Source: a virus
Taxonomy: Duplodnaviria; Caudoviricetes
Direction: 5' to 3' (one strand)
DNA: 62,845 nt
Virus record (IMG/VR): IMGVR_UViG_3300032236_000207
Location: 1 to 62,845 of that record
In this document: piece after piece, positions 1 to 62,845 of the stretch
How positions within the stretch are numbered: the first letter of the stretch is position 1
How the letters are laid out: every line of letters starts with the position of its first letter
Notes under the pieces: model-generated
What the model saw: the letters and a program-made list of their open reading frames with translations, nothing else
What the model was told of the DNA's origin: nothing
The model's database searches: none
Translations under genes and position numbers: made by a program

Positions 1-120
1 GATACGGTGAGAGATGCAATTTCGGGGGAACTCAGAAGCGCTTTGACGGCTACCATACTTTACGACTATCAACTTGAAACCAGAATAAAAGACGTAGTCA
101 AAAACCAAATGAGCAAATAG
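1..120 (+). CDS. Partial hypothetical protein (5' truncated)
   Basis: Frame 1 is open from base 1 to TAG at 118-120, followed directly by the RBS of the next gene. Confidence 0.5.
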   Translation, partial: DTVRDAISGELRSALTATILYDYQLETRIKDVVKNQMSK

Positions 121-129
121 GAGTTAACA

Positions 130-477
130 ATGGGAAAGATGAAAGAACATATGGAAAATGAACAACTAGACGCCGCCCTCATTCTCGAGGGAGAACTAAA
201 GCGACGATGCAACGAAATTGTTGAGCGGGTCGTGGTCAACATGGTGGGCTCAATCATCCATGAGGAACTAAATAAGTACAAAGCCGAGATGATGTTAGAA
301 ATCAGCATAGCAATTGGCAAAAGTCTTAAGGTGGTAGAAAATGAGGAGCGCAAACCACTTTGGGAGGCAACCCCCGAGGAGTTTGGTTTGACCCACGAAG
401 AACTTAACACTCACAACATTGAAAAGGTGACCCATGCCGTACGTGAACAAACCCCGCCCCTACAAAAAGGAATATAA
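130..477 (+). CDS. Hypothetical protein
   Basis: 115 aa ORF, AGGAG RBS upstream, co-directional with neighbours. Confidence 0.65.
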   Translation: MGKMKEHMENEQLDAALILEGELKRRCNEIVERVVVNMVGSIIHEELNKYKAEMMLEISIAIGKSLKVVENEERKPLWEATPEEFGLTHEELNTHNIEKVTHAVREQTPPLQKGI

Positions 478-712
478 GCAACAAGTCGCCCGTGGCGAAC
501 ATGAAGCCCGCATGGACAGGCAACGTGCTCGAAACGAGATGGACAAGAAGGGAATTAACCGAGCCGGAAAAGACATCGACCACTCGATTCCCCTTAGCAA
601 AGGAGGCACAAACGCACCTAGTAACTTGAAGCTGAAAAGCCCAAGCGCTAACCGTTCGTTTAGCCGTAACTCAGACCACACCGTCAAGGTGAACAAACCG
701 AAGAAAAAATGA
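434..712 (+). CDS. Small HNH endonuclease-like protein
   Basis: DIDHSIPLSKGGTN...SNL...ANR beta-beta-alpha metal motif; typical position before the SNF2 helicase. Confidence 0.8.
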   Translation: MPYVNKPRPYKKEYKQQVARGEHEARMDRQRARNEMDKKGINRAGKDIDHSIPLSKGGTNAPSNLKLKSPSANRSFSRNSDHTVKVNKPKKK

Positions 713-918
713 GGCACGGTTTAAATTTAGAGCAAATGCAAACAGCTTGGATTGCTAGGTTTGGCACAGGTTGGGTAGATGGTTTGGATGTATGCGAGGA
801 TGATTTTTTCTTTTACCTTTTGGCCGATCTATCTCGACTTGATTCTCTAGATGTAAACCGACCAACCGAGCAATACAAAATTAAAGTAACACAATACAAA
901 ATTAAAGTACCACAATGA
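709..918 (+). CDS. Hypothetical protein
   Basis: 69 aa, ATGA overlaps with both neighbours. Confidence 0.55.
   Translation: MRHGLNLEQMQTAWIARFGTGWVDGLDVCEDDFFFYLLADLSRLDSLDVNRPTEQYKIKVTQYKIKVPQ
871..912 (+). repeat. 21-bp tandem duplication (QYKIKVT/QYKIKVP)
   Basis: CAATACAAAATTAAAGTAACA followed by CAATACAAAATTAAAGTACCA. Confidence 0.9.
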
Positions 919-2303
919 AACTATCAGAGTATGAGTGGCCCCGTCCCCACGGGTTCACCCCGTTCGATCATCAGAAGACAACATCAGAGTTTTTAGTTAA
1001 TAACCGCAAAGCGTTCTGCTTCAACGAGCAGGGCACAGGTAAAACGGCATCAGTCATATGGGCAGTTGATTACCTCATGCAGTTAGGGTTAGTGAAGCGA
1101 GTGTTAGTGATTTGTCCGCTGTCAATCATGAAGTCCGCATGGCAACAAGACTTGTTCAAGTTCGCCATTCACCGCACGGTGTCCGTTGCTTACGGGGCGG
1201 CAAAGAAGCGCAAGGAAATCGTCAACGCAGGTTCTGAGTTTGTCATCATCAATTTCGATGGTGTTGGCATCGTCAAGAAGGAACTCATGGATGGGGGCTT
1301 TGACCTCATCGTGGTTGACGAGGCGTCCGCCTACAAGAACAACAAGACCGAGCGTTGGAAAGACCTGCGCGACTTGACTAGAGTTATCAAGGGCTTATGG
1401 ATGCTGACTGGAACACCAGCAGCTCAGTCTCCTGTGGATGCTTTCGGATTGGCAAGGTTGGTTAACCCTACCGCTGTCCCTCTGTATGTGTCGCACTTCA
1501 AAGACCAAGTCATGTACAAGGTGAGCGACTTCCGTTGGATACCACGCCCCGAGGCCAAGCACATTGTGCACAAGGCACTGCAACCCGCAATTAGGTTTGA
1601 GAAGAAAGACTGCTTAGACCTACCGCCCGTAACCTTTGTAGACCGTGATGCCCCGCTGACACCACAACAGTTGGCGTACTACAAGAAGCTAAAGCAAGAG
1701 ATGCTGATTGAGGCCGACGGTGAAGAAATCTCCGCAGTCAATGCCGCAGTGAAAATCAACAAGCTATTGCAGATATCCGGTGGTGCGGTTTATACCGACG
1801 CAGGTGAAGTCTTAGAGTTCGATGTGTCAAGCCGACTCAAGGTGGTGCACGAGGTAGTTGAGGAGACTAGCAATAAAGTATTGGTGTTCGTACCGTTCAC
1901 GCATACGATTGAATTGCTAGAGAAGTACTTGACCAAGCATGGCATAGCAAGCGAAGTCATCAACGGAAGCGTGAGCGTCAACAAGCGCACAGACATAGTT
2001 ACGCACTTCCAAAACAATCCGCAACCAAAAGTCCTAATCATTCAGCCTCAGGCCGCATCCCACGGACTTACCCTTACTGCCGCCGACACAATCATCTGGT
2101 ACGCTCCGTGTACTAGTGTAGAAACATACCTCCAAGCCAACGCTCGCATTGACAGGCCCGGCCAAGTTAATGCCATGACTATCGTCCACCTCAGTGGTAG
2201 TCAAGTTGAGCGCAGGATGTATTCCCTACTACGGGGTAACGTAGCAAACCACAGCGAGATTATTGACCTGTACAAACAAGAAATTATTTCTGAAGGTACT
2301 TGA
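915..2303 (+). CDS. SNF2-family (superfamily 2) helicase
   Basis: QGTGKT Walker A, VVDEAS motif II, LTGTP motif III, HGLTL and QANARIDRPGQ motifs V/VI. Confidence 0.93.
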   Translation: MKLSEYEWPRPHGFTPFDHQKTTSEFLVNNRKAFCFNEQGTGKTASVIWAVDYLMQLGLVKRVLVICPLSIMKSAWQQDLFKFAIHRTVSVAYGAAKKRKEIVNAGSEFVIINFDGVGIVKKELMDGGFDLIVVDEASAYKNNKTERWKDLRDLTRVIKGLWMLTGTPAAQSPVDAFGLARLVNPTAVPLYVSHFKDQVMYKVSDFRWIPRPEAKHIVHKALQPAIRFEKKDCLDLPPVTFVDRDAPLTPQQLAYYKKLKQEMLIEADGEEISAVNAAVKINKLLQISGGAVYTDAGEVLEFDVSSRLKVVHEVVEETSNKVLVFVPFTHTIELLEKYLTKHGIASEVINGSVSVNKRTDIVTHFQNNPQPKVLIIQPQAASHGLTLTAADTIIWYAPCTSVETYLQANARIDRPGQVNAMTIVHLSGSQVERRMYSLLRGNVANHSEIIDLYKQEIISEGT

Positions 2304-2327
2304 CAATGTCAAATGTTGTGATACACT
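2300..2327 (+). promoter_or_regulatory. Sigma70-type promoter with TTGAC-N3-GTCAA palindrome over the -35 box
   Basis: TTGACA-16 nt-TACACT; near-identical copy at 61147. Confidence 0.6.
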
Positions 2328-2356
2328 GACCAACCAAAAACAAAATGGAGCTAACG

Positions 2357-2794
2357 ATGGACGCAGAAGTTCAGGACGAAGTCACCCCCGTCCGACCCGA
2401 CATACCCCTAGACAAACTCACGATGATTTACATCAAGATTCGTGATGCGCGTGATGCACTCACCGCAAAATACAAAGCCGACCACGCAGAGTTAGAAGAA
2501 CAACTCACAGTGATTGAGCAACAGATGCTAGAGACCTGCAAAGAGCAAGGCGCTGATAGCATACGCACCCCACATGGCACGATCGTTCGTTCAGTTAAGT
2601 CACGGTACTGGACTAACGATTGGGATTCTATGTACGCCTTCATCGAAGAAGTTGGCGACTTTGGCCTGTTAGAGAAGAGACTTCATCAGACACACATGAA
2701 AGAGTTTCTTGCAGAGAATCCAGACATTTATCCGAAAGGACTCAATGTCGAAAATGAATTTACCGTGGTAGTTAGACGTTCAAAGGAAAAATGA
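2357..2794 (+). CDS. Conserved replication-cluster hypothetical protein
   Basis: Coiled-coil N-half; GGAG RBS before ATG 2357 (alternative start 2345). Confidence 0.75.
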   Translation: MDAEVQDEVTPVRPDIPLDKLTMIYIKIRDARDALTAKYKADHAELEEQLTVIEQQMLETCKEQGADSIRTPHGTIVRSVKSRYWTNDWDSMYAFIEEVGDFGLLEKRLHQTHMKEFLAENPDIYPKGLNVENEFTVVVRRSKEK

Positions 2795-2795
2795 G

Positions 2796-3695
2796 ATGAG
2801 TGACTTAACACTTTTAAACCAAGACCTCCCCGACTTTTTGCAAACAGCAGGAGTTAGCGAGCTTACAAAACAATTAGCTGGTCGTACTGGCGTCAAGCGC
2901 ATCGTGCCTAAAAACGGAATCTTCCGTAAGACGGTCGGTGGTGAGGAAATGGGCAAGGTCAAAGGTAACTTAAATGTTATCGTGGTCAGTGCATCTCCCA
3001 AAGTTGGACGTATCTTCTACGCTAAGCAGTGGACACCCGAAGCGGAGCCATCTGCACCCGATTGTTTTTCTAACGACGGCCAAGCGCCCGACGCAAGTTC
3101 AGCCAACCCACAAGCAGCCCGTTGCGATTCATGCGATCAGAACATCAAAGGTTCCGGTCAAGGTAACTCTAAGGCTTGCCGTTACTCACGTCGTATTGCC
3201 GTGGTGTTGGAAGAGGACTTTGGTTCTTCACTCGAGGGCGAGGTTTATCAAATGAACTTGGCATCTAAGTCTTTGTTTGGCGAAAGCGTTGGCGACAACA
3301 CCCACCCATTCGAGAGCTACACCAAGTATTTGGCTAACAACGGCAAGAGCTTGGACTATGTCGTTACACAGTTGAGCTTCAACGAAGACAACGACAACCA
3401 GTCTATTCTGTTTACGCCGACACGTTTCATCAACAAAGGTGAGTACGCAGTAACTAGCAAAGTTGCAGCTAAGCCCGAAGTGCAGAAGATGGTCATCATG
3501 ACTCCATACCAAGCCGACGCTGCTGGCAAACCTAAACTCGAGGCACCCAAGCCCGTAGTGAAGGCAACCCCTGTGACTGAGGATGATGCAGTCGAGGAGC
3601 CAAAGAAGCGTGAGTCTAAGAAGGCCGAAGCACCGACACCTACACCCAAGAAGAGCTTGGACTCCGTAGTTGCGGCTTGGACTGACGAGGAGTAA
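2796..3695 (+). CDS. Putative ssDNA-binding/annealing protein
   Basis: Cys cluster (C..CDSC..C), Pro/Lys-rich linker, acidic-aromatic tail (WTDEE); lies between helicase and primase. Confidence 0.6.
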   Translation: MSDLTLLNQDLPDFLQTAGVSELTKQLAGRTGVKRIVPKNGIFRKTVGGEEMGKVKGNLNVIVVSASPKVGRIFYAKQWTPEAEPSAPDCFSNDGQAPDASSANPQAARCDSCDQNIKGSGQGNSKACRYSRRIAVVLEEDFGSSLEGEVYQMNLASKSLFGESVGDNTHPFESYTKYLANNGKSLDYVVTQLSFNEDNDNQSILFTPTRFINKGEYAVTSKVAAKPEVQKMVIMTPYQADAAGKPKLEAPKPVVKATPVTEDDAVEEPKKRESKKAEAPTPTPKKSLDSVVAAWTDEE

Positions 3696-3697
3696 AC

Positions 3698-3946
3698 GTG
3701 GCAGGCTACAGCTTAAATTTGGTCTTGGCTAACAAAGCCGCAGATTCAAAACATGTGGGTGTAGCTTTAGGTCGTATTTGTATCAAAGCTGGCGTTGCAG
3801 TTTCCCTCGTAGCATGGAAATTCGGCGTCAGCCGTCAGACGGTTTACAACTGGTTCGAAGGGCGGGTAACTCCAAACAATCGAATGGTTGGACCTATCAA
3901 AGAATACACCGCGACCTTAAAGCAAGAATACAAAAATGGCATTTGA
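3698..3946 (+). CDS. Cro/XRE-like helix-turn-helix protein
   Basis: VSLVAWKFGVSRQTVYNWFEG HTH signature. Confidence 0.8.
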   Translation: MAGYSLNLVLANKAADSKHVGVALGRICIKAGVAVSLVAWKFGVSRQTVYNWFEGRVTPNNRMVGPIKEYTATLKQEYKNGI

Positions 3947-6785
3947 TCTACTCGACACCGTGCTCCCACCGGAGGGACGGTACTGTGTAATCGGAATCGA
4001 GAATAAAGAACCCGATCAAAGATTTGCGGATACGAGAGAAGAAGCTGAAGAACTAATCCAAGACTTTGTTAGTCAAAAGATTGATGCCTACTTTGCCTGT
4101 GCCAAATTTGGTCCGGCGAACAATAGGACTCATGAAAACGCACTGTACTTCCGCGCATTGTGGATGGACATTGACTGCGGCCCTACCAAGGGTGTGCCTA
4201 ACGCTAAGGGAAAGATTGAGGGCTATCTAGATCAAGAGATCGGGATGGCAGAGTTTCAGAAGTTCTGCAAAACCGTTGGATTACATAGACCCATACTGGT
4301 GAACTCCGGCAACGGGATTCACGCTTACTGGTTGTTTGACCGCACGCTCACTCGTAAAGAGTGGACACCGCTGGCTAAGCGACTAAAAGCCCTGTGCAAA
4401 GAACACAACTTGATCGTTGATGGGTCGGTGTTTGAAGCATCGCGTGTGTTGCGCCCGATGAACTCGGCTAACTTTAAGAACAAGGATGACCCTAAACCCG
4501 TCACCATTCTTAACGAGCACACTAAGCCTCTGTCGTATGAAGCCTTCAAGGAACTACTCGGCGCCCCTGAGCCCGAGGAAGAACCAGATTTTGTGCCGAG
4601 AGCGATGAGCCCAATGATGGAAGCATTGATGGGCAACAAGGTCAAGAAGTTCAAGACCATCATGATGCTTGGCGAGAAAGGTTGCGCGCAGTTGAATTAC
4701 TGCTACGAGAACCAAGCCGAGTTGAGTGAACCACTGTGGATGTCGGCACTCTCCATACCTGCGTTCTGCGTAGATGGAGATAAAGCTGCCCACAAGATGT
4801 CAGAGAAGCACCCCGAGTATGACCCGTCAGAGGTCAACGGGAAATTAAGAAACATAAGAAAGAACGGTGGACCACACCACTGCGACACATTTGAGGAGCG
4901 AAATCCCGGAGGTTGTGAGGGTTGTCCTCACCGTGGCAAGTTCAAATCCCCCATCGTATTGGGCGTGGAGATTGAGCAAGCGACCGAAGAAGACAACGAA
5001 GTAGAAGTTGAAACCGACGAAGGTACCACCAAGTACCAAATACCCGAGTATCCGTTTCCGTTCTTCCGTGGGAAGAAAGGTGGCATCTATGTCAAGCCAC
5101 AGCAAGAGGATGAAGAAGGCGAGCCAAAGCTAGTCTATGAGCATGACCTCTACGTGATTAAGCGGATGCGGGACAAAGAGCTAGGAGAGATGGCGCTGTT
5201 TAGGCATCACCTACCGCACGACGGTATGAAAGAGTTTGCTATTACGACGGCATCCATATCTTCTAAAGACGAGCTGCGCAAGCAACTTGCACAACAGGGA
5301 GTGATGGCACACCACAAGCAGTATGAAAACCTTGCCACGTATGTCGTTACGTCAGTCAAAAATTTACAGTACACAAAGAAAGCAGAGCTAATGAGAACAC
5401 AATTCGGATGGGTAGATGGGGATAGTAAATTTATTATGGGTGACAAAGAGATCACCAAAGACGGCACGTTCTACAGCCCGCCGTCATCAACAACAGACTT
5501 CTTTGCCGAGAAGATTCATACCAAAGGCGACATGGAGAAGTGGAAAGAAGTATTTAATCTGTATGCAAAGCCCGGAATGGAGCCCCATGCATTTGCCGCT
5601 CTTACGGCATTCGGCGCCCCGTTGTTTAAGTTCACAGGCTTGAAGGGCGCAATCATCAACGTTATTTATGAGCAGGCCGGATCAGGAAAATCAACCATCC
5701 TGCGCATGTGTAACAGCGTCTACGGTATGCCTTATGAACTTATGGCTATCGAAAAAGATACGTTAAACGCCAAGATGCAACAACTGGGTGTGATGAACAA
5801 CCTGCCCAATACGATTGACGAAATCACCAACATGCTGCCCAAGGAGTTCTCCGACTTGGCATACGGTATCAGTCAAGGCCGAGGCAAACACCGCGTCAAG
5901 GGTTCAGAGAACGCACTGCGCGTTAACAATACTTCTTGGCAGAACATGACCTTGGCATCGGCTAACGCAGCCTTCCACGAAAAATTGCTCATGCTCAAGA
6001 GCTCGCCAGATGGTGAGTCCGTGCGTCTACTAGAGTACAAGATTGAGCCTAACGACTTAATCGGCATGGCTTATGGCAAGGAGATGTTTGACCATCAGCT
6101 CAACGAAAACTACGGCCACGCTGGTGAAATCTACCTCAGTTGGTTAGTCAACAATTTGGAGTCGGCTAAGTCTGACTACAAGATGATTCAAGCCAAGATC
6201 GACAAAGATGTGCAGTTCACATCACGTGAGCGGTTCTGGTCTGCTGTCTGCGCCACCATCATTACTGGCGGTCTGATTGCTAAGAACCTTGGTCTGCACG
6301 ACTACGACATGAAAGCCATCTACCAGTGGATGAAGAAGATGCTGTCTGAAATGCGTGTTGACATCAAGCCGCCGACCGACTCACCTGTCACGGCTCTTGG
6401 TGAGTTTGTAAATGCTCACTTAGCTTTGAACACACTGGTTGTCAACGGTGAGGTTGATGCACGTACGAGTATGCAGTCTATGCCTACTATGGAACCGCGA
6501 GGGGAGCTATTGATACGCTACGAGCCAGATACCAAACACCTCTACGTGTCTGCAAAGCACTTCAAAGAGTTCTGCGTCAAGCAACAAATTAACTACAAAG
6601 GGCTGCTTAAAGCCCTGACCGACCAGCAGATTCTGTTGGAGACCGTTAACAAGCGTATGTCTAAGGGCATGAAGCTGTCGTCACCAGTGGTGCGTACATT
6701 AAAGTTTGACGCTGGCAAATCTGAATTCCTACAACTTGACACAATGGCTGCAGATGAAGATCGAGACAGTGTCGTATCAGATTGA
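3936..6785 (+). CDS. Primase-helicase fusion (primase-like N-term, DUF927-like/P-loop C-term)
   Basis: WMDID and NSGNGIHAYW primase-type motifs, Cys cluster HC..CEGCPH, GSGKST Walker A, TIDE Walker B. Confidence 0.8.
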   Translation: MAFDLLDTVLPPEGRYCVIGIENKEPDQRFADTREEAEELIQDFVSQKIDAYFACAKFGPANNRTHENALYFRALWMDIDCGPTKGVPNAKGKIEGYLDQEIGMAEFQKFCKTVGLHRPILVNSGNGIHAYWLFDRTLTRKEWTPLAKRLKALCKEHNLIVDGSVFEASRVLRPMNSANFKNKDDPKPVTILNEHTKPLSYEAFKELLGAPEPEEEPDFVPRAMSPMMEALMGNKVKKFKTIMMLGEKGCAQLNYCYENQAELSEPLWMSALSIPAFCVDGDKAAHKMSEKHPEYDPSEVNGKLRNIRKNGGPHHCDTFEERNPGGCEGCPHRGKFKSPIVLGVEIEQATEEDNEVEVETDEGTTKYQIPEYPFPFFRGKKGGIYVKPQQEDEEGEPKLVYEHDLYVIKRMRDKELGEMALFRHHLPHDGMKEFAITTASISSKDELRKQLAQQGVMAHHKQYENLATYVVTSVKNLQYTKKAELMRTQFGWVDGDSKFIMGDKEITKDGTFYSPPSSTTDFFAEKIHTKGDMEKWKEVFNLYAKPGMEPHAFAALTAFGAPLFKFTGLKGAIINVIYEQAGSGKSTILRMCNSVYGMPYELMAIEKDTLNAKMQQLGVMNNLPNTIDEITNMLPKEFSDLAYGISQGRGKHRVKGSENALRVNNTSWQNMTLASANAAFHEKLLMLKSSPDGESVRLLEYKIEPNDLIGMAYGKEMFDHQLNENYGHAGEIYLSWLVNNLESAKSDYKMIQAKIDKDVQFTSRERFWSAVCATIITGGLIAKNLGLHDYDMKAIYQWMKKMLSEMRVDIKPPTDSPVTALGEFVNAHLALNTLVVNGEVDARTSMQSMPTMEPRGELLIRYEPDTKHLYVSAKHFKEFCVKQQINYKGLLKALTDQQILLETVNKRMSKGMKLSSPVVRTLKFDAGKSEFLQLDTMAADEDRDSVVSD

Positions 6786-6948
6786 GTGGAAAAAGTTCCG
6801 CAAGGGGTACAGCTTCTTTGTACCCTGCATAGATGAAAAAGCCGCACGGGAAGAGCTAAACCGTGTGGCTAAAAGATTAAAGATGGATATTGTTACAAAA
6901 GTAGTGTTGCTAGACGGCATCAAGGGACTGCGCGTTTGGCGTGTTTGA
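6754..6948 (+). CDS. Small hypothetical, possibly DNA-binding protein
   Basis: SFFVPC...GLRVWRV; overlaps the primase stop. Confidence 0.6.
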   Translation: MKIETVSYQIEWKKFRKGYSFFVPCIDEKAAREELNRVAKRLKMDIVTKVVLLDGIKGLRVWRV

Positions 6949-6997
6949 TGTAGACTAGCGTTGATTTCTGTAGGATGTTAGCTCCATCCCTCCCTTA

Positions 6998-7020
6998 CCC
7001 CGCTTCGGCGGGGATTTTTT
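6998..7020 (+). terminator. Rho-independent terminator between convergent operons
   Basis: CCCCGC-TTCG-GCGGGG followed by T tract. Confidence 0.85.
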
Positions 7021-10000
7021 ATTGCCGTTTCTTTTCCGCAGTTTCTTTTTGACGCTCGCGCATAGGTTTGCGGGATTCGACCAGAGCATCGCCAAAGATT
7101 GCCATGTTCTTTTCGGTCGGAATCACTCCAACGTAAGCCTTGCCACGTGCTTCTTGTTTTTTCTCTAAAGAATTTGCAAGGTCTTCGGGCTCAATACGGT
7201 ACGAAGGAAAGCCTCTATTGAAGTCCTTCATGTCATTGTGCGCTTCACGATACTTTGAAAAGTCTTTGTTGCGCAGGGCTACGTCCATACGTTTTAAGAT
7301 TTGAGAGCGCTCGTTGTCGATACGGTTTTCGATCGAAGCAAACCTAAAGTTCTTCTCTAAAACATCCGCACTTATGGCTGGACGGAAGCCAATCATCTGA
7401 CCAAACAGCTCCCCAGTTTTAATTGAGTCGGGATGCATAATCTGTGCGCCACGGTAATCTTTAATACCTTCTTCGCGCATACGATCAAATATAAGTTTGT
7501 TGCGCAGAATTGCTGGGGCTAATTTCTCTGTAGCTTTCCTAGTATCACCAAGTTTCCACGCGTCGTGTGCGTCGGCAAGACTTAAGATCATGCTTGCAGT
7601 TGGACCACCATGACTCATAGCCCAAGCAGTCACGCCTTCTCTAGTAGTCTTTGTTTCTTTAGTGTCTCGGCCCCAAGGGTTATCAAGACTTAACTTAGAA
7701 GCAAAGTCTAGTCCGGTCAGCTTGTTAAGTGGCCCATGTTCTACGAGAAGCGCTCCCCCAGTACCCAATTGCTCGGGTAAAAATTTAGTGCGGAACCACA
7801 GATCAAAGTTGATCGACTTAAGGTCTTCTGGCCAGTCTGGGTCTTTACCAAACTCTTTCCATGCCCAGCCAAGTAAACCCATAACTGCGCTATAGAAAGG
7901 TACGCCTGTTATGCCTGCAACAGAAGCTGAGGTACCTAAGATGCCAAAGAACTTAATTGCTGCTTCGCGTTTACCTTCTTTATTGAGGAATGGAATCATC
8001 CGCTTAAAGTTAGTCAGGAGCAAAAGATAGGTGTGCAGGGGGAACATTTGGAACTGCAACAGAATCTTTCCGCCAGACTTCTGCATGAGAAGGGGACGAT
8101 TAGCCATGTCATAGTTACCGAGACATTCGTTTGTATCTGCTACTGCCTGCTCTACCGCACGATCAAAATCGCCGTGCTTTTCCATACCCAAACGGAACGA
8201 AGCGAGATAGATTGCCTCACGAGATAGACGCTCCATGTTGTGCATCAAACCACCGACAAGCACAGCTCCAAGGCGTTTACCTTTGCCATACACCGCAGGG
8301 ATATTGTCGATTACGCCACGCTCGGGATCAATATACAAATCTTCGGTCGGCGTTGACTTATACCCAAACACTTCCGATGCGTAGCTAGATGTAGTGACGC
8401 CTCGTTGTAGCATCATCTTTATTGCCTTGCGTTCGTCTGGCGATAAATCTTGATTGTTAGCAATACTTGGGGCTACATAAGATTTAGAACCATCGGCGTT
8501 CTGACGCACGACACCGTATTGGTTCATATACGTAACCATCTTGGCTAACTCTTTCGCCGCACCAGCACCGTGGTTTGCCGTGAGGATAGGAAGTCCAGTA
8601 ATGTATACGCTAAAAGGCTGAATTAAACCAGATGATGCGCCCGATAAATAGAAGAAAAACGAAGCTTTGTTGGCGGCACCAGCAAGCCCATCTAGAACTT
8701 GATCTACGGTGTCACCCTTACGCCCTGCGGTCAATACTGCATTTACTCGATTCTTAGCCGACTGAACAAACGGGTCGTACTCTGGGGTTGCCCGTATAGA
8801 ACTTTTAGCTTGAGACAGCGATGTGCGCAGCAAGGGAGCATACTTAATACGCGCAAGCTGAATAGACATCTTTGCGCCCGTAGTGTTTATGTTGCGCAAC
8901 AGGTCGGTGCTAAAGCCCTCGATACCTTTACGATGGATAAACTGATTACGGAACGACTGCTCAGGCATAGCCTGCAGATAAATTTGATAGATGGCGTCTT
9001 TCAACTCTTCGCGCGCATCCACATCCGTCAGGTCAGATGAATCAATGGCATTAAAGATTTGGCGCAGTAACGTGCTTTGCTCTTTGGAAGCCTCACGCAA
9101 TTCTGTAATGTTGTCGCCTCTACGTATTGTCTTAGTATCTAATGCTTCTCTGAATGTTTGATTTTTTGAAGCTGCGATAGATTTAGCAACCCTATCGCGT
9201 TGGCGCTTAGTCTCAAACATGAAGAATTGTTTCTTCTTACCCTCACCGACAGACAGCCAGAAGTCACCACGACGCACCAACGGGAAGTACGGCGAAATCT
9301 TTTCTTCGCCTTCGTAAATGGTACGGATAACGCTGAGCAAGTTTTTCTTGTCCGCGTCGGCGATGTTTAGGTGCTCAACTTGTTTATCCAGTAGGTCAGA
9401 ATAATAGTCAGTCATATTCTGATAGTAGTACTTGAGCATTTTGTAGATACGTTGGCCGTCCGCACCTAGCTCGTTGTACATACGAGTTAACTCTGGGTCG
9501 CTCTTAGCTGCGTTGGGGTCGGACGGGTCTATCTCAGCTAGAGTAGAGGTATAAACCACATTCTCTAGTTTTCTTCTAAGCGTCCTATCTTTCTTGTACG
9601 CATCTAAGATGGTCTCAGACATTTCGCCGACTTTAGCCAGCAGGTTCTGAGACATACCACCCATTTCCCCTAACAACTTAGTAGTGTTTTTTAACTCGGG
9701 TACGGTATCTTTTGTCCACTCGGCAAGGAAATCGAACGTAGGTATGCCTGCAAGAGCAACCCTAGTTTTATCGTCTGCAAACTCAAATGCTTCCTTGACA
9801 ATAGGAATAATTTGCTTAGGGTCTTTTACAGCGTGCAATAGACCAATCGAATCACCGAGTTCTTGTGTAGTACGTGAGCGTTCCGTTTTGGCAAGCGCAT
9901 CGGCAACGGCTTTTCTAATTTGTTTTTGCGCTGCTTCGGCTTCTTTTTCCGCCTCAGTTTTGGGCATGACCGATAGCGAGCGTTTACCAGTCTCAGCAAA

Positions 10001-13000
10001 TTCACCCGTAGCTTTCAGTCCGCCAAGTCCGCCAAGAACCTTTTCGGAAATCAACATCAGGTCGCTCAGGGCGTTTATGTTCTCTGGCTTAATCTTGAAA
10101 AAGTCAGCAAATAGACGTATGAAGCTACTCCAAGCATTTGGCTTTTGCTCATTCTTTAGCTTGTATATACCCGGAATTGTTTGTAAAAACTCCTGCACTC
10201 CTTCATGCGACAAACCATAAGCAACCATTTCGGTCGGCGTAAAGAAGTCGTAGCTAGTTTCCCCAGTATCAGGGTCTACTGAGGTAGTGCTAAGAATCAG
10301 TTCTTTTATTTCTTGCGGTATAGCATCTGGGTGATCGGCGGGTAAAGACCAACGGTCATCAACAATGTCTTCTACGCGAGCAGTTAGCGCATTTAATTTG
10401 CGCACAAACGATGCAACTTGGGTATCTTTGTTGGCTAAACCAAAAGCTATACGCCTATCTGTAGCCGCATGAAGCATCTCATGTAGGATAGTTACGTTGT
10501 TTACGCCCTGAGCGCCTTCACCCCAGCTTGCGCCGCGAACATACACAGTGTTGGTGTCATGGTCAAACAGACCATACGCACGATCCATATCTTTTTGTAG
10601 ATCGGCAGGTAACTTGTCGCCTTTTTCATAGACCACAAATTTGACGTTAACTACAAAGTTGCGCAAAATGCCAGCGAGCATACGCTCGAACGGAGTACCG
10701 TCCTTGGCAATTACAGTTAGCGCTTGAACCGCGTTCTTTGCTTTGGCAAATTTAGGATTGCTCTTACCACCGCGCTTGCCAGCTTTACCCTTACTACTAG
10801 AGTACTTAGCTCCAGTTGTGTATGTACCTTCGCTTGGAGCGATGTAGTCATTAACGCCACCAATTAACTCTTTGGTGTTTGTCTTCTTGCGAACCTCTCG
10901 GCCTTTTTTAATCTTATCTAATTCTTCTTGAGAAATTTTAGAGCGATCATTGAGGACTTTTTTAACTTCCAAACCCAAAGCAGTGCCGCGATGGTTTTCC
11001 TCTATGTCAAGCAATTGGTTAACTACATACGCTTTTTTAGCGCGTCGATCTTCCTTAGCTTGTTCGAAAGCATCTTCGTTTTCAAACTCGCCTTCGTCGA
11101 GAGGTACGTTTGCCTCTTCGAGTTGAGTAAGTAAGTTTGTTTTATTTTTGTTAAAGCGGTTACTTGCGGTAGTATATTTTGTACCGTTTTCTCTACGCTC
11201 ACTTTGCTTAACTGCTTTTACTTCGGCAGGCTGCGCCTTACGACCACCACCCGCTGCCCGCTTGCGCTTAACTTTTTCAGCTCCGTTTTCGTCTACTGCA
11301 GTGGGCTCTCCAGCTTTTCCGCCATCAGGCTTTGGAGCATTCTTCCCAGCAGGAACCATTCCATCTCGTTGAGGTTCTGTAGTTCCTTCGGTGGTGGCTC
11401 CTTGATCGGTTGCACTAGGTACTGCATTGCTTGTTCTATCTGCGGTTGTGTCAGGTTGTCCAACATTTGTAGCTCCTTCGCGTTTTTGTAGCTCTGCCTC
11501 AATAGCTTCGATTAAAGGTAAATTTTTACCTGAGCGCTCTTGTAGCGGAGTTTCTTTATCGACTACTTCAGGGGAAGTTTCTGGTTTTTGCTGCTGATAC
11601 GCAAGGGTTTGTTCAAGTGCTGCATCAGTCCACTTGCTTACGTCGGGTAAATTTTGAGCGGCTGCGGTAGAAACTTCTTCTTTGATGCCAAGTTTTTTAC
11701 GCGCCATACGACGCGCATCATCTAAAGAAATGCTTGTGGTATCAGCGATTTGTTGCGCCAATGTATCTACATCGGAAGGTGTTTCGACTGCCGCAGGTGG
11801 GGCGGGAGGCTGTACGTTATCCTCGCCCGGACGTGCTTCCCCCACTGCGCCTAAGTCAGTATTGGCAGGAGGAGGTGGGACCTGTTGTTCCTGTTGCTTA
11901 GTCTGTTGCGTTTGCTCGGGAGCTAAGAAACCCTTTTGGCGAGCAATCAGGTCGGACAAACCTTCATAACTTGTATCGCGCTGATACGCACCTTCTCTTG
12001 GTGCGCCAATACTAGATAAAGCCTCGCCTACTTTTTGAGCACCCTTAGCAGCAACAATAGTTCCGCCAGCAGTAGCACCAGCCTGCAACACCGTTTGGCG
12101 CACCGTTTCTTCCATCTGTTTGTAGAAGTCGGCAAAGCTTGGATTTTTATTGAGGCCCAACTTAGGAGCCATATCAACAAGGTATTGCGTAGCGGTAGTA
12201 GCCAGCTCAGGTGGAAGTTCGGATGCAACGGCCTCGGCTAAATACTTTGGTACGCTGGCTACGCCATGCTGAGCGATGTGCGCTTTTAACCCCGCAAGAG
12301 CTTTAGTCATACCGAAACGCTCAAAGAACACTTCAGCGGTAGCCATAGCTACTGCTCGCGTAGCGGCAGCTTGACCAGATAAACCAGCAGCACGGGCTTC
12401 GCTATAAGAGTCACCAAATTGCTGTATGGCTGCTTGAGCTAACAAAGGTGCCGAGCCCCCAGTCATTGCTGTTAGGGCTATGAATGGTGCTTGTGTGGCT
12501 AAGCTAGTCATCGCTCCTTGAGCGGATTTTTCAAAAATACTTTTACCTTCGGGGATAGCACCTTCACGGGCTTCCTCGATACGGCGTGCACCAGCTAGGT
12601 CTTTACTAAACTGTTTATCGCCAGTTAAATCAGCGTAGGCATTCAGTAAACCTAATCCTGTTTTTGTAAATTGCGACCGAGCCCCAGCGCCAACTCTATC
12701 TATAAAATCAGCGTTTTCAAGTTCTTTTGCGCGAGCTGCGGCTTCTGCTGCGGCTTTTTCCCCAACCACATCGCGTGTCATTTGCTGGTAGTCTGGGCGC
12801 ATGTAACCAGTAGACTGACCCATAGCATCGCGTTCAGCGTCTTCCCTAGACCTACCCTGCGCCATAAAGCGCTCAACTTGTGCTTCGTATCGAGGGTCTA
12901 ATACTTTGGCTGCAGTAGGTGACGCCTGTAGCATCGCGCCTTTATCCATAGCTTGATACCGACCAGCCACTGCTCTAGCAGCACGACCATAAACGTCAGG

Positions 13001-13399
13001 ACGCTCGGCTAATTTTGCCACCGCCGCAGCACGTTCTTCCGCAGGCATTGCATTGAGATGCGCCTCAACCGCATTTGTAAACTGGGGGTTTAAAACTGCT
13101 CTATCTTCAGTAGGTGCAATAGGCGGAAGTTTCTGGCCTTGTAGAACGCTTTCTTTTTTCTCAGCATTCATGATTGCCGAACCTAAATCACCGCCCATAG
13201 GGTCGGTAGACGGAGGTATTTCATTTAGGTCGGGAGCTAGAGCGGCGGGCTTTGCTTTAGAAGGCGCAGCTTTCTCTGCGGCAGGAGCTTCCGCTCCTAC
13301 ACCCAATACTTTTTTAACCGTAGCTTGAACTACCGAAGGGTCTGTGCCATCAGGGAATTCTAGGATACGGCCATCGTGGAGTTCCGCTTTAATGGCCAT
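7019..13399 (-). CDS. Giant ejection/polyvalent virion protein with zincin HExxH motif
   Basis: 2126 aa, last gene of the structural operon; ILHEMLH motif; charged low-complexity linker; helical C-terminus. Confidence 0.75.
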   Translation of the reverse strand: MAIKAELHDGRILEFPDGTDPSVVQATVKKVLGVGAEAPAAEKAAPSKAKPAALAPDLNEIPPSTDPMGGDLGSAIMNAEKKESVLQGQKLPPIAPTEDRAVLNPQFTNAVEAHLNAMPAEERAAAVAKLAERPDVYGRAARAVAGRYQAMDKGAMLQASPTAAKVLDPRYEAQVERFMAQGRSREDAERDAMGQSTGYMRPDYQQMTRDVVGEKAAAEAAARAKELENADFIDRVGAGARSQFTKTGLGLLNAYADLTGDKQFSKDLAGARRIEEAREGAIPEGKSIFEKSAQGAMTSLATQAPFIALTAMTGGSAPLLAQAAIQQFGDSYSEARAAGLSGQAAATRAVAMATAEVFFERFGMTKALAGLKAHIAQHGVASVPKYLAEAVASELPPELATTATQYLVDMAPKLGLNKNPSFADFYKQMEETVRQTVLQAGATAGGTIVAAKGAQKVGEALSSIGAPREGAYQRDTSYEGLSDLIARQKGFLAPEQTQQTKQQEQQVPPPPANTDLGAVGEARPGEDNVQPPAPPAAVETPSDVDTLAQQIADTTSISLDDARRMARKKLGIKEEVSTAAAQNLPDVSKWTDAALEQTLAYQQQKPETSPEVVDKETPLQERSGKNLPLIEAIEAELQKREGATNVGQPDTTADRTSNAVPSATDQGATTEGTTEPQRDGMVPAGKNAPKPDGGKAGEPTAVDENGAEKVKRKRAAGGGRKAQPAEVKAVKQSERRENGTKYTTASNRFNKNKTNLLTQLEEANVPLDEGEFENEDAFEQAKEDRRAKKAYVVNQLLDIEENHRGTALGLEVKKVLNDRSKISQEELDKIKKGREVRKKTNTKELIGGVNDYIAPSEGTYTTGAKYSSSKGKAGKRGGKSNPKFAKAKNAVQALTVIAKDGTPFERMLAGILRNFVVNVKFVVYEKGDKLPADLQKDMDRAYGLFDHDTNTVYVRGASWGEGAQGVNNVTILHEMLHAATDRRIAFGLANKDTQVASFVRKLNALTARVEDIVDDRWSLPADHPDAIPQEIKELILSTTSVDPDTGETSYDFFTPTEMVAYGLSHEGVQEFLQTIPGIYKLKNEQKPNAWSSFIRLFADFFKIKPENINALSDLMLISEKVLGGLGGLKATGEFAETGKRSLSVMPKTEAEKEAEAAQKQIRKAVADALAKTERSRTTQELGDSIGLLHAVKDPKQIIPIVKEAFEFADDKTRVALAGIPTFDFLAEWTKDTVPELKNTTKLLGEMGGMSQNLLAKVGEMSETILDAYKKDRTLRRKLENVVYTSTLAEIDPSDPNAAKSDPELTRMYNELGADGQRIYKMLKYYYQNMTDYYSDLLDKQVEHLNIADADKKNLLSVIRTIYEGEEKISPYFPLVRRGDFWLSVGEGKKKQFFMFETKRQRDRVAKSIAASKNQTFREALDTKTIRRGDNITELREASKEQSTLLRQIFNAIDSSDLTDVDAREELKDAIYQIYLQAMPEQSFRNQFIHRKGIEGFSTDLLRNINTTGAKMSIQLARIKYAPLLRTSLSQAKSSIRATPEYDPFVQSAKNRVNAVLTAGRKGDTVDQVLDGLAGAANKASFFFYLSGASSGLIQPFSVYITGLPILTANHGAGAAKELAKMVTYMNQYGVVRQNADGSKSYVAPSIANNQDLSPDERKAIKMMLQRGVTTSSYASEVFGYKSTPTEDLYIDPERGVIDNIPAVYGKGKRLGAVLVGGLMHNMERLSREAIYLASFRLGMEKHGDFDRAVEQAVADTNECLGNYDMANRPLLMQKSGGKILLQFQMFPLHTYLLLLTNFKRMIPFLNKEGKREAAIKFFGILGTSASVAGITGVPFYSAVMGLLGWAWKEFGKDPDWPEDLKSINFDLWFRTKFLPEQLGTGGALLVEHGPLNKLTGLDFASKLSLDNPWGRDTKETKTTREGVTAWAMSHGGPTASMILSLADAHDAWKLGDTRKATEKLAPAILRNKLIFDRMREEGIKDYRGAQIMHPDSIKTGELFGQMIGFRPAISADVLEKNFRFASIENRIDNERSQILKRMDVALRNKDFSKYREAHNDMKDFNRGFPSYRIEPEDLANSLEKKQEARGKAYVGVIPTEKNMAIFGDALVESRKPMRERQKETAEKKRQ
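11293..11466 (-). CDS. Candidate overprinted 57-aa protein inside the giant gene
   Basis: AAGGAG-6 nt-ATG in an alternative frame; protein-like composition. Confidence 0.4.
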   Translation of the reverse strand: MLDNLTQPQIEQAMQYLVQPIKEPPPKELQNLNEMEWFLLGRMLQSLMAEKLESPLQ

Positions 13400-13408
13400 T
13401 TGTACCCC

Positions 13409-15790
13409 TTATTGAATTGGTCGCCCTTGAGCATCGAATCTTAACGTAGTTCCACCACCGCCGCCACCAACTCGACCGGGGCTAGGAGCGCCATTAGGGT
13501 TCATGTTACGTTGACGTTCCAACTCTGCGTTCCAAAGCTGATCGGCTCTTTCTGGGTCAGCTCGACGAGCTTCCATATAGTCAGGATCGTACCTGAACCC
13601 TTTCATAGCTTCTCTAACCTTAGCGCTTTCTCCGGCTGCAATCTGCTCGCGTGTTAAGTCAGCTTTAGTAGCACCAACATCGGTAGTCCTAGCTTGAGAC
13701 ATAGCACGGCGTAGAGCAGTGACTGTTTTTGTGTTTGCTTCGCTTGGGTCTTTTTCAAACGCGATTTCAGCCGCAGCCAACTGCTCGGCCAATTTAGTTT
13801 TATTACCCGCACCAGCACCGCCAGCACCTGTACGCACGACGTTGGATTTTGCCAAGTTGTTGAGTATGTTTGCTGCGTTGGTTGTGCCAAGAATGTCGTT
13901 CTTCGCTGCGGCAATAAGGTTTTGCTGGATGCTGTTGTAGTCGGCACGAGCTTCTTTGCGCAATCCCATTTTTTCGTTGCGTTGCAAGCTGGTAAGGTTC
14001 ATCTTGGCCTGCATCATGTGGTCTTGTGCGACCTGCTGTGCCTGTTCAATTTCCGCTGCACTAGCACCTAAACTGCCTGCGGCAGCGCCGATTCCCCGCA
14101 TAGCGTTACCACCTTGCAGAATAGCTGGAATAGCTTTGAGTGCAGCAGCGCCGTACATCTTGTCTGTCATGCCCTGTAAACCAGCGGCTCGCTTATCGTA
14201 GTAAGCCTGCATAGGCGCGTATGGGTCTGGCCCCAAATCCTTTGTCATGCTGGTAACGTATTCATTTTCAAACTTTGAACGGTCTTCGGGTTTAGGGTTG
14301 TATGCTTGACGATCCATCAGCGATTCACTGAGACCATATACGCGTTTGTTAATCTTGTCTTGTAACACAGGGTCAAGTACGCGCTGACCGCCGATCAGTG
14401 AAGAAATATCAGTACCTTCAGAACCGCTAGTATCGACTGTTCCGGCATCTGGGTCTACTACGGCTCCGGCTTTTGCAAAAGCCAAAATGCCGCCCTTTGC
14501 AGCACGCACCATGTTATTTTGTGTCTCTGGAGGAAGCGAGTTAAAAGCACCGCCTAGTCCGCGATCTACTGATGCATCTTCAGCGCGTTTGATTGCGGTG
14601 TTCTCCGCCATTTGTTTTTGTAACGCGGCTTGAGCATCTAAATCATTGCGTGCTTGTGCCATTTGATAAGAAGCGGGAAGCTCCTTTGCAGGCATGTATT
14701 TGGCAATATTTCTGACGTTGTATTCGCTGGTTACATCTCCACCACCAGAGTACGAGTCCATCAAGCCGCCTTCTTTGGCGGCCATTTTGCTCAAACCGTA
14801 AGCACCCAAACCAAGAGCGCCCATGCTTTGTAGTGGTGAAGGAGGTGCTTGATACACCTGAGAAGCCGTGTTCATACCCATAGGAGTACCGCGAACCAAG
14901 TTCTGCATGTAACTGAGCTGTTGGTATGGGTAGTTCTTCTGTGTAAGGAAGTCTTGGTATGCAGTGTCCAAACCTCTTTGCGTCTGAGCTTGTTGCTGTT
15001 CGCCATACTGGTTTTGCAAGGCATTTATGCCCATTTGCTGACCGTATTGGTTTTGGCCTAACTGACCTAGTTGACCTGCGGCGCTACCTAACAACCCATA
15101 GCCTTGGAGTTGATTTCCTAAGTTTGCGTTGTATTGGTTCTGTGCATTTGTAAATGCGGTGTTCAAGCCCTGACCATAAATCTGGTTGAGCCCCATGTTA
15201 CGGTTGCGCTCGTTTTCAGCGGCCATGATTGCCTCGCGTGAGCCACCAAATGCACCTGCCTGAGTAGCAGCACTTTGCTGTCTAGTTCCGCTAATATCGT
15301 AGTTGCGGTTAGCCTCGGCTAACTGCGGAGCCAGAATCTGATCCATGTACGGGTTCATGTACCCGCCAATTTGATTTTGAAATCCGGTGGTGGTAGCTTG
15401 ATTGGCAACGCCTAAACCGCCAAGACCTGCGCCAGTAGCTGCAGCGGTAGCCTCGCTTGTTTGTGGGGCAACAGTCATGTTCTGCGCACCTTGTTGCGCT
15501 TGTTGCTGTAATGGAGTAAACCCAGCAATACGCTGACCGCCGTAAGGCTGATATGGGTTTTGAGAAATATCAGTTAGCGCTTTACCTTTAGACAGTATGT
15601 CTTGCGCATACGGCTTTGCCCACTCCGGTAAGTCTTGAGTCTGCGTAGTAGCAGATGTAGTGTTAGAAGGTGCCGCAGGTGCAGAAGAACCGCCACCCCC
15701 AAGGATTAAACCGCCGTCGGCTTTGCGATAAGTTGCGGAATCACCAAATGGTTCTCCGAGTGCTTCTAATTGGCGACGTGAATAACTCAT
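13409..15790 (-). CDS. Internal virion/DNA ejection protein
   Basis: Q/A/G-rich, GAFGGSR motif, N-terminal GGGGSS, position after GNAT gene. Confidence 0.7.
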   Translation of the reverse strand: MSYSRRQLEALGEPFGDSATYRKADGGLILGGGGSSAPAAPSNTTSATTQTQDLPEWAKPYAQDILSKGKALTDISQNPYQPYGGQRIAGFTPLQQQAQQGAQNMTVAPQTSEATAAATGAGLGGLGVANQATTTGFQNQIGGYMNPYMDQILAPQLAEANRNYDISGTRQQSAATQAGAFGGSREAIMAAENERNRNMGLNQIYGQGLNTAFTNAQNQYNANLGNQLQGYGLLGSAAGQLGQLGQNQYGQQMGINALQNQYGEQQQAQTQRGLDTAYQDFLTQKNYPYQQLSYMQNLVRGTPMGMNTASQVYQAPPSPLQSMGALGLGAYGLSKMAAKEGGLMDSYSGGGDVTSEYNVRNIAKYMPAKELPASYQMAQARNDLDAQAALQKQMAENTAIKRAEDASVDRGLGGAFNSLPPETQNNMVRAAKGGILAFAKAGAVVDPDAGTVDTSGSEGTDISSLIGGQRVLDPVLQDKINKRVYGLSESLMDRQAYNPKPEDRSKFENEYVTSMTKDLGPDPYAPMQAYYDKRAAGLQGMTDKMYGAAALKAIPAILQGGNAMRGIGAAAGSLGASAAEIEQAQQVAQDHMMQAKMNLTSLQRNEKMGLRKEARADYNSIQQNLIAAAKNDILGTTNAANILNNLAKSNVVRTGAGGAGAGNKTKLAEQLAAAEIAFEKDPSEANTKTVTALRRAMSQARTTDVGATKADLTREQIAAGESAKVREAMKGFRYDPDYMEARRADPERADQLWNAELERQRNMNPNGAPSPGRVGGGGGGTTLRFDAQGRPIQ

Positions 15791-16245
15791 GACTGCTCCA
15801 AAATTTTTGTGAATAACTTGTCGGTCATCTTGTATCCAAGGTATTCAAATAAACGCGAATTGTCCATGTGAATCTTTGTGTGCATTATGATGCGATTCAC
15901 ACCTTCTTTTTTGAGCTCGTCTTCGGCAAACTGGAAAAGACGGATTCCTACACGACCCTTGCGGTATTCCTTCTTGAGAAAGTAAATATCCTCAAAAGCC
16001 GTTGTACATGTTTTGTAATGCAAATGAGGCTGCACGATAAATATCGCATAGCCAATAAGAGCATTATCCTCTCTAACCGTAACACAACGCAACATCTTGG
16101 CAACATGAAGCCGACCGTACGCTTCGTAGTCGGGCAGGAGGGGAAAGTCCTTGGTGACGCACAGTTCGTCGTAGTGCTCGGGTAGGATTTCCCTCAACGC
16201 CTCGATGAACTCGGCGGGGTCTTCAGATTGATACGTTGTCGTCAT
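15787..16245 (-). CDS. GNAT-family acetyltransferase
   Basis: DIYFLKKEYRKGRVGIRL acetyl-CoA motif A; LFEYLGY motif B. Confidence 0.85.
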   Translation of the reverse strand: MTTTYQSEDPAEFIEALREILPEHYDELCVTKDFPLLPDYEAYGRLHVAKMLRCVTVREDNALIGYAIFIVQPHLHYKTCTTAFEDIYFLKKEYRKGRVGIRLFQFAEDELKKEGVNRIIMHTKIHMDNSRLFEYLGYKMTDKLFTKILEQS

Positions 16246-18212
16246 GCAGGCAAGTATCTGTCAGCGCGATTGTTTTTAGCAACCTTGCCCTTGCCCACTG
16301 TGTTTTTACGTGCCGCTTGAACTCTGTCCATCATGGCATAGAGCTTACGTGCACCAGCTTCAGTTGAGCCGTTGCCCAACTCAGAAACAATACGGGCTGG
16401 AACTACAAATTCACCGTCGGCTAAACGAGCAGGTTGCTTGTGTCCTATGGTTGCAGGAATCGAATCAGATACGCCATCCCCCGGCCCGCGAAGTAAGCGA
16501 CCGCCATCAGAATAACCACCCAAGTTATATCCCGCATCTGAGATACCTCCTGTAGCCATGCGCGGGCGCTGGTCAAAACGACCGCGAGACAAATATCCGC
16601 CACGAGCATCGGAAGAACTGCTTTCACCAGAAGTATCACTGCCCATACCGTTAGAACTTTCACCGGCAGGACCAGATGGAGCACCAATAGCGCCCAAAGA
16701 AGTTCCTGTAACACTACCCTGCGACACAGGAGCGGTGGTCGCTCCGTTAATTGCATCTGCTATAGCCATAGCAATACCAAAAGGCATCGCCAAAGACATC
16801 ATGCTATCTGTATTTTGCTGTGCCGTAGCTGCATCTACAGGAGAAGCATACCCACTATAACCCCCTGTACCTACCGCAGGACCTCCAGAAGTATTTGAAG
16901 TAGTAGAACCGGGCCCCCCACTGTACAAATCAGCAATACCTCCCGTAGCCAAACGAGTGCCTTGCATGTTGGGTTCACCAGACATAGCGTCTACCGTACC
17001 GCCGCCAGATGGTGCCATGCTTGACAGCATATTAGTAGATGTTGGAGATTGGTAAGGCGTAGCAAATGCAGATGTCACCATGTTGGACATCGGGTACATG
17101 GTGTTTTGCCCCGTTGTAGCGGCATTAGACATTTGTTCTACTGGACCGCCAGCAGCATAACCCATAAGCCCACCATTTGCCGCCTGTGCTGCGGGATAAC
17201 CCGGATACAAACTTGCAGCTTCGGCATCTGTTAGCGCTGTGTATTTAGGGTTAAAGTAGGTGTTTTCTGTACCCGTAGCACCTGCCACTGGAGTCGGCCT
17301 AACCATTCCGGGATCGAACCTATAGTGAGGCACAACTTGCTGTTGCTGTTGGGTTGTAGATACATTTAACCCCGCTGGTTTTGCAAGCGAAGGAGCCGCA
17401 GGAGCTAAAGCCGCCAAACCTGTTGAAGCCAATCCAGTCCAGCTTCCACCACCAACTTGTTTTAGCTTGGATGGATCTTCCATCACAGAGCCAATACCTT
17501 GCTTAATTGCCTCAAATCCAGTAGGAATTTTTGCTTCTGGAGCACCCAGTGCTGTATACCCACCACCCGGCTCTGCTACATATCCGCGTGTTGTTTGGTA
17601 TTCATTTAGCAAAGCAGCGCGATTTGCCGCAGTATCGGCGGCGCTATATGGTTGTGGAAGATTTTTAGTGAAATCTTGTTGCCCCGCATTAAACTCTTCA
17701 AAATTACCAACATTCCAACTAGCTGGGTTATATCCAGCCGCAAGTTTATCTTGTATAAGTTTAGTGCGATTTGCCTCAAGCTGTTTCATTTGTTCGTCAA
17801 CGGCAGCTTTTTCAGTATTTTGTACAGTTTGTCCAGCTTCCGAAGTACCTAGCTTCTCCAACCCAGCACCTAACTGAGCGCCACCATAACCGCCAAGACC
17901 TGCAGATAATGCACCCATTAAACCCGCTTTAGGGTTCAATAAATAACTACCAGCACCAACAGCAAGTCCCGCCTGCATAGCAGAAAGCTCAAGCCCGGCT
18001 GGACCTAACGCAGCACCTGCAACCATCGGCAAGATGGCGGAAAGAAATCCTGCTTCGGGTAGACCTGTCTGCGGGTTGATTGTTAGTTGGCCTCCATGCG
18101 CCATAGCCAAATCGTTGAGGCTTTTGACCTCATCACGGGACATGTGAACGAGCGTATCGTCAGGTCCGCGACCTTGATTAGATAGATGTTGGGCAGCAAG
18201 TTGTAGGCTCAT
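16242..18212 (-). CDS. Internal virion/ejection protein
   Basis: GRGPDDTLVHM..TINPQTGLPE N-domain, hydrophobic Gly/Ala segment, C-terminal GPGDGVSDSIPA..LADGEFVVPA domain. Confidence 0.7.
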   Translation of the reverse strand: MSLQLAAQHLSNQGRGPDDTLVHMSRDEVKSLNDLAMAHGGQLTINPQTGLPEAGFLSAILPMVAGAALGPAGLELSAMQAGLAVGAGSYLLNPKAGLMGALSAGLGGYGGAQLGAGLEKLGTSEAGQTVQNTEKAAVDEQMKQLEANRTKLIQDKLAAGYNPASWNVGNFEEFNAGQQDFTKNLPQPYSAADTAANRAALLNEYQTTRGYVAEPGGGYTALGAPEAKIPTGFEAIKQGIGSVMEDPSKLKQVGGGSWTGLASTGLAALAPAAPSLAKPAGLNVSTTQQQQQVVPHYRFDPGMVRPTPVAGATGTENTYFNPKYTALTDAEAASLYPGYPAAQAANGGLMGYAAGGPVEQMSNAATTGQNTMYPMSNMVTSAFATPYQSPTSTNMLSSMAPSGGGTVDAMSGEPNMQGTRLATGGIADLYSGGPGSTTSNTSGGPAVGTGGYSGYASPVDAATAQQNTDSMMSLAMPFGIAMAIADAINGATTAPVSQGSVTGTSLGAIGAPSGPAGESSNGMGSDTSGESSSSDARGGYLSRGRFDQRPRMATGGISDAGYNLGGYSDGGRLLRGPGDGVSDSIPATIGHKQPARLADGEFVVPARIVSELGNGSTEAGARKLYAMMDRVQAARKNTVGKGKVAKNNRADRYLPA

Positions 18213-18241
18213 TTTTGCCTCGTAGATGGGGGGGTTGATCG

Positions 18242-18270
18242 AGTTTATCATGTCAAGGGCGCAGACACAA
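18242..18270 (-). promoter_or_regulatory. Possible internal promoter for the ejection-protein genes
   Basis: TTGTGT-17 nt-TAAACT with extended TGn. Confidence 0.3.
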
Positions 18271-18931
18271 ACGACATTGTGAGTACCACCGAATATGTAG
18301 CCGGTCTGGTTGGGCCAGTACCAGCGGCGTAGTTTTGAATAGTTACGGCAGCGTTATCTGTTGACCAGTACAACTGAATGTAGTCATTAGCCGCCATAGA
18401 TATAAAGTAGTTCCAGCCGTAGATGCCGTGACCTTCATTGCCAGCACCAGCGGACTTTCTGGCAGGAATAGATATATAACCAGTAGAGCCAACAATATCC
18501 GTAGCCGCACCGCCATCATTGCCCTGCTTTAGCCAGATGCTAATGTCATGCTGCGCGTTGTCTGTATTCTGAGCTTGGATACTGAACTGCAAGTTATATA
18601 TACCGGGGTAAGTAACAGTAATCTTTGACCCAGAAACAATAGACACACCATTTGTGCCCGTAGTGTCCGTACCACCAAGCAGTAGAACCGTAGCCGTATT
18701 AGCCGTAGTGGATTGCGTTGTGTTATCGTAAAAAGACCCGCAAACTGTGCGCAAAAACCTACCGCCAGTGTTGGTCAGCAGGGATTGAGTTAGGTTGTCT
18801 ACTTGGTTGAAGTACTGACGTAAGATGCCATTCAATACATCTAAATACATGCGGTCGTATTCGACCGGCGCCGAAGGCAAACGCGGCTGTTGAGAAGGCC
18901 GCAGTTGCGTGGTAATTTGAGAAACTGTCAT
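18248..18931 (-). CDS. Tail-associated structural protein with C1q/BclA-like C-terminal beta domain
   Basis: GIYNLQFSIQ...DYIQLYW jelly-roll pattern. Confidence 0.6.
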   Translation of the reverse strand: MTVSQITTQLRPSQQPRLPSAPVEYDRMYLDVLNGILRQYFNQVDNLTQSLLTNTGGRFLRTVCGSFYDNTTQSTTANTATVLLLGGTDTTGTNGVSIVSGSKITVTYPGIYNLQFSIQAQNTDNAQHDISIWLKQGNDGGAATDIVGSTGYISIPARKSAGAGNEGHGIYGWNYFISMAANDYIQLYWSTDNAAVTIQNYAAGTGPTRPATYSVVLTMSFVSAPLT

Positions 18932-21273
18932 CTACGCCCATCCGGTCTGACGTCAATACGAGGAGCGCCTAACTGCCACTGTGTGCCGAGGTCTGTGGAA
19001 GAAATCTTAAATGCCATTTGACGACCACGAATCCGCACGTAAACCTGTTGGGTAAATTGCTGAACGTTGTACGTGGTTGTTGACGCATATGACTGAGCGC
19101 TGGTTACCGCTGGGTCGTCTGACTGCCCATAGTTTGCGCCGGGGTTTTGACGAGGACGAACCGTGAAGTAAGCGGCAGGCGCTGCTGAGGTAGAACCGTC
19201 AAAGGTAAGGTCTGGTATGAGACGCCATACAAAACCAAAGTTATGACCATCACCAATATCAAAGTCAGACGATTGAACATAAGAGTTAATGGCAACAGGA
19301 GTGCCAGTCTCGACGTTATCAACACCAACTTCATGATACACAGTTGAGCCGTTTGTGTATGCGTTATTTGAGTTGTACCCAATAGCAACAGTAGGTTCGG
19401 CGCGTAATGGGCTATCCAACCAAGCAGTGCGTGGGCGCACAGTCGTACCATTTAACGTACCGTAGTACCAAGTACGCTCAAGGTGGTTATAGATTACGTA
19501 GCGGTCAATCAAGGTGTTTGGGTTAGCCGCCGTTCCAGTGCTATTACCGCCATCCGCAGTAGTACCAGTCTGAGATGGGTAGAACCACCAAATCTCGTTG
19601 TAACCCTCGTTAGTGCCAGAGTGAATTTGAAACGCTTCGGTCAAGTTAATGTTGCCGTAGATGTACTGACGCAAAGCGCAGGGTAGGGTCTCAACCCGTC
19701 CAGAGTACATGTAGAACTTATCCGCGCCCATCCAGTAGGTGACGTTGTTCACCACAGACATAGCGTTAGGACTGACAATAGAAATGTTGTCGGCGAGTAG
19801 TTGATTACCCCAAACATATGGTGCGCCAAGGTATTGAAGCGCATAAATAGCTGCGTCGGTCAGTACCAAAATCTCTTGACGTGTTTGCAAAGCTGTAACG
19901 ATAGACGAGCCGTGGCTTAGACGTATACCACCCGCCTGATTAGTAATTGATGGTTGCCATGTAGCCAATGTGTTTTGGTCAGACCAACGAATTTGCATCG
20001 GGTCTTGCGCTGTTGTAGCGTATACACCAGTTGGGTCATTACAACCAAATGCAAAAGTAAACCGCGAAGAATCGGATACCAATACAAAGTTAGCAACAGA
20101 CGGGCAGGTTGAATCAGGTGTAAAGCTACCTAATTTTGTAGTTACAGAAGTGCTTGCTTTAATAACCTGTGCTCGGTCGTACACGTTTACGCTTGAGTTG
20201 TTAGCCCAGTAATACATCGCACCGCCGCGTGCATTAAATAGTAAGTCTTCGCCATAGTTAGTCTGGCTCCACAAACGCAACTGAATGCCCACACCTGTAG
20301 TAGCAGGAGAGCCGTAGCCAGTAGCAGTTGATGGATATTGAGACACTTGGTCGCCGTTAGAGTGTGCAGCCGCAGTGCTTTGATAGCCACGGGTAATACC
20401 GTTGAAAGATGGCGAACCGCCGCCAGTAACGCTTGTATATGTAATACCTTCGGTGCCAATCCAAATTGTGCCACTTGCAGCAAAACCAGTAGTAGAAGCT
20501 ACAGCTATGTTGGATGTAGAACTAGCGGAAATGCCAGCAGTCAATGTTGTTATGTAAGACGGACCTGTTGAACCGCCATACCCCCCAGCGCCATATCCAG
20601 TGCCATAGGTAAAGTTTGTGTTGCCAGTAGGAATTTGATAGTAGGCTACCGTAGCGCCGCCACCATTACCAGAGTCACTGCCATTTGCCGCTACAGAAGC
20701 AGTTATGGTGTACGTAGTAATGCTAGGGACAGTTTGTACTTGGTACTCACGATTAAGCACAGAAGCAGTAATGTTCCCGCCAAGAGAAACAGCCCCTGTA
20801 AAAATAACAAAGTCCCCTACCTGCACACCATTACTTGCGTTAGTAACCGTAATGGTTTTAGAACCGTTTGTAGCTGCAAAAGTTACCGACGTCCCTAAAG
20901 TGGTAGAGGTTGTTCGTATAGGCGTGACGTCGTTGTAAGCGCCCCCCAACGAGTTTTGGATATAGACTTTTAAGTTGGTGGCAACAGATAACAGGTTGTA
21001 TCCGGCTAAGTTAATCCAATTCCACATGGATTTAGCCACGCCCCAATATGAACCCGACGGTACAGTAGCAGACGTAGAAGTACCGCCAGAGGCAAACGTG
21101 TTTGTCGGCGCAGTGGAGTAAATAGTTCCACCGTCAACTTGCCATCCACCAATTTTCTCAGGGTAACCAGAACGCCACCGAACTTTGTCGCAGTCATACC
21201 AACCACCTTCGTTAGATAAGGTAGTGCCCTCGCGGTTAACTCCGGGTCTGAACTGTAGTTTCTGTAATGGCAT
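18928..21273 (-). CDS. Tail nozzle/DNA stabilisation protein (P22 gp10/T7 gp12-like)
   Basis: 781 aa beta-rich; MPLQKLQFRPG start, IRWSDQ, EIWWFYP, RIRGRQ..DGRR end. Confidence 0.7.
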   Translation of the reverse strand: MPLQKLQFRPGVNREGTTLSNEGGWYDCDKVRWRSGYPEKIGGWQVDGGTIYSTAPTNTFASGGTSTSATVPSGSYWGVAKSMWNWINLAGYNLLSVATNLKVYIQNSLGGAYNDVTPIRTTSTTLGTSVTFAATNGSKTITVTNASNGVQVGDFVIFTGAVSLGGNITASVLNREYQVQTVPSITTYTITASVAANGSDSGNGGGATVAYYQIPTGNTNFTYGTGYGAGGYGGSTGPSYITTLTAGISASSTSNIAVASTTGFAASGTIWIGTEGITYTSVTGGGSPSFNGITRGYQSTAAAHSNGDQVSQYPSTATGYGSPATTGVGIQLRLWSQTNYGEDLLFNARGGAMYYWANNSSVNVYDRAQVIKASTSVTTKLGSFTPDSTCPSVANFVLVSDSSRFTFAFGCNDPTGVYATTAQDPMQIRWSDQNTLATWQPSITNQAGGIRLSHGSSIVTALQTRQEILVLTDAAIYALQYLGAPYVWGNQLLADNISIVSPNAMSVVNNVTYWMGADKFYMYSGRVETLPCALRQYIYGNINLTEAFQIHSGTNEGYNEIWWFYPSQTGTTADGGNSTGTAANPNTLIDRYVIYNHLERTWYYGTLNGTTVRPRTAWLDSPLRAEPTVAIGYNSNNAYTNGSTVYHEVGVDNVETGTPVAINSYVQSSDFDIGDGHNFGFVWRLIPDLTFDGSTSAAPAAYFTVRPRQNPGANYGQSDDPAVTSAQSYASTTTYNVQQFTQQVYVRIRGRQMAFKISSTDLGTQWQLGAPRIDVRPDGRR

Positions 21274-21284
21274 TTCGCATCCTA

Positions 21285-21962
21285 TTAGGCGTTCATGGCG
21301 GCAAGAACTTTGTCGTATTTTGCCTTGCGCTCGGCATACCCAATTAGACCACCGTTGATCTTTTTAGTCATCCCCTCTAGGTCGCCTTTGTCTGCGTATG
21401 TTGAAAGCGCATTCGAGCGCCAAAACCATCCTGCACTTCTTGCGGCGTAAGTAGGTTCAAGCAACAGATCAGGATTACCCACAAGATCAATACCCAAATC
21501 ACGCCCGCATCTCGCATAGTTATCCTTGCCAGTTAATTGTTTTAGACCTCTACCCCGAAACTTCCAACCCTCACCAGACTCGGCGGGGCCGTTGCCCATA
21601 CGAGCCGAGTAAACCAAATTGGCGATCAACTCAGGCTTACCCGCTATGGCGTTAGCTACAGCCGTGGGGATGTTTTTACCCTTCTCATCCTTTTTAGCGC
21701 GTGTTTTGCCGGGGCGATTAGGGTCGGGTTCCTGCACTGCAAATCTGGGAGGCCAGCATCCTGCCAAAGTTGTTGCTCTGTAGTTGAGGTTTTCTGACAG
21801 CATGGTGTATCCACCAGACTCATGGCTGGTTTGCGCTAAGAAAGCAGCAACACGTTGTGGCGTGTTTATCTCAAACTCAGCACAAGTCTGTGTAACCGCA
21901 TCAATCCATTTGGCGGGGTCTTTAACGCCAGCCACCTCTAGTAAGTGGATGGTTGGTGTCAT
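21285..21962 (-). CDS. Glycoside hydrolase family 19 endolysin
   Basis: AAFLAQTSHESGG, ENLNY, FRGRGLKQLTGKDNY, TKKINGG motifs. Confidence 0.92.
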   Translation of the reverse strand: MTPTIHLLEVAGVKDPAKWIDAVTQTCAEFEINTPQRVAAFLAQTSHESGGYTMLSENLNYRATTLAGCWPPRFAVQEPDPNRPGKTRAKKDEKGKNIPTAVANAIAGKPELIANLVYSARMGNGPAESGEGWKFRGRGLKQLTGKDNYARCGRDLGIDLVGNPDLLLEPTYAARSAGWFWRSNALSTYADKGDLEGMTKKINGGLIGYAERKAKYDKVLAAMNA

Positions 21963-22441
21963 TGCTGTTGTTCCTTTTGCTTTTGGTCAACGGCCTCTTG
22001 GCTCTTATTGCTAGAACCGTAGAAGAAGCGGATCAAACTATTGACGGCAGTACCAATAAGAAAGCCAAGAATAATGTTGATGAAGTCGCGGTTGTGGTTG
22101 TCGATTGGTATGAATGACACCAAGAAGAAATAAAGAAATGAAACAATGGTCAAAAACCAAGCATAGTGCTGGGTAAACGCACGAGTGCCGGGGTCTGCCA
22201 TATACATGTCTGTAGCCCGCTGGGTAGACTTCTCATCCAGTTCAGCCATGAACTCAGAGTGGCGATTGGCTTCTTCTTGGAGTTTGGCGTTGTACTCAGG
22301 AGTGGCTTGGCCTTGGGGTTTTAATTCCATACCGAGTTTGTCTTGAACGGCATCTACGCCCTTCTCAACGACTTGGTCGGCGACCTTGTGCATCCCGTTT
22401 TCAATCAGGTTTGCTACGATTCCTGCGACGATTGGTAACAT
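21959..22441 (-). CDS. Putative holin
   Basis: Two C-terminal TM helices ending FFYGSS; directly upstream of the endolysin. Confidence 0.65.
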   Translation of the reverse strand: MLPIVAGIVANLIENGMHKVADQVVEKGVDAVQDKLGMELKPQGQATPEYNAKLQEEANRHSEFMAELDEKSTQRATDMYMADPGTRAFTQHYAWFLTIVSFLYFFLVSFIPIDNHNRDFINIILGFLIGTAVNSLIRFFYGSSNKSQEAVDQKQKEQQQ

Positions 22442-22605
22442 TACTTTTCCTTTAGTTCCTGTTTCAACTTACGCAGCTCTTTGATTTCTCGCTTGAGCTG
22501 CGCTTTCATATATAGGGTTTCTACGTATGCCATTGATGTAACTCCTACAACAATACATAACGCAACCGAAGTTAAAACCCACCCGACAAGTTTCGCAGTT
22601 GCCAC
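22441..22605 (-). CDS. Small membrane protein (TM plus coiled coil), lysis cluster; not in ORF track
   Basis: GTG start, 54 aa MATAKLVGWVLTSVALCIVVGV...KQELKEK; TAATG overlap with the holin start. Confidence 0.5.
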   Translation of the reverse strand: MATAKLVGWVLTSVALCIVVGVTSMAYVETLYMKAQLKREIKELRKLKQELKEK

Positions 22606-23300
22606 ATTAGCCACCCAAAAAACATTGATATGAACATCACGGCAATCACCCCACTTGTTATTTCAATAAACCTAACCTCTTCCAACTCCCGCCGCTGCCT
22701 TGCCAGCCTAGCCTTGCGGATAGTTTCTGACCTTGCCCACTCTTGCTCTTGCTCAATTTTCTTGTACATCCGCAAAAAGCGTGAGTACAAATCCTTCAAC
22801 TCTGGCGGTGCGTAGACCATAGCTTCCCGCACCTGCTCCAACAGTTTCTCCAACTGCAACTCAATCAGCGCACGCTCAATAGCCTTTTTGCTGGTGTTTT
22901 GGGTTGGGTCGTAGTTGGTCTTTGATGTCTCCTCTAGTTCAAGGTAGTAGTTTGTGATCTGTTGTTGCGTGTCAAAGAGGACACCAATGTTGTCCCCAAT
23001 GTCTTTGATGAGTTTGAGTTCAAGTTCTTCGTAGGACTGCTGTTTGGCTGCGACTTTGGCTTTCGCTTTCGCCACAGGCTTGGGCGCATCGGCTGGCTTG
23101 TCGGCTTTGGCTGATTTACCAACGAATAGACCAATGAACCAATCAAAAATGCCTTTGATTGCCTTGACATCTCCAATGACTTGATCGACTGTCTTCTTAG
23201 CCCCCTCAAGCTCCATGCGGCCTTCATGCAGGAGAGCGCACCCCTGCTTGATAAAGCCAACGGCAGTTTGGGCTGCCATGAGGAGAGTGAAGGGGTCCAC
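22572..23300 (-). CDS. Coiled-coil protein with C-terminal TM helix
   Basis: 242 aa, MDPFTLL start, C-terminal hydrophobic helix. Confidence 0.7.
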   Translation of the reverse strand: MDPFTLLMAAQTAVGFIKQGCALLHEGRMELEGAKKTVDQVIGDVKAIKGIFDWFIGLFVGKSAKADKPADAPKPVAKAKAKVAAKQQSYEELELKLIKDIGDNIGVLFDTQQQITNYYLELEETSKTNYDPTQNTSKKAIERALIELQLEKLLEQVREAMVYAPPELKDLYSRFLRMYKKIEQEQEWARSETIRKARLARQRRELEEVRFIEITSGVIAVMFISMFFGWLMWQLRNLSGGF

Positions 23301-23312
23301 ACGTTGTTAGTC

Positions 23313-23450
23313 CTATTCTTTCACAACAGGCACATCTTGCCACTTACCTGTGTAGCCCGCAACTGAATTTATATACCGCAACTGAAATACTTGCGTACCA
23401 TCAGCTTTGATTAGGACGCGAAACTCAGGTGTTGAATCCGGATAGACCAT
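23313..23450 (-). CDS. Small hypothetical protein
   Basis: GGGGGA RBS before ATG; 45 aa. Confidence 0.5.
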   Translation of the reverse strand: MVYPDSTPEFRVLIKADGTQVFQLRYINSVAGYTGKWQDVPVVKE

Positions 23451-23997
23451 AGTCCCCCCAATTTTCTTTTGGTATATACGCACCAAACATCCACAAAATT
23501 CTTGGTGTGTTGCCCTCAACTTTGGTTACTTTATGTAACAATTCAGATGCAAAATAACAATGTAAGTCTCCAGCTCCAACATCTATTTTATTTCTATGCA
23601 CATAAAGTTCAGCGCCTTTTTCTGGCACTTGAGACAGAATATTACAACGATAAGCAGAGTGTCCTAGTTTGCTTCTTGGGTCATTGTGTTCATACACATC
23701 GCCATCGTTGTAAATAATAGAAACAACAATCCCGTCCGAGCCGTGGTCATCAATTATTGGGTATTTATCTACTCCAGCTTGTTTTCTTACACGGTTAGAT
23801 ATTTCAATAACTTCGGGTGGAAATAATCCACTTTGCCCATTCATTACGGTTCTTGTAGTGATTCTAGATTTTATCCTTGCGCCGCCCGTACTCCACCCAT
23901 CGTCAAACCATCTGTCGACGTTATCTAACGCAACTTTATTTAATAAAGCGCACTCCTCCGCCGAAAGAAAGTTTTTGTGTACTTTTACAAACATCAC
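23425..23997 (-). CDS. 2OG-Fe(II) oxygenase superfamily protein
   Basis: HxD (HND), distal H (LHKVTKV) and R (PRIL) motifs. Confidence 0.8.
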   Translation of the reverse strand: MMFVKVHKNFLSAEECALLNKVALDNVDRWFDDGWSTGGARIKSRITTRTVMNGQSGLFPPEVIEISNRVRKQAGVDKYPIIDDHGSDGIVVSIIYNDGDVYEHNDPRSKLGHSAYRCNILSQVPEKGAELYVHRNKIDVGAGDLHCYFASELLHKVTKVEGNTPRILWMFGAYIPKENWGDYGLSGFNT

Positions 23998-24383
23998 TCA
24001 AGATATTCTTTGGGAGTTGGTTTTATTGAATCTGTACCTTCTTTGACAAATTGATATTCCATACCAGCTTCGGGTATTGCATCGGGATCAATAATGTCTT
24101 CTATACGTTCCCCGTCACGTATTGCATGAATGCAATAACAAACAGTGTCATCTTCAAGTGCTTCTAGTTTGTGTTCAAAACCAGCGCGGATGTAGATGAT
24201 TGTTGGAGCCGTAAATTCGGTTTCTTTACCATTAACCGTAACTTTTACCTTACCTTTACCAAGCAGGGTTTGGTGGTCAAACACATGGGTATGCCCCTCA
24301 TTGACATCGCCAGCTTTGACAAAGTGCATTTGTTTAACCCATGTATTTGCTACAAGGCTAATTTTTGGAATTGGTTGCGACAT
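23994..24383 (-). CDS. Cupin-domain protein
   Basis: GHTHVFDH...G...EHKLEAL cupin motifs. Confidence 0.8.
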   Translation of the reverse strand: MSQPIPKISLVANTWVKQMHFVKAGDVNEGHTHVFDHQTLLGKGKVKVTVNGKETEFTAPTIIYIRAGFEHKLEALEDDTVCYCIHAIRDGERIEDIIDPDAIPEAGMEYQFVKEGTDSIKPTPKEYLE

Positions 24384-24386
24384 ATA

Positions 24387-24632
24387 TTATGGGTTTGGTG
24401 AAACATCAACAACAGGAATTGGCGTTGGGTATGGGTTAACATACTCCGCAATAGGACCATATTCGCCCGCAATACCTTTAGTCCAAATTTCGTTAATATG
24501 AGCATAAGGGTCATTTGCATGGATTCCAGATGGGTGTTCGTCATCAAATTCCACATATTTAACAACACACTCAAATACAGTATGCTCTGGATCAAACCAT
24601 TTAAGATTTTTTACATATTCAATAGTAAACAT
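24387..24632 (-). CDS. Tail fibre assembly-like small protein
   Basis: Follows a short fibre gene; GEYGPIAEY motif. Confidence 0.5.
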   Translation of the reverse strand: MFTIEYVKNLKWFDPEHTVFECVVKYVEFDDEHPSGIHANDPYAHINEIWTKGIAGEYGPIAEYVNPYPTPIPVVDVSPNP

Positions 24633-24643
24633 ATTTTTCCTTT

Positions 24644-25048
24644 TTAAGATATGCGGACCCATAAATTGATATAACAACCATAAACTCCATTTTTAGGAGA
24701 CGCTGGATTATTTTTCATTTGATTCATTGATCGCCATGTACCTGATAAACCCAAACTAAAACCATTGTTAGCGCTACTATTTACATTCGAGATTGCAAGT
24801 GGTCCATAATAAGTTCCACTACCTTGATAAAGACTTGATCCACTTACAGTAGTTCCAGCACCAATTGTAGAACTTCCGCCACCGCCAAGATATGCGCCTA
24901 TTACATAACTTCCAATAGCACCTACACTTGTATTAGTAATTGCACCAGTTTGCCCATTTAAAGACGATACACCACCCGTAGATGCGGCTGTAGATTGCGT
25001 GGTCGAGTCAGAAAAAGTTATGACGGAACCAGATACTGAAATAGTCAT
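24644..25048 (-). CDS. Short tail fibre/tip protein
   Basis: VSSLNGQTG repeat unit, SGTWRSM, LWVRIS C-terminus. Confidence 0.6.
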   Translation of the reverse strand: MTISVSGSVITFSDSTTQSTAASTGGVSSLNGQTGAITNTSVGAIGSYVIGAYLGGGGSSTIGAGTTVSGSSLYQGSGTYYGPLAISNVNSSANNGFSLGLSGTWRSMNQMKNNPASPKNGVYGCYINLWVRIS

Positions 25049-25059
25049 GTTTTACTCCT

Positions 25060-25785
25060 TTAAGGTGTGCCACCGGCACTGACTGCGCCAGATATGATTA
25101 AGTTACCAGATGAATCTAATGATGCCACATTAGTTCCGTTGTAGTTAAAGTACAACTTTGTACCAGATGGAGTTACGTTCCACCCACCTGAGTTAGTGAT
25201 GTTAGTGGCGTTTGTTGCGTTTGTAGCGTTTGTAACCGCCGTGGTGTTAATTACCGCTACTACTTGTGCTGCGGTAGCCGCAGTAAACGAGCTTGTTCCG
25301 TTGCCATAAGCCAGACCTGTAAGAGTAGAAACCCCTGTACCGCCACCGCTTACTGGAAGGGCGCCCGAAATAGCAACAGCATAAGAAGTTGCGTTAACAA
25401 TATCCGTGCCGTTGGAGACTAAAACAACTTTAGTACCGTTAGCAACAGAAATACCAGTCTGTCCCGATACTTTGACTGTGACTTGCCCAGCCGAGGTGTT
25501 GTTATAAATAAAGTACAGTTTCTTATTGGACGGCACGATTAAGTTAGTGCTTGCTCCGCCTGTACCAGTCAACTCAATGAACATGTTACGGGCTGTAGCT
25601 GATGCCCCTTGGGACATTAACAGCGTGGTGTCCGTACCAGTAGAAACCGCTTGGGTTACATAGCCGGAAATGGCTTGCTCAAGGAGCGTGCCAATATTGA
25701 GGTTGTTGGTCGCGCCCCAGTTACCGGCTTGTTCGCCAGTGCCAGTAAGCTCTAAGGCTAGGTTGGTTGAATAGGTACTGCTCAT
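25060..25785 (-). CDS. Tail fibre/structural protein
   Basis: S/T/G-rich; TNATNATNATN repeats. Confidence 0.65.
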   Translation of the reverse strand: MSSTYSTNLALELTGTGEQAGNWGATNNLNIGTLLEQAISGYVTQAVSTGTDTTLLMSQGASATARNMFIELTGTGGASTNLIVPSNKKLYFIYNNTSAGQVTVKVSGQTGISVANGTKVVLVSNGTDIVNATSYAVAISGALPVSGGGTGVSTLTGLAYGNGTSSFTAATAAQVVAVINTTAVTNATNATNATNITNSGGWNVTPSGTKLYFNYNGTNVASLDSSGNLIISGAVSAGGTP

Positions 25786-26168
25786 GTGTTACCTTTTGAA
25801 AGTTGGTCAAGTTTGGCTTCCAACTCCAACACCCGTTTGGACAACTGGATACAGGCCACCAAAGCCGCGCCGCCATAGTTTACAGAAAGTTTGCCGTCTT
25901 CACCAGTAATAACTGCTTGCTCCAACGCATTAAGTAAAGACTGAGCTGAGACACCAACCTCGGTGTTGCCATTTTCAATACGATCAAACACACCGTTTTT
26001 AACTTCCGCCAAACGCTCAACAAAGTCGGGTTTAACGTCACGCCAGTTTGTTTTTGTTCTTTCGTCAGAACTTGCTGAGAAAGAAGTTGCAGAAGCGGCA
26101 CCACTTACGGTCAACGTACCGCCAGATGGGGTAAACGTGTCTGATGCGTGGTTGGTCTGGATAGTCAT
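25782..26168 (-). CDS. Peptidase S74-type intramolecular chaperone-domain protein
   Basis: SDERTKTN, GVSAQ, SVNYG and C-terminal coiled coil. Confidence 0.75.
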   Translation of the reverse strand: MTIQTNHASDTFTPSGGTLTVSGAASATSFSASSDERTKTNWRDVKPDFVERLAEVKNGVFDRIENGNTEVGVSAQSLLNALEQAVITGEDGKLSVNYGGAALVACIQLSKRVLELEAKLDQLSKGNT

Positions 26169-26170
26169 GT

Positions 26171-26440
26171 TTAAACGTCCGTTGCGCCAGCGTAGTCGGT
26201 GTAGGTTTTCAAAACCGCATAGATAGCAGGAATCAAGTCGCCCTTGAGGTCTTCTACACTGATGTAGTGTGCATTCTCTTTGATGGTTTGCATGTTGCCG
26301 TGACGGGCATCTGAATTTGCGTGGATAGCCACTTGGACTTGGATTTGGTCTTTAGTGCCAAAGTAGTTGGTTATACGGGCGTATGCCGTAGATGTAGCTT
26401 GCCCTGTGGTTGGGTTCACTGCGGTTATTTGTAAAGCCAT
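26171..26440 (-). CDS. Hypothetical tail-associated protein
   Basis: GGAG RBS; in tail cluster. Confidence 0.6.
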   Translation of the reverse strand: MALQITAVNPTTGQATSTAYARITNYFGTKDQIQVQVAIHANSDARHGNMQTIKENAHYISVEDLKGDLIPAIYAVLKTYTDYAGATDV

Positions 26441-26450
26441 TTTTAACTCC

Positions 26451-28121
26451 TTAATAAGTCATTTCGGTTGATTCTGCCCTGCAGACCCAACGTATTGTTG
26501 TGGAAGCCTGCCCCGTAACTGTCACTGATAATCCGCCGTTTGTGGTGTCGGCAGATAGTGCGATTGTCCATGCGCTTGCGCCTGAGTCCTGTGCAATTGT
26601 ATTTACTACCGCAGTTCCCACAATAGCCGTTGTTCCTACGCCAGAACCGCGTTTAATAGCACATTCAAATGTCCATGCCTTTGTGTTACCCGCGCCCGTC
26701 ACGCCAGCAATAACAGAACCCCTAATGTAATAAGCAGAATTGTTGGGTAGGATTACTTGGTTTGTACCGCTTGCGGCAGATGAGTTACTTGTTAAAACAG
26801 TAGCAGTTGCGTCTGTTGTTTGTTTGGCAAGAACAAGTAAGCCAGCCTGAGAATATCCTAAAGTACCGCCCAAAGGTGAGAAGCAAGCCGCAAATATTGC
26901 GTTTCCTTCAACACTTCTGTCTGTTCCATATCTACCAGAAACAGTAGACATTGAAGCATTAGCATAGTTATATGTGCCACCAACAACAGTAGATGCAATT
27001 CCGTTTGCTTGATTACCAATACCGCCAGCAATAGTTGAATATGTATTACTAACAGTATTTGCATTTCCACCGCCAATAGTGGAGTAATTGCCTGTTGCTT
27101 GATTTTTATATCCAGCACTTACTGTTGACCAATCCCCACTAGCCACATTCCTGTTAGCCGCAGTACCAGCATCTCCACCACCACCGATAAAAGAATAAGA
27201 ACCCGTGGCTTGGTTGTTTCCTCCTCCTACTACTACTCCGTGAGGTGTGTAGAAAGATAGAGTGTTTGTAGATGAACCACTAGCGTTTTGGGATAGGGTT
27301 AGGGAAGTACCAGAAATTGCGGCAACATAAGTACCACTAGAAATAGAAGTACCTGAAATTAACTGCCCAACTTTTATAGATGCATTAGAACCGCTTAGAG
27401 TTACTGCGGTAGTAGCATTCATTGTTCCTGATTGCGTGGTTACCGCAGAACCAGAAGTTGCAGAATTTCCATACCCACCACCAATTAAGTTATAAAAACC
27501 AGCCGCAGTATTTAAATAACCAGCACCAATAAAAGAAAAATCATTATTTATTATGTTTTGTGTGCCACCACCAATAGATGCGTAAGCACCAGAGACAGTA
27601 CATCCATTGCCACCGCTTACAGAAGAATAAAATCCATTAGTTCTATTGTTTACGCCACCAGCAATTACAGCCCCACCACCACTTGCAACTTGGTTTGCAT
27701 TTCCCCTAGCAGTCTGCCAATCAACAGCATTAGCACCCCTAGCATTACCACCCGTAGCAGTAGAGTCTGTAGGCTGGGCTTGCAGGTTAATTGTTGAACC
27801 AGAGCGGGTTATATAAAGCCCGGTTACGGCTGAATAGTCACAGAATACGTTCTTTGTACCTGCGCCAAAGTTAACCAGCGAACCAGAATTGGACGAAGAA
27901 AGTACCGTATCTCTGGAAAGCGTTGTACCAGATGAGGTGTACGTACCGATACCGACTTCCCAGTTAGTGCCAGATTGGTCAGCAATTGTGTAATACGTTG
28001 TATTGGCGTTGCCAATAGCAGCAAAAGATTGATAGCCAGATACCGCGCCAGCAAGCGTGACTGTGCCAGTACCAGTTGTAGTGGTCGTTTCCTGTACGCG
28101 ATCTGCTAAAACAAGTGCCAT
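26451..28121 (-). CDS. Tail fibre/receptor-binding protein with Gly-Asn beta-roll repeats
   Basis: MALVLADRVQETTTTTGTG N-terminus; repeated SxIGGGxxN units. Confidence 0.75.
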   Translation of the reverse strand: MALVLADRVQETTTTTGTGTVTLAGAVSGYQSFAAIGNANTTYYTIADQSGTNWEVGIGTYTSSGTTLSRDTVLSSSNSGSLVNFGAGTKNVFCDYSAVTGLYITRSGSTINLQAQPTDSTATGGNARGANAVDWQTARGNANQVASGGGAVIAGGVNNRTNGFYSSVSGGNGCTVSGAYASIGGGTQNIINNDFSFIGAGYLNTAAGFYNLIGGGYGNSATSGSAVTTQSGTMNATTAVTLSGSNASIKVGQLISGTSISSGTYVAAISGTSLTLSQNASGSSTNTLSFYTPHGVVVGGGNNQATGSYSFIGGGGDAGTAANRNVASGDWSTVSAGYKNQATGNYSTIGGGNANTVSNTYSTIAGGIGNQANGIASTVVGGTYNYANASMSTVSGRYGTDRSVEGNAIFAACFSPLGGTLGYSQAGLLVLAKQTTDATATVLTSNSSAASGTNQVILPNNSAYYIRGSVIAGVTGAGNTKAWTFECAIKRGSGVGTTAIVGTAVVNTIAQDSGASAWTIALSADTTNGGLSVTVTGQASTTIRWVCRAESTEMTY

Positions 28122-28132
28122 AATTTATTCCT

Positions 28133-28930
28133 TTAGGGCGTCTGGATTGTAGTCCAGTTGGGTGTTTGTGTGGTAGAAATTGAAGCCCAGCTTGGTGTCT
28201 GTACGGTCGGTATTGGATTCCAATACGCGGGGTAAACGCTTCCAACAGAACCCGTGGCGTACACACTGATTAGAGCCGGGCTATTTTTAATTGTCACCGA
28301 GCCCACTGATCCAGTGGCATAGACCCCAGATAAGGTAATCAAACGATCCGCTGAAACTGTACCAACCGCGCCAGTACCTGTAACGCCTGTTTTTAGAACA
28401 CCCGCAGAACCTGTAGCAAAATTACCGGTCAGGGCAGGGGAATTCCTTGGAGATACTGTACCAATTCCAGCAGTAGAAGAAACTCCAGTGAGTGCTTCCG
28501 TCGAGTTGGGGGTATCTGTACCAACAGAACCTGTGGCGCTAACGCCTGTTAAATTGACGTTAACACTAGCAATACTAGTAACCGTACCAACCGCTCCTGT
28601 GGCTGATACTCCAGTCAATCCTTGGGACGCTATAACAGAACCTACAGCTCCAGTAGAAAAAACTCCCGTAAGTGCGACGGATATTGCTTGAGAGCTAGTT
28701 ACATTCCCTACTGCGCCTGTGGCTGTATTACCTGTTATAGCTAAATTTATAGAGGCAGTTGCAGACCCAACTGAACCCGTTGCGGATACCCCAGACAGCG
28801 TTTGACTGCTGTCCCCCATAACCACATTTCCAACTGCCCCGGTCGCGGCATTGCCTGTTAGCCCAACACTAACAACTAACGCCCCCGTATCAGAAAACGG
28901 GGCGCCGCTAAACGGGACAAGACCGAACAT
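28133..28930 (-). CDS. Repetitive virion fibre/structural protein
   Basis: About 10 repeats of LTGVSATGSVG. Confidence 0.7.
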   Translation of the reverse strand: MFGLVPFSGAPFSDTGALVVSVGLTGNAATGAVGNVVMGDSSQTLSGVSATGSVGSATASINLAITGNTATGAVGNVTSSQAISVALTGVFSTGAVGSVIASQGLTGVSATGAVGTVTSIASVNVNLTGVSATGSVGTDTPNSTEALTGVSSTAGIGTVSPRNSPALTGNFATGSAGVLKTGVTGTGAVGTVSADRLITLSGVYATGSVGSVTIKNSPALISVYATGSVGSVYPAYWNPIPTVQTPSWASISTTQTPNWTTIQTP

Positions 28931-28952
28931 TAGCTACCTCCGTAGCTAAGTT

Positions 28953-29414
28953 TTATGCCAAACGAAGCAACGCGTTGGTTGAGTCGTTAGTAGGCATTGT
29001 CAGGGTAAAAGTACCTGCGGTAATGGTTTGTGAACCGAACGTGTGAACGCTAACAGCCTTGTTTGACTGAGTAGAGTTATAGATCAATACAGCGTTAAAA
29101 GCTGTAGAAAGGGTCACGTTGGTGTAAACGATTGAAGCAGATGGTGTGATGAATGCAGTAGTGCTGCTCGATGATGGAGCAGTACCAAACGTAACAGTAA
29201 CGCCACCAGCAGTGTAGTTAGTACCTGTAACTTCGTTAGTTGAAGAATACGCAGTGGTAGTCGAGTCAACAGTCGCGGTAGTTACATACAAAGCTGCTTT
29301 AAATGTGTCCGCAGTACCTGCTGTGTGGGCAGGGATACCGGTTGCGTTGAACGCGTGGACAGCATTGAACAAGTCAACCTTGAACGATGTGCACATTGCT
29401 TGGGTATTAGCCAT
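28953..29414 (-). CDS. Virion structural protein (paralog of 29619-30044)
   Basis: FKAALY..TTAY..GG..LIY..V..FG..FT shared with the paralog. Confidence 0.7.
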   Translation of the reverse strand: MANTQAMCTSFKVDLFNAVHAFNATGIPAHTAGTADTFKAALYVTTATVDSTTTAYSSTNEVTGTNYTAGGVTVTFGTAPSSSSTTAFITPSASIVYTNVTLSTAFNAVLIYNSTQSNKAVSVHTFGSQTITAGTFTLTMPTNDSTNALLRLA

Positions 29415-29424
29415 GATATTTCCT

Positions 29425-29619
29425 TTAAGCCAAAGATGCCGCCACTGGCGTGCCGATTACGGAACGCTTAAGTTCCATGTGAACTGAGCGATGAACAAGT
29501 TCACCGTTTAACCAATACTCTACCCATGAGGTAGTTTCGTTTTCGTTGTCGAGTGAACCTTCCTTCTTTTCCAGAAGAGAGTCATCCATTTCGCCGTGAA
29601 TTGTGTTAATAAGTGCCAT
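29425..29619 (-). CDS. Hypothetical protein
   Basis: 64 aa, TAATG overlap with the upstream gene. Confidence 0.6.
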   Translation of the reverse strand: MALINTIHGEMDDSLLEKKEGSLDNENETTSWVEYWLNGELVHRSVHMELKRSVIGTPVAASLA

Positions 29620-30044
29620 TACGCTATCCTTATGATTGCTGAAGAGTTTGTAATTGCTGGGAATTGTACGGTGAACGTGCTAGTACTTGACTTGTCATTT
29701 CCAAAATCAAGCACGCAAACTGCTGGGTTGCCACCGCCGCTTTGATAAATCAATGCACCCCGTGCAGTTATCGCACCAGTCCATGCCACATTGTTAAACG
29801 AAATGTAGGCTGTAGTTCCAGTTGCCCCCACAGTCGGCACTTGCGTGATTGTCAAAGTTTGTCCACCAGCAGCATAGTTTCCTCCAGACGCTTCTCCTGT
29901 AGCGGTGTAAGCCGTTGTGGTTGCATCTAGGGTTGCTGAGTTTGTGTAGAGCGCGATCTTGAATGTGCCAGACGTAAAGTTAAACGTGCCATTCATCAAG
30001 CCCGTTTTAAACACATTACATGCGTAGTTGCCTGTAAAAGCCAT
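29619..30044 (-). CDS. Virion structural protein (paralog of 28953-29414)
   Basis: FKIALY..TTAY..ARGALIY..VLDFG. Confidence 0.7.
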   Translation of the reverse strand: MAFTGNYACNVFKTGLMNGTFNFTSGTFKIALYTNSATLDATTTAYTATGEASGGNYAAGGQTLTITQVPTVGATGTTAYISFNNVAWTGAITARGALIYQSGGGNPAVCVLDFGNDKSSTSTFTVQFPAITNSSAIIRIA

Positions 30045-30730
30045 CAGGTCACCGCCTGTCTATATTGACCAGAACGATACGCATCCTGACGCTCCAGACC
30101 ATCTCCAAGGCGTTTAGCCAAGGCTAATGCTTCTTTGTACTTTGTATCGTACAGAGTAATGATGTCTTGTTCGCCCTTCATGTATGTATAGGCTTCAACC
30201 AGTGAGCCATACAAAAGGACAGTATCAAAGTTATCGCCCAGCCATGTTGTTGTAGCTGTAGTGATTGACTCTGGGTAGTAGTAATAGTGCAACTCTACGT
30301 TATAGGACGCATCGGGAGTTGGACCAAGAATAAATGTTAACTCTGCGGCGTTGCTTGATTGGGGGCCAAACAATGCGTAATATTTTGGTGCGCCCAAATC
30401 CGTTGGGTTTGGATACGCTTCACGCATGAAGTTAACGTCTTTGTTTAGCAAGTAGGTATATGAACCATCGGTGCCAACGTAGGCGAGTGAATACGTAGCT
30501 AAGAAATCTGCAGGGCAGTTTAGGTATTTGTTGTTATACGCTAAAACCCCAGTCACGTTTTTACGTAACGAAGGAAATTGAATCGTGTTGTAAATACGCT
30601 GTTCAGCTTGTTGGATAAAGCGATTCAACTGGGTCGTTGAAGACACAGTAGTGCCGTCCGCCAAAGTGGTAGACGGAAACGTATTCTCGGTATACGTCTG
30701 AATCGCTGTTATCAACTCGCTGTAGTTCAC
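30044..30730 (-). CDS. Head-tail adaptor/tail tubular-like protein
   Basis: MNYSEL..FIQQAEQRI..PKYYA..PTPD..LLYGSLVEA pattern. Confidence 0.65.
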   Translation of the reverse strand: MNYSELITAIQTYTENTFPSTTLADGTTVSSTTQLNRFIQQAEQRIYNTIQFPSLRKNVTGVLAYNNKYLNCPADFLATYSLAYVGTDGSYTYLLNKDVNFMREAYPNPTDLGAPKYYALFGPQSSNAAELTFILGPTPDASYNVELHYYYYPESITTATTTWLGDNFDTVLLYGSLVEAYTYMKGEQDIITLYDTKYKEALALAKRLGDGLERQDAYRSGQYRQAVT

Positions 30731-30981
30731 GCCATCGGTCCTCTAGACATAGTGCCTTTAGTGGCGCAACCGGTACCACGCATTTTGATACCGTCGGTCT
30801 TGATGGGTTCGTTACCAGCAGATTTGCTGATGTACCCAATGGTCATATCAACATCGTTGCCTTTGCTCAAGTTGTCACCAAAGCCGGGGTTAGTACCATC
30901 TTTGTAGCCAAGTTCAACTTGACCACCAGACATAGTGTGGGGCTTTGCGTACTTAGACGCAGGCAAATTATTTTTAGCCAT
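30727..30981 (-). CDS. Small basic hypothetical protein
   Basis: C-terminal RGTGCATKG motif. Confidence 0.6.
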   Translation of the reverse strand: MAKNNLPASKYAKPHTMSGGQVELGYKDGTNPGFGDNLSKGNDVDMTIGYISKSAGNEPIKTDGIKMRGTGCATKGTMSRGPMA

Positions 30982-31181
30982 TACTTGCTCCCTTGGTTTT
31001 TGACGCGAGCCATATTGCGACCCATAGCTTTCATCATGTCGGTTGTTACGCCGCCCTTTTTGAGTGTGAGCTTAGTGCCCTTGCCACCCTTGTGTTCTTG
31101 CTTATCATGCTGCTTGAAAGCCTTTTTGATGAGGGCTTTGTCTTGCGCCATGTCAGCTTTGCTAGATTCCATTTTTGCCAT
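30981..31181 (-). CDS. Small basic hypothetical protein
   Basis: Lys-rich, LKKGG motif, AGGAG RBS. Confidence 0.6.
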   Translation of the reverse strand: MAKMESSKADMAQDKALIKKAFKQHDKQEHKGGKGTKLTLKKGGVTTDMMKAMGRNMARVKNQGSK

Positions 31182-31190
31182 TTTCAACTC

Positions 31191-31619
31191 CTACGTTGTT
31201 GCTATCGTAACTGTACCAAGTTGCACCACTAAAGCCAAGTTATTTGGCGTCAACGCTGCATCAAAACCTGCCGCCCCGCCAACAGGGTTCCAACCCCATT
31301 GAAAGATTCGGCTACCACCTTCATTCGTTCCAACCCCAGTCGGCCCTGTGCCGCCATTAGGATTTGTCTGCACTCCGCTTGTTCCAGAAAGAACATAGCT
31401 TCTATCTGGCCGTGGACTGCGCAATGCTTGCGGATCATCCACTGGGTACATACCCAACTGCAACTGCGGATGGTCTGGGTCCCAACATTCAGGGCACACC
31501 AGCAAGTCATAGTTCTTAGTCTTGATGATCTCTCGCTTAAGAACCTTTAACTTAAACCGCTGACCACAGCGGTCACACTCCGAAATCGCATATTTGCCAG
31601 AAGCAAAACGATTACCCAC
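31191..31619 (-). CDS. CxxC-CxxC structural-cluster protein
   Basis: CDRCG, CPEC, DPQALRSPRPD. Confidence 0.7.
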   Translation of the reverse strand: MGNRFASGKYAISECDRCGQRFKLKVLKREIIKTKNYDLLVCPECWDPDHPQLQLGMYPVDDPQALRSPRPDRSYVLSGTSGVQTNPNGGTGPTGVGTNEGGSRIFQWGWNPVGGAAGFDAALTPNNLALVVQLGTVTIATT

Positions 31620-31621
31620 GA

Positions 31622-32566
31622 CTACCTCCCAATGTAGGTTTGTCTAGGAACCAAACGCAAAGCCGCCTTTTCGTGATCTTCGTACGCTGCCAGTTCCCAA
31701 GCCTCGTCGTATTGTTGTTTCAATAAACCAATTCGCTCCATGCCCTGCGGAATTTTGCCCGCGATGTAGTACGACAGACCGGCTGCCATGCAAGGAATAA
31801 ATCTAAATGGAACGTCCATGATGTTCACACCGCCACCAGCATCCTGTGTGCGGCGTAGACGCCAATAGGCAAATGTGTATTGTTGCGCGCTATCAGGCGT
31901 AGGCCAAACAGTTATGGCTGGTACTTGTTGCCAGTACACGGTATCACCAGAAGTATGCGCCACAGCTATTGTATTTTGTTGTCCACGGAAACAGTTGTAC
32001 AAAGTGCCTGTAACTGCGTTGTCGTCCTGCGTGATATAGCCGTAGTTAATCACTTCTGAACCAATCTTTACGAAGCCAGATGCGGGTAAACCCGTAACAT
32101 CGCTCAACGAAATAGATGCAGAAGAACTTGTAATTGTTGCGGTTAGCGTAGAAGCAATAGGGCTGGTCTGCCCGTTATAACGCTGAATCCAGACTTGAAT
32201 AGGTCTGGCTTGTTGAATTTTGTTAGGAATCGTAGCGTAGGTAGAGACACTGATACGCGTAATGGTCAAGTCGGCCTGAGTCGCAGTGTTGTTTGCGCCC
32301 GTGCGTATGACATGCTCAAGCAAGTCAATAGTGTCGTTCGGCAAAGCATAAGTGTTCTGCCCCTGCACCAGATCAATAGTTCCCGGCTCAATCGTCCATA
32401 GATTGATGCCTCGGTTTGCCCAATCAGCAAACATGATGTTAAGACTACGACGAGCTGTGCGCAGGTCGTAGCCAGTGCGAAGTTCACTACCGGCGCGTTC
32501 AAACGCCTCCTCGACCAACTCAGAGAGGTCGAGGTTAAACGATACTGCGCCGGATGTGTTTGCCAT
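31622..32566 (-). CDS. Head-tail connector-like protein with inserted beta domain
   Basis: EEAFERAG..ARRSLN..WANRG..WPTPD..VPFRF pattern. Confidence 0.65.
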   Translation of the reverse strand: MANTSGAVSFNLDLSELVEEAFERAGSELRTGYDLRTARRSLNIMFADWANRGINLWTIEPGTIDLVQGQNTYALPNDTIDLLEHVIRTGANNTATQADLTITRISVSTYATIPNKIQQARPIQVWIQRYNGQTSPIASTLTATITSSSASISLSDVTGLPASGFVKIGSEVINYGYITQDDNAVTGTLYNCFRGQQNTIAVAHTSGDTVYWQQVPAITVWPTPDSAQQYTFAYWRLRRTQDAGGGVNIMDVPFRFIPCMAAGLSYYIAGKIPQGMERIGLLKQQYDEAWELAAYEDHEKAALRLVPRQTYIGR

Positions 32567-32841
32567 TATTTGGCTTTCTTCTTACGGGTTGAGGTTTCTT
32601 CAACAACTTCTTCTGCAGCGAAATGAGCTTCGACTTCCTCAGGAGTTGGTTCAACTACATCAGGGGGAGTTTCAGCTACAACTTCTTCAACCACAGGGGC
32701 TGGGGTAGGTGCCAACTTAGCAAGCAGAGCCTCTACATCGGCTGGCATTACGCCAGATGCGTTCACATGCACAGTTGCATACATGTTCAAACTTGCCAAT
32801 AGCAAATCGGCTTCGGCTTGGGTTACGTTAAGTGCTGACAT
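32566..32841 (-). CDS. Hypothetical protein
   Basis: AAGGA RBS; acidic Pro-rich C-half. Confidence 0.55.
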   Translation of the reverse strand: MSALNVTQAEADLLLASLNMYATVHVNASGVMPADVEALLAKLAPTPAPVVEEVVAETPPDVVEPTPEEVEAHFAAEEVVEETSTRKKKAK

Positions 32842-32850
32842 GATTTTCCT

Positions 32851-33027
32851 TTACTTTTTTAAACCTTTGAGAGTCTCGGCTAGACGAGCTCGTTGACCCA
32901 TCTTGCCGGGGGCTTTGGCTGCTTTTGCCAATTTCGCGGCGGGAATCGCTTTCCCTTTTTTCACACCAAGCTGTGAGCGCAGAGCGCCGGGTTTCTTGAT
33001 TGCGTTTTGAATCCATTTTTCAGCCAT
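32851..33027 (-). CDS. Small basic protein (not in ORF track)
   Basis: 58 aa MAEKWIQNAIKKPGALR...RARLAETLKGLKK; TAATG overlap. Confidence 0.65.
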   Translation of the reverse strand: MAEKWIQNAIKKPGALRSQLGVKKGKAIPAAKLAKAAKAPGKMGQRARLAETLKGLKK

Positions 33028-33260
33028 TATCTAAACCTCGCTGTTTTTTGGGCTATGCCCTTGGGTTGTGCTACGAATTGCTTTCCGGCTTTTTTGCCAG
33101 CGCGCTTCGCACGCGTTGTTGCAGCATACTCAGCAGGGCTAAGACTTTTGATCGCAGCTTCTGGAAGGTATCGCTCACCTGTTTTACTAGACGGTTTTCC
33201 ACTTTTGGTTCTCCATTTTTGGTCACCCCAGTTTTTCAATGACTGCTGTGGCGCTTTCAA
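33027..33260 (-). CDS. Small basic protein
   Basis: QQSLKNWGDQKWRTKSG..GKQFVAQP. Confidence 0.6.
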   Translation of the reverse strand: MKAPQQSLKNWGDQKWRTKSGKPSSKTGERYLPEAAIKSLSPAEYAATTRAKRAGKKAGKQFVAQPKGIAQKTARFR

Positions 33261-33529
33261 TCTTTGTAGCCCCCACCTGCTGCCTTGTACTTCTTAGCGA
33301 CTAATTGTGCCTTACGCGCTGACCACTGGCCTGCACCTGTGCCTTGAGTCGCTGCGGCCTTTACCTGCGCCACAATCCTCTTACGAAGACTTGGTTTTGT
33401 GTAATTACCAGCGGCATTTACATGCCCACCTTCAGCGTACTGAGTGAAGTCGGTGTCATCCCTTCGGGCTTTTCTTTTTCCCTTGGGCATTTTGGATGGG
33501 CTGATAGCGCCCATACCGCGACTCGCCAT
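33257..33529 (-). CDS. Small basic protein
   Basis: YAEGG, GQWSARKAQ, GGGYK motifs. Confidence 0.65.
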   Translation of the reverse strand: MASRGMGAISPSKMPKGKRKARRDDTDFTQYAEGGHVNAAGNYTKPSLRKRIVAQVKAAATQGTGAGQWSARKAQLVAKKYKAAGGGYKD

Positions 33530-33759
33530 CACTTGTACATACCTCCGCCGCACATGATGATAGTGCCACGGGTTTTACCCTTGGTAGCAATACCGTCGGC
33601 GCGACTAGAAGCGGAACCACCAGCAGCTTTTTTAACCGTTTTTGGAGCGGGTAAAGGCTTACCGTCAACCCTGATACCGCTACCGGGTTCTTGGGTCTTA
33701 GTGCCTGTACGAACAGGCTCATCCACTGGAGTTGAATCTGGGTATTTAATATCAGCCAT
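33529..33759 (-). CDS. Small basic protein
   Basis: KAAGG..ADGIATKGKTRG. Confidence 0.6.
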   Translation of the reverse strand: MADIKYPDSTPVDEPVRTGTKTQEPGSGIRVDGKPLPAPKTVKKAAGGSASSRADGIATKGKTRGTIIMCGGGMYK

Positions 33760-33761
33760 GA

Positions 33762-34226
33762 TTACTTCTTGGCCTTAGCCATGCCGCCTTTTTTGAGGCC
33801 TTTGTTACCGGCCATGACGATTTGTGTACCTTTGGTTTTGCCTTTAGAAGCAACGCCATCTTTGCTAGGAGCAGCGTGACGAACTTTGCCCATTGATGTG
33901 CTCATACCGGTATCAACTGAACCGCCTGTAGCCATCTTTTTTGCTCCGGCTTTTTTCTTAGCCATCATTGCCATAAATCCGGGATTCATCTTAGTAGCCA
34001 TACGGCCTCCTTCTTTAAAAAGTTCGGTCTTGCCCTGAAGAGTTTCGGGCTTGTTTACCTTCTGCAAATCAGGACGCATACGCGGCCCACCTTTAAAACT
34101 GATGCCTTTATCAGCCGTGGCAAATTCTTTACCAACAGACTGAGGGACACCAGCTTTCTTGGCAAACGATGGATTGTTAGCCACCGCTTCCATAAAATTG
34201 TGTTGTTTCTTGCTTGTGCTTGGCAT
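33762..34226 (-). CDS. Small basic protein
   Basis: MPSTSKKQHNFM..FKEGG..MATGG..DGVASKGKTKG. Confidence 0.65.
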   Translation of the reverse strand: MPSTSKKQHNFMEAVANNPSFAKKAGVPQSVGKEFATADKGISFKGGPRMRPDLQKVNKPETLQGKTELFKEGGRMATKMNPGFMAMMAKKKAGAKKMATGGSVDTGMSTSMGKVRHAAPSKDGVASKGKTKGTQIVMAGNKGLKKGGMAKAKK

Positions 34227-34227
34227 A

Positions 34228-34416
34228 TTAGACCTTGATAGGTAAACCTTTACCAGCGAGATAACCCGCAGCTAAAAGGCCAATCCAAATCAGCACTTTC
34301 TCGACCACGGTCTTACCAACTTTTTTATAGAACTCGGACGACAGCTCTTCAAGGGCAAGCTTTGCAGCTTCCTTGGCAATCAGTCTTTCGCGTTCAGTTA
34401 GTTCGATTTCAGCCAT
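34228..34416 (-). CDS. Small membrane protein
   Basis: One C-terminal TM helix. Confidence 0.55.
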   Translation of the reverse strand: MAEIELTERERLIAKEAAKLALEELSSEFYKKVGKTVVEKVLIWIGLLAAGYLAGKGLPIKV

Positions 34417-34417
34417 A

Positions 34418-34900
34418 TCAGCACACTTTCCCACGTGTCTTACCACGCATAGCAATACCGTCTGCACGACGTGAAGCGGATGTTTTACCACCAGACTTAT
34501 AGTGCGTTGACATTTCGCCCGCTTCTGGGCTTTCTTCTTTCACTTCTCTGAAACGAGCTTCAATGGGCTCAGACTTTTTATCGGTATCTTTTGCGGATGC
34601 ATTATCACCCACCATAGCTTTTGCGCCTTCATAGGCAGCGTCTGCACCAGCAACTCTGACAGCGGTTCTTTTAGCTGCTCTACCTCTAGCTTCTTCAACC
34701 GCTTTTCTAGCGCCACCTTTTAGATGCTCTGATTCAGACAAGATTTTTTTGATGTCGCCAAGAGTGCTGGAGTTACCTTTAAACGAAGGCATACCGCTCC
34801 ACTTAGTGCCGCTAACACTTGAACCGCGACCCATACCGCCGCCACCGCCACCACCTTCTAGCAGTTGCTCGTCTAGGCCTTTAATCTTTGACGTTGCCAT
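34418..34900 (-). CDS. Small basic protein
   Basis: YKSGG..ADGIAMRGKTRG. Confidence 0.6.
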   Translation of the reverse strand: MATSKIKGLDEQLLEGGGGGGGMGRGSSVSGTKWSGMPSFKGNSSTLGDIKKILSESEHLKGGARKAVEEARGRAAKRTAVRVAGADAAYEGAKAMVGDNASAKDTDKKSEPIEARFREVKEESPEAGEMSTHYKSGGKTSASRRADGIAMRGKTRGKVC

Positions 34901-34901
34901 A

Positions 34902-35213
34902 TCAGCACATCCTTCCTTTGGTTTTGCCCTTTTGGGCTACACCGTCTGCGGCTTTAATATATCCACCATCAGCGCAGTTCCACGCTCTAAGACTTTTGTT
35001 AATCCTAGAGTTCGGGTCGTTCGCTGTTTTTGAGGATGTTAACTTCTTTTTCATCCCACTCATTCTTGCGCAGAAAGAGTCGCGCCTTGAGCCGCCCTCG
35101 GGTTGAGGTGGTTTCAAGTTGTGCCCTTCTCTCTTCGCAGAGGCTCGCCCCTTGGCGTTCAAGCCGCCGTTGGGGTTCTTGCCTTCCTTGCGTTGCCATG
35201 CCGGTGTTGCCAT
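34902..35213 (-). CDS. Small basic protein
   Basis: AWQRKEGKNPNGGLN..SFCARM..SLRAWNC plus ADGG..DGVAQKGKTKG extension. Confidence 0.7.
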   Translation of the reverse strand: MATPAWQRKEGKNPNGGLNAKGRASAKREGHNLKPPQPEGGSRRDSFCARMSGMKKKLTSSKTANDPNSRINKSLRAWNCADGGYIKAADGVAQKGKTKGRMC

Positions 35214-35223
35214 ACATAGCTCC

Positions 35224-37875
35224 TTAAGCCTGAGCTTCTTTCCAAGATAAACGAGCGTAAACGTCGGTTGCAGTCGCCGTCAAAGGAGTTACACAAACAT
35301 ACAAGATGTCTGGGCCATCTGGATAGAAACCTGCTTGTGATGCTGGAATGGTATTTGTTGTACCGCCACCCAAGATTGAATTACCCAAGTCACGCACTTG
35401 AGACAAGTCCAAAGTGGTTTGACCGTTTGTGTTGGTAAACGCAGCCGCCACAGACTCGCCGCCAATTACGGTTACGCTGTTTGTAGTGTTTGCTGCAACT
35501 TGAGACAGTGAAGATGTAAACGCTCCAGTTGCCGTAGTAACAGGAGATGTAAAAGTACCGCTGAAAGTACCTGTGGTAACACCGTTCAACACCAAGTTAA
35601 CCAACAACGGGCCAGATGCGTAAACACCCAACTCGACGAGTTGCAATTGCATACGGTTGATAATTTCTTTTTTACCTAACAAATCAACTGTACCGTTATC
35701 AACTGCTGGTGCAACACGAATAGCCAATACTGGAGTCAGTGCAGTAGTAGATGTTGTGGTTGTTAATTTGCTTGTACCGTAGTTAAAGATCAATGACTTA
35801 TCGTCATCGAAACGTCCGTCCATAATGACTGATGAACCCCAGTGTGATAGGGACGCAGCAGTGTCAGGAGCAGCGTATTCAACGCTGATTGGCGCTGTAG
35901 CAGAGTAGGTAAATGTCTGAGCAGTGCCCGCACCACCAGACTGTGCACGCGCCGTAATAGTCAACGTGTTTGCAGTCTTAGCAGAGTAAGTGATGTACTC
36001 AATATTGCCGGTTTGACCAGAGTCTTGAATCTTTACTGTTCCAGTAGGGGCAAATCCAGAAGTATCCGCCACGCTAATTGTTCCACCAGTAGTCGTACCA
36101 GAAGCCAATGTAGCAGTCAGGAAAGAAACTGGAGTGACACCATTTGACTCATAGTGCGCTGACATGTTGCCAGAGCGCATGTAGGCTTCATACCGCTGGT
36201 TATTGTTAGTCTGTTGATACACATAAGTGATCTGCCCTTTTGCAGTACGCAGGCCCCAACGCATGAAACCAGCGCCATACCAAGAATAGTCGATGTACCA
36301 CATTTGCATCTTGGTCAAGTCAAGCACGTAGCCTGATGGACCTGTTCCGTCTAACGGATCAAGCCACTGTGAACGTGGGACACGAATATCAATAGTCTTT
36401 GAAGCTAGAGCACCAGCAAGCGTTGCGCCACGATACTCAGAAGTTAAATACAAAGATGTGTCGCTGGCAATGTTGTTTACGCGGTATGTTTGACCACGAA
36501 GAACAATAAAGCTACCGGGCTGCAACTGAGTACTAAACTGAGTTCCTGTGCCTGTAACAACAGAAGACCCAGAAGTCACTGACACCGTACCACTGATCTG
36601 GTTAATACTATTGCGCCAAACAGCATAGAGAGTCTGCCCGTCGTACTCAAAGAAAATACCGTTTTGCTGGTCAAAGAAACCAACGCGGTTGCTAGAGCCG
36701 TACCAGTTGATTGGGCTTACCTTGATGAGCAAACCAGTAGCAGTGGTAATTGATGGCGCACCTGACGTCATTGTGTACGTGAAGGTGCTTGGTGTTGGGA
36801 CAGTAGCAACAGTAAATGTACCGTTGTATTGACCTTGGTCACAACCAGCAACAATCACAGTACAGCCAACAGCCAAGTTGTGGTTGAAGCGTGTAGTTAC
36901 GGTAGCAGTTGTGCTTGATGCAGTAATGCTAGTAACAAACAGTGGTGGGCAAACTGAAGTACCTGTTGAGAACTGAATGCCTTTACCAGACTGGTAACGG
37001 AAATAACGGCGAGTCTGACGAATCAACTGGCTGTTTGGCACGCCAGAAGTAGCAGAAAACGCTACGCCGCCATCAAAAGCGCGAGATTCAACATAACCCG
37101 CTGGGCGGGCAAAAATGTTTGTCTGTCCAGCCGCAGTAGTCACAGTTCCAGAAGCCGCCGCCGCAGTTACAGTGAATGTATTTGCAGTCGGCACTGTTGC
37201 AACAATGTAAGCACCGTTGACGTTTGTACCGCCAGTAGTTCCTACGATGTAGGCGAAGCTACCTTTGCTCAGTCCGTGTGGGTTTACTGTGGTTACAGTA
37301 ATAACGGTTGAACTAGTCACTACAACTGCTGTAGTGCCAGACGCTACTTGAATACCTGCGCCAGAGTAAAAATACCCTGTGTAGACATAAGTCAAAGCGG
37401 CGTTGTAGTACGCGGCAGCGTTGGTAGTAGTTGAAGAGCCGGGAGCTAACAACACGGTGATTGTGGTGTTTGTTCCGCCTGTAACGACATAACCCCAGCC
37501 ATTGATGGTGGAGTTTGTAGAGTTCTGAATGTAGATCGGTGTGTTATTAGCAATAGTGCCAGTAAACGTGATCGTAATTTGGTCGGCTGTCGAAGTTCCA
37601 GTAATTGCTGAAACAGCAACAGGCAGCTGAGGAATGTAATAACAACTTGGTCTATTGTTTTGCAGGGCAATAGATTCCCACTTTGTAGGCTGCTGACCAT
37701 ACTCAAAGTCGGTATCAATCAACGCTTGCGGTTGTGACACCCGCATTTTGCCTACGGGGTCTTGGGCACCGGGAGCAGGGGTTACATAAGGCGATACAGC
37801 GCCTGAGTCACTTTTACCAGTGATAGGTTGCGATTTGTTTGTGTTCGCGTCAACTACGGTCCATCCACCAGACAT
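35224..37875 (-). CDS. Large S/T-rich virion surface protein with repeated beta modules
   Basis: 883 aa; two HGL/HNL..G..NG.Y.V..TFT modules; RRYFRYQSGK; WYGAG. Confidence 0.7.
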   Translation of the reverse strand: MSGGWTVVDANTNKSQPITGKSDSGAVSPYVTPAPGAQDPVGKMRVSQPQALIDTDFEYGQQPTKWESIALQNNRPSCYYIPQLPVAVSAITGTSTADQITITFTGTIANNTPIYIQNSTNSTINGWGYVVTGGTNTTITVLLAPGSSTTTNAAAYYNAALTYVYTGYFYSGAGIQVASGTTAVVVTSSTVITVTTVNPHGLSKGSFAYIVGTTGGTNVNGAYIVATVPTANTFTVTAAAASGTVTTAAGQTNIFARPAGYVESRAFDGGVAFSATSGVPNSQLIRQTRRYFRYQSGKGIQFSTGTSVCPPLFVTSITASSTTATVTTRFNHNLAVGCTVIVAGCDQGQYNGTFTVATVPTPSTFTYTMTSGAPSITTATGLLIKVSPINWYGSSNRVGFFDQQNGIFFEYDGQTLYAVWRNSINQISGTVSVTSGSSVVTGTGTQFSTQLQPGSFIVLRGQTYRVNNIASDTSLYLTSEYRGATLAGALASKTIDIRVPRSQWLDPLDGTGPSGYVLDLTKMQMWYIDYSWYGAGFMRWGLRTAKGQITYVYQQTNNNQRYEAYMRSGNMSAHYESNGVTPVSFLTATLASGTTTGGTISVADTSGFAPTGTVKIQDSGQTGNIEYITYSAKTANTLTITARAQSGGAGTAQTFTYSATAPISVEYAAPDTAASLSHWGSSVIMDGRFDDDKSLIFNYGTSKLTTTTSTTALTPVLAIRVAPAVDNGTVDLLGKKEIINRMQLQLVELGVYASGPLLVNLVLNGVTTGTFSGTFTSPVTTATGAFTSSLSQVAANTTNSVTVIGGESVAAAFTNTNGQTTLDLSQVRDLGNSILGGGTTNTIPASQAGFYPDGPDILYVCVTPLTATATDVYARLSWKEAQA

Positions 37876-37892
37876 GATAACTCCTTAAGTTT

Positions 37893-37914
37893 AAAGAAAG
37901 GGGCCGAAGCCCCT
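37893..37914 (-). terminator. Rho-independent terminator
   Basis: AGGGGC-TTCG-GCCCCT then TTCTTT on the - strand. Confidence 0.7.
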
Positions 37915-37923
37915 GTTGCTTAA

Positions 37924-38937
37924 TTAGTCGAAGTTACCGTATGGGTACACAGTCTGTGAACCAATGTTTCCATCAAGCTGTGTGTAGCGTGCGGTCATGT
38001 AGAAACGACCAGACAAGGCAGAACTAATTGTGTAGGTTAAGCCTGTGGGTGTACCAGTAGTGGTGGTAATTGCAGAACCGTCCAAGTTAACCAAGGAGAA
38101 GCCCGTGATAGTACCAGCGCCACCAGTAGCAGTTGCTACCAAATAGCTAGTTGGGTTTGAGTAACCGCTAATTGAGCCTGTGCCGCCCAATGTGCCAGAA
38201 ATTGTCACTGTTTGACCAACAGCCAAGAAAGCGTTAGATGTACAAGTGAAAGTACCAGCTGTGTCGGAGATTGCCGCACCTGCAATGGTTGCAGTAGCAG
38301 TACGTGTATCCAAGTTAGTACCAACAATCGCTACAGTAAACACAACTTGTGAGAGCAAAGAACCGTATGGGTCAGTGTTTTGACCACCGCCGTTAGCAGA
38401 AGGTGGGTTGGTGATGTCACCACTGGTTTGACCGTGGTTGTAGAGTTGCTGGTAAGTGAAGGTAGACAACGCTTGACGACCAACAGAACTGATTGCACCA
38501 GTCTTGTAGTAGCGTGCAGTACCGCCAGCGGCTGTGTAGTTGTTAGAGATGTACACAGTGGTAGAACTGATAGCAGCAGAACCACCAGAAACAGCGGGGA
38601 CAATACCAACGTCAACAAAGACGTCGTCTAAGTTACTACCATAAGGCAAATACATAACGCAGCCACGATAGACGTTGGTTGCTGTATCTGCGGGGATTGT
38701 TTGTGCTACAGGTGGGTACACCGTGGCAGAAGGCTGATAAACAGTCGCATTCTGGTTAGGAAGGTTATTGCTGTTTACGAACTGACCAGAACCACCACCA
38801 TAGGGGTATGTTCCATTAGTTGTGTTAGTAAAGTCTAAGTCGCAATACTGAACGAGGTCGGTATAACCTACGTTGCGTAATGGACCGAATTTGTTGTTGC
38901 CCTGTAGAACTGGGCCATCGAATGTGGAACGTGCCAT
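37924..38937 (-). CDS. Capsid-associated/decoration protein
   Basis: MARSTFDGPV N-terminus; directly downstream of the major capsid gene. Confidence 0.6.
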   Translation of the reverse strand: MARSTFDGPVLQGNNKFGPLRNVGYTDLVQYCDLDFTNTTNGTYPYGGGSGQFVNSNNLPNQNATVYQPSATVYPPVAQTIPADTATNVYRGCVMYLPYGSNLDDVFVDVGIVPAVSGGSAAISSTTVYISNNYTAAGGTARYYKTGAISSVGRQALSTFTYQQLYNHGQTSGDITNPPSANGGGQNTDPYGSLLSQVVFTVAIVGTNLDTRTATATIAGAAISDTAGTFTCTSNAFLAVGQTVTISGTLGGTGSISGYSNPTSYLVATATGGAGTITGFSLVNLDGSAITTTTGTPTGLTYTISSALSGRFYMTARYTQLDGNIGSQTVYPYGNFD

Positions 38938-38947
38938 GATTAAAAAT

Positions 38948-39020
38948 CCTTATGCAAAAGTGTCTTACCGGTCGTTGCATCGTCTGCTGGGGCAGTGGGG
39001 GTAAGACGGATCACCCAGAT
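38948..39020 (-). ncRNA. Candidate pseudoknotted cis-regulatory RNA downstream of the capsid gene (possibly Mu-gpT-DE-like)
   Basis: GUCUUACC/GGUAAGAC stem, CUGC-CCCA-GCAG hairpin, extra pairings CUGGG/CCCAG and AUGCAA/UUGCAU. Confidence 0.55.
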
Positions 39021-39026
39021 GTTTGG

Positions 39027-39054
39027 AATATACACCATATTTCTATGGTGTCAA
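39027..39054 (-). promoter_or_regulatory. Sigma70-type promoter after the capsid terminator
   Basis: TTGACA-16 nt-TATATT; spacer holds the inverted repeat CACCATA-N4-TATGGTG. Confidence 0.55.
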
Positions 39055-39055
39055 C

Positions 39056-39083
39056 AAAAAAGGGGGCTTGTGACCCCCTTTTT
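39056..39083 (-). terminator. Rho-independent terminator after the major capsid gene
   Basis: AAAAAGGGG-loop-CCCCTTTTTT immediately after the stop. Confidence 0.75.
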
Positions 39084-39084
39084 C

Positions 39085-39996
39085 TTAGAATGAACCAGAT
39101 GAGCCGTAAACGCCCAAAGGATCAGACCAGCCGAAGCTATAACGCTCACGAGCCTTGTAACGGACGTTACCAGTATCGAAGTCGCCGTCCATGCTGTTTT
39201 GCAGCGGTGTACGAACGAAGTGCTTCAAACCGTTAGGCACGTCTGTAGTCAAGAACCAAGCATTGTTGTCAGTCAGATAGTGGTTAATTGTGTAACCTTC
39301 TGGAATGGCACCGTTGTTCTTCAATGCGTTGATGTCGTTGTTGTTAGTTCCAACGCGGAGGCTGGTTTCCAACAAACGAGTAGCAACGAATTGCAATGCT
39401 GGTGGGATGATGAGCTTCTTAGGCTTAGCAGCGATCAAGAGGCCACGCTCGTCTGTCCAAGCGGCGATACCGATAACAGCGGCTTCCAAAGAAGTCTCGT
39501 TAAGGTCTGCTTGAGTAGTAGGAGTGTTAGCGTTGGTACCGCCGTTAACCAAAGGATGTGCAGAGGAGAACAAAGGTACGCCGTCACCGCCAGTAACCTG
39601 AGCAGAGAAGCCATTGTTCAAAACTGCAGCAGCTTTGATTTGCTTGGTGTAAGCCATAGCGCGAGCCAAACCTTTGGTGTAGCGAGCTGACAAAGAATCG
39701 TAGAGGTTATCTTCGATAGCTTCTTCAGTGATCGCAAAGCCCAAGGCAATGGTTTCGTGGTTATAGCGAGTAGTCCATGCCTCTTGTGCATTGTCATAGG
39801 CGATGGCAGAACCTTCAGCCTTGACAGGAGCAGCAGAGAAGCCAGACAGCTTGGTTTCCTCTTCGAAAGAACGCTCAGAAGTCTCTGTTTCGTAGATCTC
39901 TTTGTGCTCTTCGCCGTAGCGAGCGTACTCGAGACCGAACAATGCGTTCAAGCCGGGAAGGAGTTCTTTAAGTAGTTGTGCGCGTGAAATAGCCAT
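39085..39996 (-). CDS. Major capsid protein (Mu gpT-like family)
   Basis: MAISRAQLLKELLPGLNALFG..DFDTGNVRYKARERYSFGWSDP; biased codon usage; terminator follows. Confidence 0.88.
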   Translation of the reverse strand: MAISRAQLLKELLPGLNALFGLEYARYGEEHKEIYETETSERSFEEETKLSGFSAAPVKAEGSAIAYDNAQEAWTTRYNHETIALGFAITEEAIEDNLYDSLSARYTKGLARAMAYTKQIKAAAVLNNGFSAQVTGGDGVPLFSSAHPLVNGGTNANTPTTQADLNETSLEAAVIGIAAWTDERGLLIAAKPKKLIIPPALQFVATRLLETSLRVGTNNNDINALKNNGAIPEGYTINHYLTDNNAWFLTTDVPNGLKHFVRTPLQNSMDGDFDTGNVRYKARERYSFGWSDPLGVYGSSGSF

Positions 39997-40009
39997 GTTA
40001 AATTACTCC

Positions 40010-40852
40010 TTAAACGGCAGTAGCTGTGTAGTACTCATGGATACCAAAGTTGATCTTAACGAGCATCTCTGGGATTTGAGTAAACACAATGGTTGAACCG
40101 GACGGGATGGTCGTTGCCGATAATCCCAACGAAGTGGTTGCCACGTTGATGGTTACGCTTGTAGAACCAGCAGAAGCTGCGGTTGTTACAAAAGAACCAG
40201 TGCGAACGATTTGACCGTTAGAAGCTACATAAGACACGTCAGTACCTGCAACGATAGCGCTAGGCAAGCCAGAGCCAGTCAAGGTAATAGTAGTGCTGCT
40301 AGAGCTACCTGTTGCAGACACAGCAGAAGCTGTATCAGGCACAACGCCAACGACACGCATTGGGAAGGTGCTAGTAGTCAAAGTTGCAGAGTACAACAAA
40401 GCATTTGACGAGTTACCTGTTGAAGCGCTACCAACAGTGTTAATCATTTGGTAGTTCTGACCCACCATAGCATAGCTGCCAGATGCGACGGTTGTACCAG
40501 ATGAGCAAACAACTGCTTTGAACACAGTATCAGGATCATCACAAACAATAGCCACTGCGTCGCCAGACAGCGTACCGCCGGGCCAGTATTGTGCAAATGT
40601 CTTTTGTTTTGTCAATGGATTGGTGTAAGAGCATCCTAAGAAAACTCCGACCATTCCAGAGGCGCCACCACCAGTAGAAACTGCGAGACGCTGAGCAAAA
40701 CCTTGAGCCACTTTGACGAAATCGCCATAGTAAATGCTCGTAGCTTCACCGTACTGAATAGGTACTTCACGAGTAGAACCCGCGAATACCTGACCTCCGA
40801 TCAGATTGATCGGTTTTAGACCGTAGGGGGCCGAAACCGTTGGGTAAGCCAT
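40010..40852 (-). CDS. Capsid cement/minor capsid protein
   Basis: PYGLKP..GVFLGCSY..DDPD pattern; directly upstream of the capsid gene. Confidence 0.6.
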   Translation of the reverse strand: MAYPTVSAPYGLKPINLIGGQVFAGSTREVPIQYGEATSIYYGDFVKVAQGFAQRLAVSTGGGASGMVGVFLGCSYTNPLTKQKTFAQYWPGGTLSGDAVAIVCDDPDTVFKAVVCSSGTTVASGSYAMVGQNYQMINTVGSASTGNSSNALLYSATLTTSTFPMRVVGVVPDTASAVSATGSSSSTTITLTGSGLPSAIVAGTDVSYVASNGQIVRTGSFVTTAASAGSTSVTINVATTSLGLSATTIPSGSTIVFTQIPEMLVKINFGIHEYYTATAV

Positions 40853-40871
40853 TTAAGACTCCTTGAAAAAG

Positions 40872-41351
40872 TTAAGTACCAGAACCGAACGTCACTTTTG
40901 TCGATTTTTCAGAGAACTTCGACATCCGTGGGTCGCTATCTTTCATGAAATTGTTATCTACAGATTCCATCGTCTGCTTGTTAAGCTTCGAGAAGTGTGC
41001 TTCGCGTTGCTTCAAGAATTCCGAAGGAATGCTACAGAGAACTAAACCTCCTACTTCAATGTTGCCTTTAAAGCGACCTTCAGTAGAAGCGTGCATCATC
41101 ATTTCAGGATAGTCTTCCGCTTTCACGGGTTCATATCCTTCTCTCAACTTGCCAGAGATATTTTGCACATCAGGCACACCTAGCATACTGACTCGTACCC
41201 AGCGGTGTGTAATTCCTTCGCGTGGAAAAGGTGAAGGTAGAGCTTCGGGAGCTTGCCATGATGTAGGACGCTGCATTGCTGCACGCGTTACTACGGGGTC
41301 TAACTCGCGGGCTAAACGATTTTGTGCTTTTTCAGCTTTTGCCTGTTCCAT
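40872..41351 (-). CDS. Conserved head-module protein
   Basis: HRWVR..REGYEPV..GGLVL. Confidence 0.65.
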   Translation of the reverse strand: MEQAKAEKAQNRLARELDPVVTRAAMQRPTSWQAPEALPSPFPREGITHRWVRVSMLGVPDVQNISGKLREGYEPVKAEDYPEMMMHASTEGRFKGNIEVGGLVLCSIPSEFLKQREAHFSKLNKQTMESVDNNFMKDSDPRMSKFSEKSTKVTFGSGT

Positions 41352-41353
41352 TT

Positions 41354-42337
41354 TTATCCTCTTTTAAGTTGTGCAACCTGTTTCGCATATTCTTCAATCG
41401 GCACCCCAAGACGACGCGCGATGGCGGCTTCGGATGCCTTTAGCTTTATGCGGTTAGGCGGAGTACTACGTGAGGCAGAGCCTACAACCGTAGTGATTTT
41501 TTGTGCACGGCGTGGGGGTTCATCATCCTCATCAACCGGTTCTGACACTCTTTTCTTTGGAGGCGGCGTGTCATCCTCATCGCTCTGAACATCTTCAAAA
41601 TGCTCAGGAAATCTTTTGCGCATTGTTTTATCAATGGTTTCGAAGTACTTTTCAGTACCTACATAGTCAGGACCATACAACTTTTGTAACTTCCTGTCAA
41701 TACCCATTGCAGCCATAGTCATCTCATCATCAACTCCCCACCAATCATTGTTGGAATTTATCCACTTTTGAGTGCGGGGGTTAATCTGAGGTGCTTCTGA
41801 TTTTGCTGGAGTGTACTCCTTTTCCTCTACTTCTATTGGACGCAACCCTTGGGCTTTATCCAATTTCAAAGTAGCCCTAGCAATTTCTGCTTGGGCATCG
41901 GCAATAGCGTCCACGTCACCGTTCTCGTAGGCTTCCTTGTACTTCTTCTTGGCAGTTGCCAATTCCAAGTCCGCAGAAGTTTGAGACTGTTCAATGAATG
42001 CTTTACTACCAGTAGATAGCTGCTGTTGAAGACGTTTGTTTTCTTCAAACACTTGTTTAGCAAAGGCTTCTGCCGCTTCGCGTTCGCGTTGGGCTTCTTC
42101 TTTTGCTCGGCGTTCATCGTGATAACCACGGGTGAACTTCTTGATACGCGCCTGTACCTTCTCGTCGTACGAAGCTAACTCGTCTTCGGTTGGGTCTTCA
42201 GGTGGGCCTTCGGGGTCTGGACGGCGACGTCTATCTTCCTTGGGGGTATCGTCTTCAATTTCTACTTCAAACTTGTCGTCTTCAGCAGCAATATCGTCCT
42301 TATCAGGATCGGGTAACTCAAAGTTAGGTAATGCCAT
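41354..42337 (-). CDS. Putative capsid scaffolding protein
   Basis: Acidic N-terminus, long coiled coil, ARRLGVPIEEYAK C-terminus. Confidence 0.65.
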   Translation of the reverse strand: MALPNFELPDPDKDDIAAEDDKFEVEIEDDTPKEDRRRRPDPEGPPEDPTEDELASYDEKVQARIKKFTRGYHDERRAKEEAQREREAAEAFAKQVFEENKRLQQQLSTGSKAFIEQSQTSADLELATAKKKYKEAYENGDVDAIADAQAEIARATLKLDKAQGLRPIEVEEKEYTPAKSEAPQINPRTQKWINSNNDWWGVDDEMTMAAMGIDRKLQKLYGPDYVGTEKYFETIDKTMRKRFPEHFEDVQSDEDDTPPPKKRVSEPVDEDDEPPRRAQKITTVVGSASRSTPPNRIKLKASEAAIARRLGVPIEEYAKQVAQLKRG

Positions 42338-42347
42338 TTGTTACTCC

Positions 42348-42758
42348 TTAGGCAGCACGGGTAATACCGCGCGGGTCTTGCACAACGGCCTCGACTGAGG
42401 TATCCGCAATGATGCGGAACTCACGACCGTGAATCTTCAAGCGGGTGCCTGAATTGGGGCGAACGATGACAAAGTCACCAACTTGGCAGCTAGGTCCGTT
42501 TGGAAAACGGGTAGCGTCTTTATAGCAATCAGGTCCCATCTTCACCACAAATAGCACTGGGGTCAGTACTTCTTCATAGTGCATAGATTGACTGGACTTG
42601 ACGATACCAGCTTCACTATCAGCAAACTCTTCCATCGCTTCGGGAACGACAGTCAGTAAGTAATAGGTAGATGGATCGGGCAACTGCTTCGCTTTGTCCT
42701 CATCACTCCTGTTAAGAATGCCGGACAAGTCCACAGCGGAAACATCAAACTCACTCAT
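42348..42758 (-). CDS. groES: GroES-like co-chaperonin
   Basis: AGIV..VVKMGPD..VGDFV..GT..IHGREFRII.D..VEAVV. Confidence 0.8.
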   Translation of the reverse strand: MSEFDVSAVDLSGILNRSDEDKAKQLPDPSTYYLLTVVPEAMEEFADSEAGIVKSSQSMHYEEVLTPVLFVVKMGPDCYKDATRFPNGPSCQVGDFVIVRPNSGTRLKIHGREFRIIADTSVEAVVQDPRGITRAA

Positions 42759-42945
42759 CGGAATACTCCATTTTTTGCACGAGGTCTTTGACAAGTTGTT
42801 CTGCATGAGTCAGACCCCGGATGACCCCGCAGACATGCCGATACTCGGCAAAGTCTTTAGCACCTCCTCCTGCGAGGAAGGTAATTTGATCGCCTCGAAG
42901 CTTGTCAACTTCTTTGGCTAAATACTGAAACGCTTGTGTGCTCAT
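42751..42945 (-). CDS. Conserved hypothetical protein
   Basis: DFAEYRHVCGVIRGL; lies between portal and GroES. Confidence 0.65.
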   Translation of the reverse strand: MSTQAFQYLAKEVDKLRGDQITFLAGGGAKDFAEYRHVCGVIRGLTHAEQLVKDLVQKMEYSDE

Positions 42946-43063
42946 TTGCTTTTCCAGCCAATTTCTTTATTGAGCCAACCAATCCCAATCCAAAATCCAT
43001 CTTCGAATCCAAATGCAAGCACAGGCCATACGAGATAGTGTGGTTGGTCTTTTTCAACGTAGA

Positions 43064-45520
43064 TCATTTTTTCTCCTTCTTAGGGGGTTGTTGTTTTTGG
43101 TGCAACTGCACAGCCATACGCATACCTTCGGCCTGCTGTTGCTTCTCCAACTGGTCGCGCTTAGCAGCGGACTGTGCGCCAACCTGCATAGCTGCAATCT
43201 GCATCTGCGTTTTGATTCGCTCTTCTTCGATACGGATCTGGTCGGCTTTTGCTGCGGCATCTGCGGCTTGCTTCTGTGCCTTGAGCTGGAGGTCTTGCTG
43301 CTTGAGCTGCAACTCTTGCATCTGCATTTGAACCACAGGGTCTTGCATCTGTTGTTGCGCTTGCTGCTGTGCGGCTTGTTGTTTGTCGCGTTGCAGTAAC
43401 TGCTGTGATGCTTGGGCTGTAGCCATAGCAATTTGATCTGCCATCTCTGGAGGCATGTGTTTGTTTTGCTCTTCGCCGGGAAGCGGATGACCAATCGCCA
43501 TCTCAACCTGCTTGCGATACTCAAACGCAATGTGCTCGTTAATGTGCGCCATAGCCGCTGCTTGGATAGCTTGGGCTTGTGGGTTCATCGCCATTAACTG
43601 TTGAATTTTCGGATTCTGTATAGCAGCCATGTGCACTTGGATATGCGCCTCGTGGTTCTGCTCAATAAACGCTTTGACAGGTTTGCCAGTCAACAAGTTC
43701 TGATTCTCCTGCACTGGGTCTGTCGGCACTTGGTCGTCTTCAACAGGCACAAGTTTGTTGGCATTCTTGATACCCAACACCTCAATCATCTGGCGATGCA
43801 AGAGTGGCAAGTTGTACAACTGTGGGGCTGACTGAGCAAGCTGGAGAACCGCTTGATACTGCACAATCTTTTGCGCCATTGTTGCGGCGTTTGGATCGCT
43901 AACAGGAATCACATCTGTTGAGTCGTAGTCAGACTTCTTAGCCTTGCGACCTGCGTCTTCTGGCTCATAGTCGTACTCTTCTGGTGTGTAGTCTGCGATG
44001 ATTATTTTGAGTAGTTTGAACTCTTGTTTCATCGCATAGTGCAAGCGAGCCTGCACTGCTGTCATCACTTTTAGTGTGCGCTCTAGTAGGGCTAGTGTCG
44101 TACCCACTGGAGCGTTTGCGCTCATGTCGCTGACGTTCATGTCCCCACTCGATGCAAAGGCGCGGCCTTCTTGCACGATTTGCTGAAACAAGCTCATCAA
44201 TACTTGGCTTGGCTCCTTGTATGGAAGCGGTAAGATGTTGTCACGGATACTTCCGGAAGGGACATCTACGTCCCTGAATTCCCCGGGCTGAATCGGCGTG
44301 TCATCACCTTTAATCCGAAGTCCTCTTGATTTAAGTCCTCCGGGGAGATTTGATAGAGTGCCCGCGTCAACAAGTTGGCGGATGAGCATCGTTGCTGATT
44401 TAGCATATCCTCCGATGAGGTGGATGAGGCCGTATCCGTAGAAGCCAAATCCGGGGATGTATTGGTAGTGGACAAAGTGTTGTCGCTTGGTGTGGAGGAT
44501 GTCGTCTTCATACCAATTTCTCCTAATGGCAAGAACAGTGCGGGAAGTTTTCTCTACTGTAACAACATACGGCAGGGCGATACCTGTCTCACGACCTTTT
44601 TTATCTTTGTGCTCAAACCCTTTCAAGTCCAAGTTGACGTGCATCTCGAGGATACGATAGCGGTCATCCTGAGTGGCAGACATACCTGTCTCTTCAGCTT
44701 TTTGCTTCTCAACATCATCTAGCTCATAGCCGGGCTCACCTAAATCTACATCACAGTAGAAGCCTGCTTCTTGTAGCTTGACAACTTCATTCTCAGTCTT
44801 ACGCATGACGTGCGTAACGCGGTCGGCATCCTCAATACTTGACGCGCCATATGGCACAACAATGTCTTCCGCTGGAATGAACACCGCTACTTGACGACCC
44901 TTGCTTGGATCGTAGTAGACCTTTTTGAACGCAGAGCCTGCAAGTGGTAACGACCACAAGAGCTTTTCATGCTCAGGTCTGTACTCAGTCATCACATCTG
45001 TGAGCTGATAGTTCATGTCCTCGCGTACGCGCGCGGCAGCTTCTTCACGAAGTAAATCAATCGCACCAACGATCTGCGTCTTAACTGGACCCATCGCTGG
45101 GAACGTCTCCATCATGGCTTCTGACTGGAAACGCACAACAGACTCTGTGAGCATTGGGTGGAACACACCGCACGCACCCTGCCAAGGTTCAGTTCTTTCT
45201 TCGTAGTTCAAACCCAGCAACTTCAGGCCATCAACATATGTCTTGATCCAATCTTTGCGGTCCATCGAATCTTTATCGAAGTCAGCAACTAACTCTTCCG
45301 CAAGGCCAGACAACTCTCCGTCGTCCATGTACTCGGCAAGGTTGGCATCAAACGTCTCTGCCGTTTCTTTCTCGGGCTTGAGCTGGACTTCTATATCACC
45401 TGCGTGAATATCCACAGCTTCTGGGTCTTCAATCTCAATCTCCAAATCTGGCTGCTCTGCTAGTTGAGAGAGACCCATAGGAGCCTGATACAAACCTTTG
45501 TCCATCATGCCTGTTGCCAT
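43064..45520 (-). CDS. Portal protein
   Basis: 818 aa after TerL; GSAFKKVYYD, GFYGYG, Gln-rich C-terminal barrel. Confidence 0.88.
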   Translation of the reverse strand: MATGMMDKGLYQAPMGLSQLAEQPDLEIEIEDPEAVDIHAGDIEVQLKPEKETAETFDANLAEYMDDGELSGLAEELVADFDKDSMDRKDWIKTYVDGLKLLGLNYEERTEPWQGACGVFHPMLTESVVRFQSEAMMETFPAMGPVKTQIVGAIDLLREEAAARVREDMNYQLTDVMTEYRPEHEKLLWSLPLAGSAFKKVYYDPSKGRQVAVFIPAEDIVVPYGASSIEDADRVTHVMRKTENEVVKLQEAGFYCDVDLGEPGYELDDVEKQKAEETGMSATQDDRYRILEMHVNLDLKGFEHKDKKGRETGIALPYVVTVEKTSRTVLAIRRNWYEDDILHTKRQHFVHYQYIPGFGFYGYGLIHLIGGYAKSATMLIRQLVDAGTLSNLPGGLKSRGLRIKGDDTPIQPGEFRDVDVPSGSIRDNILPLPYKEPSQVLMSLFQQIVQEGRAFASSGDMNVSDMSANAPVGTTLALLERTLKVMTAVQARLHYAMKQEFKLLKIIIADYTPEEYDYEPEDAGRKAKKSDYDSTDVIPVSDPNAATMAQKIVQYQAVLQLAQSAPQLYNLPLLHRQMIEVLGIKNANKLVPVEDDQVPTDPVQENQNLLTGKPVKAFIEQNHEAHIQVHMAAIQNPKIQQLMAMNPQAQAIQAAAMAHINEHIAFEYRKQVEMAIGHPLPGEEQNKHMPPEMADQIAMATAQASQQLLQRDKQQAAQQQAQQQMQDPVVQMQMQELQLKQQDLQLKAQKQAADAAAKADQIRIEEERIKTQMQIAAMQVGAQSAAKRDQLEKQQQAEGMRMAVQLHQKQQPPKKEKK

Positions 45521-45528
45521 ATCAATCC

Positions 45529-47055
45529 TTAAACGGTGTAGTACTTGTCACGGTGGTATCCCTTGAACCACTTAATATCTTCAGGCTCATCGCTTGGTAA
45601 GCGTAAGAACCCACCCTGTCTAAACCTCATCAGTGCTAATGTAGTCGCGTCAACCAAGTCATCATGAGCGCCTGAGGGAAACTCGGCGATCTCATCCACT
45701 AACTCTTCCGCCCAACGCGTCTCAGGCACCCACACTTTTCCAGACGCGATTATGTCCGATACTGCGTTAAGTCTGGCAATTTTGTCTTGGCCTTTACCCG
45801 GCGTGAACTCCTGCACGGGTATGCCCATAGACCTGAGCTCATATATTAGTGGCGCTCCGGTAGCTTTCTTCTCAATCAACACGCCATCAGGTTCGAACTG
45901 TTCGTATTCTGCCAACACGTCGCGTTTCAAGTCAGGCCACTCAACCCGTTTGCGGTATGTGTTTAACAAGATAATGTTTGGCATCCCGTGGTCTTCATGC
46001 AGGTAAAAAATCCCCCACGTTGTCCCAGCGGAATAGTCAGCCCGATTGTTTTTCTCAAACGCCGTATCCCACGTCTGCAAAATAAACTCGCATGGTGGTG
46101 GCGTCGGCTTGTCCCAAATCTGCCACCAGTCTCGCTTAACGATAGCACTCTCATTACCTACAGGGTTTTGCTGGTACTGCGCCTGCCACTTACTATTAGG
46201 CAGTTCTTCCTTGAGCGCGGCCAATTCTTCTAGTGACCAAAACTGAGGCCATAGGGGATTACCCGAAGGCAAGATGGCAGGAAACTCGATGACTTCCCAC
46301 TCTTCTCCGTTACGTGCAGCGGATGCTTTCAGCACCTGACCGGTCAAATCCCTCTGCGACCAGCGCGTCATAACTATAACAATAGCTCCCCCCGGCTGGA
46401 GACGCTGACGCGGACCGGACGTATACCACTCGTACACCTTGTCGTAAACATCTGGGTTGCTCGCTGCCATAGCAGCTTCTTGTTCTGAATGCGGGTCGTC
46501 TATTATTAGTACGTCAGCACCCTTACCTGTAACCGCACCGCCCACACCGATCGCAAAATAGTCACCGCCTTTGGATGTGTTCCACCGGCCAGCCGCTTTC
46601 GAGTCCACCTGCAGGTGCAAGTCGGGAAAGATATTGTTATAAATATCAGAGTCCACCAAGTTACGGACTTTACGACCGAAACCTACCGCAAGCTCAGCAG
46701 TATGTGATGCTTGAATAACCTTTTTGTGCGGAAACTTTCCCAGAAACCACGCTGGAAGTAGATATGAAGCGAACTCAGACTTAGTGTGACGAGGGGGCAT
46801 GTTGATAATAAGGCGCTTACATTTTCCACTTGCTACCCTCTCAAAAGCTTCAGCCATACGCTTGTGGTGTGCGCCTGAGATGAAGGTAGGCCACACTTTT
46901 TCCACAAATTTAATGAATCTTTGCTGCGAAAGTTCCCTATCTTTGAGCTTTTCGAGCTTTGTAAGCTGCGCTTCGAGCACCCGCAGGTCTGTATCGGACA
47001 GTTTGCCGCTATTTATTAGGGCTTCAACGTCTTTGAGCGAGATATTTGTGCTCAT
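45529..47055 (-). CDS. terL: Terminase large subunit
   Basis: PPRHTKS Walker A variant, IIDDP Walker B, WDTA..DYSA, HDDLVDA nuclease motifs. Confidence 0.93.
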   Translation of the reverse strand: MSTNISLKDVEALINSGKLSDTDLRVLEAQLTKLEKLKDRELSQQRFIKFVEKVWPTFISGAHHKRMAEAFERVASGKCKRLIINMPPRHTKSEFASYLLPAWFLGKFPHKKVIQASHTAELAVGFGRKVRNLVDSDIYNNIFPDLHLQVDSKAAGRWNTSKGGDYFAIGVGGAVTGKGADVLIIDDPHSEQEAAMAASNPDVYDKVYEWYTSGPRQRLQPGGAIVIVMTRWSQRDLTGQVLKASAARNGEEWEVIEFPAILPSGNPLWPQFWSLEELAALKEELPNSKWQAQYQQNPVGNESAIVKRDWWQIWDKPTPPPCEFILQTWDTAFEKNNRADYSAGTTWGIFYLHEDHGMPNIILLNTYRKRVEWPDLKRDVLAEYEQFEPDGVLIEKKATGAPLIYELRSMGIPVQEFTPGKGQDKIARLNAVSDIIASGKVWVPETRWAEELVDEIAEFPSGAHDDLVDATTLALMRFRQGGFLRLPSDEPEDIKWFKGYHRDKYYTV

Positions 47056-47663
47056 TCTTGCTCTTTTGTAGACACGTCGTCGTCCACATGTTCATTTTCT
47101 GGCGTTTTCTGTACATATTCGTCCAGTTCGTCCAGCTCATCGACCAAATTTGGCTTGATATCTGTAACATCCGCGTTCATCAGGCGTTTTATGCGCTCCT
47201 TGATGCTGTTTTCTAGCGAACTAGACGTGGTGTGGTGGATTGTTATCTCGCTGCGCTCAGTAAAGAGGCCAATATCTGAATGTTTTCCAAGCAGCTCGAG
47301 CGCCTTGAGCTCAATTTTTGGGTCGCCGCTGTCTGCTAATGTTATAAGTTTGTTCGTTATGAAATTACGAGCTTGTAATTGGTCACTGAACGCCTGAAAG
47401 TCAAATTGTTTTATTAGTACAGACGCGGCTTTTGCCTGCGCTGATACAGATACTGTCTTAGGGGTGGAGGACTTTTCCGCTCCTGTTATTAACTTACCCG
47501 CTTGCTCGAGCGATTTGTCGTCGTAATCTAATGAACCATCGAGTTGCTCAATGAAATCTGCAGTGTTGACAGCAATAGCTACGCTATCCGCATGAGTCTT
47601 AGGTTGCTCATCGGACAGGTCAAACGGAATTGGATGCTCCGCAGTTGGCTCAATATTTAACAT
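47052..47663 (-). CDS. Putative terminase small subunit
   Basis: Directly upstream of TerL; LKALELLGK..GLF motif. Confidence 0.65.
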   Translation of the reverse strand: MLNIEPTAEHPIPFDLSDEQPKTHADSVAIAVNTADFIEQLDGSLDYDDKSLEQAGKLITGAEKSSTPKTVSVSAQAKAASVLIKQFDFQAFSDQLQARNFITNKLITLADSGDPKIELKALELLGKHSDIGLFTERSEITIHHTTSSSLENSIKERIKRLMNADVTDIKPNLVDELDELDEYVQKTPENEHVDDDVSTKEQE

Positions 47664-47687
47664 GTGCACTTCCAAAAAAGAAGGGAT

Positions 47688-47785
47688 GTTGGTGACGGTC
47701 TATTTGCACTTATGGGTTTCCCCAGAGTAATCCGGTGTACCAACCCTGATCCCGACCTTGCGGTCTTGTAGAGATTTTCACCAAC
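47688..47785 (-). ncRNA. Candidate structured RNA upstream of the terminase operon
   Basis: GUUGGUGA/UCACCAAC closing stem; two GNRA hairpins (GACC-GCAA-GGUC, UGGG-GAAA-CCCA). Confidence 0.45.
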
Positions 47786-47812
47786 GGGCCCGACTATATC
47801 AGAAAAATATAT

Positions 47813-48061
47813 AGGGGTGGGGGGGGTAGCAAAATAAAAAGTGACGGGGGGTGTTTCCTAGACTTGATACTTAAACTTGCCGATTGGATACTTAAAGGGG
47901 GTGGGGGGTTAACTCTGCGTTTTTTGGAAAAACGAAATCGAACGACATATTCCCGTAAATATACTACGGTGTTATATAAATCTTGGGACTCCTAATCGGG
48001 TGTGCAACACATAGTGTAGCGGGCCCCACCTCCCTTTGCTGGGTTTTCGGGGGCATGGGGG
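47813..48061. other. Non-coding G-tract region, candidate packaging start/genome end
   Basis: Several G4-G8 runs and a GATACTTAAA direct repeat between the divergent late and early blocks. Confidence 0.35.
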
Positions 48062-48126
48062 TCAATCGTGCTCGAATCTAACAAATGTTATGCCATCCCC
48101 CTACTTTATTTTTGTTCAAAGAACGC

Positions 48127-48155
48127 TTGCATTTTGTGGTGCGATTAGATATAAT
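48127..48155 (+). promoter_or_regulatory. Early sigma70 promoter
   Basis: TTGCAT-17 nt-TATAAT. Confidence 0.7.
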
Positions 48156-48234
48156 GAGAACATGCCAAGCAACAATGCTTTGCATACCTAACATAAGTTA
48201 GGTTTCATGTTAGTTCTTTTTACAGAGGTTTATT

Positions 48235-48756
48235 ATGGATACAGTTCACGTCGTTAGTCCCGCTTTCCCTATGACTGCAGTGGCGGGTGCAGTTGCTAAC
48301 TTGACCGAGTCTCGCACTCAACTGGTTAAGGGTATCGGCAAAATCGGTGCTTTGATATCGGGATATTCCCTAGCGTTAGACCAAGCGTTTGACTTGGTAG
48401 ATAACCAAGGGCAAACCACTACCAAGTGGTTCGACTTGAAGGGTGCACTAAAGAAGGGCATCAAGGGTGAGCGTGCTAACTTTGTGGCAGATATGACACA
48501 AGCGGGTTATGGTAAGTCTACCATTGACGTCTACTGGCAACGAGTCAAGGAAGCCTCGGGTTATGTGACTGCGGGTAACCGAGTCAAGGCTGGCGCTACT
48601 GATGTTGACGCGAAGACACTCGCTGAATTGAAGACTATGGTAAACCGTATCTTCAAAGCCGAAGAGGAAGGCGTGACATGTGACGCTAGCGATATCAAGC
48701 ACTTGCTGATTGACGCTTACACAGCACTGGGTGGCAACGATAGCGACTTAGGCTAA
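48235..48756 (+). CDS. Early hypothetical protein
   Basis: 173 aa, GAGG RBS, own promoter and downstream hairpin. Confidence 0.75.
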   Translation: MDTVHVVSPAFPMTAVAGAVANLTESRTQLVKGIGKIGALISGYSLALDQAFDLVDNQGQTTTKWFDLKGALKKGIKGERANFVADMTQAGYGKSTIDVYWQRVKEASGYVTAGNRVKAGATDVDAKTLAELKTMVNRIFKAEEEGVTCDASDIKHLLIDAYTALGGNDSDLG

Positions 48757-48763
48757 TCAACGG

Positions 48764-48781
48764 ACGGGGGGAAACCCCCGT
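48764..48781 (+). terminator. GAAA-loop hairpin (terminator or processing site)
   Basis: ACGGGGG-GAAA-CCCCCGT; the T tract comes only after the adjacent palindrome. Confidence 0.45.
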
Positions 48782-48815
48782 TCTAACAAATGTTAGTTTT
48801 TAATCGGAGAATGTT

Positions 48816-49019
48816 ATGAAACCCTCTTACAAGCATGATTGTGAAAAGTGCAAATTTGTCGGCAAAATCTTTCGTGCTATGAATTTGGAAGGCACAAAGA
48901 AAAAAGCGACTGATGTTTATCAGTCTTGCGAAGTAGGTGGAAGTCGTTATATCCTCCGTTGTTCTAGTCAAGGCTCGGACTACATCACTACCAATAATTT
49001 GGAGATGTATATCTGCTAA
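48816..49019 (+). CDS. Small hypothetical protein
   Basis: GGAG RBS; HDCEKC motif. Confidence 0.65.
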   Translation: MKPSYKHDCEKCKFVGKIFRAMNLEGTKKKATDVYQSCEVGGSRYILRCSSQGSDYITTNNLEMYIC

Positions 49020-49038
49020 CCCCTACTGACTTATCCAC

Positions 49039-49062
49039 AGCCCGCCTTGAGCGGGCTTTTTT
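49039..49062 (+). terminator. Rho-independent terminator
   Basis: AGCCCGC-loop-GCGGGCT followed by TTTTT. Confidence 0.8.
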
Positions 49063-49140
49063 GCGTCTGATGACACCTAACAAATGTTAGCGTACCACTA
49101 AGTTATTTTTGTTCAAAGAAATTTAGCCCGAATTTTTAGA

Positions 49141-49238
49141 ATGCCAGTTCTCTGGGCGGCGTTAGGGTTGAAGTTTGAGATTGTCATCGCAGGGCATAGT
49201 TTGGCGACAATCTTTTAGGATGCCAGTTCTCTGGGCGG
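49141..49238 (+). repeat. 19-bp direct repeat ATGCCAGTTCTCTGGGCGG, two copies
   Basis: 49141-49159 and 49220-49238, both preceded by TTTTAGR. Confidence 0.85.
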
Positions 49239-49614
49239 GTTTAGGCTCGAACTAACAAATGTTATGCTTTGGGCAGGTAATGTTACGCAATGTTACGTGA
49301 CCCCTCCCCGCAAACCCGCATGAAACCTAGATTGTTATATGTTATATTGTTACACGACATATATAGCAGTCCACCAAAATGGATTTGGTCATCAAGGTCA
49401 GCAAGTGCAATTCATACCACTCAAACTCATTTTGGTGGGATATATATATATTCTCATAACATTATAACTTTATAACAATTAGTCATTTTTTGGCGTGGTT
49501 AAGCCATTTCCTTTGTTACACTTTATTTCCAAAACCCGTAACAATACCCTATTTTCATAACATCCCACTAACAAAGAAACATAACAATCCTCACTCATGC
49601 TCCGTCCTAAAAAT

Positions 49615-49643
49615 TTGACAAATCTGTAAAATTGTGGTATAAT
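49615..49643 (+). promoter_or_regulatory. Consensus early sigma70 promoter
   Basis: TTGACA-17 nt-TATAAT with extended TG. Confidence 0.88.
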
Positions 49644-49744
49644 AAGGTATGGAAATCAAAATAAAACCACAAAACCTAACAACTGTTAGGAAATGTAACA
49701 ACCCGAAGGAGAGCACATCATGCGCCCAAGCACGCCCTAAATAT

Positions 49745-49773
49745 TTGACAAATCTGTAAAATTGTGGTATAAT
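49745..49773 (+). promoter_or_regulatory. Consensus early sigma70 promoter (identical duplicate)
   Basis: Same 29-mer as 49615. Confidence 0.88.
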
Positions 49774-49859
49774 ATAACATGGGTTCGGGAGTTTTTCTCA
49801 GCCCATTCCAAATCTAACAAATGTTAGTTTTTCAACCCTTCAACCATACAAAGGTTTTT

Positions 49860-50057
49860 ATGTCCTCAGATTCACGCATCTACTTCATGCTTATGACAAT
49901 AATCGCAACTGCCTTTATTGTGTTCGGTTTTACTGGCGATGGTTACATCCACAACATTGCGCTAATCCTTGGTGGTCTCTACTTTGGTCACTTGATTACC
50001 GAAGCCCTCAACTATGACGAGTCAGACAAACTCGCAGACAGCCACTTGGAGGTATAA
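49860..50057 (+). CDS. Small two-TM membrane protein
   Basis: Two hydrophobic segments; stop lies in a palindrome (alternative start 49821). Confidence 0.6.
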   Translation: MSSDSRIYFMLMTIIATAFIVFGFTGDGYIHNIALILGGLYFGHLITEALNYDESDKLADSHLEV

Positions 50058-50060
50058 CAA

Positions 50061-50291
50061 ATGTTAGATAACGACTGGAAAGAATGTATCGACTGCGGTG
50101 ATGATGTTCACATCTCCCGTTGGTCTCTTGGCTACCGAGTGTGCCTCTTCTGCGGTGAAGACCGAGCCGTCGCAGAGCGTAGTTCATGGTGCATTGTGCA
50201 AGAGTACGGCAAGGGTAACTATCAGTATATTACCCCTACTAGCGCAACCACAACACTCAAGCAGACTAACCAAAAAGAACTGAGAGGGTAA
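50061..50291 (+). CDS. Small zinc-finger-like protein
   Basis: CIDCG..CLFCG; start lies in a palindrome. Confidence 0.7.
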   Translation: MLDNDWKECIDCGDDVHISRWSLGYRVCLFCGEDRAVAERSSWCIVQEYGKGNYQYITPTSATTTLKQTNQKELRG

Positions 50292-50295
50292 GGGT

Positions 50296-50457
50296 ATGAA
50301 AAAATTTAATGTGACTGTGGTGTTTTCTTACATCGACACCATCGAGGTGGAGGCTGAGAACAGAGAGGATGCCAAGGCTATGGCGTTTGACTTGTTCGAC
50401 GAGGAGCGCATGGTGCGCTGTGATGGTGAAGTGTTAGAAGTTGAAGAGGAGGCATAA
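50296..50457 (+). CDS. Small acidic protein (DpnD/PcfM-like pattern; not in ORF track)
   Basis: MKKFNVTV..IEVEAENREDA; stop lies in a palindrome. Confidence 0.55.
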   Translation: MKKFNVTVVFSYIDTIEVEAENREDAKAMAFDLFDEERMVRCDGEVLEVEEEA

Positions 50458-50460
50458 CAA

Positions 50461-50643
50461 ATGTTAGAAATTACATACACCGATATGTTCTTGTTCGCAT
50501 GGGCAAGCGTGATGACTGCCCTGTATTTCAAGGCACGACACGAGGAGCGCATGGTCAAAGTTGTGTTCATGCACCTTATAGAGAACCCCGAAGCCCGAGA
50601 GCAGATGATTGCCCAGTATGAAAAGACAAGGAGCGAAGCATGA
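50461..50643 (+). CDS. Small hypothetical protein
   Basis: GGAGG RBS; start lies in a palindrome. Confidence 0.6.
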   Translation: MLEITYTDMFLFAWASVMTALYFKARHEERMVKVVFMHLIENPEAREQMIAQYEKTRSEA

Positions 50644-50831
50644 ACGACAAAGATATCCAAGACGCAACCCGCCTAGTTCAGTATGCGGAGTTAGACATAG
50701 CGAAATACCTACAAAGCCCTGCCGACTTCATGGTTGTGGAGTGGCTTGAGGGTGTGCAACAAGCCCTGACCGACGCATTACAAATGTTAGGTTCGAACCC
50801 AATCCCTTTGTTGGAGAGCGATGATGAGTAA
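50640..50831 (+). CDS. Small hypothetical protein
   Basis: AAGGAG RBS, ATGA overlap. Confidence 0.6.
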   Translation: MNDKDIQDATRLVQYAELDIAKYLQSPADFMVVEWLEGVQQALTDALQMLGSNPIPLLESDDE

Positions 50832-51009
50832 AGACCGAAAGATAGCAGAGTTGGAGGCCACGATTAGGTCACTGCTCAAAGCCATCGACGGGTACAAGCG
50901 AGACCTCACATACGAAACAAACTGGAGGCTCATGTCCGCATGTATAAGTGCGAAGGAAGTTTTAAACAAACGAGAGGTAACAAATGTTAGAAATCGTAGT
51001 ACGAATTAA
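50821..51009 (+). CDS. Small hypothetical protein
   Basis: GGAG RBS. Confidence 0.5.
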   Translation: MMSKDRKIAELEATIRSLLKAIDGYKRDLTYETNWRLMSACISAKEVLNKREVTNVRNRSTN

Positions 51010-51175
51010 GAATGTATACGGAGTGGACAAGGTTTACCCAGTCTCTCCCAATGCTCACCTATTTGCCGACATTGCAGGCACAACCACGCTCAGACCATCC
51101 GACCTCAAGGCAATCCAAGAACTAGGGTATCGGGTAATCGTAGAGCAACCCGTATGGCAATCGGTGGAGGTATAA
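50984..51175 (+). CDS. Small hypothetical protein
   Basis: KNVYG..YPV..FADIAGTTTL; start and stop both lie in palindromes. Confidence 0.65.
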   Translation: MLEIVVRIKNVYGVDKVYPVSPNAHLFADIAGTTTLRPSDLKAIQELGYRVIVEQPVWQSVEV

Positions 51176-51177
51176 CA

Positions 51178-51669
51178 ATGTTAGATGACACAACCAACCT
51201 CACACCTGAGCAGAAACTAAAACTGCTCATTGCCAACCGACCTTGGGAAACCGAGCCCAACAGCGCAAAGTGGGAAGACAAACTCACGGGATACAAGTGC
51301 CGAATTATGCGACACGGCGACCTCGGTCACCTCTGTGGGTATGTGGGAATACCTAAGACGCACACGCTATACGGCAAGCACTACTCAGATGACGAGGTGG
51401 CAGACATTCGAATTCACGGTGGGCTGACGTTCTCAGAGGCAGATGAAGATGACAAAGACACATGGTGGTTCGGGTTCGACTGCTCACACATGGGAGACCT
51501 GAGCCCAAAACTACTCATGGTGCTCGTGGAGAAGGACAGATACAGGTTCGACCGAACCGAGCAATACCGCACATGGGACTATGTGGAGAACGAAGTCCGT
51601 GAGTTGGTGCGCCAACTGCGAGACGAGGATTCCCTAGCAAATCAAATACCAAACTTTAGGAGACCCTAA
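51178..51669 (+). CDS. Conserved phage hypothetical protein
   Basis: GHLCGYVG..HGGLTF..WFGFDCSH; start and stop both lie in palindromes. Confidence 0.75.
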   Translation: MLDDTTNLTPEQKLKLLIANRPWETEPNSAKWEDKLTGYKCRIMRHGDLGHLCGYVGIPKTHTLYGKHYSDDEVADIRIHGGLTFSEADEDDKDTWWFGFDCSHMGDLSPKLLMVLVEKDRYRFDRTEQYRTWDYVENEVRELVRQLRDEDSLANQIPNFRRP

Positions 51670-51672
51670 CAA

Positions 51673-51915
51673 ATGTTAGATAAAGAAGCACAGCAAGCCT
51701 TGGTTGCATTGATGCAGACCAAGCAGAACTTGGAAGACCAAGTATTGAAGTCAATGCGTAGCCCTGACCTGACAACCGAGCAACTCATAAAACTACGCAA
51801 GAAGTATCTAGGGTTCTTAGAGAAGTTGCAAGAGGTTGAGGATGAACTCCAAGCACACGAGCGGGGCACACCCGAGGAATGGATAGCCATGTGGAAGGGG
51901 CAGAAAGATGAGTGA
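51673..51915 (+). CDS. Coiled-coil hypothetical protein
   Basis: AGGAG RBS; start lies in a palindrome. Confidence 0.6.
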   Translation: MLDKEAQQALVALMQTKQNLEDQVLKSMRSPDLTTEQLIKLRKKYLGFLEKLQEVEDELQAHERGTPEEWIAMWKGQKDE

Positions 51916-52123
51916 AGAAGCAGAGAAGCAAGAGCCTGAGTCTGGATTTTTTAGTCGTGAAGCAATGAAAGCCCATAGCGATTTTCATCCACAACAACGC
52001 CCTTGGGTTGGGCTGACGGATGAGGAAATGCTTGAGTGCAATATGGATGGTGACATCATGATTGACCGAGAAACAGCCAAACGAAATGTCGAAGCCAAGT
52101 TGAAGGAGAAAAATTATGACTAG
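51908..52123 (+). CDS. Small hypothetical protein
   Basis: WVGLTDEE...EAKLKEKN pattern. Confidence 0.6.
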   Translation: MSEEAEKQEPESGFFSREAMKAHSDFHPQQRPWVGLTDEEMLECNMDGDIMIDRETAKRNVEAKLKEKNYD

Positions 52124-52271
52124 GTATTACGTCACAGGATGGAGTGCCCGATTCGGGAATTGGCACGCCGAGGTATTCGAGTGCAAGAGTATGGAGTTTG
52201 CGAAGAAGCGATTCTTGGCGAGTTACCCCACGCTCAAGCAGATAAAAGTCTACCCGCTACGGGACAACTAA
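52116..52271 (+). CDS. Small hypothetical protein (not in ORF track)
   Basis: AAGGAG RBS; 51 aa. Confidence 0.5.
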   Translation: MTRYYVTGWSARFGNWHAEVFECKSMEFAKKRFLASYPTLKQIKVYPLRDN

Positions 52272-52299
52272 AACCTAACAAATGTTAGAAAGGTAAATT

Positions 52300-53319
52300 A
52301 TGGGATACGCAACAGTAATGAATGTGCCACGGGTAACAACCTACACCGAGGCAAAGAACCTACACGACAGCATCAAGCCGATTCGTGGGCGAGACCCCGA
52401 GGTGCGACCCTTGGGTAACCGACGCGATGCCGACTCGTATTGGGTACGCATGGATGGGGACGACGTAGTGTTCATGCTCTACAAATCCCCCGTGATTACA
52501 TACAAGCCTGACGGGGCGGTGGTACTCACACCTGATACATATAGCACAGTATCTACACACCAATTCTTTCACAGGGTTCTTGGGGTGGGGGCAAATGCGT
52601 CTAGACAGCACTCCGTAATCACGCTCGGGGACAAACGCTACACGATTCGTGGCAAGGACAAACTCACGCTCAGACAAGTGGATGGGAACTGGTCTTGCGT
52701 CGAGGGGGCGAAGGCGCAGTTCGCGTGGCATTTGGACAGGCGAGAAGCAACAAATGTTAGGTCTCGCTACAAAGAATTTGTCACCTACTTCAAAGGCATG
52801 GTGGCTTTACGCACCGAGGACTTCACGCACCACTACGGTAATACGCACTACAAGGGAATTGCCGTGTCTCTGAATGAGTTACAAAATGCGTTTGGTGTGG
52901 AGACTATCGAAAACGAGAACCCATTCTTGCACTCACGAAATGACCCTGATTCAATCATTGGCAACATGCGGTGGATACAAGACTTGCCACAACGCCATTA
53001 CAACTATGGCACGCAGAGAGCGGATGAGTATGGGGCGGGCATAGTGAATTTTCTAGACCTGATTAGGAGCGACCAACCTGAGGACACCAAGACCACGAAC
53101 TTCTACAAGGGTGCGTTGGCGGTGCTGATGAGCGGTGACCGCCTATATCTACGAGGACAAGACGATAACACCTACATCGTTAAGGCTACGCCGATAGTGA
53201 AAGCCTTGGACACCGTGTTACTCAAAGCCCATGCGAGTCAGGTATTGGTGCGCAAAGAGTTACCGATTGGTTCGGTGTCCAAAGGGGCATACGACAGGTG
53301 GTTACCTGAGAACACCTAA
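52300..53319 (+). CDS. Hypothetical protein
   Basis: 339 aa, flanked by palindromes on both sides. Confidence 0.75.
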   Translation: MGYATVMNVPRVTTYTEAKNLHDSIKPIRGRDPEVRPLGNRRDADSYWVRMDGDDVVFMLYKSPVITYKPDGAVVLTPDTYSTVSTHQFFHRVLGVGANASRQHSVITLGDKRYTIRGKDKLTLRQVDGNWSCVEGAKAQFAWHLDRREATNVRSRYKEFVTYFKGMVALRTEDFTHHYGNTHYKGIAVSLNELQNAFGVETIENENPFLHSRNDPDSIIGNMRWIQDLPQRHYNYGTQRADEYGAGIVNFLDLIRSDQPEDTKTTNFYKGALAVLMSGDRLYLRGQDDNTYIVKATPIVKALDTVLLKAHASQVLVRKELPIGSVSKGAYDRWLPENT

Positions 53320-53356
53320 CAAATGTTAGGTGTAGGAGATGAGTGTGCCTAAATAT

Positions 53357-53385
53357 TTGACAAATACCTTATTTTGTGGTATAAT
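53357..53385 (+). promoter_or_regulatory. Consensus early sigma70 promoter
   Basis: TTGACA-17 nt-TATAAT; shares CCTAAATATTTGACAAAT and TTGTGGTATAAT with 49745. Confidence 0.88.
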
Positions 53386-53467
53386 TAAATGGTAGGCAAA
53401 AAAGTATTTTGTGTTAGTTTTTTCAACCAAATCCTAACAACTGTTAGGTATATCAGAGGAGTTAGAT

Positions 53468-54532
53468 ATGTCAGAAGTTAATTTCGGTAAGACCATTACC
53501 TTGAAGCAAGCATCCAATTTGATTCGCACGAACCCCACAACTCGGTTCTTATTGCGAGGTGAACCCGGAATTGGAAAGTCTTCCCTGTTGGAGAGTATTG
53601 CTAACGCATTGGGTTATGACCACGCATACATTGACGTGCCTAACCTAGACCTTGGCGATATTGCGATGCCCGTGATTGACCACGAGACCAAGACAACTAG
53701 GTATTACCCTAATGCTCGGTTCAAATTGCATGAGAAGAAACCCATCGTCATCATGCTAGACGAGTATACGAAGGGCGCAGACCCAGTTAAGAACATGCTC
53801 CATCCCATGCTCGAGAAGGCGAACCCACGACTCGGTGACATCTCTTTGCATGAGCAGAACATTGTGTTCATGACGGGTAATCTATCGACAGACGGGGTGG
53901 GTGACTCACTCAAGGCGCACTCTATGAATCGTGTGGTATCTGTAACTATCCAAAAGCCTGATGCAGAACAGTGGATTGAATGGGCTATCGGCAAGAGTAT
54001 CGAGCCTGAGGTGATTGCTTGGGTGAATCGTTTCCCACAAGTCTTGGCAAGTTACACGGACGGTGGACAGGCGGATAACCCGTATATCTTTAATCCTAAG
54101 AAGCCTATGACTGCGTTCGTATCTCCACGCTCACTCGAGACGGCCTCTAACATTGTTAGGTCTCGCAAAGAGAATGATGCCGACTCAGTAATCGCGGCTT
54201 TGACTGGTGCTATTGGCGAGTCAGGTGCAAGAGATATGCAAGCGTATATCGAATTCTCAGACCAACTGCCAACATGGGAAGCGACCATCAAAGACCCTAA
54301 GAATACCAAGATACCTACAAGTGCAGGTGCTTGTGCGATTGTGGTGTTCGGTGCGATTGCCCGTGTGGAGAAGGACACCATTGATGCGTTCATGGAATAT
54401 CTCGAGCGATTCGATGCCGAGTGGCAAGCCGTGTTCGCTATCAACATAGCGAAGTCACAAGCCAAGCAGAGCATTGCGTTTAGTGCGAAAGCCTTTACTG
54501 CATGGGTTGCTAAGAACCAAGACTTACTCTAA
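53468..54532 (+). CDS. MoxR-like AAA+ ATPase
   Basis: GEPGIGKS Walker A, IMLDE Walker B, TGN sensor 1, SPRS sensor 2. Confidence 0.85.
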   Translation: MSEVNFGKTITLKQASNLIRTNPTTRFLLRGEPGIGKSSLLESIANALGYDHAYIDVPNLDLGDIAMPVIDHETKTTRYYPNARFKLHEKKPIVIMLDEYTKGADPVKNMLHPMLEKANPRLGDISLHEQNIVFMTGNLSTDGVGDSLKAHSMNRVVSVTIQKPDAEQWIEWAIGKSIEPEVIAWVNRFPQVLASYTDGGQADNPYIFNPKKPMTAFVSPRSLETASNIVRSRKENDADSVIAALTGAIGESGARDMQAYIEFSDQLPTWEATIKDPKNTKIPTSAGACAIVVFGAIARVEKDTIDAFMEYLERFDAEWQAVFAINIAKSQAKQSIAFSAKAFTAWVAKNQDLL

Positions 54533-54542
54533 GAATTCTTAG

Positions 54543-54758
54543 ATGCTAACTACATCACAGAGTAATGGCACTCGTGCCCACCTTGGGCACAGGTATTGGG
54601 TGCAATGGGTAACCGCCACCAACCGAGACAAGGAGATGGTGGTGCTTGGCTACTGCGTTCGTGATATGGACAAGTTCGACAAGAACATTGTGTTCGAGCA
54701 CGAGAGCAAGATTGTGTGCGACAAGATTGCAGGTTTACTTAACGAAGGAGAGAGGTAA
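54543..54758 (+). CDS. Small hypothetical protein
   Basis: 71 aa, bounded by palindromes. Confidence 0.5.
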   Translation: MLTTSQSNGTRAHLGHRYWVQWVTATNRDKEMVVLGYCVRDMDKFDKNIVFEHESKIVCDKIAGLLNEGER

Positions 54759-54761
54759 CAA

Positions 54762-55982
54762 ATGTTAGAAGAAAGACGTGTTCAGAAGTCGAAGATTAGT
54801 TTGATGCGTAACCCTAAGTTCGCATTGCTATCAGGTATCTTGATGGTTGGTCGTACTAAGGTAGTGGATAACTTACCTACTGCGTGCACCAATGGTAGAG
54901 ATGAATCGTATGGTCGCAAGTTCGTCAAAGAACTGCGTGACCAAGAGTTGAACTTTGTGGTGGCGCATGAGAACTATCACAAGATGTATCGACACTTGAC
55001 TACATGGCGCAAGTTGCACGAGATTGACCACAGGTTAGCGAACAGCGCATGTGACTATGTAATCAACATCCAGTTGAAAGACCTAGACCCTAACGAGACA
55101 CTCATAGCCATGCCCCGATACAAAGACGGCAAGGTGATGGGCTTAGTTGATGAGCGATTCCGTGGCATGAACGCCAAGGAGGTGTTCGACATACTAAGAG
55201 AGGAGAAAGAGGAAAGAGGTTCTGGCGGTGAGGGCGAGGGTGGTAGCGGTGCGGGTGATGGTGACCCTGAGTTCGATGACCACGACTGGGATGGTGCTCA
55301 GGAGATGACAGCCGAGGAGAAGAAAGACTTGGCACGAGAGATTGACCAAGCGATTCGTCAGGGCATCATGGCACAGCAGAAGATTGCGGGTAGCGGAGCA
55401 GGTGGACTAGACCGTGAGTTGCAAGGACTACTTGAGCCCAAGGTTAACTGGCGTGAGGTATTGCGTGAGTTCGTTAAGTCAACATGCAGTTCTAAAGATG
55501 CATCGTCATGGCGCAGAGTTAATCGTAGGTTCTTATCCACAGGTGTTTACATGCCGAGCCTTATCGGTGAGAAGGTAGGTCACTTGGTTATTGCTATCGA
55601 CACATCGGGTTCGATTGGCGGTGATGAGTTGGCAGACTTCTTATCTGAGGTTAAGGGTATCGCAGAAGAGGTAAACCCTGAGTGCGTGGACTTACTGTAT
55701 TGGGATAGCGAGGTAGCGGGGCACGAGACTTACTCGGGTTCTACTGCGTCAGATATTCCTAACTCTACCAAGCCCAAGGGTGGCGGTGGCACAAGCCCGT
55801 CTTGTGTATCAGCGTATCTGAAAGAGAAGAACATCCAGCCCGAGTGCGTGATTGTTCTAACCGACGGGTATGTTGGTGGTGATTGGGGTAGCGAGTGGAC
55901 TGCGCCCGTGATGTGGTGCATCGTGGGTGGGTATGACGGCGATGCCGACAACGGCAAGACTATTCACATCGACAGCAACTAA
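54762..55982 (+). CDS. HExxH metallopeptidase-like plus VWA domain protein (DUF2201-like)
   Basis: TACTNG, AHENYH, DTSGS MIDAS, GGGT, LTDG. Confidence 0.85.
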   Translation: MLEERRVQKSKISLMRNPKFALLSGILMVGRTKVVDNLPTACTNGRDESYGRKFVKELRDQELNFVVAHENYHKMYRHLTTWRKLHEIDHRLANSACDYVINIQLKDLDPNETLIAMPRYKDGKVMGLVDERFRGMNAKEVFDILREEKEERGSGGEGEGGSGAGDGDPEFDDHDWDGAQEMTAEEKKDLAREIDQAIRQGIMAQQKIAGSGAGGLDRELQGLLEPKVNWREVLREFVKSTCSSKDASSWRRVNRRFLSTGVYMPSLIGEKVGHLVIAIDTSGSIGGDELADFLSEVKGIAEEVNPECVDLLYWDSEVAGHETYSGSTASDIPNSTKPKGGGGTSPSCVSAYLKEKNIQPECVIVLTDGYVGGDWGSEWTAPVMWCIVGGYDGDADNGKTIHIDSN

Positions 55983-55985
55983 CAA

Positions 55986-56219
55986 ATGTTAGGAGTGAGT
56001 ATGGCAGTAATAGACCCAGTGGAATGGTTTCAGATACGACACCCCACGCAGTATTGGGGAGACCCTTTCACTCATGGGATTGTCGAGGACAAGGGGACAG
56101 GTGAGTGGGTAGTGGTGAAGAAAGAAATGCTTGGCGATTCACTGACAAAGATATCAGAGATAGCCCGAGCACCGACCCGTGAAGGGGCGATTGGATTTTT
56201 AAAACTTATAAGGGGATGA
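55986..56219 (+). CDS. Small hypothetical protein
   Basis: Start at 55986 (palindrome) or 56001 (AGGAG RBS). Confidence 0.55.
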   Translation: MLGVSMAVIDPVEWFQIRHPTQYWGDPFTHGIVEDKGTGEWVVVKKEMLGDSLTKISEIARAPTREGAIGFLKLIRG

Positions 56220-56343
56220 TGATGAGTTCAGATTTATTAGATGAGTACTGCATGCAAGAGTACGGGCACACCGATTGGGAAATGTCGTGGGATGAGGACG
56301 GCAACTTGATTGTGAAGTTTTATGAAAACCAAAGGGAGGAAGT

Positions 56344-57198
56344 ATGAGTATTAGTTCATCAGCGTTGTTAGTGGAGTTGAATATCAGCGTATGGCCTGCG
56401 TCTAAGTTAGACAGAGAAATAACGGACAAGGTCAATACAGATGCGTCAGCAGTCAGAGGTGCGAGTCAGACCAAGAAGAATCTATTTGCGGGGACTAGCC
56501 TACGCAAAGACATATCAGACTTCGCCGCGCGTGTTCGTCTGTATCACAACAAGCACACATTACCTTGGGCAGACAAGGGTGAGCGCATGTTGCCGACCAA
56601 GTTATTCATGGAATACAAGCAGACCATGAACGGGTTCGAGCAGACATTCAACATGATGTGCAACAACTTCTTTGTGGAGTATCCGCGTCTTGTCGCAGAA
56701 GCACCTACTAACCTAGGCACTATGTATAAGGCAGAGGACTATCCCGACCTAACAGATGTTAGGTTGAAGTTCGGTTTCAAGCGAACAGTAAAGCCCGTGC
56801 CTGAGGCGGGCGACTTCCGACTGGACATACCTGCGTATGACTTGGATGAGATGCGAGCCGAGTTCGAGAAGCAACACGAGACTAAGTTAGCCGAGGCTAT
56901 GCGTGAGCCGTGGGAGCGTCTGCATAAGATGTTAGTAGGAATGTCGGAGAAGTTGACTGATGTTGAGGGTGATGATTCCAAGAAGCGTTACCACGACACA
57001 CTTATCTCTAACCCCATAGAGTTGTGTGGACTGCTAACCAAACTGAATGTGACCAACGACCCCAAGTTGGAGGAAGCACGACGTCAGTTGGAGTTGACCA
57101 TGCTTGGCGCAGACATTGAGAGTATTAAAGAAGATGCACAGTCTCGCAGTGCACTCAAGTCCAAGGTAGATGCTATCTTGGGTAAGTTCGATTGGTAA
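56344..57198 (+). CDS. Conserved helical protein accompanying AAA/VWA modules (DUF3150-like, tentative)
   Basis: TLPW..G.R.LP, DYP, FPV-like KPVP motifs; GGAGG RBS. Confidence 0.6.
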   Translation: MSISSSALLVELNISVWPASKLDREITDKVNTDASAVRGASQTKKNLFAGTSLRKDISDFAARVRLYHNKHTLPWADKGERMLPTKLFMEYKQTMNGFEQTFNMMCNNFFVEYPRLVAEAPTNLGTMYKAEDYPDLTDVRLKFGFKRTVKPVPEAGDFRLDIPAYDLDEMRAEFEKQHETKLAEAMREPWERLHKMLVGMSEKLTDVEGDDSKKRYHDTLISNPIELCGLLTKLNVTNDPKLEEARRQLELTMLGADIESIKEDAQSRSALKSKVDAILGKFDW

Positions 57199-57224
57199 CT
57201 AAGAAATCTTAGAAAGGGAATGAT

Positions 57225-58091
57225 ATGAGTGAATCACAGGCAGTAAGTATGAATTTGTTTGCGTTGAGCAATGTTGAGTTGCACCCCGATGTATCCAAGA
57301 AATTGGGTAATGAGACGATAGGCGACCCGCCTAACGATATGTGCAGATTGGTAATGCACTTGGCTATGGCAAACCCATTGTGGCGGTTTGTCGTTACCGA
57401 TACTATGGGAGACCATAGACCCGTAGGGTTCGGTGTGATTGATAGTGGCGAGGTGATTGGCAAGATTGGTAGGCAGTATTACCGAGGGGACTACAAACTC
57501 TCGCTAACCAACGACCGCATTAGCAATGCTAGAGAACGCACATCCTCATACCGCACGTCAGATGTGGACAAGGCTATCCTCATGGCGAAGAAGATGTTCT
57601 TTCGTCTCAAGCCCAACGAGCGTATCGAGAAGGCGTATGAGCAAGCCCACAAGGTGATGACTAACCAACTCTACGATAAGCAGAGGGAGCATCGCTATGC
57701 CGAGCGGGAGACCGAGAGTCTTGCGGTTAAGTTCATCATGGGAACTGGCTTTCCTTTGTTCTTGGGGTATGTAAACGGCCTGCCTGAACATGAGAAGAAG
57801 CCCATACTAGCGAAGATGGAGCAGGCCAAGAAGTTCAAGCAAGACATGATGACCATTGAAGCAATCAAGGATAGGTTCGGTGGTGAACACACAGCCCTAA
57901 TCATCAAAGATGAGGGTAAATACATGGTGAAGATTGGACAAGATGTTCAGATTTACGATGATAATACGCTCCCCGAATCCATGCGGGGTAAGTTGGGTAT
58001 GTTGAAGTTGGTTGAAGCCGAGCACTTCATATCTAGCGTGGGGTGTCGTATCAATGATGAGATATTCGTAGTATTAACAGAGGAGACCTAA
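57225..58091 (+). CDS. Hypothetical protein
   Basis: 288 aa; stop lies in a palindrome. Confidence 0.75.
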   Translation: MSESQAVSMNLFALSNVELHPDVSKKLGNETIGDPPNDMCRLVMHLAMANPLWRFVVTDTMGDHRPVGFGVIDSGEVIGKIGRQYYRGDYKLSLTNDRISNARERTSSYRTSDVDKAILMAKKMFFRLKPNERIEKAYEQAHKVMTNQLYDKQREHRYAERETESLAVKFIMGTGFPLFLGYVNGLPEHEKKPILAKMEQAKKFKQDMMTIEAIKDRFGGEHTALIIKDEGKYMVKIGQDVQIYDDNTLPESMRGKLGMLKLVEAEHFISSVGCRINDEIFVVLTEET

Positions 58092-58094
58092 CAA

Positions 58095-58295
58095 ATGTTA
58101 GAAGTAAAACTAGACAACCATCCGACCACAAGAATGTTTCCACGCACATTAGAAGAAGCGTATCCCAAAGATTACGTCAACAATTTCTTTGAGGGCCCGT
58201 TTTACAGTGCTCCACATATCAGCGAATACTCAGTCTTGCTTGCATTGATAGCAGTGTTCAGTATGTTGGGCTATGCAATGTGGAGGTATTTCTGA
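58095..58295 (+). CDS. Small membrane protein
   Basis: TTRMFPRTLEEA motif plus C-terminal TM helix; start lies in a palindrome. Confidence 0.65.
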   Translation: MLEVKLDNHPTTRMFPRTLEEAYPKDYVNNFFEGPFYSAPHISEYSVLLALIAVFSMLGYAMWRYF

Positions 58296-58395
58296 TGTTA
58301 GAAACAATCGCATGGATAGTATTTCTAATGGGGCTAGGCGCAGTCGTAGTGGTTGCCGTAGGACTAGCAATAGTTTATATAAGTAGGGAGGACAT

Positions 58396-58755
58396 ATGAA
58401 TGACTTTTTTTGGGGCGCAGGTATAAGCGCAGTAATTTGGACATTGATTAGTTTTGTTTGGGGGTTCGTGGAGGAACATAAGAAAGACAAGGCTAACAAA
58501 GTTAGGGAGAAGTTGGCGTACCACGGCACTGCACTGGTATCCCCACAAATATCCCCCAGTTTTGGCAAGGTAGAGCCACAAGTGCGGATTGGGATGATGA
58601 ACGCAATGAACGGCAGACTGCTAGAGGTTGCATCTACTACGCTAAACAGACACGGGGATAGAGACTATGTAGTCGAGCACTACATCATTGATGAGACCAA
58701 GCCATTGTCGGAGGAGATAGCGGTGGTGATGCTTATGAAGGGGATGAGTAAATGA
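58396..58755 (+). CDS. Membrane-anchored hypothetical protein
   Basis: GGAGG RBS, N-terminal TM helix. Confidence 0.65.
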   Translation: MNDFFWGAGISAVIWTLISFVWGFVEEHKKDKANKVREKLAYHGTALVSPQISPSFGKVEPQVRIGMMNAMNGRLLEVASTTLNRHGDRDYVVEHYIIDETKPLSEEIAVVMLMKGMSK

Positions 58756-58931
58756 AAGAGCACGAAATGATTTCTGCGATTACTCTGCGTGACTTCTTTG
58801 CGTCTCAGGCTATGCAGGGTGCTTTAGCAGGTATCGCTACTAGAGCGGAGGTTATTCGCTACTCAGAGTTAGCGGGACTAGCGTACGAAGTAGCGGACGC
58901 AATGATGGAAGCGAGAGATGAGGAAGCGTAG
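58752..58931 (+). CDS. Small conserved phage protein (not in ORF track)
   Basis: TLRDFFASQAMQG..AYEVADAMMEAR pattern. Confidence 0.65.
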   Translation: MKEHEMISAITLRDFFASQAMQGALAGIATRAEVIRYSELAGLAYEVADAMMEARDEEA

Positions 58932-59391
58932 CAAATACAGACCCAAGGGAGTTCTGCCCGACCCGATGACTTGGTTGTTGGCGGGTATGAAACCTTTCAA
59001 AGAAGTGCCTTTTAGCGTAGACCTACGTATCAAGAACCACGGTGCTATGGATGCGCTACGCAGAGGCATTGCTACCAAGGATGACATGGATGTTCTGATT
59101 GGTGCGTTCAACATGACCGAGGCATGTATCCGACTGCGACCTGAGTTGGGTGCGGACTGGGCAGATGAAATCAAGGCGGGGCAAGATGCGCTCTATGCAG
59201 TTTCTAAGCGAGGTGCAAATAGTATGCGGTTCATTCTCAAGGCGAGTGAACTTGTGGCTATGAACCTAGTCATGGAACTACATGATGTGCAACTAGACCA
59301 AACAACAGTAAGCGACTTGGAGAAGGCTATGGATATTGTGAAAGAAGAACATAGATTGAAGAAGATGCGACCAGTCAAGGAGAAGGTATGA
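58918..59391 (+). CDS. Hypothetical protein
   Basis: MRKRSKYRPK start, 157 aa. Confidence 0.7.
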   Translation: MRKRSKYRPKGVLPDPMTWLLAGMKPFKEVPFSVDLRIKNHGAMDALRRGIATKDDMDVLIGAFNMTEACIRLRPELGADWADEIKAGQDALYAVSKRGANSMRFILKASELVAMNLVMELHDVQLDQTTVSDLEKAMDIVKEEHRLKKMRPVKEKV

Positions 59392-59651
59392 CACAAGATG
59401 AAATCATTGAGATGGCTAGAGAGTCTGGGTTAGAAACACAAGATGGGTTTTCTGAATCTGTTTTTTACTTTGCCAAACTGGTAGCAGACAAAAGAGTTGA
59501 AGGCATGGTAGTAATGACCCCTGACGAATTCAAAAGCGTATGGGATAAAGCGCAAGCAGAAGAGCGTGAGGCGTGTGCGCTTATTGGCGATGGCTATCAC
59601 GATGAAGAAGCAAACTGTGGTGATTTAATCAGAGCAAGGGGACAAGCATGA
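59388..59651 (+). CDS. Small hypothetical protein (paralog A)
   Basis: MTQDEIIEMAR..FAKLVA..ERE..IRARG. Confidence 0.7.
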   Translation: MTQDEIIEMARESGLETQDGFSESVFYFAKLVADKRVEGMVVMTPDEFKSVWDKAQAEEREACALIGDGYHDEEANCGDLIRARGQA

Positions 59652-59923
59652 CACAAGATGAAATCATTGAGATGGCTAGACAGGCTGGTTTTGATGTCAA
59701 AGAATGGGGTGATGAAACATTGGTTCGTACCGTACACAGCAAGGGTTACTTTGTTGTCATCAATCAAAAACTTGAAGCCTTTGCCAAACTGGTAGCAGAG
59801 AAAGAGCGTGAGGAATGTGCCAAGATTATTTATGACTCTTGGGAATCAACAACAGCGGGTGAAGGCATACCCGAAGATTGGCTTTTGACTTTGGCAGAAC
59901 TAATCAAAGCAAGGGGAAACTAA
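59648..59923 (+). CDS. Small hypothetical protein (paralog B)
   Basis: First 33 nt identical to paralog A. Confidence 0.7.
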   Translation: MTQDEIIEMARQAGFDVKEWGDETLVRTVHSKGYFVVINQKLEAFAKLVAEKEREECAKIIYDSWESTTAGEGIPEDWLLTLAELIKARGN

Positions 59924-60222
59924 TGCAGTCAGTTCATTCAACAGGCTACATGGTGCGTAGCATATACAAAGGAACATATGAAAAAACAGGAAGAGATGAT
60001 GGAACAGGATACGTCTTGTATCGAACAAGAACCCTTGCACAACAACACATCGACAAGTATTGCGAAGGCAAAGCGTTCGTCGTCAAAGTCAGGGTTGCGA
60101 TTACGCCGACTGAGTCAAGCCGAAATGAACGCGCATTGGCCATTCACAAGGCTAGACCCAAAACTATTTCCGAAAAACTTAAAAACAACTTCTTTCCCTA
60201 CTGAAGAAGAGGAAGCACTACT

Positions 60223-60423
60223 ATGACAACAGGAATTGAAGAACTTAAACCAATAACAAAACGCAAGGGGCGAGGCCTTGGTAAGAAACCTGCGCTTTTT
60301 TGCACGAGTTTGCGTCTACCAAAGGAGGTGATGGATTACTTCAACACTAACTTTCCGTATACAAAGCAAGCCAAGATGAGAGAAATTCTTACTGAATACA
60401 TTAACCAACAAACAAGGAGTTAA
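60223..60423 (+). CDS. Ribbon-helix-helix-like DNA-binding protein
   Basis: RGLGKKP basic arm then TSLRLPKEVMDYF..MREIL strand-helix-helix pattern. Confidence 0.55.
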   Translation: MTTGIEELKPITKRKGRGLGKKPALFCTSLRLPKEVMDYFNTNFPYTKQAKMREILTEYINQQTRS

Positions 60424-60424
60424 C

Positions 60425-60949
60425 ATGGTTACTAAAAAGAAACGCACAAGCAGAACTAAGACCGCACAGATTCGTGCTTACATAGCAGAGAATCCCGAAG
60501 CGACACCGAAGACCATTTCGGGGCTATACGGCATCCCGCTCAAGTCCGTGTATCAGATTACATATCAGATACGCAAAGAGAAGAAGCCCGTCATCGTCAC
60601 TGCAACACAGGCAGCCATCGCTAATAGGCTAGGGGTATCAACGCAGGAGTATGTCAAGAGAGTTTACGAATTGACGAGAGGGCGTGACCGACGCCACCCC
60701 GTTACAGGTAAGCGTCTCATGCAAGGCGCAGATATTGTGGCAACACATCACACCGACATGGTCAACCATCCTCCGCACTACAAGCAAGGGGGCATCGAGA
60801 CTATCGACTTCATCGAGGCGAAAGAGTTGGACTACAACCTTGGCAATGTTGTGAAATACATAACACGAGCCGACCACAAGGGCAACAAGTTGGAAGACTT
60901 GAAGAAGGCACAGTGGTATCTCAACCGAGCCATTGAAAAGTTAAACTGA
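60425..60949 (+). CDS. DUF3310/SaV-like protein with N-terminal HTH-like region
   Basis: DMVNHPPHY..IETIDFI..GNVVKYITRA..EDLKKAQWYL. Confidence 0.8.
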   Translation: MVTKKKRTSRTKTAQIRAYIAENPEATPKTISGLYGIPLKSVYQITYQIRKEKKPVIVTATQAAIANRLGVSTQEYVKRVYELTRGRDRRHPVTGKRLMQGADIVATHHTDMVNHPPHYKQGGIETIDFIEAKELDYNLGNVVKYITRADHKGNKLEDLKKAQWYLNRAIEKLN

Positions 60950-60985
60950 TACTAGGGGGTAACATAATTGGAGGATGACCTAGCC

Positions 60986-61086
60986 GATAGATGTGACGGT
61001 GTCTTTCTCAAGCAGAGTCCCCCTTAGTTGATTTGCTCTGCTTGAACCTTAAGCGTGACGGGGGGCACGCAATCTATCAGCCCCCC
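60986..61086 (+). ncRNA. Candidate pseudoknotted structured RNA
   Basis: GAUAGAU/AUCUAUC, UCAAGCAGAG/CUCUGCUUGA and GCGUG/CACGC stems; G6 loop complementary to downstream C6. Confidence 0.5.
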
Positions 61087-61113
61087 AACCTAACATTTGT
61101 TAGGGTAAGTCCT

Positions 61114-61136
61114 AGCCACCTTCGGGTGGCTTTTTT
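61114..61136 (+). terminator. Rho-independent terminator closing the early region
   Basis: AGCCACC-TTCG-GGTGGCT followed by TTTTT. Confidence 0.88.
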
Positions 61137-61146
61137 ACGTCCGTAG

Positions 61147-61174
61147 TTGACAAAGTCAAATGCTGTGCTATACT
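61147..61174 (+). promoter_or_regulatory. Sigma70-type promoter with TTGAC-N3-GTCAA palindrome
   Basis: TTGACA-16 nt-TATACT; near-identical to 2300. Confidence 0.65.
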
Positions 61175-61207
61175 GCCCTTCTGAAAATAAATTGGAGGGT
61201 TAGTGGT

Positions 61208-61561
61208 ATGACTTTTAATTTGCGCCCTATCGTTATACATGACGAAGATTGGCTTAACGAATGCCCCGACTGCGGTGGCAACAACATGCATCAGGCTGAT
61301 GTATCTGTTTATAACAGTGACGGGTTTGACATAGAGTTTGTCCAAAAAACCCAAGGAACGAAAAACGTGGGGAAGACTCGCGTTACTCACGTAATGGCAG
61401 ATGGAACTGTCACAACCACTCGCGTGCTACGTGAACATGCAAACAACCCAAGCCAAGACCGTGAAGGGTTACGCCTAAGTTTTTGGTGCGAGCATTGCGA
61501 CAGCAAACCCAACTTAGTCATATTCCAACATAAGGGCACAACCTTTATAGGTTGGGAATAA
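61208..61561 (+). CDS. Zinc-ribbon hypothetical protein
   Basis: CPDCGG..CEHC..QHKG; GGAGG RBS. Confidence 0.7.
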   Translation: MTFNLRPIVIHDEDWLNECPDCGGNNMHQADVSVYNSDGFDIEFVQKTQGTKNVGKTRVTHVMADGTVTTTRVLREHANNPSQDREGLRLSFWCEHCDSKPNLVIFQHKGTTFIGWE

Positions 61562-61564
61562 CGC

Positions 61565-61870
61565 ATGGCACAAACTCCTGAGGCTAAGGTCAAGGCCAAA
61601 ATCAAAGCAATCCTTAAAACACATGGTGTCTACTACGCTATGCCGATTGGCACAGGGTTGGGCAATAGTGGTGTGCCCGACTTTCTATGTTGCGTGCATG
61701 GATTTTTTGTGGCTATCGAAGCCAAGGCGGGTAAGGGCGAACCTACCGCACTGCAATACAAAAATCTCGGTGACGTAATCAAAGCGGGGGGCTACTCTTG
61801 CGTCATCAAAGAAAACAACCTTCACTTCCTTGAGCAGGTGATTGCTGAGTGCAAAGAAAGGGCAGAATGA
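61565..61870 (+). CDS. VRR-NUC domain nuclease (resolvase-like)
   Basis: TPE..GVPD..AIEAK..PTALQ motifs. Confidence 0.85.
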   Translation: MAQTPEAKVKAKIKAILKTHGVYYAMPIGTGLGNSGVPDFLCCVHGFFVAIEAKAGKGEPTALQYKNLGDVIKAGGYSCVIKENNLHFLEQVIAECKERAE

Positions 61871-61871
61871 A

Positions 61872-62114
61872 ATGCCCCTGACCCCGCAACAGATTCAAAA
61901 TCAAGTAATGAACGCACTGAATGATTCGTTCGCCAAGGTGTATGCAGACGTATACCAAACAAGGTATCACATGAAATACAACTACGGCAAATACAAAATT
62001 TACAAAAGCGAATACGACGAATACCTACAACGAAGAAGCACTACGACCCTAGCAAGCGGGCTAGACAAAGTGACAGCAGAAGGCATGATGAAACTACTGG
62101 AGGAACCAAAATGA
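61872..62114 (+). CDS. Hypothetical protein
   Basis: ORF in operon; ATGA overlap with the next gene. Confidence 0.5.
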   Translation: MPLTPQQIQNQVMNALNDSFAKVYADVYQTRYHMKYNYGKYKIYKSEYDEYLQRRSTTTLASGLDKVTAEGMMKLLEEPK

Positions 62115-62446
62115 ACGAAGACTTTAACGAAGGCGTGAAGATAGCCATAGCACGGATGGAGAGCAACCCCGAGGAATTTTTTGAGCCCACACCTGACGGC
62201 AAGTGGAGTTGGATATATAAAGCAGAAGTGCGTGAGGTGCTAACCGAGGAAGAGAAGGTAGCCGTGCACAGCGCACTCAAGAAGGTGCGTCGCTTGGAAA
62301 TTACACATAGGGCTATGAAAGCAGTGCTACCTGAGTTGGAAGAGTCATACACCCCACAACTATTGCAACCCTCAACAGGCAAGGACGGTAAATACAAATA
62401 CAGCACGCAGAACAGATACATCCCACCTTGGAAGGAACCAAAATGA
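62111..62446 (+). CDS. Hypothetical protein
   Basis: NEGVKIAIARMESNPEEF motif. Confidence 0.65.
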   Translation: MNEDFNEGVKIAIARMESNPEEFFEPTPDGKWSWIYKAEVREVLTEEEKVAVHSALKKVRRLEITHRAMKAVLPELEESYTPQLLQPSTGKDGKYKYSTQNRYIPPWKEPK

Positions 62447-62845
62447 ACGAAGGCGTAAAAGTTTTAATCGAGCGGATGAAGACCAACCCCGAAGACTTTC
62501 AGTTGGTGCAAGACAAGAAGTCGAAGTATGACTTGAAAGAGGGTAAGTTCTACTGGGTAAAACAAGCGGTGGAAAGTTATCTGACGGGCGAACAAACAAG
62601 TTTACATTTAATGCTACTTAAGCAACAAGATTTGGATGCACTAGTAGACGCATATAGAGATATGCACCAACAGCAATTTACCAACAAAGTGATGAACCAT
62701 TTATTTAAGGAAGAAGAGGTTGCACCCGAAGTAGCAGGCGGTTGGTTACCGCAAGGGGCGAGGACGCTACAAAACACAAATTGGACAGACCCACGGATAG
62801 CGTATCTAAGCCAACAACAGCAAGCACAAAACGCGTTATCAGGCC
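62443..62845 (+). CDS. Partial hypothetical protein, paralog of 62111 (3' truncated)
   Basis: MNEGVKVLIERMKTNPEDF; open to the window end. Confidence 0.6.
   Translation, partial: MNEGVKVLIERMKTNPEDFQLVQDKKSKYDLKEGKFYWVKQAVESYLTGEQTSLHLMLLKQQDLDALVDAYRDMHQQQFTNKVMNHLFKEEEVAPEVAGGWLPQGARTLQNTNWTDPRIAYLSQQQQAQNALSG

What the first reader, a model, noticed from the sequence alone, without database searches (positions are those of the whole stretch)
47760..62845. About 15 kb with no GATC and no AGCT, coinciding with the palindrome array
Seen by manual line-by-line scan: the last GATC is at 47748 and the last AGCT at 47577, with none afterwards to the window end. I saw CCGG only once (about 53565). 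All three are frequent in 1-47.7 kb. A uniform 1/256 model gives roughly 59 of each in this span. Established: phages with staged DNA entry (T7, T5) express the first-entering segment before the rest. Inference: this segment enters first and is exposed to restriction or methyl-directed systems until early products protect the remainder. That would place the genome end near 47.8-48.1 kb and anti-restriction genes among the early ORFs.
Basis: partly seen in the sequence, partly recalled or inferred. Interest (0 to 1): 0.78.

Follow-up and report, generated by a model that had tools for sequence, protein, structure and literature searches.

The report
Restriction-site-free leading early block of phage
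The 15-kb early-gene block of this uncultured freshwater phage has lost the short palindromes that restriction enzymes cut, and relatives have lost different ones starting at the same border, so it is most likely the DNA exposed to host restriction first, a further case of a rule known from phages T5 and T7.

Summary
From 47749 to the contig end (15.1 kb) there is no GATC, no AGCT and one CCGG (53565). Markov and codon-preserving shuffles expect about 41-48, 39-44 and 20-28; 0 of 500 shuffles reach the observed counts. GTAC, CGCG, GGCC, ACGT, GCNGC, GGNCC, CCNGG and GGNNCC are also 2-30-fold low. CCWGG is absent from the whole 62.8-kb genome.

The block is the early-gene arm of a podophage-like genome. 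It diverges from the terminase/structural arm at about 47.7-47.8 kb and carries consensus sigma-70 promoters.

In related IMG/VR genomes, orthologous early genes have lost other palindromes, mostly through synonymous changes. The longest site-free runs start within 200 nt of the same border in 9 cases (0.43 expected) and reach 3-16 kb into the early arm.

Best reading (0.62): this is the first-exposed, leading DNA under position-dependent restriction selection, as in T5 first-step-transfer DNA and T7-like leading regions.

Not shown: the physical ends (only contigs were available), staged entry itself, and any anti-restriction gene (0 of 39 early ORFs match a known family).

This scan has noted similar site-free early islands in other phages. 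It is a new member of a known kind.

The parts
47752..62845 (.). Depleted zone: 15,094 nt with 0 GATC, 0 AGCT, 1 CCGG and 2-30-fold deficits of GTAC, CGCG, GGCC, ACGT, GCNGC, GGNCC, CCNGG and GGNNCC. It holds about 36 tightly packed + strand early ORFs.
1..563 (.). Probable continuation of the zone at the other contig end (no GATC, AGCT or CCGG). Not significant alone, and contiguity with 62845 is unproven.
53565..53568 (.). The single CCGG in the zone, inside the AAA ATPase gene.
47688..47790 (-). 5' leader of the gene upstream of terL. It holds the last sites before the zone (CCGG 47732, GATC 47748).
47814..47912 (+). Array of G-rich boxes (GGGGTGGGG, GGGGGGTGTT, GGGGGTGGGGGG) at the border. 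GGGGGGTGTT is present in 43 of 56 unique relatives, 23-382 nt beyond the start of the presumed terS. Candidate packaging or end signal (inference).
48127..48155 (+). First candidate early promoter, seen by eye: TTGCAT, 17 nt, TATAAT. The -35 element matches only 3 of 6, so the scan tool did not list it.
   Evidence: sequence; not
48235..48756 (+). First early gene, 173 aa. It belongs to a family held at the same first position in 21 relatives. All-alpha, no Pfam or PHROG hit, and no fold match.
49039..49057 (+). Intrinsic-terminator-like hairpin plus T run, closing the first small transcription unit.
49615..49773 (+). Two tandem 12-of-12 sigma-70 consensus promoters with an extended -10 (49615-49643 and 49745-49773). 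A third lies at 53357-53385.
48078..61103 (+). Array of the palindrome CTAACA-NN-TGTTAG. 23 of the 24 genome-wide matches (2 or fewer mismatches) lie here, and many contain the ATG of the next gene. It marks the same temporal block.
53468..54532 (+). AAA+ ATPase, conserved in relatives. Its orthologues elsewhere carry the sites that are missing here.
54762..55982 (+). DUF2201 metallopeptidase-like / VWA-like protein, paired with the ATPase.
61114..61174 (+). Terminator-like hairpin (61114-61131) followed by an 11-of-12 promoter (61147-61174). This is the end of the palindrome array; the depletion goes on beyond it.
434..712 (+). Small HNH endonuclease gene that holds the first CCGG (564) and AGCT (630). 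It marks the distal edge of the zone.
47052..47675 (-). Gene directly upstream of terL, presumed small terminase by position only (no family hit). It is the anchor used for all comparisons.
45529..47055 (-). Large terminase. It keeps normal site numbers (GATC 2, AGCT 9, CCGG 6, GTAC 4).
7019..13399 (-). 2126-aa virion-module protein. Weak Pfam LPD39 hit (below the curated cutoff). PHROG 10089 'DarB-like antirestriction', E 1.4e-53, over residues 1352-2099. Possibly injected with the DNA (inference).

Best explanation
The zone is the early-gene arm of a 62.8-kb podophage-like genome, and it is the part of the incoming DNA that host restriction enzymes meet first and for longest. Shown: selection, acting mostly through synonymous changes, has removed many 4-5-bp palindromes from this arm only. 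Shown: the removal starts at one fixed border beside the terminase genes and reaches a lineage-specific distance (3-16 kb) into the arm. Shown: different lineages have removed different words from orthologous genes. Inferred: the border lies at or near the leading genome end. Inferred: the DNA enters, or becomes accessible, in a polar and slow way, with host RNA polymerase reading inward from consensus promoters as in T7, or with a pause as in T5. Inferred: by the time the replication and structural genes are exposed, restriction has been blunted. That could be through early products, co-injected protein, or end protection and repair (a weak Mu-Gam-like gene lies at 2345-2794). The selective cost of a site therefore falls with distance from the leading end. 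It does not fall to zero, because CCWGG and many 6-bp palindromes are purged genome-wide.
For: (1) The depletion is real and is not explained by composition or codon use. (2) Layout: + strand small ORFs from 48.2 kb. The opposite arm carries terL, portal and structural genes. There are three 12-of-12 sigma-70 promoters at 49615, 49745 and 53357. No DNA methyltransferase was found (PF01555, PF00145, PF02086). (3) Closest relative G001: GATC is absent for 11.4 kb (28304-39660), and GTAC, CCGG and ACGT are nearly absent, starting at the same border. Its structural side is normal. (4) Orthologue test: ATPase, VWA and orf284 orthologues at 65-88% aa identity carry up to 14 GATC, 9 AGCT, 8 CCGG and 10 GTAC each, while the window and L007 carry 0-1. 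Other lineages lack other words: L075/L091 GATC+GGCC, L019 GTAC+CGCG, L070 AGCT+CCGG+ACGT+GGCC. terL, portal and helicase keep the sites in nearly all lineages; a few lineages lack GATC genome-wide (L028, L081). (5) Synonymous removal: in these three genes 177 of 274 GATC, 190 of 285 AGCT, 88 of 155 CCGG and 200 of 323 GTAC sites of relatives lie where the window encodes the same amino acids. (6) Anchoring: 11 near-complete genomes x 22 words gave 228 testable pairs. Of 68 longest site-free runs with P<0.05, 9 start within +-200 nt of the terS start and run into the early arm (expected 0.43), and 0 end there from the late side. (7) 24 non-identical loci x 16 palindromic 4-mers gave 384 pairs. 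The first site lies 3 kb or more from the border in 15 pairs on the early side and 1 on the late side. (8) Experimental precedent: T5/BF23 are restricted only through sites in the first-step-transfer DNA (PMC10644984, abstract and section 10). Murciavirus escapes a Type I system when the motif is absent from the first-injected region (PMC12455610, abstract and Discussion).
Against: Physical ends are unknown. All 20 listed sequencing runs were held as contigs only, so no read starts could be seen. Related complete genomes assemble as circles with 87-127-nt overlaps at different map positions. That is compatible with fixed ends but also with headful packaging, which would destroy the effect. None of 39 early ORFs matches a known anti-restriction family. 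A strong terminator at 49039 lies 560 nt before the main promoters, which does not fit strictly transcription-pulled entry from the first promoter. The rest of the genome also avoids CCWGG (0 vs 77) and many 6-mers, so it is not simply 'protected'. In 4 of 11 complete genomes (G008, G012, G013, G015) no significant run is anchored at the border. In G001 a 4.9-kb cassette at the far end of the early arm has normal site numbers. The purged unit could therefore be a gene module and not a distance from an end.
Confidence: 0.62

Rival explanations
1. No staged entry. The whole genome enters quickly, but the late and replication DNA is shielded in cis by co-injected virion proteins (for example the 2126-aa DarB-like polyvalent protein). 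The early arm must stay naked for transcription and so alone must avoid sites.
For: The giant virion-module protein hits PHROG 10089 'DarB-like antirestriction' (E 1.4e-53) and, weakly, Pfam LPD39. No early anti-restriction gene was found. P1 DarA/DarB cis protection is cited in the Discussion of PMC12455610.
Against: The match covers only the C-terminal third of a 4647-position profile of unknown function. It does not by itself explain why runs are anchored at one border and vary in length. Dar protection is known for Type I systems only (recalled).
Confidence: 0.13
2. Module history. The early arm is a mosaic module that evolved in, or is exchanged among, phages of hosts rich in 4-bp cutters, and was joined to a structural arm with a different history. 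The pattern reflects ancestry, not position of entry.
For: The first ~1.5 kb of the arm has no nucleotide similarity even to the closest relative. The non-depleted 4.9-kb cassette of G001 is non-homologous. IMG/VR contig ends pile up at the border (12 of 53 within 0-249 nt), as expected at a mosaic joint.
Against: Conserved orthologues (ATPase, VWA, orf284) differ in which words are purged between lineages, mostly by synonymous changes. CCWGG is absent in both arms. It also only moves the question to why the donor purged that module alone.
Confidence: 0.1
3. Selection at the RNA or regulatory level. Short palindromes are avoided in abundant early mRNAs (a host RNase or dsRNA), or to keep host methylation from disturbing early expression, not because of DNA cleavage.
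For: The block is one temporal class, marked by a dense regulatory palindrome array and strong promoters.
Against: Only a subset of palindromes is avoided, and it matches classical Type II sites. CATG, CTAG, TCGA and TATA are normal. The set changes between close lineages. Degenerate DNA-type words (GCNGC, GGNCC, CCNGG, GGNNCC) are avoided as classes.
Confidence: 0.05

Closest known systems
First-step-transfer (pre-early) DNA of phage T5, BF23 and other Tequintavirus
   Same: Restriction acts only through sites in the first-entering segment, and sites elsewhere are tolerated. The segment carries the first-expressed small genes (PMC10644984 abstract and section 10; 10.1101/866236 passages; Davison and Brunel 1979 only as cited there).
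   Different: The T5 segment is about 8% of a 122-kb siphovirus genome and lies in a ~10-kb terminal repeat with an injection-stop region and the genes A1/A2. Here the zone is about 24% of a 62.8-kb podophage-like genome. No long terminal repeat is shown, no named T5 pre-early family was hit, and at least 10 word classes are purged, with a lineage-specific extent.
Leading (first-injected) region of T7-like phages, e.g. Murciavirus (PMC12455610)
   Same: Sensitivity to restriction depends on motifs in the leading region. That region is hypervariable and is read by host polymerase from promoters near the end. The paper proposes that restriction-modification acts as a sub-genomic filter (abstract and Discussion).
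   Different: That case concerns one Type I motif and is shown by experiment. Here there are many Type II-like 4-5-bp palindromes, shown by sequence only. No single-subunit RNA polymerase was found (weak test), and late genes lie on the opposite strand.
Whole-genome restriction-site avoidance in phages (PMC6286503, seen only as listing and start of abstract)
   Same: Palindromic Type II words are far below expectation. This genome lacks CCWGG throughout. The distant relatives 023Pt_psg01 and Pag-Yong1 lack CATG and GTAC respectively throughout.
   Different: The 4-bp avoidance here is confined to one arm and graded from one border.
Leading regions of conjugative plasmids
   Same: The first-entering DNA is poor in restriction targets and rich in anti-defence genes (as stated in the Discussion of PMC12455610).
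   Different: Plasmid DNA enters as single-stranded DNA by conjugation; here it is virion double-stranded DNA.

Membership tests
Restriction-site avoidance by selection | Observed counts far below Markov and codon-preserving expectations, with other palindromes normal | tested here: met
   0 of 500 shuffles reach the observed counts for 13 words; CATG, CTAG and TGCA are normal
Restriction-site avoidance by selection | Avoided words match the restriction-modification repertoire of the host | not testable with these tools
   Host unknown. No tRNA genes. MAG labels of related contigs are inconsistent; the closest (97% over 125 aa) sits in a Burkholderiales MAG.
Leading / first-injected region avoidance (T5- and T7-type) | Avoidance confined to one segment that begins at a fixed border and holds the first-expressed genes | tested here: met
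   promoters
Leading / first-injected region avoidance (T5- and T7-type) | Fixed (non-permuted) genome ends, with the segment at the leading end | tested here: inconclusive
   Only contigs were available. IMG/VR classes the record as linear. Relatives assemble as circles. Contig ends cluster at the border but inside G runs.
Leading / first-injected region avoidance (T5- and T7-type) | Stepwise or slow polar DNA entry shown by experiment | not testable with these tools
   Needs a cultured host
Leading / first-injected region avoidance (T5- and T7-type) | An anti-restriction function encoded in the segment | tested here: inconclusive
   0 of 39 early ORFs hit a known anti-restriction PHROG. The first gene has a confident model (pLDDT 82) without any fold match at E<=0.001.
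T5-type first-step transfer | The segment lies in a long direct terminal repeat | tested here: inconclusive
   No end repeat in the record. One Logan contig, 47607-49642, has 1.5x the depth of its neighbours, but a second strain is visible there.
T7-type (Autographiviridae) | Phage single-subunit RNA polymerase | tested here: not met
   No PF00940 match in the genome. This is a weak test, because the control genomes cannot ring for this family. No PHROG hit among the ORFs scanned.
N4-like (Schitoviridae) layout | Giant virion RNA polymerase at the end of the leftward late arm | tested here: not met
   The giant protein sits at that position but hits LPD39 / DarB-like families, not a polymerase. 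The N4 layout itself is recalled, not from a call.

The most novel reading that the evidence does not exclude
A very abundant, uncultured freshwater podophage clade (at least 598 IMG/VR hits) delivers about a quarter of its genome as a slow, polar leading segment. The length of each site-free run is a fossil record of how long each kind of host nuclease stays dangerous. The clade would then encode a still unknown, broad counter-measure to Type II restriction. Candidates are the positionally fixed first-gene family with no known fold, and the conserved AAA-ATPase/VWA-metallopeptidase pair. If so, leading ends and host restriction repertoires of uncultured phages could be read from sequence alone.
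Probability: 0.25. Interest if true: 0.8.

Novelty: new member of a known kind. Interest (0 to 1): 0.55.

Why it matters
This case gives natural-population evidence for a proposal made in 2025 from one laboratory system: that restriction-modification selects on a sub-genomic scale, hardest on the first-exposed DNA. Here it holds across dozens of diverged genomes and through orthologous genes. It offers a sequence-only way to orient and stage the genome of a phage that has never been cultured. It predicts which restriction specificities its hosts carry (GATC, AGCT, CCGG, GTAC, CGCG, GGCC, ACGT, GCNGC, GGNCC, CCNGG; CCWGG clade-wide). It also points to a short list of early genes in which to look for the unexplained protection of later-entering DNA, a question still open for T5 (PMC10644984, section 10).

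Tried and rejected
Composition, strand skew and codon usage as causes: rejected by Markov expectations and by codon-preserving shuffles.

A near-identical or similar deposited phage: megablast of 47000-62845 against 50,697 phage records found one 39-nt match only.

Distant cultured or deposited relatives (DSL-LC04, 023Pt_psg01, Pag-Yong1; 48-58% terL identity). None shows the regional pattern. Two avoid one 4-mer genome-wide.

Helicase-anchored loci. The last 3-10 kb of the early arm in most relatives has near-normal site numbers. The purge therefore usually does not reach the helicase, and this weakens 'whole early arm' as the unit.

Circular closure of the contig. There is no end overlap of 12 nt or more. 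The open frame across 62845/1 is not in register with its paralogue and carries no weight.

Terminal repeat. A Logan contig spanning 47607-49642 has depth 61 against about 41 for its neighbours in run X1. A variant contig of depth 13 at 47743 shows a second strain, so this is not evidence of a repeat. Runs X2, X5 and X7 hold only diverged relatives. Parts without cover say nothing.

Contig-end clustering at the border (12 of 53). Several of these contigs stop inside G homopolymers and not at one nucleotide. Assembly or sequencing breaks and hypervariability explain it as well as physical ends do.

Function of the first gene. No Pfam hit and no PHROG hit. The Atlas returned only unnamed viral clusters; DUF3102 at 0.85 is a lead only. 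The single-sequence fold was poor (pLDDT 47). The alignment-based fold was good (pLDDT 82), but Foldseek against PDB and BFVD gave nothing at E<=0.001 (best 0.6).

Host. No tRNA genes. MAG labels are inconsistent.

Literature. Searches found the T5/BF23 and Murciavirus work. They found nothing on this clade or on graded 4-bp avoidance. The searches are not exhaustive, and subscription journals and supplements were not seen.

Points recalled, not from any call: the role of T7 gp15/gp16 and Ocr timing, the N4 layout and entry, and the Type I limitation of P1 Dar.

Full report
OBSERVATION. The window is a whole virus contig of 62,845 nt. IMG/VR classes it as linear, with CheckV completeness 98%. 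GATC occurs 86 times, the last at 47748. AGCT occurs 216 times, the last at 47577. CCGG occurs 84 times, with only one after 47732, at 53565. The site-free state also covers 1-563 at the other contig end. That stretch is too short to count on its own. The junction 62845/1 has no end overlap, and the frame across it means nothing.

Expectations for the zone are GATC 48, AGCT 40 and CCGG 27 by maximal-order Markov, and 47, 39 and 28 by order-2 simulation. Shuffling synonymous codons within each of 36 early ORFs, or pooled across them (500 shuffles each, on 15,657 nt including 1-563), gives GATC 41-46, AGCT 41-44 and CCGG 20-23. In 0 of 500 shuffles was any count as low as observed. The same holds for GTAC (15 vs 45-51), CGCG (11 vs 46-48), GGCC (12 vs 33), ACGT (22 vs 41-45), GCNGC (5 vs 22), GGNCC (6 vs 26), GGWCC (0 vs 12), CCNGG (1 vs 19-22), CCWGG (0 vs 13-15) and GGNNCC (6 vs 30-33). 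CATG, CTAG and TGCA are normal, so this is not a general loss of palindromes.

THE REST OF THE GENOME is not neutral. CCWGG is 0 against 77 expected. RGATCY is 3 vs 36, TGATCA 0 vs 16, GCATGC 0 vs 14.5, CCATGG 0 vs 12, GCTAGC 0 vs 12 and CAGCTG 2 vs 20. Taken together, 6-bp palindromes stand at O/E 0.59 outside the zone and 0.65 inside it, while 4-bp palindromes stand at 0.81 outside and 0.62 inside. The zone-specific component is therefore the 4-5-bp words.

WHAT THE ZONE IS. From 48.2 kb to the contig end, small + strand ORFs are packed head to tail. The opposite arm (47675 down to 7019, - strand) carries a presumed small terminase, the large terminase, the portal, structural and ejection proteins, and a 2126-aa protein. 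The + strand resumes at 1-6785 with an HNH gene, a helicase, a weak Mu-Gam-like gene and a primase-type protein.

The zone holds three 12-of-12 sigma-70 consensus promoters with extended -10 (49615, 49745, 53357), one 11-of-12 promoter (61147), and terminator-like hairpins at 49039 and 61114. By eye, a TTGCAT-17-TATAAT element lies at 48127-48155, ahead of the first gene. Of 24 genome-wide matches to the palindrome CTAACA-NN-TGTTAG, 23 lie at 48078-61103. Recognisable early products are a MazG-like protein, an AAA ATPase, a DUF2201 metallopeptidase/VWA protein, a DUF3310 protein and a VRR-NUC-like nuclease. No DNA methyltransferase, family A polymerase or T7-type RNA polymerase was found. The RNA polymerase control could not ring.

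RELATIVES. Deposited phages are distant (terL 48-58% identity: DSL-LC04, 023Pt_psg01, pelagiphages HTVC027P/023P, Pag-Yong1). They show no regional pattern, although 023Pt_psg01 has no CATG and Pag-Yong1 no GTAC at all. IMG/VR holds at least 598 close relatives by terL (77-94% identity) and 597 by helicase. I kept 80 loci of each and fetched one 47.7-kb relative and ten near-complete relatives in full. Six of the ten are classed 'direct terminal repeats'. These are 87-127-nt overlaps at different map positions, that is, circular assemblies.

COMPARATIVE RESULT 1, same place and different words. Upstream of the presumed terS, L007 (94% terL identity) has GATC 0, AGCT 4, CCGG 0, GTAC 0 and ACGT 1 in 9.3 kb. 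Its structural side has 25, 30, 19, 35 and 23 in 8.2 kb. Other lineages lack other words: L019 GTAC (0 vs 32), L034 ACGT (0 vs 31), L070 AGCT/CCGG/ACGT (1, 2, 1), L075 GATC (0 vs 40) and GGCC (3 vs 26), and L066 CGCG and GGCC (1 each). Many lineages lack nothing. CCWGG is 0-1 on both sides in most loci. In the full contig G001 the GATC-free stretch runs 28304-39660. It matches the part homologous to window 49144-61767. A further, non-homologous 4.9-kb cassette next to the helicase has normal numbers.

COMPARATIVE RESULT 2, orthologous genes. In the ATPase, VWA and orf284 genes the window and L007 carry 0-1 of GATC, AGCT, CCGG and GTAC. Orthologues at 65-88% amino-acid identity carry up to 14, 9, 8 and 10. 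terL, portal and helicase keep these words in nearly all lineages; a few lineages lack GATC genome-wide. Of the sites present in 25, 23 and 24 non-identical orthologues, 177 of 274 GATC, 190 of 285 AGCT, 88 of 155 CCGG and 200 of 323 GTAC lie where the window encodes the same amino acids. The removal is therefore largely synonymous.

COMPARATIVE RESULT 3, anchoring and polarity. I rotated 11 genomes to the terS start and tested 22 words, giving 228 pairs with at least 15 sites. Of these, 68 had a longest site-free run with P<0.05. Nine of those runs start within +-200 nt of the terS start and extend into the early arm:
- G000: AGCT 15.9 kb and GATC 15.9 kb
- G007: AGCT 13.4 kb and GTAC 2.9 kb
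- G010: GATC 10.0 kb
- G006: GATC 4.1 kb
- G011: GGNCC 7.6 kb and GGCC 2.9 kb
- G014: GATC 3.7 kb
Chance expects 0.43. None ends at the border from the late side. Four genomes (G008, G012, G013, G015) show no anchored run. In 24 non-identical terL loci x 16 palindromic 4-mers (384 pairs), the first site lies 3 kb or more from the border in 15 pairs on the early side against 1 on the late side.

THE BORDER. The last sites in the window (47732-47778) lie in the 5' leader of the presumed terS. The zone begins at an array of G-rich boxes (47814-47912). These boxes are conserved although the surrounding leader is not: GGGGGGTGTT occurs in 43 of 56 unique relatives, 23-382 nt beyond the terS start. 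IMG/VR contig ends cluster there (12 of 53 truncated upstream flanks end 0-249 nt beyond the terS start). They stop at varying nucleotides, some inside G runs, so this does not show a physical end. All 20 listed sequencing runs were held as assembled contigs only. In the probable source run, one contig (47607-49642) has 1.5 times the depth of its neighbours, but a second strain is visible there. The termini therefore remain unknown.

MECHANISM. A per-site cost of restriction that is high at one border and decays over 3-16 kb is what polar, slow exposure of the incoming DNA predicts. The purged words differ between close lineages. A 'race' in which the whole genome is present at once would give no positional difference. 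Two published systems behave in this way. T5, BF23 and other Tequintavirus are restricted only through sites in the first-step-transfer DNA, by a protection mechanism that is still unknown (PMC10644984, abstract and section 10; 10.1101/866236, passages). Murciavirus escapes a Type I system when the motif is missing from the first-injected region, and its authors propose that restriction-modification filters phage genomes at a sub-genomic scale (PMC12455610, abstract and Discussion). That paper also notes that headful packaging would abolish such an effect, so the pattern here predicts fixed ends.

Inferred steps, not shown:
- The leading end lies at the G-box border.
- Host polymerase reads inward from it.
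- Later DNA is safer because of early products, co-injected protein, or end protection and repair. The giant protein matches PHROG 10089 'DarB-like antirestriction' at E 1.4e-53 over residues 1352-2099.

Because CCWGG and many 6-mers are purged everywhere, I read the protection as graded.

CANDIDATE EARLY FUNCTIONS. None of the 39 early ORFs hits a known anti-restriction family. The first gene (48235-48756) belongs to a family that holds the first position in 21 relatives examined (alignment A1, 15-63% identity). Its alignment-based model is confident (pLDDT 82) and all-alpha. It has no Pfam hit and no Foldseek match at E<=0.001 in PDB or BFVD. In Pag-Yong1 the depositors annotate a SAM lyase four genes from the equivalent border. 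That is an annotation I did not test.

COMPARISON AND NOVELTY. The kind of phenomenon is known: restriction-site avoidance confined to first-exposed DNA. This is a new member, in an uncultured and abundant freshwater clade with a different layout. It has no long terminal repeat shown, no phage RNA polymerase found, and late genes on the opposite strand. The purge is unusually wide (at least 10 word classes, about 24% of the genome), and comparative evidence shows that the purge is ongoing, lineage-specific and anchored. The scan's notebook lists similar 'site-free early islands' in other phage genomes (e1-6100757, e1-5857633, e1-5752386 and others). I did not test those. My literature searches found no description for this clade. 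They are not exhaustive, and supplements were closed.

Noticed in passing
48078-61103: CTAACA-NN-TGTTAG palindrome: 23 of its 24 genome-wide matches lie in the early arm, almost all in one orientation. The ATG inside the motif is the start codon of many genes (for example 50061, 50461, 50984, 51673, 54762, 55986, 58095). It may be a translational or transcriptional operator for the early class. Variants (CTAACATTGTTAG) occur in relatives' leaders.
   Followed up: partly
whole window: CCWGG is absent from the entire genome (about 94 expected) and from most relatives on both arms. Twelve of 64 palindromic hexamers are absent from the 47-kb remainder.
   Followed up: partly
59388-59923: Two tandem paralogous small genes (both start MTQDEIIEMAR). 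In four metagenome runs this stretch has 3-7 times the depth of its surroundings and many alternative joints. It looks like a promiscuous or hypervariable cassette shared with other genomes.
   Followed up: no
47814-47912: Conserved G-rich boxes between the presumed terS and the first early gene, in an otherwise unalignable leader. Candidate packaging or end signal. Several IMG/VR contigs stop inside these G runs.
   Followed up: partly
47607-49642: In the probable source run, one assembled piece covering exactly this stretch has depth 61 against about 41 for its neighbours. Unexplained: a second strain, or terminal redundancy.
   Followed up: partly
48235-48756: The first early gene belongs to a fast-evolving family with a fixed first position. 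It has a confident all-alpha predicted fold and no match in PDB or BFVD.
   Followed up: yes
7019-13399: The C-terminal 750 residues of the 2126-aa virion-module protein match large 'polyvalent'/DarB-like phage proteins (PHROG 10089, 11358, 30335). The N-terminal 1200 residues match nothing.
   Followed up: partly
L003+L004 (023Pt_psg01); L005+L006 (Pag-Yong1): 023Pt_psg01 has no CATG in 59.8 kb, and Pag-Yong1 has no GTAC in 65 kb. Pag-Yong1 is 69% G+C although labelled a Planktothrix phage.
   Followed up: no
L028, L151, L158: Some lineages of the clade have almost no GATC on either arm (2+2, 0+1 and 0+1 sites). The same word is thus purged regionally in some lineages and genome-wide in others.
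   Followed up: no
L001+L002 (DSL-LC04) 51-54 kb: One 3-kb bin inside a 4.1-kb lectin-like tail gene has 0 AGCT, 0 CGCG, 0 CCWGG, 0 GGWCC and 1 GGCC, unlike the rest of that genome.
   Followed up: no

Follow-up and report, generated by a model that had tools for sequence, protein, structure and literature searches.

The window is the whole 62.8-kb record of an uncultured freshwater phage, a whole virus record that is 98% complete. The genes between 48 and 61 kb are probably expressed early, as judged from promoter strength and gene content. Among them lie about 26 copies, variants included, of a 14-base palindrome, CTAACA-NN-TGTTAG, all within 48078-61103. The left part of this region, from promoter P0 to promoter P2, holds the following features (sites and the non-coding region are given without a strand).

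48078..48091: site CTAACAAATGTTAT, one mismatch, about 50 bp upstream of the -35 element of P0
48128..48153, plus strand: P0, likely promoter of the 173-aa gene (TTGCAT-17-TATAAT, our own reading of the sequence)
48188..48201: site CTAACATAAGTTAG, one mismatch, at about +28 from P0, 5′ of the SD of gene 48235
48235..48756, plus strand: gene of a 173-aa helical protein, its own small transcription unit, with sites on both sides
48783..48796: exact site, immediately 3′ of a G+C hairpin and 5′ of the SD of gene 48816
49039..49057, plus strand: intrinsic terminator (terminator/promoter scan)
49077..49090: exact site that follows this terminator and precedes the next promoter
49091..49610: origin-like non-coding region, six TGTTA at left, AT-rich centre near 49440, six TAACA at right
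49252..49265: site, one mismatch, bordering the half-site array on its left
49615..49643, plus strand: P1, sigma-70 promoter (12/12 with TG)
49676..49689: exact site, centre AC, a 16-bp palindrome with its flanks, at about +26 from P1, with an extra TAACA half-site next to it
49745..49773, plus strand: P2, sigma-70 promoter duplicating P1 (12/12 with TG)
49814..49827: exact site at about +34 from P2

P0 is missing from the promoter scan list because its -35 element matches at only 3/6 positions. The features to the right of P2 are as follows.

50054..50067: junction site, one mismatch; TAA stops ORF 49821-50057, ATG starts 50061, SD GGAGG 5′ of the motif
50454..50467: junction site, one mismatch; stop of 50296-50457, start of 50461
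50777..50790: weak copy of uncertain status, two mismatches, within ORF 50640-50831
50977..50990: site, one mismatch; ATG starts 50984
51172..51184: 13-nt junction form ATAACA-A-TGTTAG; stop of 50984-51175, with an ATG at 51178 that probably starts the MazG-like gene
51666..51679: exact junction site; TAA stops 51154-51669, ATG starts 51673
52275..52288: exact site ahead of the SD of gene 52300; its ATG begins a mini-ORF of 4 codons
52747..52760: intragenic copy GCAACAAATGTTAG, two mismatches, in gene 52300-53319
53316..53329: exact site; TAA stops 52300-53319, 28 bp upstream of the P3 -35 element
53357..53385, plus strand: P3, sigma-70 promoter (12/12 with TG)
53434..53447: exact site, centre AC, at about +42 from P3, ahead of the SD of the gene for the AAA ATPase
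54147..54159: 13-nt form CTAACA-T-TGTTAG inside the ATPase gene
54529..54542: symmetric variant CTAAGAATTCTTAG where the ATPase gene stops, just ahead of gene 54543
54755..54768: junction site, one mismatch; stop of 54543-54758, start of DUF2201 gene 54762
55979..55992: exact junction site; TAA stops 54762-55982, ATG shares the frame of the following gene
56749..56762: exact intragenic site coding LTDVR, in gene 56344-57198
57199..57212: symmetric variant CTAAGAAATCTTAG, 5′ of gene 57225
58088..58101: exact junction site; stop of 57225-58091, start of 58095
58493..58505: intragenic 13-nt form CTAAC-AAA-GTTAG (pattern search)
61090..61103: exact site, centre TT, between a G+C hairpin and the closing terminator
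61114..61131, plus strand: terminator closing the early operon (terminator/promoter scan)
61147..61174, plus strand: P4, promoter of the site-free middle (replication) operon (11/12)

The preliminary description had reported a palindrome array confined to this region, and this was borne out. The exact motif, CTAACANNTGTTAG, occurs 12 times against 0.01 expected, all inside 48783-61103, and none of 100 shuffles reached that number. With up to two mismatches, 24 copies were found against 3.27 expected, 23 of them inside 48078-61103. The single outside copy, at 28539, has two mismatches and is compatible with chance. Beyond it, the motif scan of the window gave none in the middle operon (61147 via the record end to 6785), which P4 precedes, and none among the late genes, the minus-strand virion genes included. 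The 24 coordinates originally listed resolved into 12 exact copies, seven with one mismatch (48078, 48188, 49252, 50054, 50454, 50977 and 54755), two with two mismatches (50777 and 52747) and three (51172, 54147 and 58493) that are 13-nt forms rather than 14-mers; two junction copies of the symmetric type CTAAGA..TCTTAG, 54529 and 57199, had been overlooked.

Copies are restricted to transcription units with consensus sigma-70 promoters, where they lie 26-42 nt past start sites and at gene junctions. Downstream of P1, P2 and P3 alike, a site stands at about +26 to +42, and the same layout was found in the relatives G1, G3, G4 and G5 at about +40 to +50. (G1-G5, G17, L210, L212 and L283 label the relatives and related loci compared with the window.) Each of five relatives carries 11-18 copies in a single cluster of about 13 kb, the reversed-pattern control giving 0, and the DNA identity of the genes that they share with the window is only 63-83%. 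A set of 26 sequences (502 kb) contains 153 exact 14-mers and 89 with one mismatch, again with a control of 0.

Two non-junction sites, one 5′ of the first promoter and one in the interval from the terminator to the promoter that follows it, are kept in the window and in the relatives examined; the second, 49077, which is probably untranscribed because of its position, is kept in G1, G3 (as 13-mers), G4 and G5. Relatives have the standard motif at the places of the symmetric variants 54529 and 57199, G4 and G5 at that of 54529. The 52747 variant was also found in G17, and the 56749 site exists only in some lineages, others being site-free and coding IEEVR or IGEVK there. The centre was correctly described as usually AA (AA in 8 of the 12 exact copies, AC in 2, GA in 1, TT in 1), a predominance that largely follows from the use of the motif ATG as start codon. 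The last copy, 61090, is the only exact one with TT and had been called inverted; that orientation holds for the window, G3 and G5, but AA stands there in G1 and G4. At this terminal site and the two conserved non-junction places the centre flips freely among AA, TT and AT, the equivalent of 48078 having AT, TT or AT in G1, G4 and G5.

The spacer, a feature beyond the original list, may be 1, 2 or 3 nt. Lineages with 13-nt forms only have 16-17 copies in each of four loci, 13- and 14-nt forms are mixed in some genomes, and a few copies have 15 nt, such as the G3 counterpart of the 48783 site with its 3-nt spacer. A rigid dimer on duplex DNA would seldom tolerate such loose spacing, which comes naturally to the loop of a hairpin.

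Codon use was another addition: at many junctions the motif TAA is the stop of the upstream gene and the motif ATG the start of the next, in the same frame and 3 nt apart. ATG is present in 204 of 280 oriented sites, 98 of these 204 having an SD-like word within 14 nt upstream. One could think of an element of the early polycistronic mRNA, a reading that we hold to be unlikely. A hairpin would have the UAA of gene N in its 5′ arm and the AUG and UUA of gene N+1 in its loop and 3′ arm. Either a phage protein would read it (translational repression like that of T4 RegA or at the MS2 coat operator, cleavage like that of RegB or Cas6) or the hairpin alone would couple translation of each gene to termination of the one before it. 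Folding energies range from -3.9 kcal/mol for a 5-bp stem to -7.3 kcal/mol for a 6-bp stem, the hairpin making up 60-97% of the ensemble, and its loop length is free at 3-5 nt. Pairing is kept by symmetric double variants, namely CTAAGA..TCTTAG (two in the window, three in L210), ATAACA..TGTTAT (five in G5) and CTAACT..AGTTAG. The sense-strand loop is AAAT in 157 and ATTT in 24 of the 280 sites, so a strand preference exists.

Nevertheless, the sequence itself is conserved and not pairing alone, with a single stem sequence across the clade. The outer pair is often broken (of the 89 one-mismatch copies, 29 have A1 and 16 have T14; in most G5 sites A1 faces G14), and the L212 lineage has CTAAG..GTTAG and CTAAC..CTTAG hybrids that cannot pair at positions 5 and 10. 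Copies are conserved 5′ of the first promoter and 3′ of a terminator, some are intragenic or far from start codons, lone half-sites in direct arrays can form no hairpin, and an Rfam search gave no family match. The non-pairing hybrids, the often unpaired outer positions, the flipping centre and the conservation in probably untranscribed DNA argue for a site read in duplex DNA.

A site at gene borders could also serve as a recombination linker or mobile junction, either through microhomology or because a phage nuclease or recombinase acts on it (HNH at 434-712, VRR-NUC at 61565-61870), with early cassettes swapped between phages much like the PeSL cassettes of T4-type phages. Blocks of homology between the window and its relatives often end at sites (right ends 54525, 54748, 55993, 57198 and 58102; left ends 50048, 53434 and 54750), and L210, a close relative, has two replaced segments that each start from the right edge of a site. 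Each lineage is uniform in its sites (13-nt, 14-nt or G type), which homogenisation of the copies by copying would produce. Block ends are, however, equally frequent at site-free gene borders (50287, 51911, 56344, 60223 and 60425), and the most variable stretch, 58.1-60.2 kb, has a single weak intragenic copy. Sites also stand in fixed regulatory places and within conserved genes, half-site arrays are left unexplained, and PeSL carries a promoter, which the motif does not. We regard this explanation as improbable.

The half-site arrays, likewise new to the description, occupy the origin-like non-coding region 49091..49610, which includes a twin CCAGTTCTCTGGGCGG element. The genome's lowest G+C and its cumulative GC skew minimum fall near it, and its layout recurs in G1, G3, G4 and G5. 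Direct TGTTA-TGTTA repeats show peaks at spacings of 7 bp (11) and 8 bp (11), where two control pentamers gave 0-2; inverted units number 216 at 7 bp, 30 at 6 bp and 5 at 8 bp. The ribbon-helix-helix protein omega of pSM19035 binds units in the same arrangement, with a dimer on each 7-bp unit, whether the units are direct or inverted (PMC9499535). Omega-type heptad operators and stoperators are comparable known systems. Mycobacteriophage stoperators and start-associated sequences, two of the analogies first put forward, serve well for comparison, but the motif differs from both in palindromy and site position.

Iteron-like arrays around an AT-rich centre at such a minimum would also suit a phage replication initiator, the DUF927 primase-helicase, acting in replication; an 82-aa helix-turn-helix gene overlaps the start of its gene. 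A host regulator is the related proposal, of Crp/Fnr type or another global regulator, whose 5-4-5 palindrome was borrowed. Sites of the Crp/Fnr family typically have a 5-N4-5 layout, the PrfA box of Listeria matches the motif at 12/14 positions, and the 12-mer core of the motif occurs in three papers on PrfA. Taken together, we give host-protein or initiator sites little credence: the sites at about +26 to +42 of early promoters and the absence elsewhere are not explained by an initiator, and four cultured phages with related terminases and other early/replication modules gave one match to the 12-nt core in four genomes, so the motif goes with this phage module and not with the habitat.

The motif is thus, with somewhat better than even probability on the sequence evidence, a duplex-DNA operator of two inverted 7-bp units, at which a phage protein would bind, block host RNA polymerase and shut off the early genes. 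The direct TGTTA arrays with 7-8-bp spacing, flanking the AT-rich origin-like centre, also argue for it. A region-wide array for a symmetric shut-off protein, as first proposed, remains the best-supported reading, in which protein binding, repression and the identity of the binder are what we infer.

Two candidate binders had been named, and a third, minor one is the 173-aa protein (48235), whose family occurs in 22 sequences, including G2 and one 13-mer lineage; a fold search with its structure model gave no match.

60223..60423, plus strand: gene of a 66-aa ribbon-helix-helix-like protein, penultimate in the early operon (model and weak fold matches)
3698..3946, plus strand: gene of the 82-aa helix-turn-helix protein, in the middle operon, directly preceding the DUF927 primase-helicase gene and overlapping its start

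The 66-aa protein fits best and is our first candidate. Its model has an extended strand followed by two helices, and its best structural matches, though weak (Z 2.1-3.4), are mostly ribbon-helix-helix proteins (among them PutA, omega, ParG, NikR and Arc); Foldseek and a PDB profile search gave no match. It has 242 relatives in viral contigs, the best 80 of the 242 being 79-98% identical, is present in all sequences spanning the whole early region, and the motif core was found in 76 of 80 loci holding its gene. The 82-aa protein, our second candidate, has weak Pfam matches and PDB profile matches to XRE/Cro-type proteins (E 0.003-0.03), and its gene was found in 5/5 further records searched. 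Both are conserved in all relatives covering their position, and these weak matches agree with their proposed folds; the DNA-reading residues of neither track the site variants among the relatives compared. Strand residues of the 66-aa protein are identical in the window (C type), L210 (G type) and L283 (13-mers), G2 has H, N, R for C, S, R yet the same motif, and near-identical proteins occur with 13-only, mixed and 14-only genomes.

In the operator reading, about 26 operators with the core TAACA/TGTTA are concentrated in the transcription units that would be the first to be read by the host's sigma-70 RNA polymerase. A sequence-specific protein of the phage would bind just past the early promoters and at gene junctions; since no site overlaps a promoter, repression would have to act as a roadblock to the elongating polymerase. 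Because the genes are tightly packed, the operator would have been fitted into junctions as TAA (stop), CAA, ATG (start), TTA, G, and this junction, TAA-CAA-ATG-TTA-G, would be why many early proteins begin Met-Leu. The same protein may use the 5-bp unit in direct arrays 7-8 bp apart around the AT-rich centre at 49.1-49.6 kb as a master control or origin-like region. Early genes would be shut off in this way, and the middle (replication) and late (virion) operons, having no sites, would remain on. If the binder is, as seems most likely, the 66-aa ribbon-helix-helix protein, the position of its gene at the distal end of the early operon would make the circuit one of delayed negative feedback.

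The window is the entire IMG/VR virus record of 62,845 bp, with a completeness estimated at 98%, and its genes fall into two blocks of opposite direction.
7019-47675, minus strand: virion and packaging genes (terminase, portal, major head, ejection proteins and a 2126-aa DarB-like protein)
About 48.0 kb to the record end, continuing at 1-6785, plus strand: genes including those for an SNF2 helicase, a Gam-like protein, an 82-aa helix-turn-helix protein and a 949-aa DUF927 primase-helicase
From the promoters and the gene content we infer early, middle (replication) and late classes of transcription. No tRNA genes were found in the window, and no integrase in PHROGs and Pfam scans of it. Rfam at gathering thresholds gave no family over the whole window, and only two sub-threshold, chance-like matches in 47.6-50 kb. 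The nearest cultured phages by terminase, with a protein identity of just 48-58%, are lake phage DSL-LC04, phage 023Pt_psg01, the Pelagibacter phages HTVC027P and HTVC023P and Planktothrix/Synechococcus phages. No near-identical cultured phage was found by a megablast of the region, which returned only a 39-nt chance match.

Some features of this genome are recorded here in their own right. The 2126-aa virion-region protein (7019-13399, minus strand) has a DarB-like C-terminal part and an LPD39 domain, and its 1200 N-terminal residues gave no match. The genes for an AAA ATPase and a DUF2201 protein (metallopeptidase plus VWA-like) form a pair at 53468-55982; the latter protein gave 756 phage-record tblastn matches, many of them in Escherichia, Vibrio and Pseudomonas phages, where the label is often wrong ('HNH endonuclease'). 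A 76-aa early protein (50061-50291) without Pfam match, conserved in the relatives G1 and G2, has a CxxC-N17-CxxC pattern that resembles a zinc finger of the TraR/DksA type, for which host RNA polymerase would be the target. G-rich words like GGGGTGGGGGG are repeated at 47800-48070, where the terminase-side and the early genes diverge, and G1, G2 and G4 have a similar G-run 15-30 nt 5′ of their first motif copy. These words could serve as signals for packaging or for late promoters.

The motif is a perfect 6+2+6 palindrome, CTAACA-NN-TGTTAG. Its form CTAACANNTGTTAG occurs in 12 exact copies in the window against 0.01 expected, and with up to two mismatches 24 matches were obtained against 3.27 expected. 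The motif is thus enriched over background, and the confinement to the early region claimed in the preliminary description is borne out, 23 of the 24 matches lying within 48078-61103. The count of about 24 copies of a 14-mer needed some revision. The array is real and comprises about 26 copies, all in 48-61 kb with zero in the middle operon and the late genes, but those at 51172, 54147 and 58493 are 13-nt forms (1-nt spacer or 3-nt loop). Two junction copies, at 54529 and 57199, had been overlooked; they have the symmetric variant CTAAGA..TCTTAG where relatives have the standard motif. It had also been stated that the motif was not recognised as described, and a literature search with the 14-nt motif strings gave no match either. 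In the portions of the literature available, the 12-nt core turns up in three papers on Listeria PrfA and one on Streptococcus Aca11, none about these phages, and literature searches for the nearest cultured phages brought up no such motif. The copies are negative in an intrinsic-terminator test, having A+T-rich stems and T runs after 48783 and 49814 only; in a terminator scan three copies were listed, as weak matches only.

A consensus scan located three perfect sigma-70 promoters with extended -10 and a fourth matching 11/12, to which one read by eye can be added.
48128-48153: P0, TTGCAT-17-TATAAT, read by eye from the sequence
49615: P1, perfect, extended -10
49745: P2, perfect, extended -10
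53357: P3, perfect, extended -10
61147: P4, 11/12, driving the replication genes
49039 and 61114: terminators
A motif copy is found at about +26 to +42 of each of P0-P3 (48188, 49676, 49814 and 53434, respectively) and none downstream of P4. No copy overlaps a promoter; the sites lie at these downstream positions or 28-50 bp upstream of a -35 element. P1 and P2 result from a duplication at 49600-49790, in which a perfect promoter and about 35 nt of context recur 130 bp apart, and the interval between them holds one copy of the motif as well as a mini-ORF of 6 codons (ATGCGCCCAAGCACGCCCTAA) that has a strong Shine-Dalgarno sequence.

Many other copies are at gene junctions. The TAA of the motif is the stop codon of the upstream ORF at eight copies (50054, 50454, 51172, 51666, 53316, 54755, 55979 and 58088), and the ATG three bases past it is the next start codon at 7-9 copies, with a GGAG-type Shine-Dalgarno sequence directly 5′ of the motif. 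The proteins started in this manner begin with Met-Leu-(Glu/Asp/Gly/Val). Six copies (48188, 48783, 52275, 53434, 54529 and 57199) precede an ordinary Shine-Dalgarno-ATG start by 10-35 nt, and four (52747, 54147, 56749 and 58493) are intragenic. Transcription is unlikely at 48078, upstream of P0, at 49077, between the terminator and P1, and at 49252.

The exact 14-mer was found at a minimum of 170 loci in viral contigs, many of which have 3-10 copies. Presence in related phages was confirmed in five records examined whole, which contain 11, 11, 13, 18 and 14 copies (at most one mismatch) in one cluster of about 13 kb each, while a reversed-pattern control in the same five gave 0. The genes common to the window and these relatives are just 63-83% identical in DNA. 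Among 26 sequences that total 502 kb after removal of duplicates, the counts of exact and one-mismatch copies were 153 and 89 for the 14-mer, 20 and 15 for the 13-mer and 2 and 1 for the 15-mer; these sequences were selected for holding the motif, and the counts thus describe the family and not the frequency among phages. The reversed control over this set gave none at up to one mismatch. TAAC-N4-GTTA is almost invariant and the variation is mostly at positions 1/14 and 6/9. Four cultured phages, which have related terminases and other early and replication modules, showed one match to the 12-nt core in the four genomes.

The form of the site differs between lineages. In 13-nt-only lineages the motif is CTAACA-(A/T)-TGTTAG, and its TAA and ATG are out of frame with each other. 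L217, L219, L222 and L283 each have 16-17 copies of it, and L220 is also among the loci with 13-nt-only lineages. In the close relatives L210, L212, L214 and L216 (83-96% DNA identity), positions 5 and 10 are altered at homologous sites and the 66-aa ribbon-helix-helix-like protein is almost unchanged. The homologous sites are of the G type (CTAAG..CTTAG) in L210 and are hybrids, with one half altered, in the L212 lineage. A scan for the G-type 14-mer gave at least 118 loci, nearly all with single copies, and by BLAST none among the matches listed was of this clade. The intragenic site 56749 codes LTDVR, and lineages coding IEEVR or IGEVK there are without the site. Motif copies are gained and lost, and lineages have drifted apart in the length of the site (13 or 14 nt) and in whether C or G stands at positions 5 and 10.

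Such variation bears on whether the site is read in DNA or in RNA. A phage protein could recognise a sequence-specific 5-bp hairpin stem in the early mRNA instead of duplex DNA; one gene would have its stop codon in the 5′ arm, the next its start codon in the loop and 3′ arm, and the loop would be free at 3-5 nt. We regard this as rather improbable, also when the related possibility of a translational-coupling hairpin is counted with it. It would mean that the polycistronic early message is cut, or that its translation is shut off one gene at a time, hence a RegA/RegB-like or Cas6-like layer in stop-start junctions across a freshwater phage clade. In favour of the hairpin are the loose spacing and the symmetric variants. 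The spacer is 1, 2 or 3 nt, some lineages being 13-nt only (each of the four loci with 16-17 copies) and some genomes mixed, and symmetric double variants stay paired: CTAAGA..TCTTAG has two copies in the window and three in L210, ATAACA..TGTTAT has five in G5, and CTAACT..AGTTAG has one. The RNA fold is reasonably stable (-3.9 to -7.3 kcal/mol), and when 80 loci are oriented by their 66-aa gene, the loop on the sense strand reads AAAT at 157 of 280 sites and ATTT at 24 of 280.

Nevertheless, a single stem sequence is found throughout the clade and therefore sequence, not pairing, is conserved. The outer pair is often broken, by A1 in 29 and by T14 in 16 of the 89 one-mismatch copies, and so it is at most G5 sites. 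In L212, L214 and L216, three of three homologous sites are hybrids (CTAAG..GTTAG or CTAAC..CTTAG), which cannot pair at positions 5/10 and retain the rest of the motif. Moreover, the relatives examined retain the copies upstream of the first promoter and past the terminator, with AA, AT, TT or one base at the centre. At the terminal site the centre is TT in the window, G3 and G5 but AA in G1 and G4; since it differs among relatives, the 'inversion' once ascribed to the last copy is without meaning. The preference for an AA centre within the operon goes with ATG use: ATG is present in 204 of the 280 oriented sites, with a Shine-Dalgarno-like word just 5′ in 98 of the 204.

Half-sites were also found singly. 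No part of the genome is lower in G+C than the non-coding stretch 49091-49610, and the cumulative GC skew reaches its minimum nearby. The stretch contains six TGTTA in its left part and six TAACA in its right part, with an AT-rich run between them near 49440. The arrangement of these arrays recurs in G1, G3, G4 and G5, as in TGTTAtaTGTTAtaaTGTTAt ... TAACAttaTAACAttaTAACAtta of G3. Such a layout is like iterons round an unwinding element, and by this analogy 49091-49610 may be a replication origin. An element of about 25 nt, gCCAGTTCTCTGGGCGG-N-GTTAGG, occurs twice in the left part of this region, at 49134-49165 and 49222-49250, about 90 bp apart; the pair is also present in G1, G3, G4 and G5, the second copy always directly 5′ of a motif copy. 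In the 26-sequence set, direct TGTTA repeats peak at spacings of 7 and 8 bp with 11 each (22 together), versus 0-2 in two control pentamers (1-3 over 7-8 bp), and inverted units number 216 at 7 bp, 30 at 6 bp and 5 at 8 bp. As single units cannot form hairpins, the simplest common explanation is that the unit is recognised in duplex DNA by a protein. We consider it fairly probable, with due reserve, that the motif is a duplex-DNA operator of a phage repressor. That it serves a host regulator, or replication only, has little probability in our estimate.

Three phage proteins, found in every sequence that covers their positions, were considered as the binder.
60223..60423, plus strand: 66-aa ribbon-helix-helix-like protein, penultimate gene of the early operon
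3698..3946, plus strand: 82-aa helix-turn-helix protein, overlapping the start of the primase-helicase gene
48235..48756, plus strand: 173-aa protein, first gene, with two sites bracketing its own promoter
The 66-aa protein is put forward tentatively. At least 242 viral-contig relatives of it exist; the best 80 of the 242 are 79-98% identical, a conservation far above that of the neighbour genes, and the motif core is present in 76 of these 80 loci. Its model shows an extended strand segment followed by two helices (pLDDT 67.6). Foldseek and a PDB profile search gave no match, and an exhaustive structural comparison gave weak ones (Z 2.1-3.4), with mostly ribbon-helix-helix proteins in the top rows (PutA, omega, ParG, NikR, ParD, AmrZ and Arc); PDB 1irq and 2bnw, both omega, are among the matches. 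The strand residues are identical across genomes with C-type, G-type and 13-nt sites and are different in G2 despite its standard motif, and near-identical 66-aa proteins accompany 13-only, mixed and 14-only genomes. No covariation of site variants was found with the ribbon-helix-helix or the helix-turn-helix protein, in what is a weak test, the G-type lineages being available only on contigs of up to 9.2 kb. In a scan of 185,579 species genomes only five loci with distant homologues of the 66-aa protein were found, none of the five with the motif and none a prophage copy. Beside one of them, in a Gammaproteobacteria MAG (L294), two pairs of a 15-nt palindrome, GCGACC-NNN-GGTCGC, lie at about 10209-10264 and 16767-16834, which could be own sites of that homologue or host REP-like repeats.

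The 82-aa protein, an unlikely binder in our view, has weak matches to XRE/Cro-type helix-turn-helix proteins (E 0.003-0.03), and its recognition helix, (S/T)R-x-T(V/I)YNW, is retained in all lineages seen. Direct units just 7-8 bp apart fit it less well. To another phage protein we assign the same low probability, and to a host protein a lower one still. The 173-aa protein was rejected as it has no recognisable fold: its model (pLDDT 76.6) found no Foldseek match at E ≤0.001, and its sequence no PDB match.

Phage phiC31 of Streptomyces, which is temperate, has conserved inverted repeats (CIRs) that adjoin phage-specific early promoters. Each CIR is reportedly a 17-bp palindromic repressor operator (Ingham et al. 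1994, Nucleic Acids Res), with many highly conserved intergenic copies in the early region. The motif resembles them in its palindromic form, its many copies and its early location and differs by the stop and start codons inside, which CIRs are not known to have. The promoter-early stem-loops (PeSLs) of T4-type phages are repeated hairpin elements bordering small early genes as gene-shuffling seams; they are longer and include an early promoter. The proposed PeSL analogy was dropped, as the 14-mer contains no promoter, none lies in or beside most copies, and seams do not appear enriched at the sites over other gene borders. A role as recombination linker likewise has little probability, as homology blocks appear to end at gene borders alike with or without sites.

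In logic, the closest known system is the stoperators of cluster A mycobacteriophages, which serve L5 gp71-type immunity repressors. More than 20 copies are distributed over promoter regions and the short gaps between genes in transcribed DNA, initiation and elongation are proposed to be stopped, and the orientation correlates with transcription (PMC9283540). The sites are 13-nt, asymmetric, bound by a monomer, spread genome-wide in temperate phages and orientation-dependent in function. The suggested analogy stands insofar as 26 copies of one short site are found in transcribed DNA and short intergenic spaces, the TAA being the upstream stop in eight. It does not extend to asymmetry or genome-wide spread: the motif is a palindrome in a single 13-kb region, and its centre flips freely where it is not a start codon. 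Unlike the temperate stoperator phages, this phage has no integrase or prophage copy in the searches made.

In site architecture, omega of plasmid pSM19035 is closest. Its heptad operators (parS) consist of adjoining 7-bp units in direct or inverted order, each of which is bound by one dimer; affinity is high only where at least two units are present, and several promoters are repressed (PMC9499535). The omega arrays, of 7-10 units, overlap promoters, and ParA is a partner of omega. The motif units are likewise 7-bp, direct or inverted and contiguous, but mostly two inverted units form a site, located downstream of promoters and in junctions with spacings of 6-8 bp, and there is no ParA in the window. 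The start-associated sequences (SAS/ESAS) of cluster K mycobacteriophages are short, conserved, asymmetric repeats at gene starts in the non-structural genome half, 3-7 bp 5′ of the start codon, containing the Shine-Dalgarno core and sometimes the upstream stop (PMC3203893). This comparison, also made earlier, holds in that both elements are linked with gene starts and confined to non-structural genes, and fails in the asymmetry and the Shine-Dalgarno core, the motif being palindromic with the ATG inside and the Shine-Dalgarno sequence outside, on the 5′ side.

On the operator reading, host polymerase would initiate at the consensus promoters P0-P3 and a phage protein would build up, in the case of the 66-aa protein only once transcription has reached the far end of the 12-kb operon. 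The two-unit operators just past each promoter and at the gene junctions would then be occupied and elongation blocked, while the site-free P4 and late operons would keep running. Binding of the protein at the sites and the repression are steps that we infer. The sites would be in junctions because a 14-bp palindrome is cheapest there in a tightly packed operon, and TAA-CAA-ATG-TTA-G would let the operator serve as stop and start too.

If this is true, a large uncultured clade of freshwater podophages would run its host-takeover genes by a single small protein and a single 14-bp word built into stop and start codons; the linked 66-aa gene is present in at least 242 viral contigs. This would be a compact dual coding, regulatory as well as translational, and a stoperator-like silencing in an apparently lytic phage that uses host RNA polymerase. 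The half-site common to the origin-like region hints at a coupling of replication and early shut-off. The 66-aa or the 82-aa protein with the 14-mer makes a clean, testable pair, and the lineage-specific 13/14-nt and C/G forms would be a natural experiment on the drift between an operator and its reader.

What the first reader, a model, noticed from the sequence alone, without database searches (positions are those of the whole stretch)
50054..58101. The palindrome forms gene junctions (TAA-CAA-ATG), giving a cassette-like array with attC-like cores
Seen: at 50054, 50454, 51172 (1 nt shorter), 51666, 54755, 55979 and 58088 the motif supplies both the TAA stop of one ORF and the ATG of the next, so many proteins begin M-L-E/D/G. 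At 53316 it supplies a stop and at 50977 a start. Established: integron attC sites begin RYYYAAC (often containing the cassette stop) and end GTTRRRY; ACCTAAC-AAAT-GTTAGGT at 53314-53331 matches both. These sites lack the L boxes and length of real attC sites, and no recombinase is in the window. Inference: identical junctions could let whole small genes be inserted, deleted or swapped while keeping expression signals intact.
Basis: partly seen in the sequence, partly recalled or inferred. Interest (0 to 1): 0.78.

Follow-up and report, generated by a model that had tools for sequence, protein, structure and literature searches.

The report
Phage operator palindrome built into gene junctions
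A short palindrome repeated about 27 times in a phage's early genes is most likely a binding site for a phage regulator that also spells the stop and start codons between neighbouring genes, and it is only loosely tied to gene swapping.

Summary
The window is a whole 62.8-kb uncultured phage. It holds 27 copies of (AC)CTAACA-NN-TGTTAG(GT), all between 48.08 and 61.10 kb. Seven copies supply both a TAA stop and the next ATG.

The integron analogy fails. Sites are single 14-18 bp dyads, and no tyrosine or serine recombinase was found.

About 100 related metagenomic phage contigs carry the same architecture with lineage-specific versions. Half-sites are 2, 1 or 0 nt apart, arms are CTGACA or CTAAGA, and distant kin have unrelated 17-20 bp palindromes.

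Several features point to recognition of double-stranded DNA by a phage-encoded dimer acting on early transcription. Copies inside genes are made by type-specific synonymous codons. Every strong early promoter has a copy 32-83 nt downstream. Junction copies do not fold as RNA. Copies not used as starts have no preferred orientation. A dense array of isolated half-sites follows the first early gene.

That gene (48235-48756) is the best candidate for the binding protein. It is the only family that partitions by motif type, one residue tracks the spacing, and it is predicted to dimerise. DNA binding is not shown.

Cassette exchange at the motif is partly supported. One gene sits in different motif-bounded slots, and hybrid half-sites exist. 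However, motif junctions break no more often than other gene junctions.

The parts
48078..48091 (+). motif copy (CTAACAAATGTTAT), about 80 nt upstream of the first early promoter
48127..48155 (+). putative first early promoter TTGCAT-17-TATAAT (read by eye; below the scan's threshold)
   Evidence: sequence; not listed
48188..48201 (+). motif copy in the leader of the first early gene (centre ATAA, 7-bp arms)
48235..48756 (+). first early gene 'w7', 173 aa: candidate motif-binding protein, all-helical, predicted homodimer
48783..48796 (+). motif copy just after w7 and a G+C-rich hairpin
49039..49067 (+). intrinsic-terminator-like hairpin plus T run
49077..49090 (+). motif copy, intergenic, after the terminator
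49250..49650 (.). non-coding array of 14 isolated half-sites: TGTTA on the left, TAACA on the right, around an inverted repeat and an (AT)n tract
   Evidence: 35 half-sites per kb against about 3 genome-wide
49252..49265 (+). motif copy at the left edge of the half-site array
49615..49643 (+). sigma-70 consensus promoter (12 of 12)
49676..49689 (+). motif copy in the promoter leader (centre AACT, no ATG)
49745..49773 (+). sigma-70 consensus promoter (12 of 12)
49814..49827 (+). motif copy in the promoter leader; its ATG opens ORF 49821-50057
50054..50067 (+). junction copy: stop of 49821-50057, start of 50061-50291
50454..50467 (+). junction copy: stop of 50296-50457, start of 50461-50643
50777..50790 (+). 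copy inside ORF 50640-50831, with TTA in place of TAA, in the junction frame
50977..50990 (+). copy giving the start of 50984-51175
51172..51184 (+). junction copy with 1-nt centre (TAACAATGTTA): stop of 50984-51175, start of 51178-51669
51178..51669 (+). gene 'w19' (phrog_2164, MazG-like), bounded by two motif copies and found in other slots in relatives
51666..51679 (+). junction copy: stop of 51178-51669, start of 51673-51915
52275..52288 (+). intergenic copy before 52300-53319
52747..52760 (+). copy inside 52300-53319 (CAACAAATGTTAG, read A-T-N-V-R)
53314..53331 (+). best copy (8-bp arms): stop of 52300-53319, about 70 nt upstream of the promoter start
53357..53385 (+). sigma-70 consensus promoter (12 of 12) before the AAA ATPase gene
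53434..53447 (+). motif copy in the promoter leader (centre AACT)
54147..54159 (+). copy with 1-nt centre inside the AAA ATPase gene (S-N-I-V-R), conserved in relatives
54529..54542 (+). variant copy CTAAGAATTCTTAG: stop of the ATPase gene
54755..54768 (+). junction copy: stop of 54543-54758, start of the DUF2201 gene 54762-55982; relatives carry an extra gene here
55979..55992 (+). junction copy: stop of 54762-55982, start of 55986-56219; left edge of a variable slot
56749..56762 (+). copy inside 56344-57198 (L-T-D-V-R), type-specific
57199..57212 (+). variant copy CTAAGAAATCTTAG between 56344-57198 and 57225-58091
58088..58101 (+). junction copy: stop of 57225-58091, start of 58095-58295
58493..58505 (+). 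weak copy with 1-nt centre inside 58396-58755 (doubtful)
60420..60432 (+). TAACATGGTTA at junction 60223-60423 / 60425-60949 (doubtful member)
61088..61105 (-). last copy, perfect 16-mer with its centre reversed, just before the terminator
61114..61141 (+). intrinsic-terminator-like hairpin plus T run that closes the motif-bearing unit
61147..61174 (+). promoter (11 of 12, 16-nt spacer) of the replication module, which has no motif copy downstream

Best explanation
The motif is a dyad-symmetric DNA site, (AC)CTAACA-NN-TGTTAG(GT), read on double-stranded DNA by a phage-encoded homodimer. The most likely reader is the product of the first early gene (48235-48756, 'w7'). It marks the early transcription units, which host RNA polymerase transcribes from consensus sigma-70 promoters. 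One strong copy sits in the leader of each early promoter. Further copies lie about every 0.5 kb, at gene junctions or recoded into long genes. The last copy lies just before the terminator at 61114. An array of isolated half-sites lies next to w7. Inferred action: once made, the protein binds these sites and throttles or shuts off early transcription, including its own, by roadblock or looping, much as stoperator-type repressors do. In this lineage the site happens to contain TAA and ATG, so it has been folded into stop/start overlaps. As a by-product, many gene boundaries share 14 identical bases, which sometimes serve as crossover points when co-infecting relatives exchange small genes. Shown here: the anatomy, the lineage-specific types, selection on the sequence inside genes, the promoter-leader rule, and the lack of RNA folding at junction copies. 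Inferred: that w7 binds the sites, and what binding does.
For: (1) The symmetry fits a DNA dimer site. Arms are constant within a genome and the symmetry runs to a 2-nt centre. Among 170 copies not used as starts in 23 genomes of the 2-nt type, the centre is AA 62, TT 52, AT 31 and TA 0. In 17 genomes of the 1-nt type it is A 78 against T 95. Orientation is therefore free unless the ATG is used.
(2) Junction copies do not fold as RNA. They give -0.6, -1.2 and -0.6 kcal/mol, and 48, 15 and 16 of 200 shuffles fold as well. Leader copies would fold, at -6.8 to -11.7 kcal/mol.
(3) Isolated half-sites, which cannot pair, are packed at 14 per 400 bp in 49250-49650 against about 3 per kb genome-wide. 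In the 15 TAACA-type records scanned, the densest 400-bp windows hold 8-16 half-sites. In each record checked these windows lie just downstream of the w7 homologue.
(4) Genomes fall into types. The 2-nt and 1-nt centres are nearly exclusive, for example 21/0, 19/0, 0/23 and 0/20. CTGACA, CTAAGA and 0-nt types also exist. Distant relatives have their own 17-20 bp palindromes in the same intergenic places.
(5) There is selection at the nucleotide level. In gene 56344-57198 the peptide LTML is coded CTA ACA ATG TTA in 8 of 8 rows of 1-nt-type genomes (some are near-copies). In 0 of 11 other rows is it so coded; they use TTG ACY ATG YTN for the same residues. LTDVR carries the 2-nt site in 6 of 9 rows of that type and the CTGACA version in L029.
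(6) In 33 records, 60 of 71 promoter-like sites (at least 11 of 12) have a copy centred 32-83 nt after the presumed start. The other 11 are the 16-nt-spacer promoter behind the terminator.
(7) Evidence for w7: it is the only family present in at least 3 genomes that splits cleanly by type among close relatives, while other families reach 86-100% identity across types. The counterpart in 1-nt genomes is a remote homologue (hhalign 96.3%, E 1.5e-9). The residue five places before the invariant W is T or S in 36 of 36 proteins of 2-nt genomes and N in 10 of 10 of 1-nt genomes. The 0-nt genomes have a different helix there. The self-pairing test passed with score 0.46 against a best control of 0.00. 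That mark was reached by 20 of 30 proteins solved as pairs and 1 of 23 solved as single chains. Runs agree in at least 61% of contacts and the partner pLDDT is at least 77.
(8) Dimeric repressors are known to read the same core. The Aca11 operator is AGTATATAACA-AA-TGTTATATACT (PMC12658196, passages).
Against: DNA binding by w7 is not shown. Its models match no helix-turn-helix or other DNA-binding fold. For the whole protein the best Foldseek E-value is 0.6 and the best VIA Z is 6.3, to a designed protein. For residues 20-118, modelled at pLDDT 90, the best VIA Z is 6.1, to a chorismate-mutase-like three-helix bundle. Pfam gives only sub-threshold hits to the integrase N-terminal SAM-like domain, in 8 of 26 members with best E 0.07. 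The residue-spacing association rests on only 2-3 independent contrasts on the tree (sign test p 0.5). In addition, w7 lies in the most variable left module, so it could be co-inherited with the motif type. L029 carries two site types but only one w7 homologue was found. In this window 8 of 9 AA/TT copies not used as starts have AA, a bias not seen in the pooled set. Copies lie downstream of promoters rather than over them. No expression data exist, so repression, as opposed to activation or a non-transcriptional role, is a guess. A hairpin bound by a protein would also explain the symmetric arm changes between lineages.
Confidence: 0.5

Rival explanations
1. The element works in RNA. The short hairpin CUAAC-loop-GUUAG in the early transcripts would be a processing or stabilising signal, a translational operator that holds the AUG, or a boxB-like loading site for an antiterminator made from the first gene.
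For: Arms change symmetrically between lineages. A copy lies in every early leader at +32 to +83, and the first gene is followed by terminator-like hairpins, an order like pL-nutL-N-tL1 of lambda (the lambda layout is recalled). Leader copies fold at -6.8 to -11.7 kcal/mol. All copies lie in one transcribed block.
Against: Junction copies are no more stable than shuffles. Conservation lies in the arms and in the first and last 'loop' bases (A..T), not in the loop. Centres are free (AA, TT, AT, AC, GA). Spacer length is fixed per genome. Isolated half-sites are clustered. In distant kin the palindrome lies 20-35 nt upstream of the start codon, not over it. No Rfam family matched.
Confidence: 0.15
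2. The same protein-DNA recognition serves another purpose. The sites would be iterons or centromere-like or genome-organising sites, for example for replication initiation, DNA entry or compaction, with the half-site array at 49250-49650 as the main assembly point. Effects on transcription would be secondary.
For: The array shows large-scale dyad order around an (AT)n tract and an inverted repeat. It is conserved at 72-80% nucleotide identity across motif types. It lies next to the gene of the candidate binding protein, as in plasmid Rep-iteron or Par systems (the comparison is recalled). Cluster O mycobacteriophages have more than 30 dyad repeats mostly away from promoters, and their authors proposed a role other than initiation control (PMC4351075, passages).
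Against: Copies are confined to the early transcription units and stop at their terminator. There is a strict promoter-leader rule. The primase-helicase and the replication module lie in the motif-free part.
Confidence: 0.15
3. A host transcription factor reads the sites. The 5-4-5 layout of the 2-nt type is that of CRP/FNR-family boxes and equals the core of the Listeria PrfA box, and differences between phage lineages would reflect different hosts.
For: The 12-mer TAACAAATGTTA occurs in PrfA papers (search listing only; the box consensus is recalled). The geometry fits a dimeric winged-helix regulator.
Against: Types with 1-nt and 0-nt centres and other arms occur among phages whose core proteins are about 90% identical. 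Type tracks a phage gene. One genome holds two types. The host is unknown and could not be examined.
Confidence: 0.08
4. The copies are dedicated recombination sites of a cassette system, attC-like in the reader's sense. A site-specific enzyme would cut and rejoin at the centre of the palindrome to insert, delete or move single genes.
For: Hybrid junction sites occur: CTGAC-AAAT-GTTAG at two places in L029, one at the 5' end of w19, and CTAAG-AAAT-GTTAG in L016 and L031. The w19 gene keeps the right arm while the left arm and spacer follow the resident genome. w19 is motif-bounded in three genomes. A contig variant lacks 50296-50457 with its right end inside a copy. The literal RYYYAAC/GTTRRRY match holds at 53314. 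There are weak hits of w7 relatives to the DNA-binding N-terminal domain of tyrosine recombinases.
Against: No tyrosine or serine recombinase, RecT, ERF or YqaJ hit was found at E<=1 in a 98%-complete genome. Hybrids differ from pure sites by one base, so point mutation also explains them. Many events have the motif at one end or neither. Motif junctions are not broken more often. Copies inside genes and in leaders have no cassette logic.
Confidence: 0.07

Closest known systems
Stoperators of Cluster A mycobacteriophages (L5, Bxb1 and relatives)
   Same: There are tens of copies of a 13-14 bp site spread through transcribed regions, often in the short gaps between genes. The site sets differ between related genomes and track the repressor. 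One copy lies near the repressor gene. Binding stops elongation as well as initiation (PMC9283540 abstract; PMC6550527 passages).
   Different: Stoperators are asymmetric, are read by a monomer with two domains, and have one orientation relative to transcription. They occur in temperate phages and cover the whole genome. Here the site is a dyad, is orientation-free when not used as a start, and is confined to the early units. No integrase was found, and the candidate protein has no detected similarity to those repressors (that comparison was not run directly).
PeSL cassettes of T4-type phages
   Same: These are repeated regulatory motifs at the borders of small non-essential early genes, and exchanges between copies explain insertions, deletions and replacements between close relatives (PMC2839356, abstract).
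   Different: A PeSL is a composite of a sigma-70 promoter and a terminator stem-loop. Here the promoters are separate, the junction copies carry neither, and the repeat is only 14-18 bp. Mini-circles could not be looked for, because only contigs were available.
17-bp dyad repeats of Cluster O mycobacteriophages (TGTTCGG-NNN-CCGAACA)
   Same: There are more than 30 copies of a short dyad per genome, mostly not at promoters, which the authors predicted to bind a dimeric protein of unknown role (PMC4351075, passages).
   Different: Those copies are spread through the whole genome, are not built into stop/start codons, and the authors saw few if any at insertion points. No spacing types or candidate protein were reported in the passages read.
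Integron attC sites
   Same: The outer 7-mers of the best copy fit RYYYAAC and GTTRRRY. The sites lie at the 3' ends of small genes in a one-directional array, and the stop codon can lie in the site.
   Different: There is no second pair of boxes, no extrahelical bases, and a length of 14-18 bp rather than 57-141 bp (attC anatomy is recalled). No integrase was found. Copies also lie inside genes and in promoter leaders.
Operators of small dimeric phage repressors, such as the Aca11 inverted repeat
   Same: Two half-sites are separated by two bases with the identical core TAACA-AA-TGTTA, and they are bound by a dimer that represses its own operon (PMC12658196, passages).
   Different: Aca11 has one or two sites over a promoter, not about 27 sites through 13 kb. 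Aca11 is a helix-turn-helix protein, and no such fold was found in w7.

Membership tests
integron attC site | core words RYYYAAC ... GTTRRRY | tested here: met
   ACCTAAC / GTTAGGT at 53314-53331 fits. Most junction copies have other left words (TATAAC, GGTAAC).
integron attC site | two pairs of inverted boxes (R''-L'' ... L'-R') in an imperfect palindrome of roughly 57-141 bp (recalled definition) | tested here: not met
   Every copy is a single dyad of 14-18 bp, and the flanks are coding or unrelated.
integron attC site | an integron-type tyrosine recombinase in the element | tested here: not met
   PF00589 gave 0 hits at E<=1 in the 98%-complete record, while the control rang in 14 of 14 genomes. 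PF00239 also gave 0 hits.
stoperator system (Cluster A mycobacteriophages) | many copies of one short site within transcribed regions | tested here: met
   There are 27 copies in 13 kb: 12 at gene ends, 5 inside genes and 10 intergenic.
stoperator system (Cluster A mycobacteriophages) | asymmetric site with one orientation relative to transcription | tested here: not met
   The site is dyad-symmetric. Copies not used as starts have centre AA 62 against TT 52, and A 78 against T 95.
stoperator system (Cluster A mycobacteriophages) | site sequence co-varies with the cognate DNA-binding protein | tested here: inconclusive
   The association with the w7 family is perfect (46 of 46 rows), but it rests on only 2-3 independent contrasts.
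stoperator system (Cluster A mycobacteriophages) | binding blocks transcript elongation | not testable with these tools
   No expression or binding data are available. No RNA runs were found or asked for (one search was a DNA search).
PeSL (T4-type phages) | each unit is an early sigma-70 promoter joined to a terminator stem-loop | tested here: not met
   Only 4-5 promoters and 2 terminators lie in the region, separate from the copies. Junction copies do not fold.
PeSL (T4-type phages) | exchanges between copies create indels, replacements and circles | tested here: inconclusive
   Some events end at copies, but there is no excess of breaks at motif junctions. Circles cannot be seen in contigs.
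lambda-type nut/boxB | RNA hairpin with a conserved loop in early leaders | tested here: not met
   The leader position is met, but loops vary while arms are fixed. Most copies lie outside leaders and junction copies do not fold.
N4-type hairpin promoters for a virion RNA polymerase | a virion-borne RNA polymerase gene | tested here: inconclusive
   The 2126-aa virion protein matches LPD39 and large-polyvalent-protein PHROGs and no solved polymerase. The early promoters are sigma-70 consensus.
CRP/FNR-family box (for example the PrfA box) | 14-bp dyad of two 5-bp half-sites 4 bp apart, read by a host regulator | tested here: inconclusive
   The geometry is met for the 2-nt type only. The 1-nt and 0-nt types do not fit. 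The host is unknown.

The most novel reading that the evidence does not exclude
A large group of uncultured freshwater phages may use a previously undescribed 'junction operator' system. A dimeric early protein with no detected match among solved folds (the w7/x14 family) would read CTAACA-type half-sites whose spacing (0, 1 or 2 nt) and arms switch between close relatives. The sites are written into stop/start overlaps and into coding sequence by synonymous recoding. Crossovers within these sites would let small early genes move between genomes of different types without any dedicated recombinase.
Probability: 0.2. Interest if true: 0.8.

Novelty: new variant of a known kind. Interest (0 to 1): 0.62.

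Why it matters
Multi-copy operator sets in phages are known: stoperators, Cluster O dyads and PeSLs. This case differs in three ways. First, the binding site is fused with the translational punctuation of an operon, so one 14-bp word serves as stop codon, start codon and protein-binding site. This fixes the first residues of many proteins as M-L-E/D/G. Second, it offers a natural series of specificity switches among phages that are otherwise about 90% identical. The series covers spacing of 0, 1 or 2 nt and three arm variants, with one candidate residue that tracks spacing. This makes the co-evolution of a regulator and about 25 scattered sites directly testable. Third, it allows a clean test of whether shared regulatory words at gene borders actually drive mosaicism. 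The answer here is weaker than the PeSL model suggests. The family is abundant: more than 540 protein clusters match the candidate regulator. No matching description was found in the searched literature.

Tried and rejected
(1) No near relatives among cultured phages. Megablast of 50000-58200 against 50,697 phage records found nothing. tblastn of the DUF2201 protein finds only matches below 60% identity, mostly N4-like phages.
(2) N4-style hairpin promoters were considered because of that kinship. No polymerase signal was found in the 2126-aa virion protein, and the early promoters are host-type.
(3) No Rfam family matched in 47500-61400.
(4) w7 function by homology. Pfam and PHROGs gave nothing above cut-off. 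A profile search of PDB sequences gave nothing below E 0.1. Fold searches gave no convincing match. The Atlas gave leads only, below 0.9: DUF3102 and a plasmid partition protein.
(5) No other small early protein looks like a repressor. Twenty small ORFs gave no helix-turn-helix family above cut-off. The protein of 60425-60949 is DUF3310 with a faint N-terminal HTH_23 hit.
(6) Recombinases were sought. No integrase, resolvase, RecT, ERF or YqaJ was found. AAA_24 hit only the P-loop of the ATPase, below cut-off. The protein of 2796-3695 has no PDB relative. Gene 2345-2794 has sub-threshold Mu Gam-like hits.
(7) Reads. Only assembled contigs were on offer. They show variant gene content, such as loss of 55986-56347 and of 50296-50457, but they cannot show circles or rare site-to-site deletions. 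The many short 'joints' with sides of 21-29 letters at 85% likeness were not trusted.
(8) The gene-adjacency test went against preferential breakage at motif junctions.
(10) This scan held no earlier notes on this genome.

Full report
WHAT THE WINDOW IS. The window is a complete IMG/VR virus record of 62,845 bases, estimated 98% complete. Genes on the minus strand from 7.0 to 47.7 kb are structural. They include the terminase, portal, head protein, ejection protein and a 2126-aa large polyvalent protein. Plus-strand genes run from 48.0 kb over the record's end to 6.8 kb. This block holds small early genes, an AAA ATPase (53468-54532) and a DUF2201 metallopeptidase/VWA protein (54762-55982). 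Behind a terminator it holds a replication module with an SNF2 helicase and a DUF927 primase-helicase. No integrase was found. No cultured phage is close at the DNA level. The ATPase/DUF2201 pair has relatives below 60% identity, mainly in N4-like phages.

The 16-mer CCTAACAAATGTTAGG with up to three mismatches occurs 32 times, counting both strands, against 0.34 expected. The 13-mer with up to one mismatch occurs 19 times forward and once in reverse, all between 48079 and 61102, and a reversed-pattern control gives none. A relaxed count gives 27 copies. Seven supply both the TAA of one ORF and the ATG of the next: 50055, 50455, 51173, 51667, 54756, 55980 and 58089. Two supply only a start, three only a stop, five lie inside ORFs and ten are intergenic. 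The site is better described as two 6-8 bp half-sites, (AC)CTAACA and TGTTAG(GT), around a 2-nt centre. Copies inside ORFs use the single open frame (xTA ACA xAT GTT AGx) or have TAA changed to TTA.

THE SETTING. The motif block is a defined transcription domain. It holds three 12-of-12 sigma-70 promoters (49615, 49745, 53357) and a weaker one that I read by eye at 48127. It also holds terminator-like hairpins at 49039 and 61114. The last copy (61088-61105, the only one with its centre reversed) lies directly before the second terminator. Behind that terminator, a promoter with a 16-nt spacer starts the motif-free replication module.

RELATIVES. Searching IMG/VR with the DUF2201 protein gave 40 loci at 39-94% identity. 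Searching with the first early gene and its remote counterpart gave 60 and 27 more. The repeat is a family trait with lineage-specific versions:
- CTAACA-NN-TGTTAG, as in the window.
- CTAACA-N-TGTTAG.
- CTAACATGTTAG, with no centre.
- CTGACA-AA-TGTCAG.
- CTAAGA-AA-TCTTAG.
- In distant kin, unrelated 17-20 bp palindromes such as TTTCGGGCAGCTGCCCGAAA. These lie just after stops and 20-35 nt before the next start.
Genomes are almost pure for one spacing. Counts of 2-nt against 1-nt copies are, for example, 21/0, 19/0, 18/0 against 0/23, 0/20, 0/18, with a few mixtures.

DNA SITE OR RNA HAIRPIN. Six results favour recognition of duplex DNA by a symmetric protein.
(a) Junction copies do not fold as RNA. 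Energies are -0.6 to -1.2 kcal/mol, no better than 15-48 of 200 shuffles. Leader copies would fold, at -6.8 to -11.7 kcal/mol.
(b) The conserved letters are the arms and the outermost 'loop' bases (A...T), while the centre varies.
(c) Among copies whose ATG does not open an ORF of 40 or more codons, orientation is free. Centres are AA 62, TT 52, AT 31 and TA 0 in 23 genomes, and A 78 against T 95 in 17 genomes of the other type. The strong forward bias in this window therefore comes from use of the ATG and from descent.
(d) Spacer length is fixed per genome.
(e) Isolated half-sites, which cannot pair, are packed at 14 per 400 bp in 49250-49650. They are arranged as TGTTA on the left and TAACA on the right of an inverted repeat and an (AT)n tract. 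In all 15 TAACA-type records scanned, the densest 400-bp windows hold 8-16 half-sites. These windows lie just downstream of the first early gene in each record where I checked the positions.
(f) Selection acts on the nucleotide word inside conserved genes and follows the genome's type. In the orthologues of 56344-57198 the peptide LTML is spelled CTA ACA ATG TTA in 8 of 8 rows from 1-nt-type genomes and in 0 of 11 other rows, which code the same residues differently. LTDVR carries the 2-nt site in 6 of 9 rows of that type and the CTGACA form in L029. Some of these rows are near-copies of each other.

THE PROMOTER RULE. In 33 records, 60 of 71 promoter-like sites (at least 11 of 12 matches) have a copy centred 32-83 nt after the presumed start, taken as 7 nt after the -10 hexamer. 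This holds whatever the local motif type. The 11 exceptions are all the 16-nt-spacer promoter behind the terminator, which mostly has a copy 48-93 nt upstream instead (three lie farther, at 204 nt or more). In this window the promoter of the first gene is flanked by copies about 110 bp apart. The promoters at 53357 and 49745 are flanked by copies 118 and 138 bp apart. The records include near-duplicates, so these are not 60 independent cases.

WHO READS IT. Among families present in at least three close relatives, only the first early gene (48235-48756, 'w7') and its positional counterpart in 1-nt genomes ('x14') split cleanly by type. A 60-aa hydrophobic protein and a doubtful 47-aa ORF are the only other type-restricted ones. 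All core families reach 86-100% identity across types. w7 and x14 are remote homologues over their full length (hhalign 96.3%, E 1.5e-9). w7 has more than 540 relatives in metagenomes and no annotation. On a tree of 49 w7 proteins the motif type needs 3 changes against 9.3 for shuffled labels. One column separates the types without exception. The residue five places before an invariant tryptophan (…T-I-D-V-Y-W-Q-R-V-K…) is T or S in 36 of 36 proteins from 2-nt genomes and N in 10 of 10 from 1-nt genomes, with a turn one residue shorter in the canonical ones. The two genomes with no centre have a different helix at that place. This is suggestive, not proven. Only 2-3 independent contrasts exist (sign test p 0.5), and w7 sits in the most mosaic part of the region.

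The self-pairing test passed. The score was 0.46 against a best control of 0.00. That mark was reached by 20 of 30 proteins solved as pairs and 1 of 23 solved as single chains. Runs agree in at least 61% of contacts, and the partner pLDDT is at least 77. This supports a homodimer but does not show one. No DNA-binding fold was recognised. The models (pLDDT 77 for the whole protein, 90 for residues 20-118) match nothing convincingly, with best Z 6.1-6.3. The only family signal is sub-threshold similarity of the segment holding that helix to the N-terminal DNA-binding domain of tyrosine recombinases, in 8 of 26 members with best E 0.07.

DOES THE MOTIF DRIVE GENE SHUFFLING. Evidence for:
- The MazG-like gene 51178-51669 lies between different neighbours in the window, in L010/L047, in L011 and in L026/L036/L029. 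Its blastn match to L010/L047 runs from one flanking copy to the other (51173-51683). It keeps its right half-site (ATGTTAGA…), while the left half-site and spacer follow the resident genome.
- Five junction sites combine half-sites of two types.
- The slot after 55980 holds six or more different gene sets.
- Contig variants lack 55986-56347 or 50296-50457 with one end inside a copy.
- Of 268 blastn match ends from 21 relatives, 102 lie within 15 nt of a copy, against 8.6% of the region.

Evidence against:
- After collapsing to 88 boundary clusters, 20 are at copies. Among the 33 at gene ends, 16 carry the motif, while 25 of 74 gene ends do.
- Adjacency with the window's neighbour is lost at 125 of 177 informative comparisons for motif junctions and at 163 of 176 for other junctions.
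- Several events have a copy on one side only or on neither.
- Hybrid sites are one substitution away from pure ones.
- No recombinase of the five families tested was found.
I conclude that gene flux is high at all gene borders here, and that the motif is at most an occasional crossover point, not a dedicated recombination site.

COMPARISON WITH KNOWN SYSTEMS. The closest working analogues are the stoperators of Cluster A mycobacteriophages. These are many sites in transcribed DNA, their site sets track the repressor, and binding blocks elongation (PMC9283540 abstract; PMC6550527 passages). The present site fails their defining asymmetry and single orientation. The 17-bp dyads of Cluster O phages are similar in copy number and symmetry and are equally unexplained (PMC4351075 passages). 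PeSLs are the precedent for regulatory repeats that mediate shuffling (PMC2839356 abstract), but they are promoter-terminator composites. The attC analogy fails on structure and on the enzyme. A dimeric repressor reading the same TAACA-AA-TGTTA core is documented for Aca11 (PMC12658196 passages). I recall, without having checked it here, that Streptomyces phage phiC31 has conserved inverted repeats bound by its repressor in the early region. Searches for the motif words and for phage palindromes at start codons returned no description of this system. The library lacks most subscription journals.

VERDICT. This is a real, strongly non-random and evolutionarily maintained element. It is best read as a multi-copy operator for a phage-encoded dimer, folded into the stop/start punctuation of the early operons. 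Type switches appear to co-vary with the first early gene. It is a new variant of a known kind. The cassette-recombination reading is only weakly supported.

Noticed in passing
window 49250-49650: This conserved non-coding stretch aligns at 72-80% nucleotide identity to L015, L011 and L019 across motif types. It holds six TGTTA on the left and six TAACA on the right, around the inverted repeat CCACCAAAATG...CATTTTGGTGG and an (AT)n tract. It looks like an origin or a large protein-assembly site.
   Followed up: partly
window 49134-49159 and 49212-49238: A direct repeat of about 25 nt (…TAGRATGCCAGTTCTCTGGGCGG) lies in the non-coding leader between the terminator at 49039 and the half-site array.
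   Followed up: no
window 48104-48123 and 49104-49121: The word TTATTTTTGTTCAAAGAA follows two motif copies at the same distance. At 48104 it precedes the first promoter.
   Followed up: no
window 59025-59906: Summed contig depth in four metagenome runs is 4-7 times that of the flanks (for example 202-329 against about 45 in X1), with many alternative joints. The tandem paralogues 59388-59651 and 59648-59923 seem to belong to a module shared with many other phages or strains.
   Followed up: no
window 62111-62446 and 62443-77: A second pair of tandem paralogous small genes (family w44) spans the record's end. Their ribosome-binding regions are near-identical (GGAACCAAAATGAACGAAG).
   Followed up: no
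window 50061-50291: This 76-aa protein has two CxxC pairs (a zinc-ribbon-like pattern, with only faint Pfam hits). It is conserved in 16 loci and starts at a junction copy.
   Followed up: no
L132 and L133 (IMG/VR loci), downstream of the x14-like gene: These genomes carry a zero-spacer form of the site, CTAACATGTTAG (7-8 copies). Their first early protein has ...NPSVPGKRIRD... in place of ...NPSVxWTRVR....
   Followed up: partly
L039 5826-5960 and L044 6130-6310: In two distant lineages with different palindromes, the palindrome is followed at 6-8 nt by the same word, GATACCAGTAA. This may be a shared promoter-like element.
   Followed up: no
L029 (IMG/VR locus): One genome carries two site types side by side, CTGACA-AA-TGTCAG (8 copies) and CTAACA-N-TGTTAG (11 copies). 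Only one w7 homologue was detected in the 32.5-kb record, with one TGA inside the match.
   Followed up: partly
window 7019-13399 (minus strand): This 2126-aa virion protein has an LPD39 domain just below the Pfam cut-off. Its C-terminal half matches PHROGs of 2400-4600-aa proteins, one of them labelled DarB-like antirestriction.
   Followed up: partly
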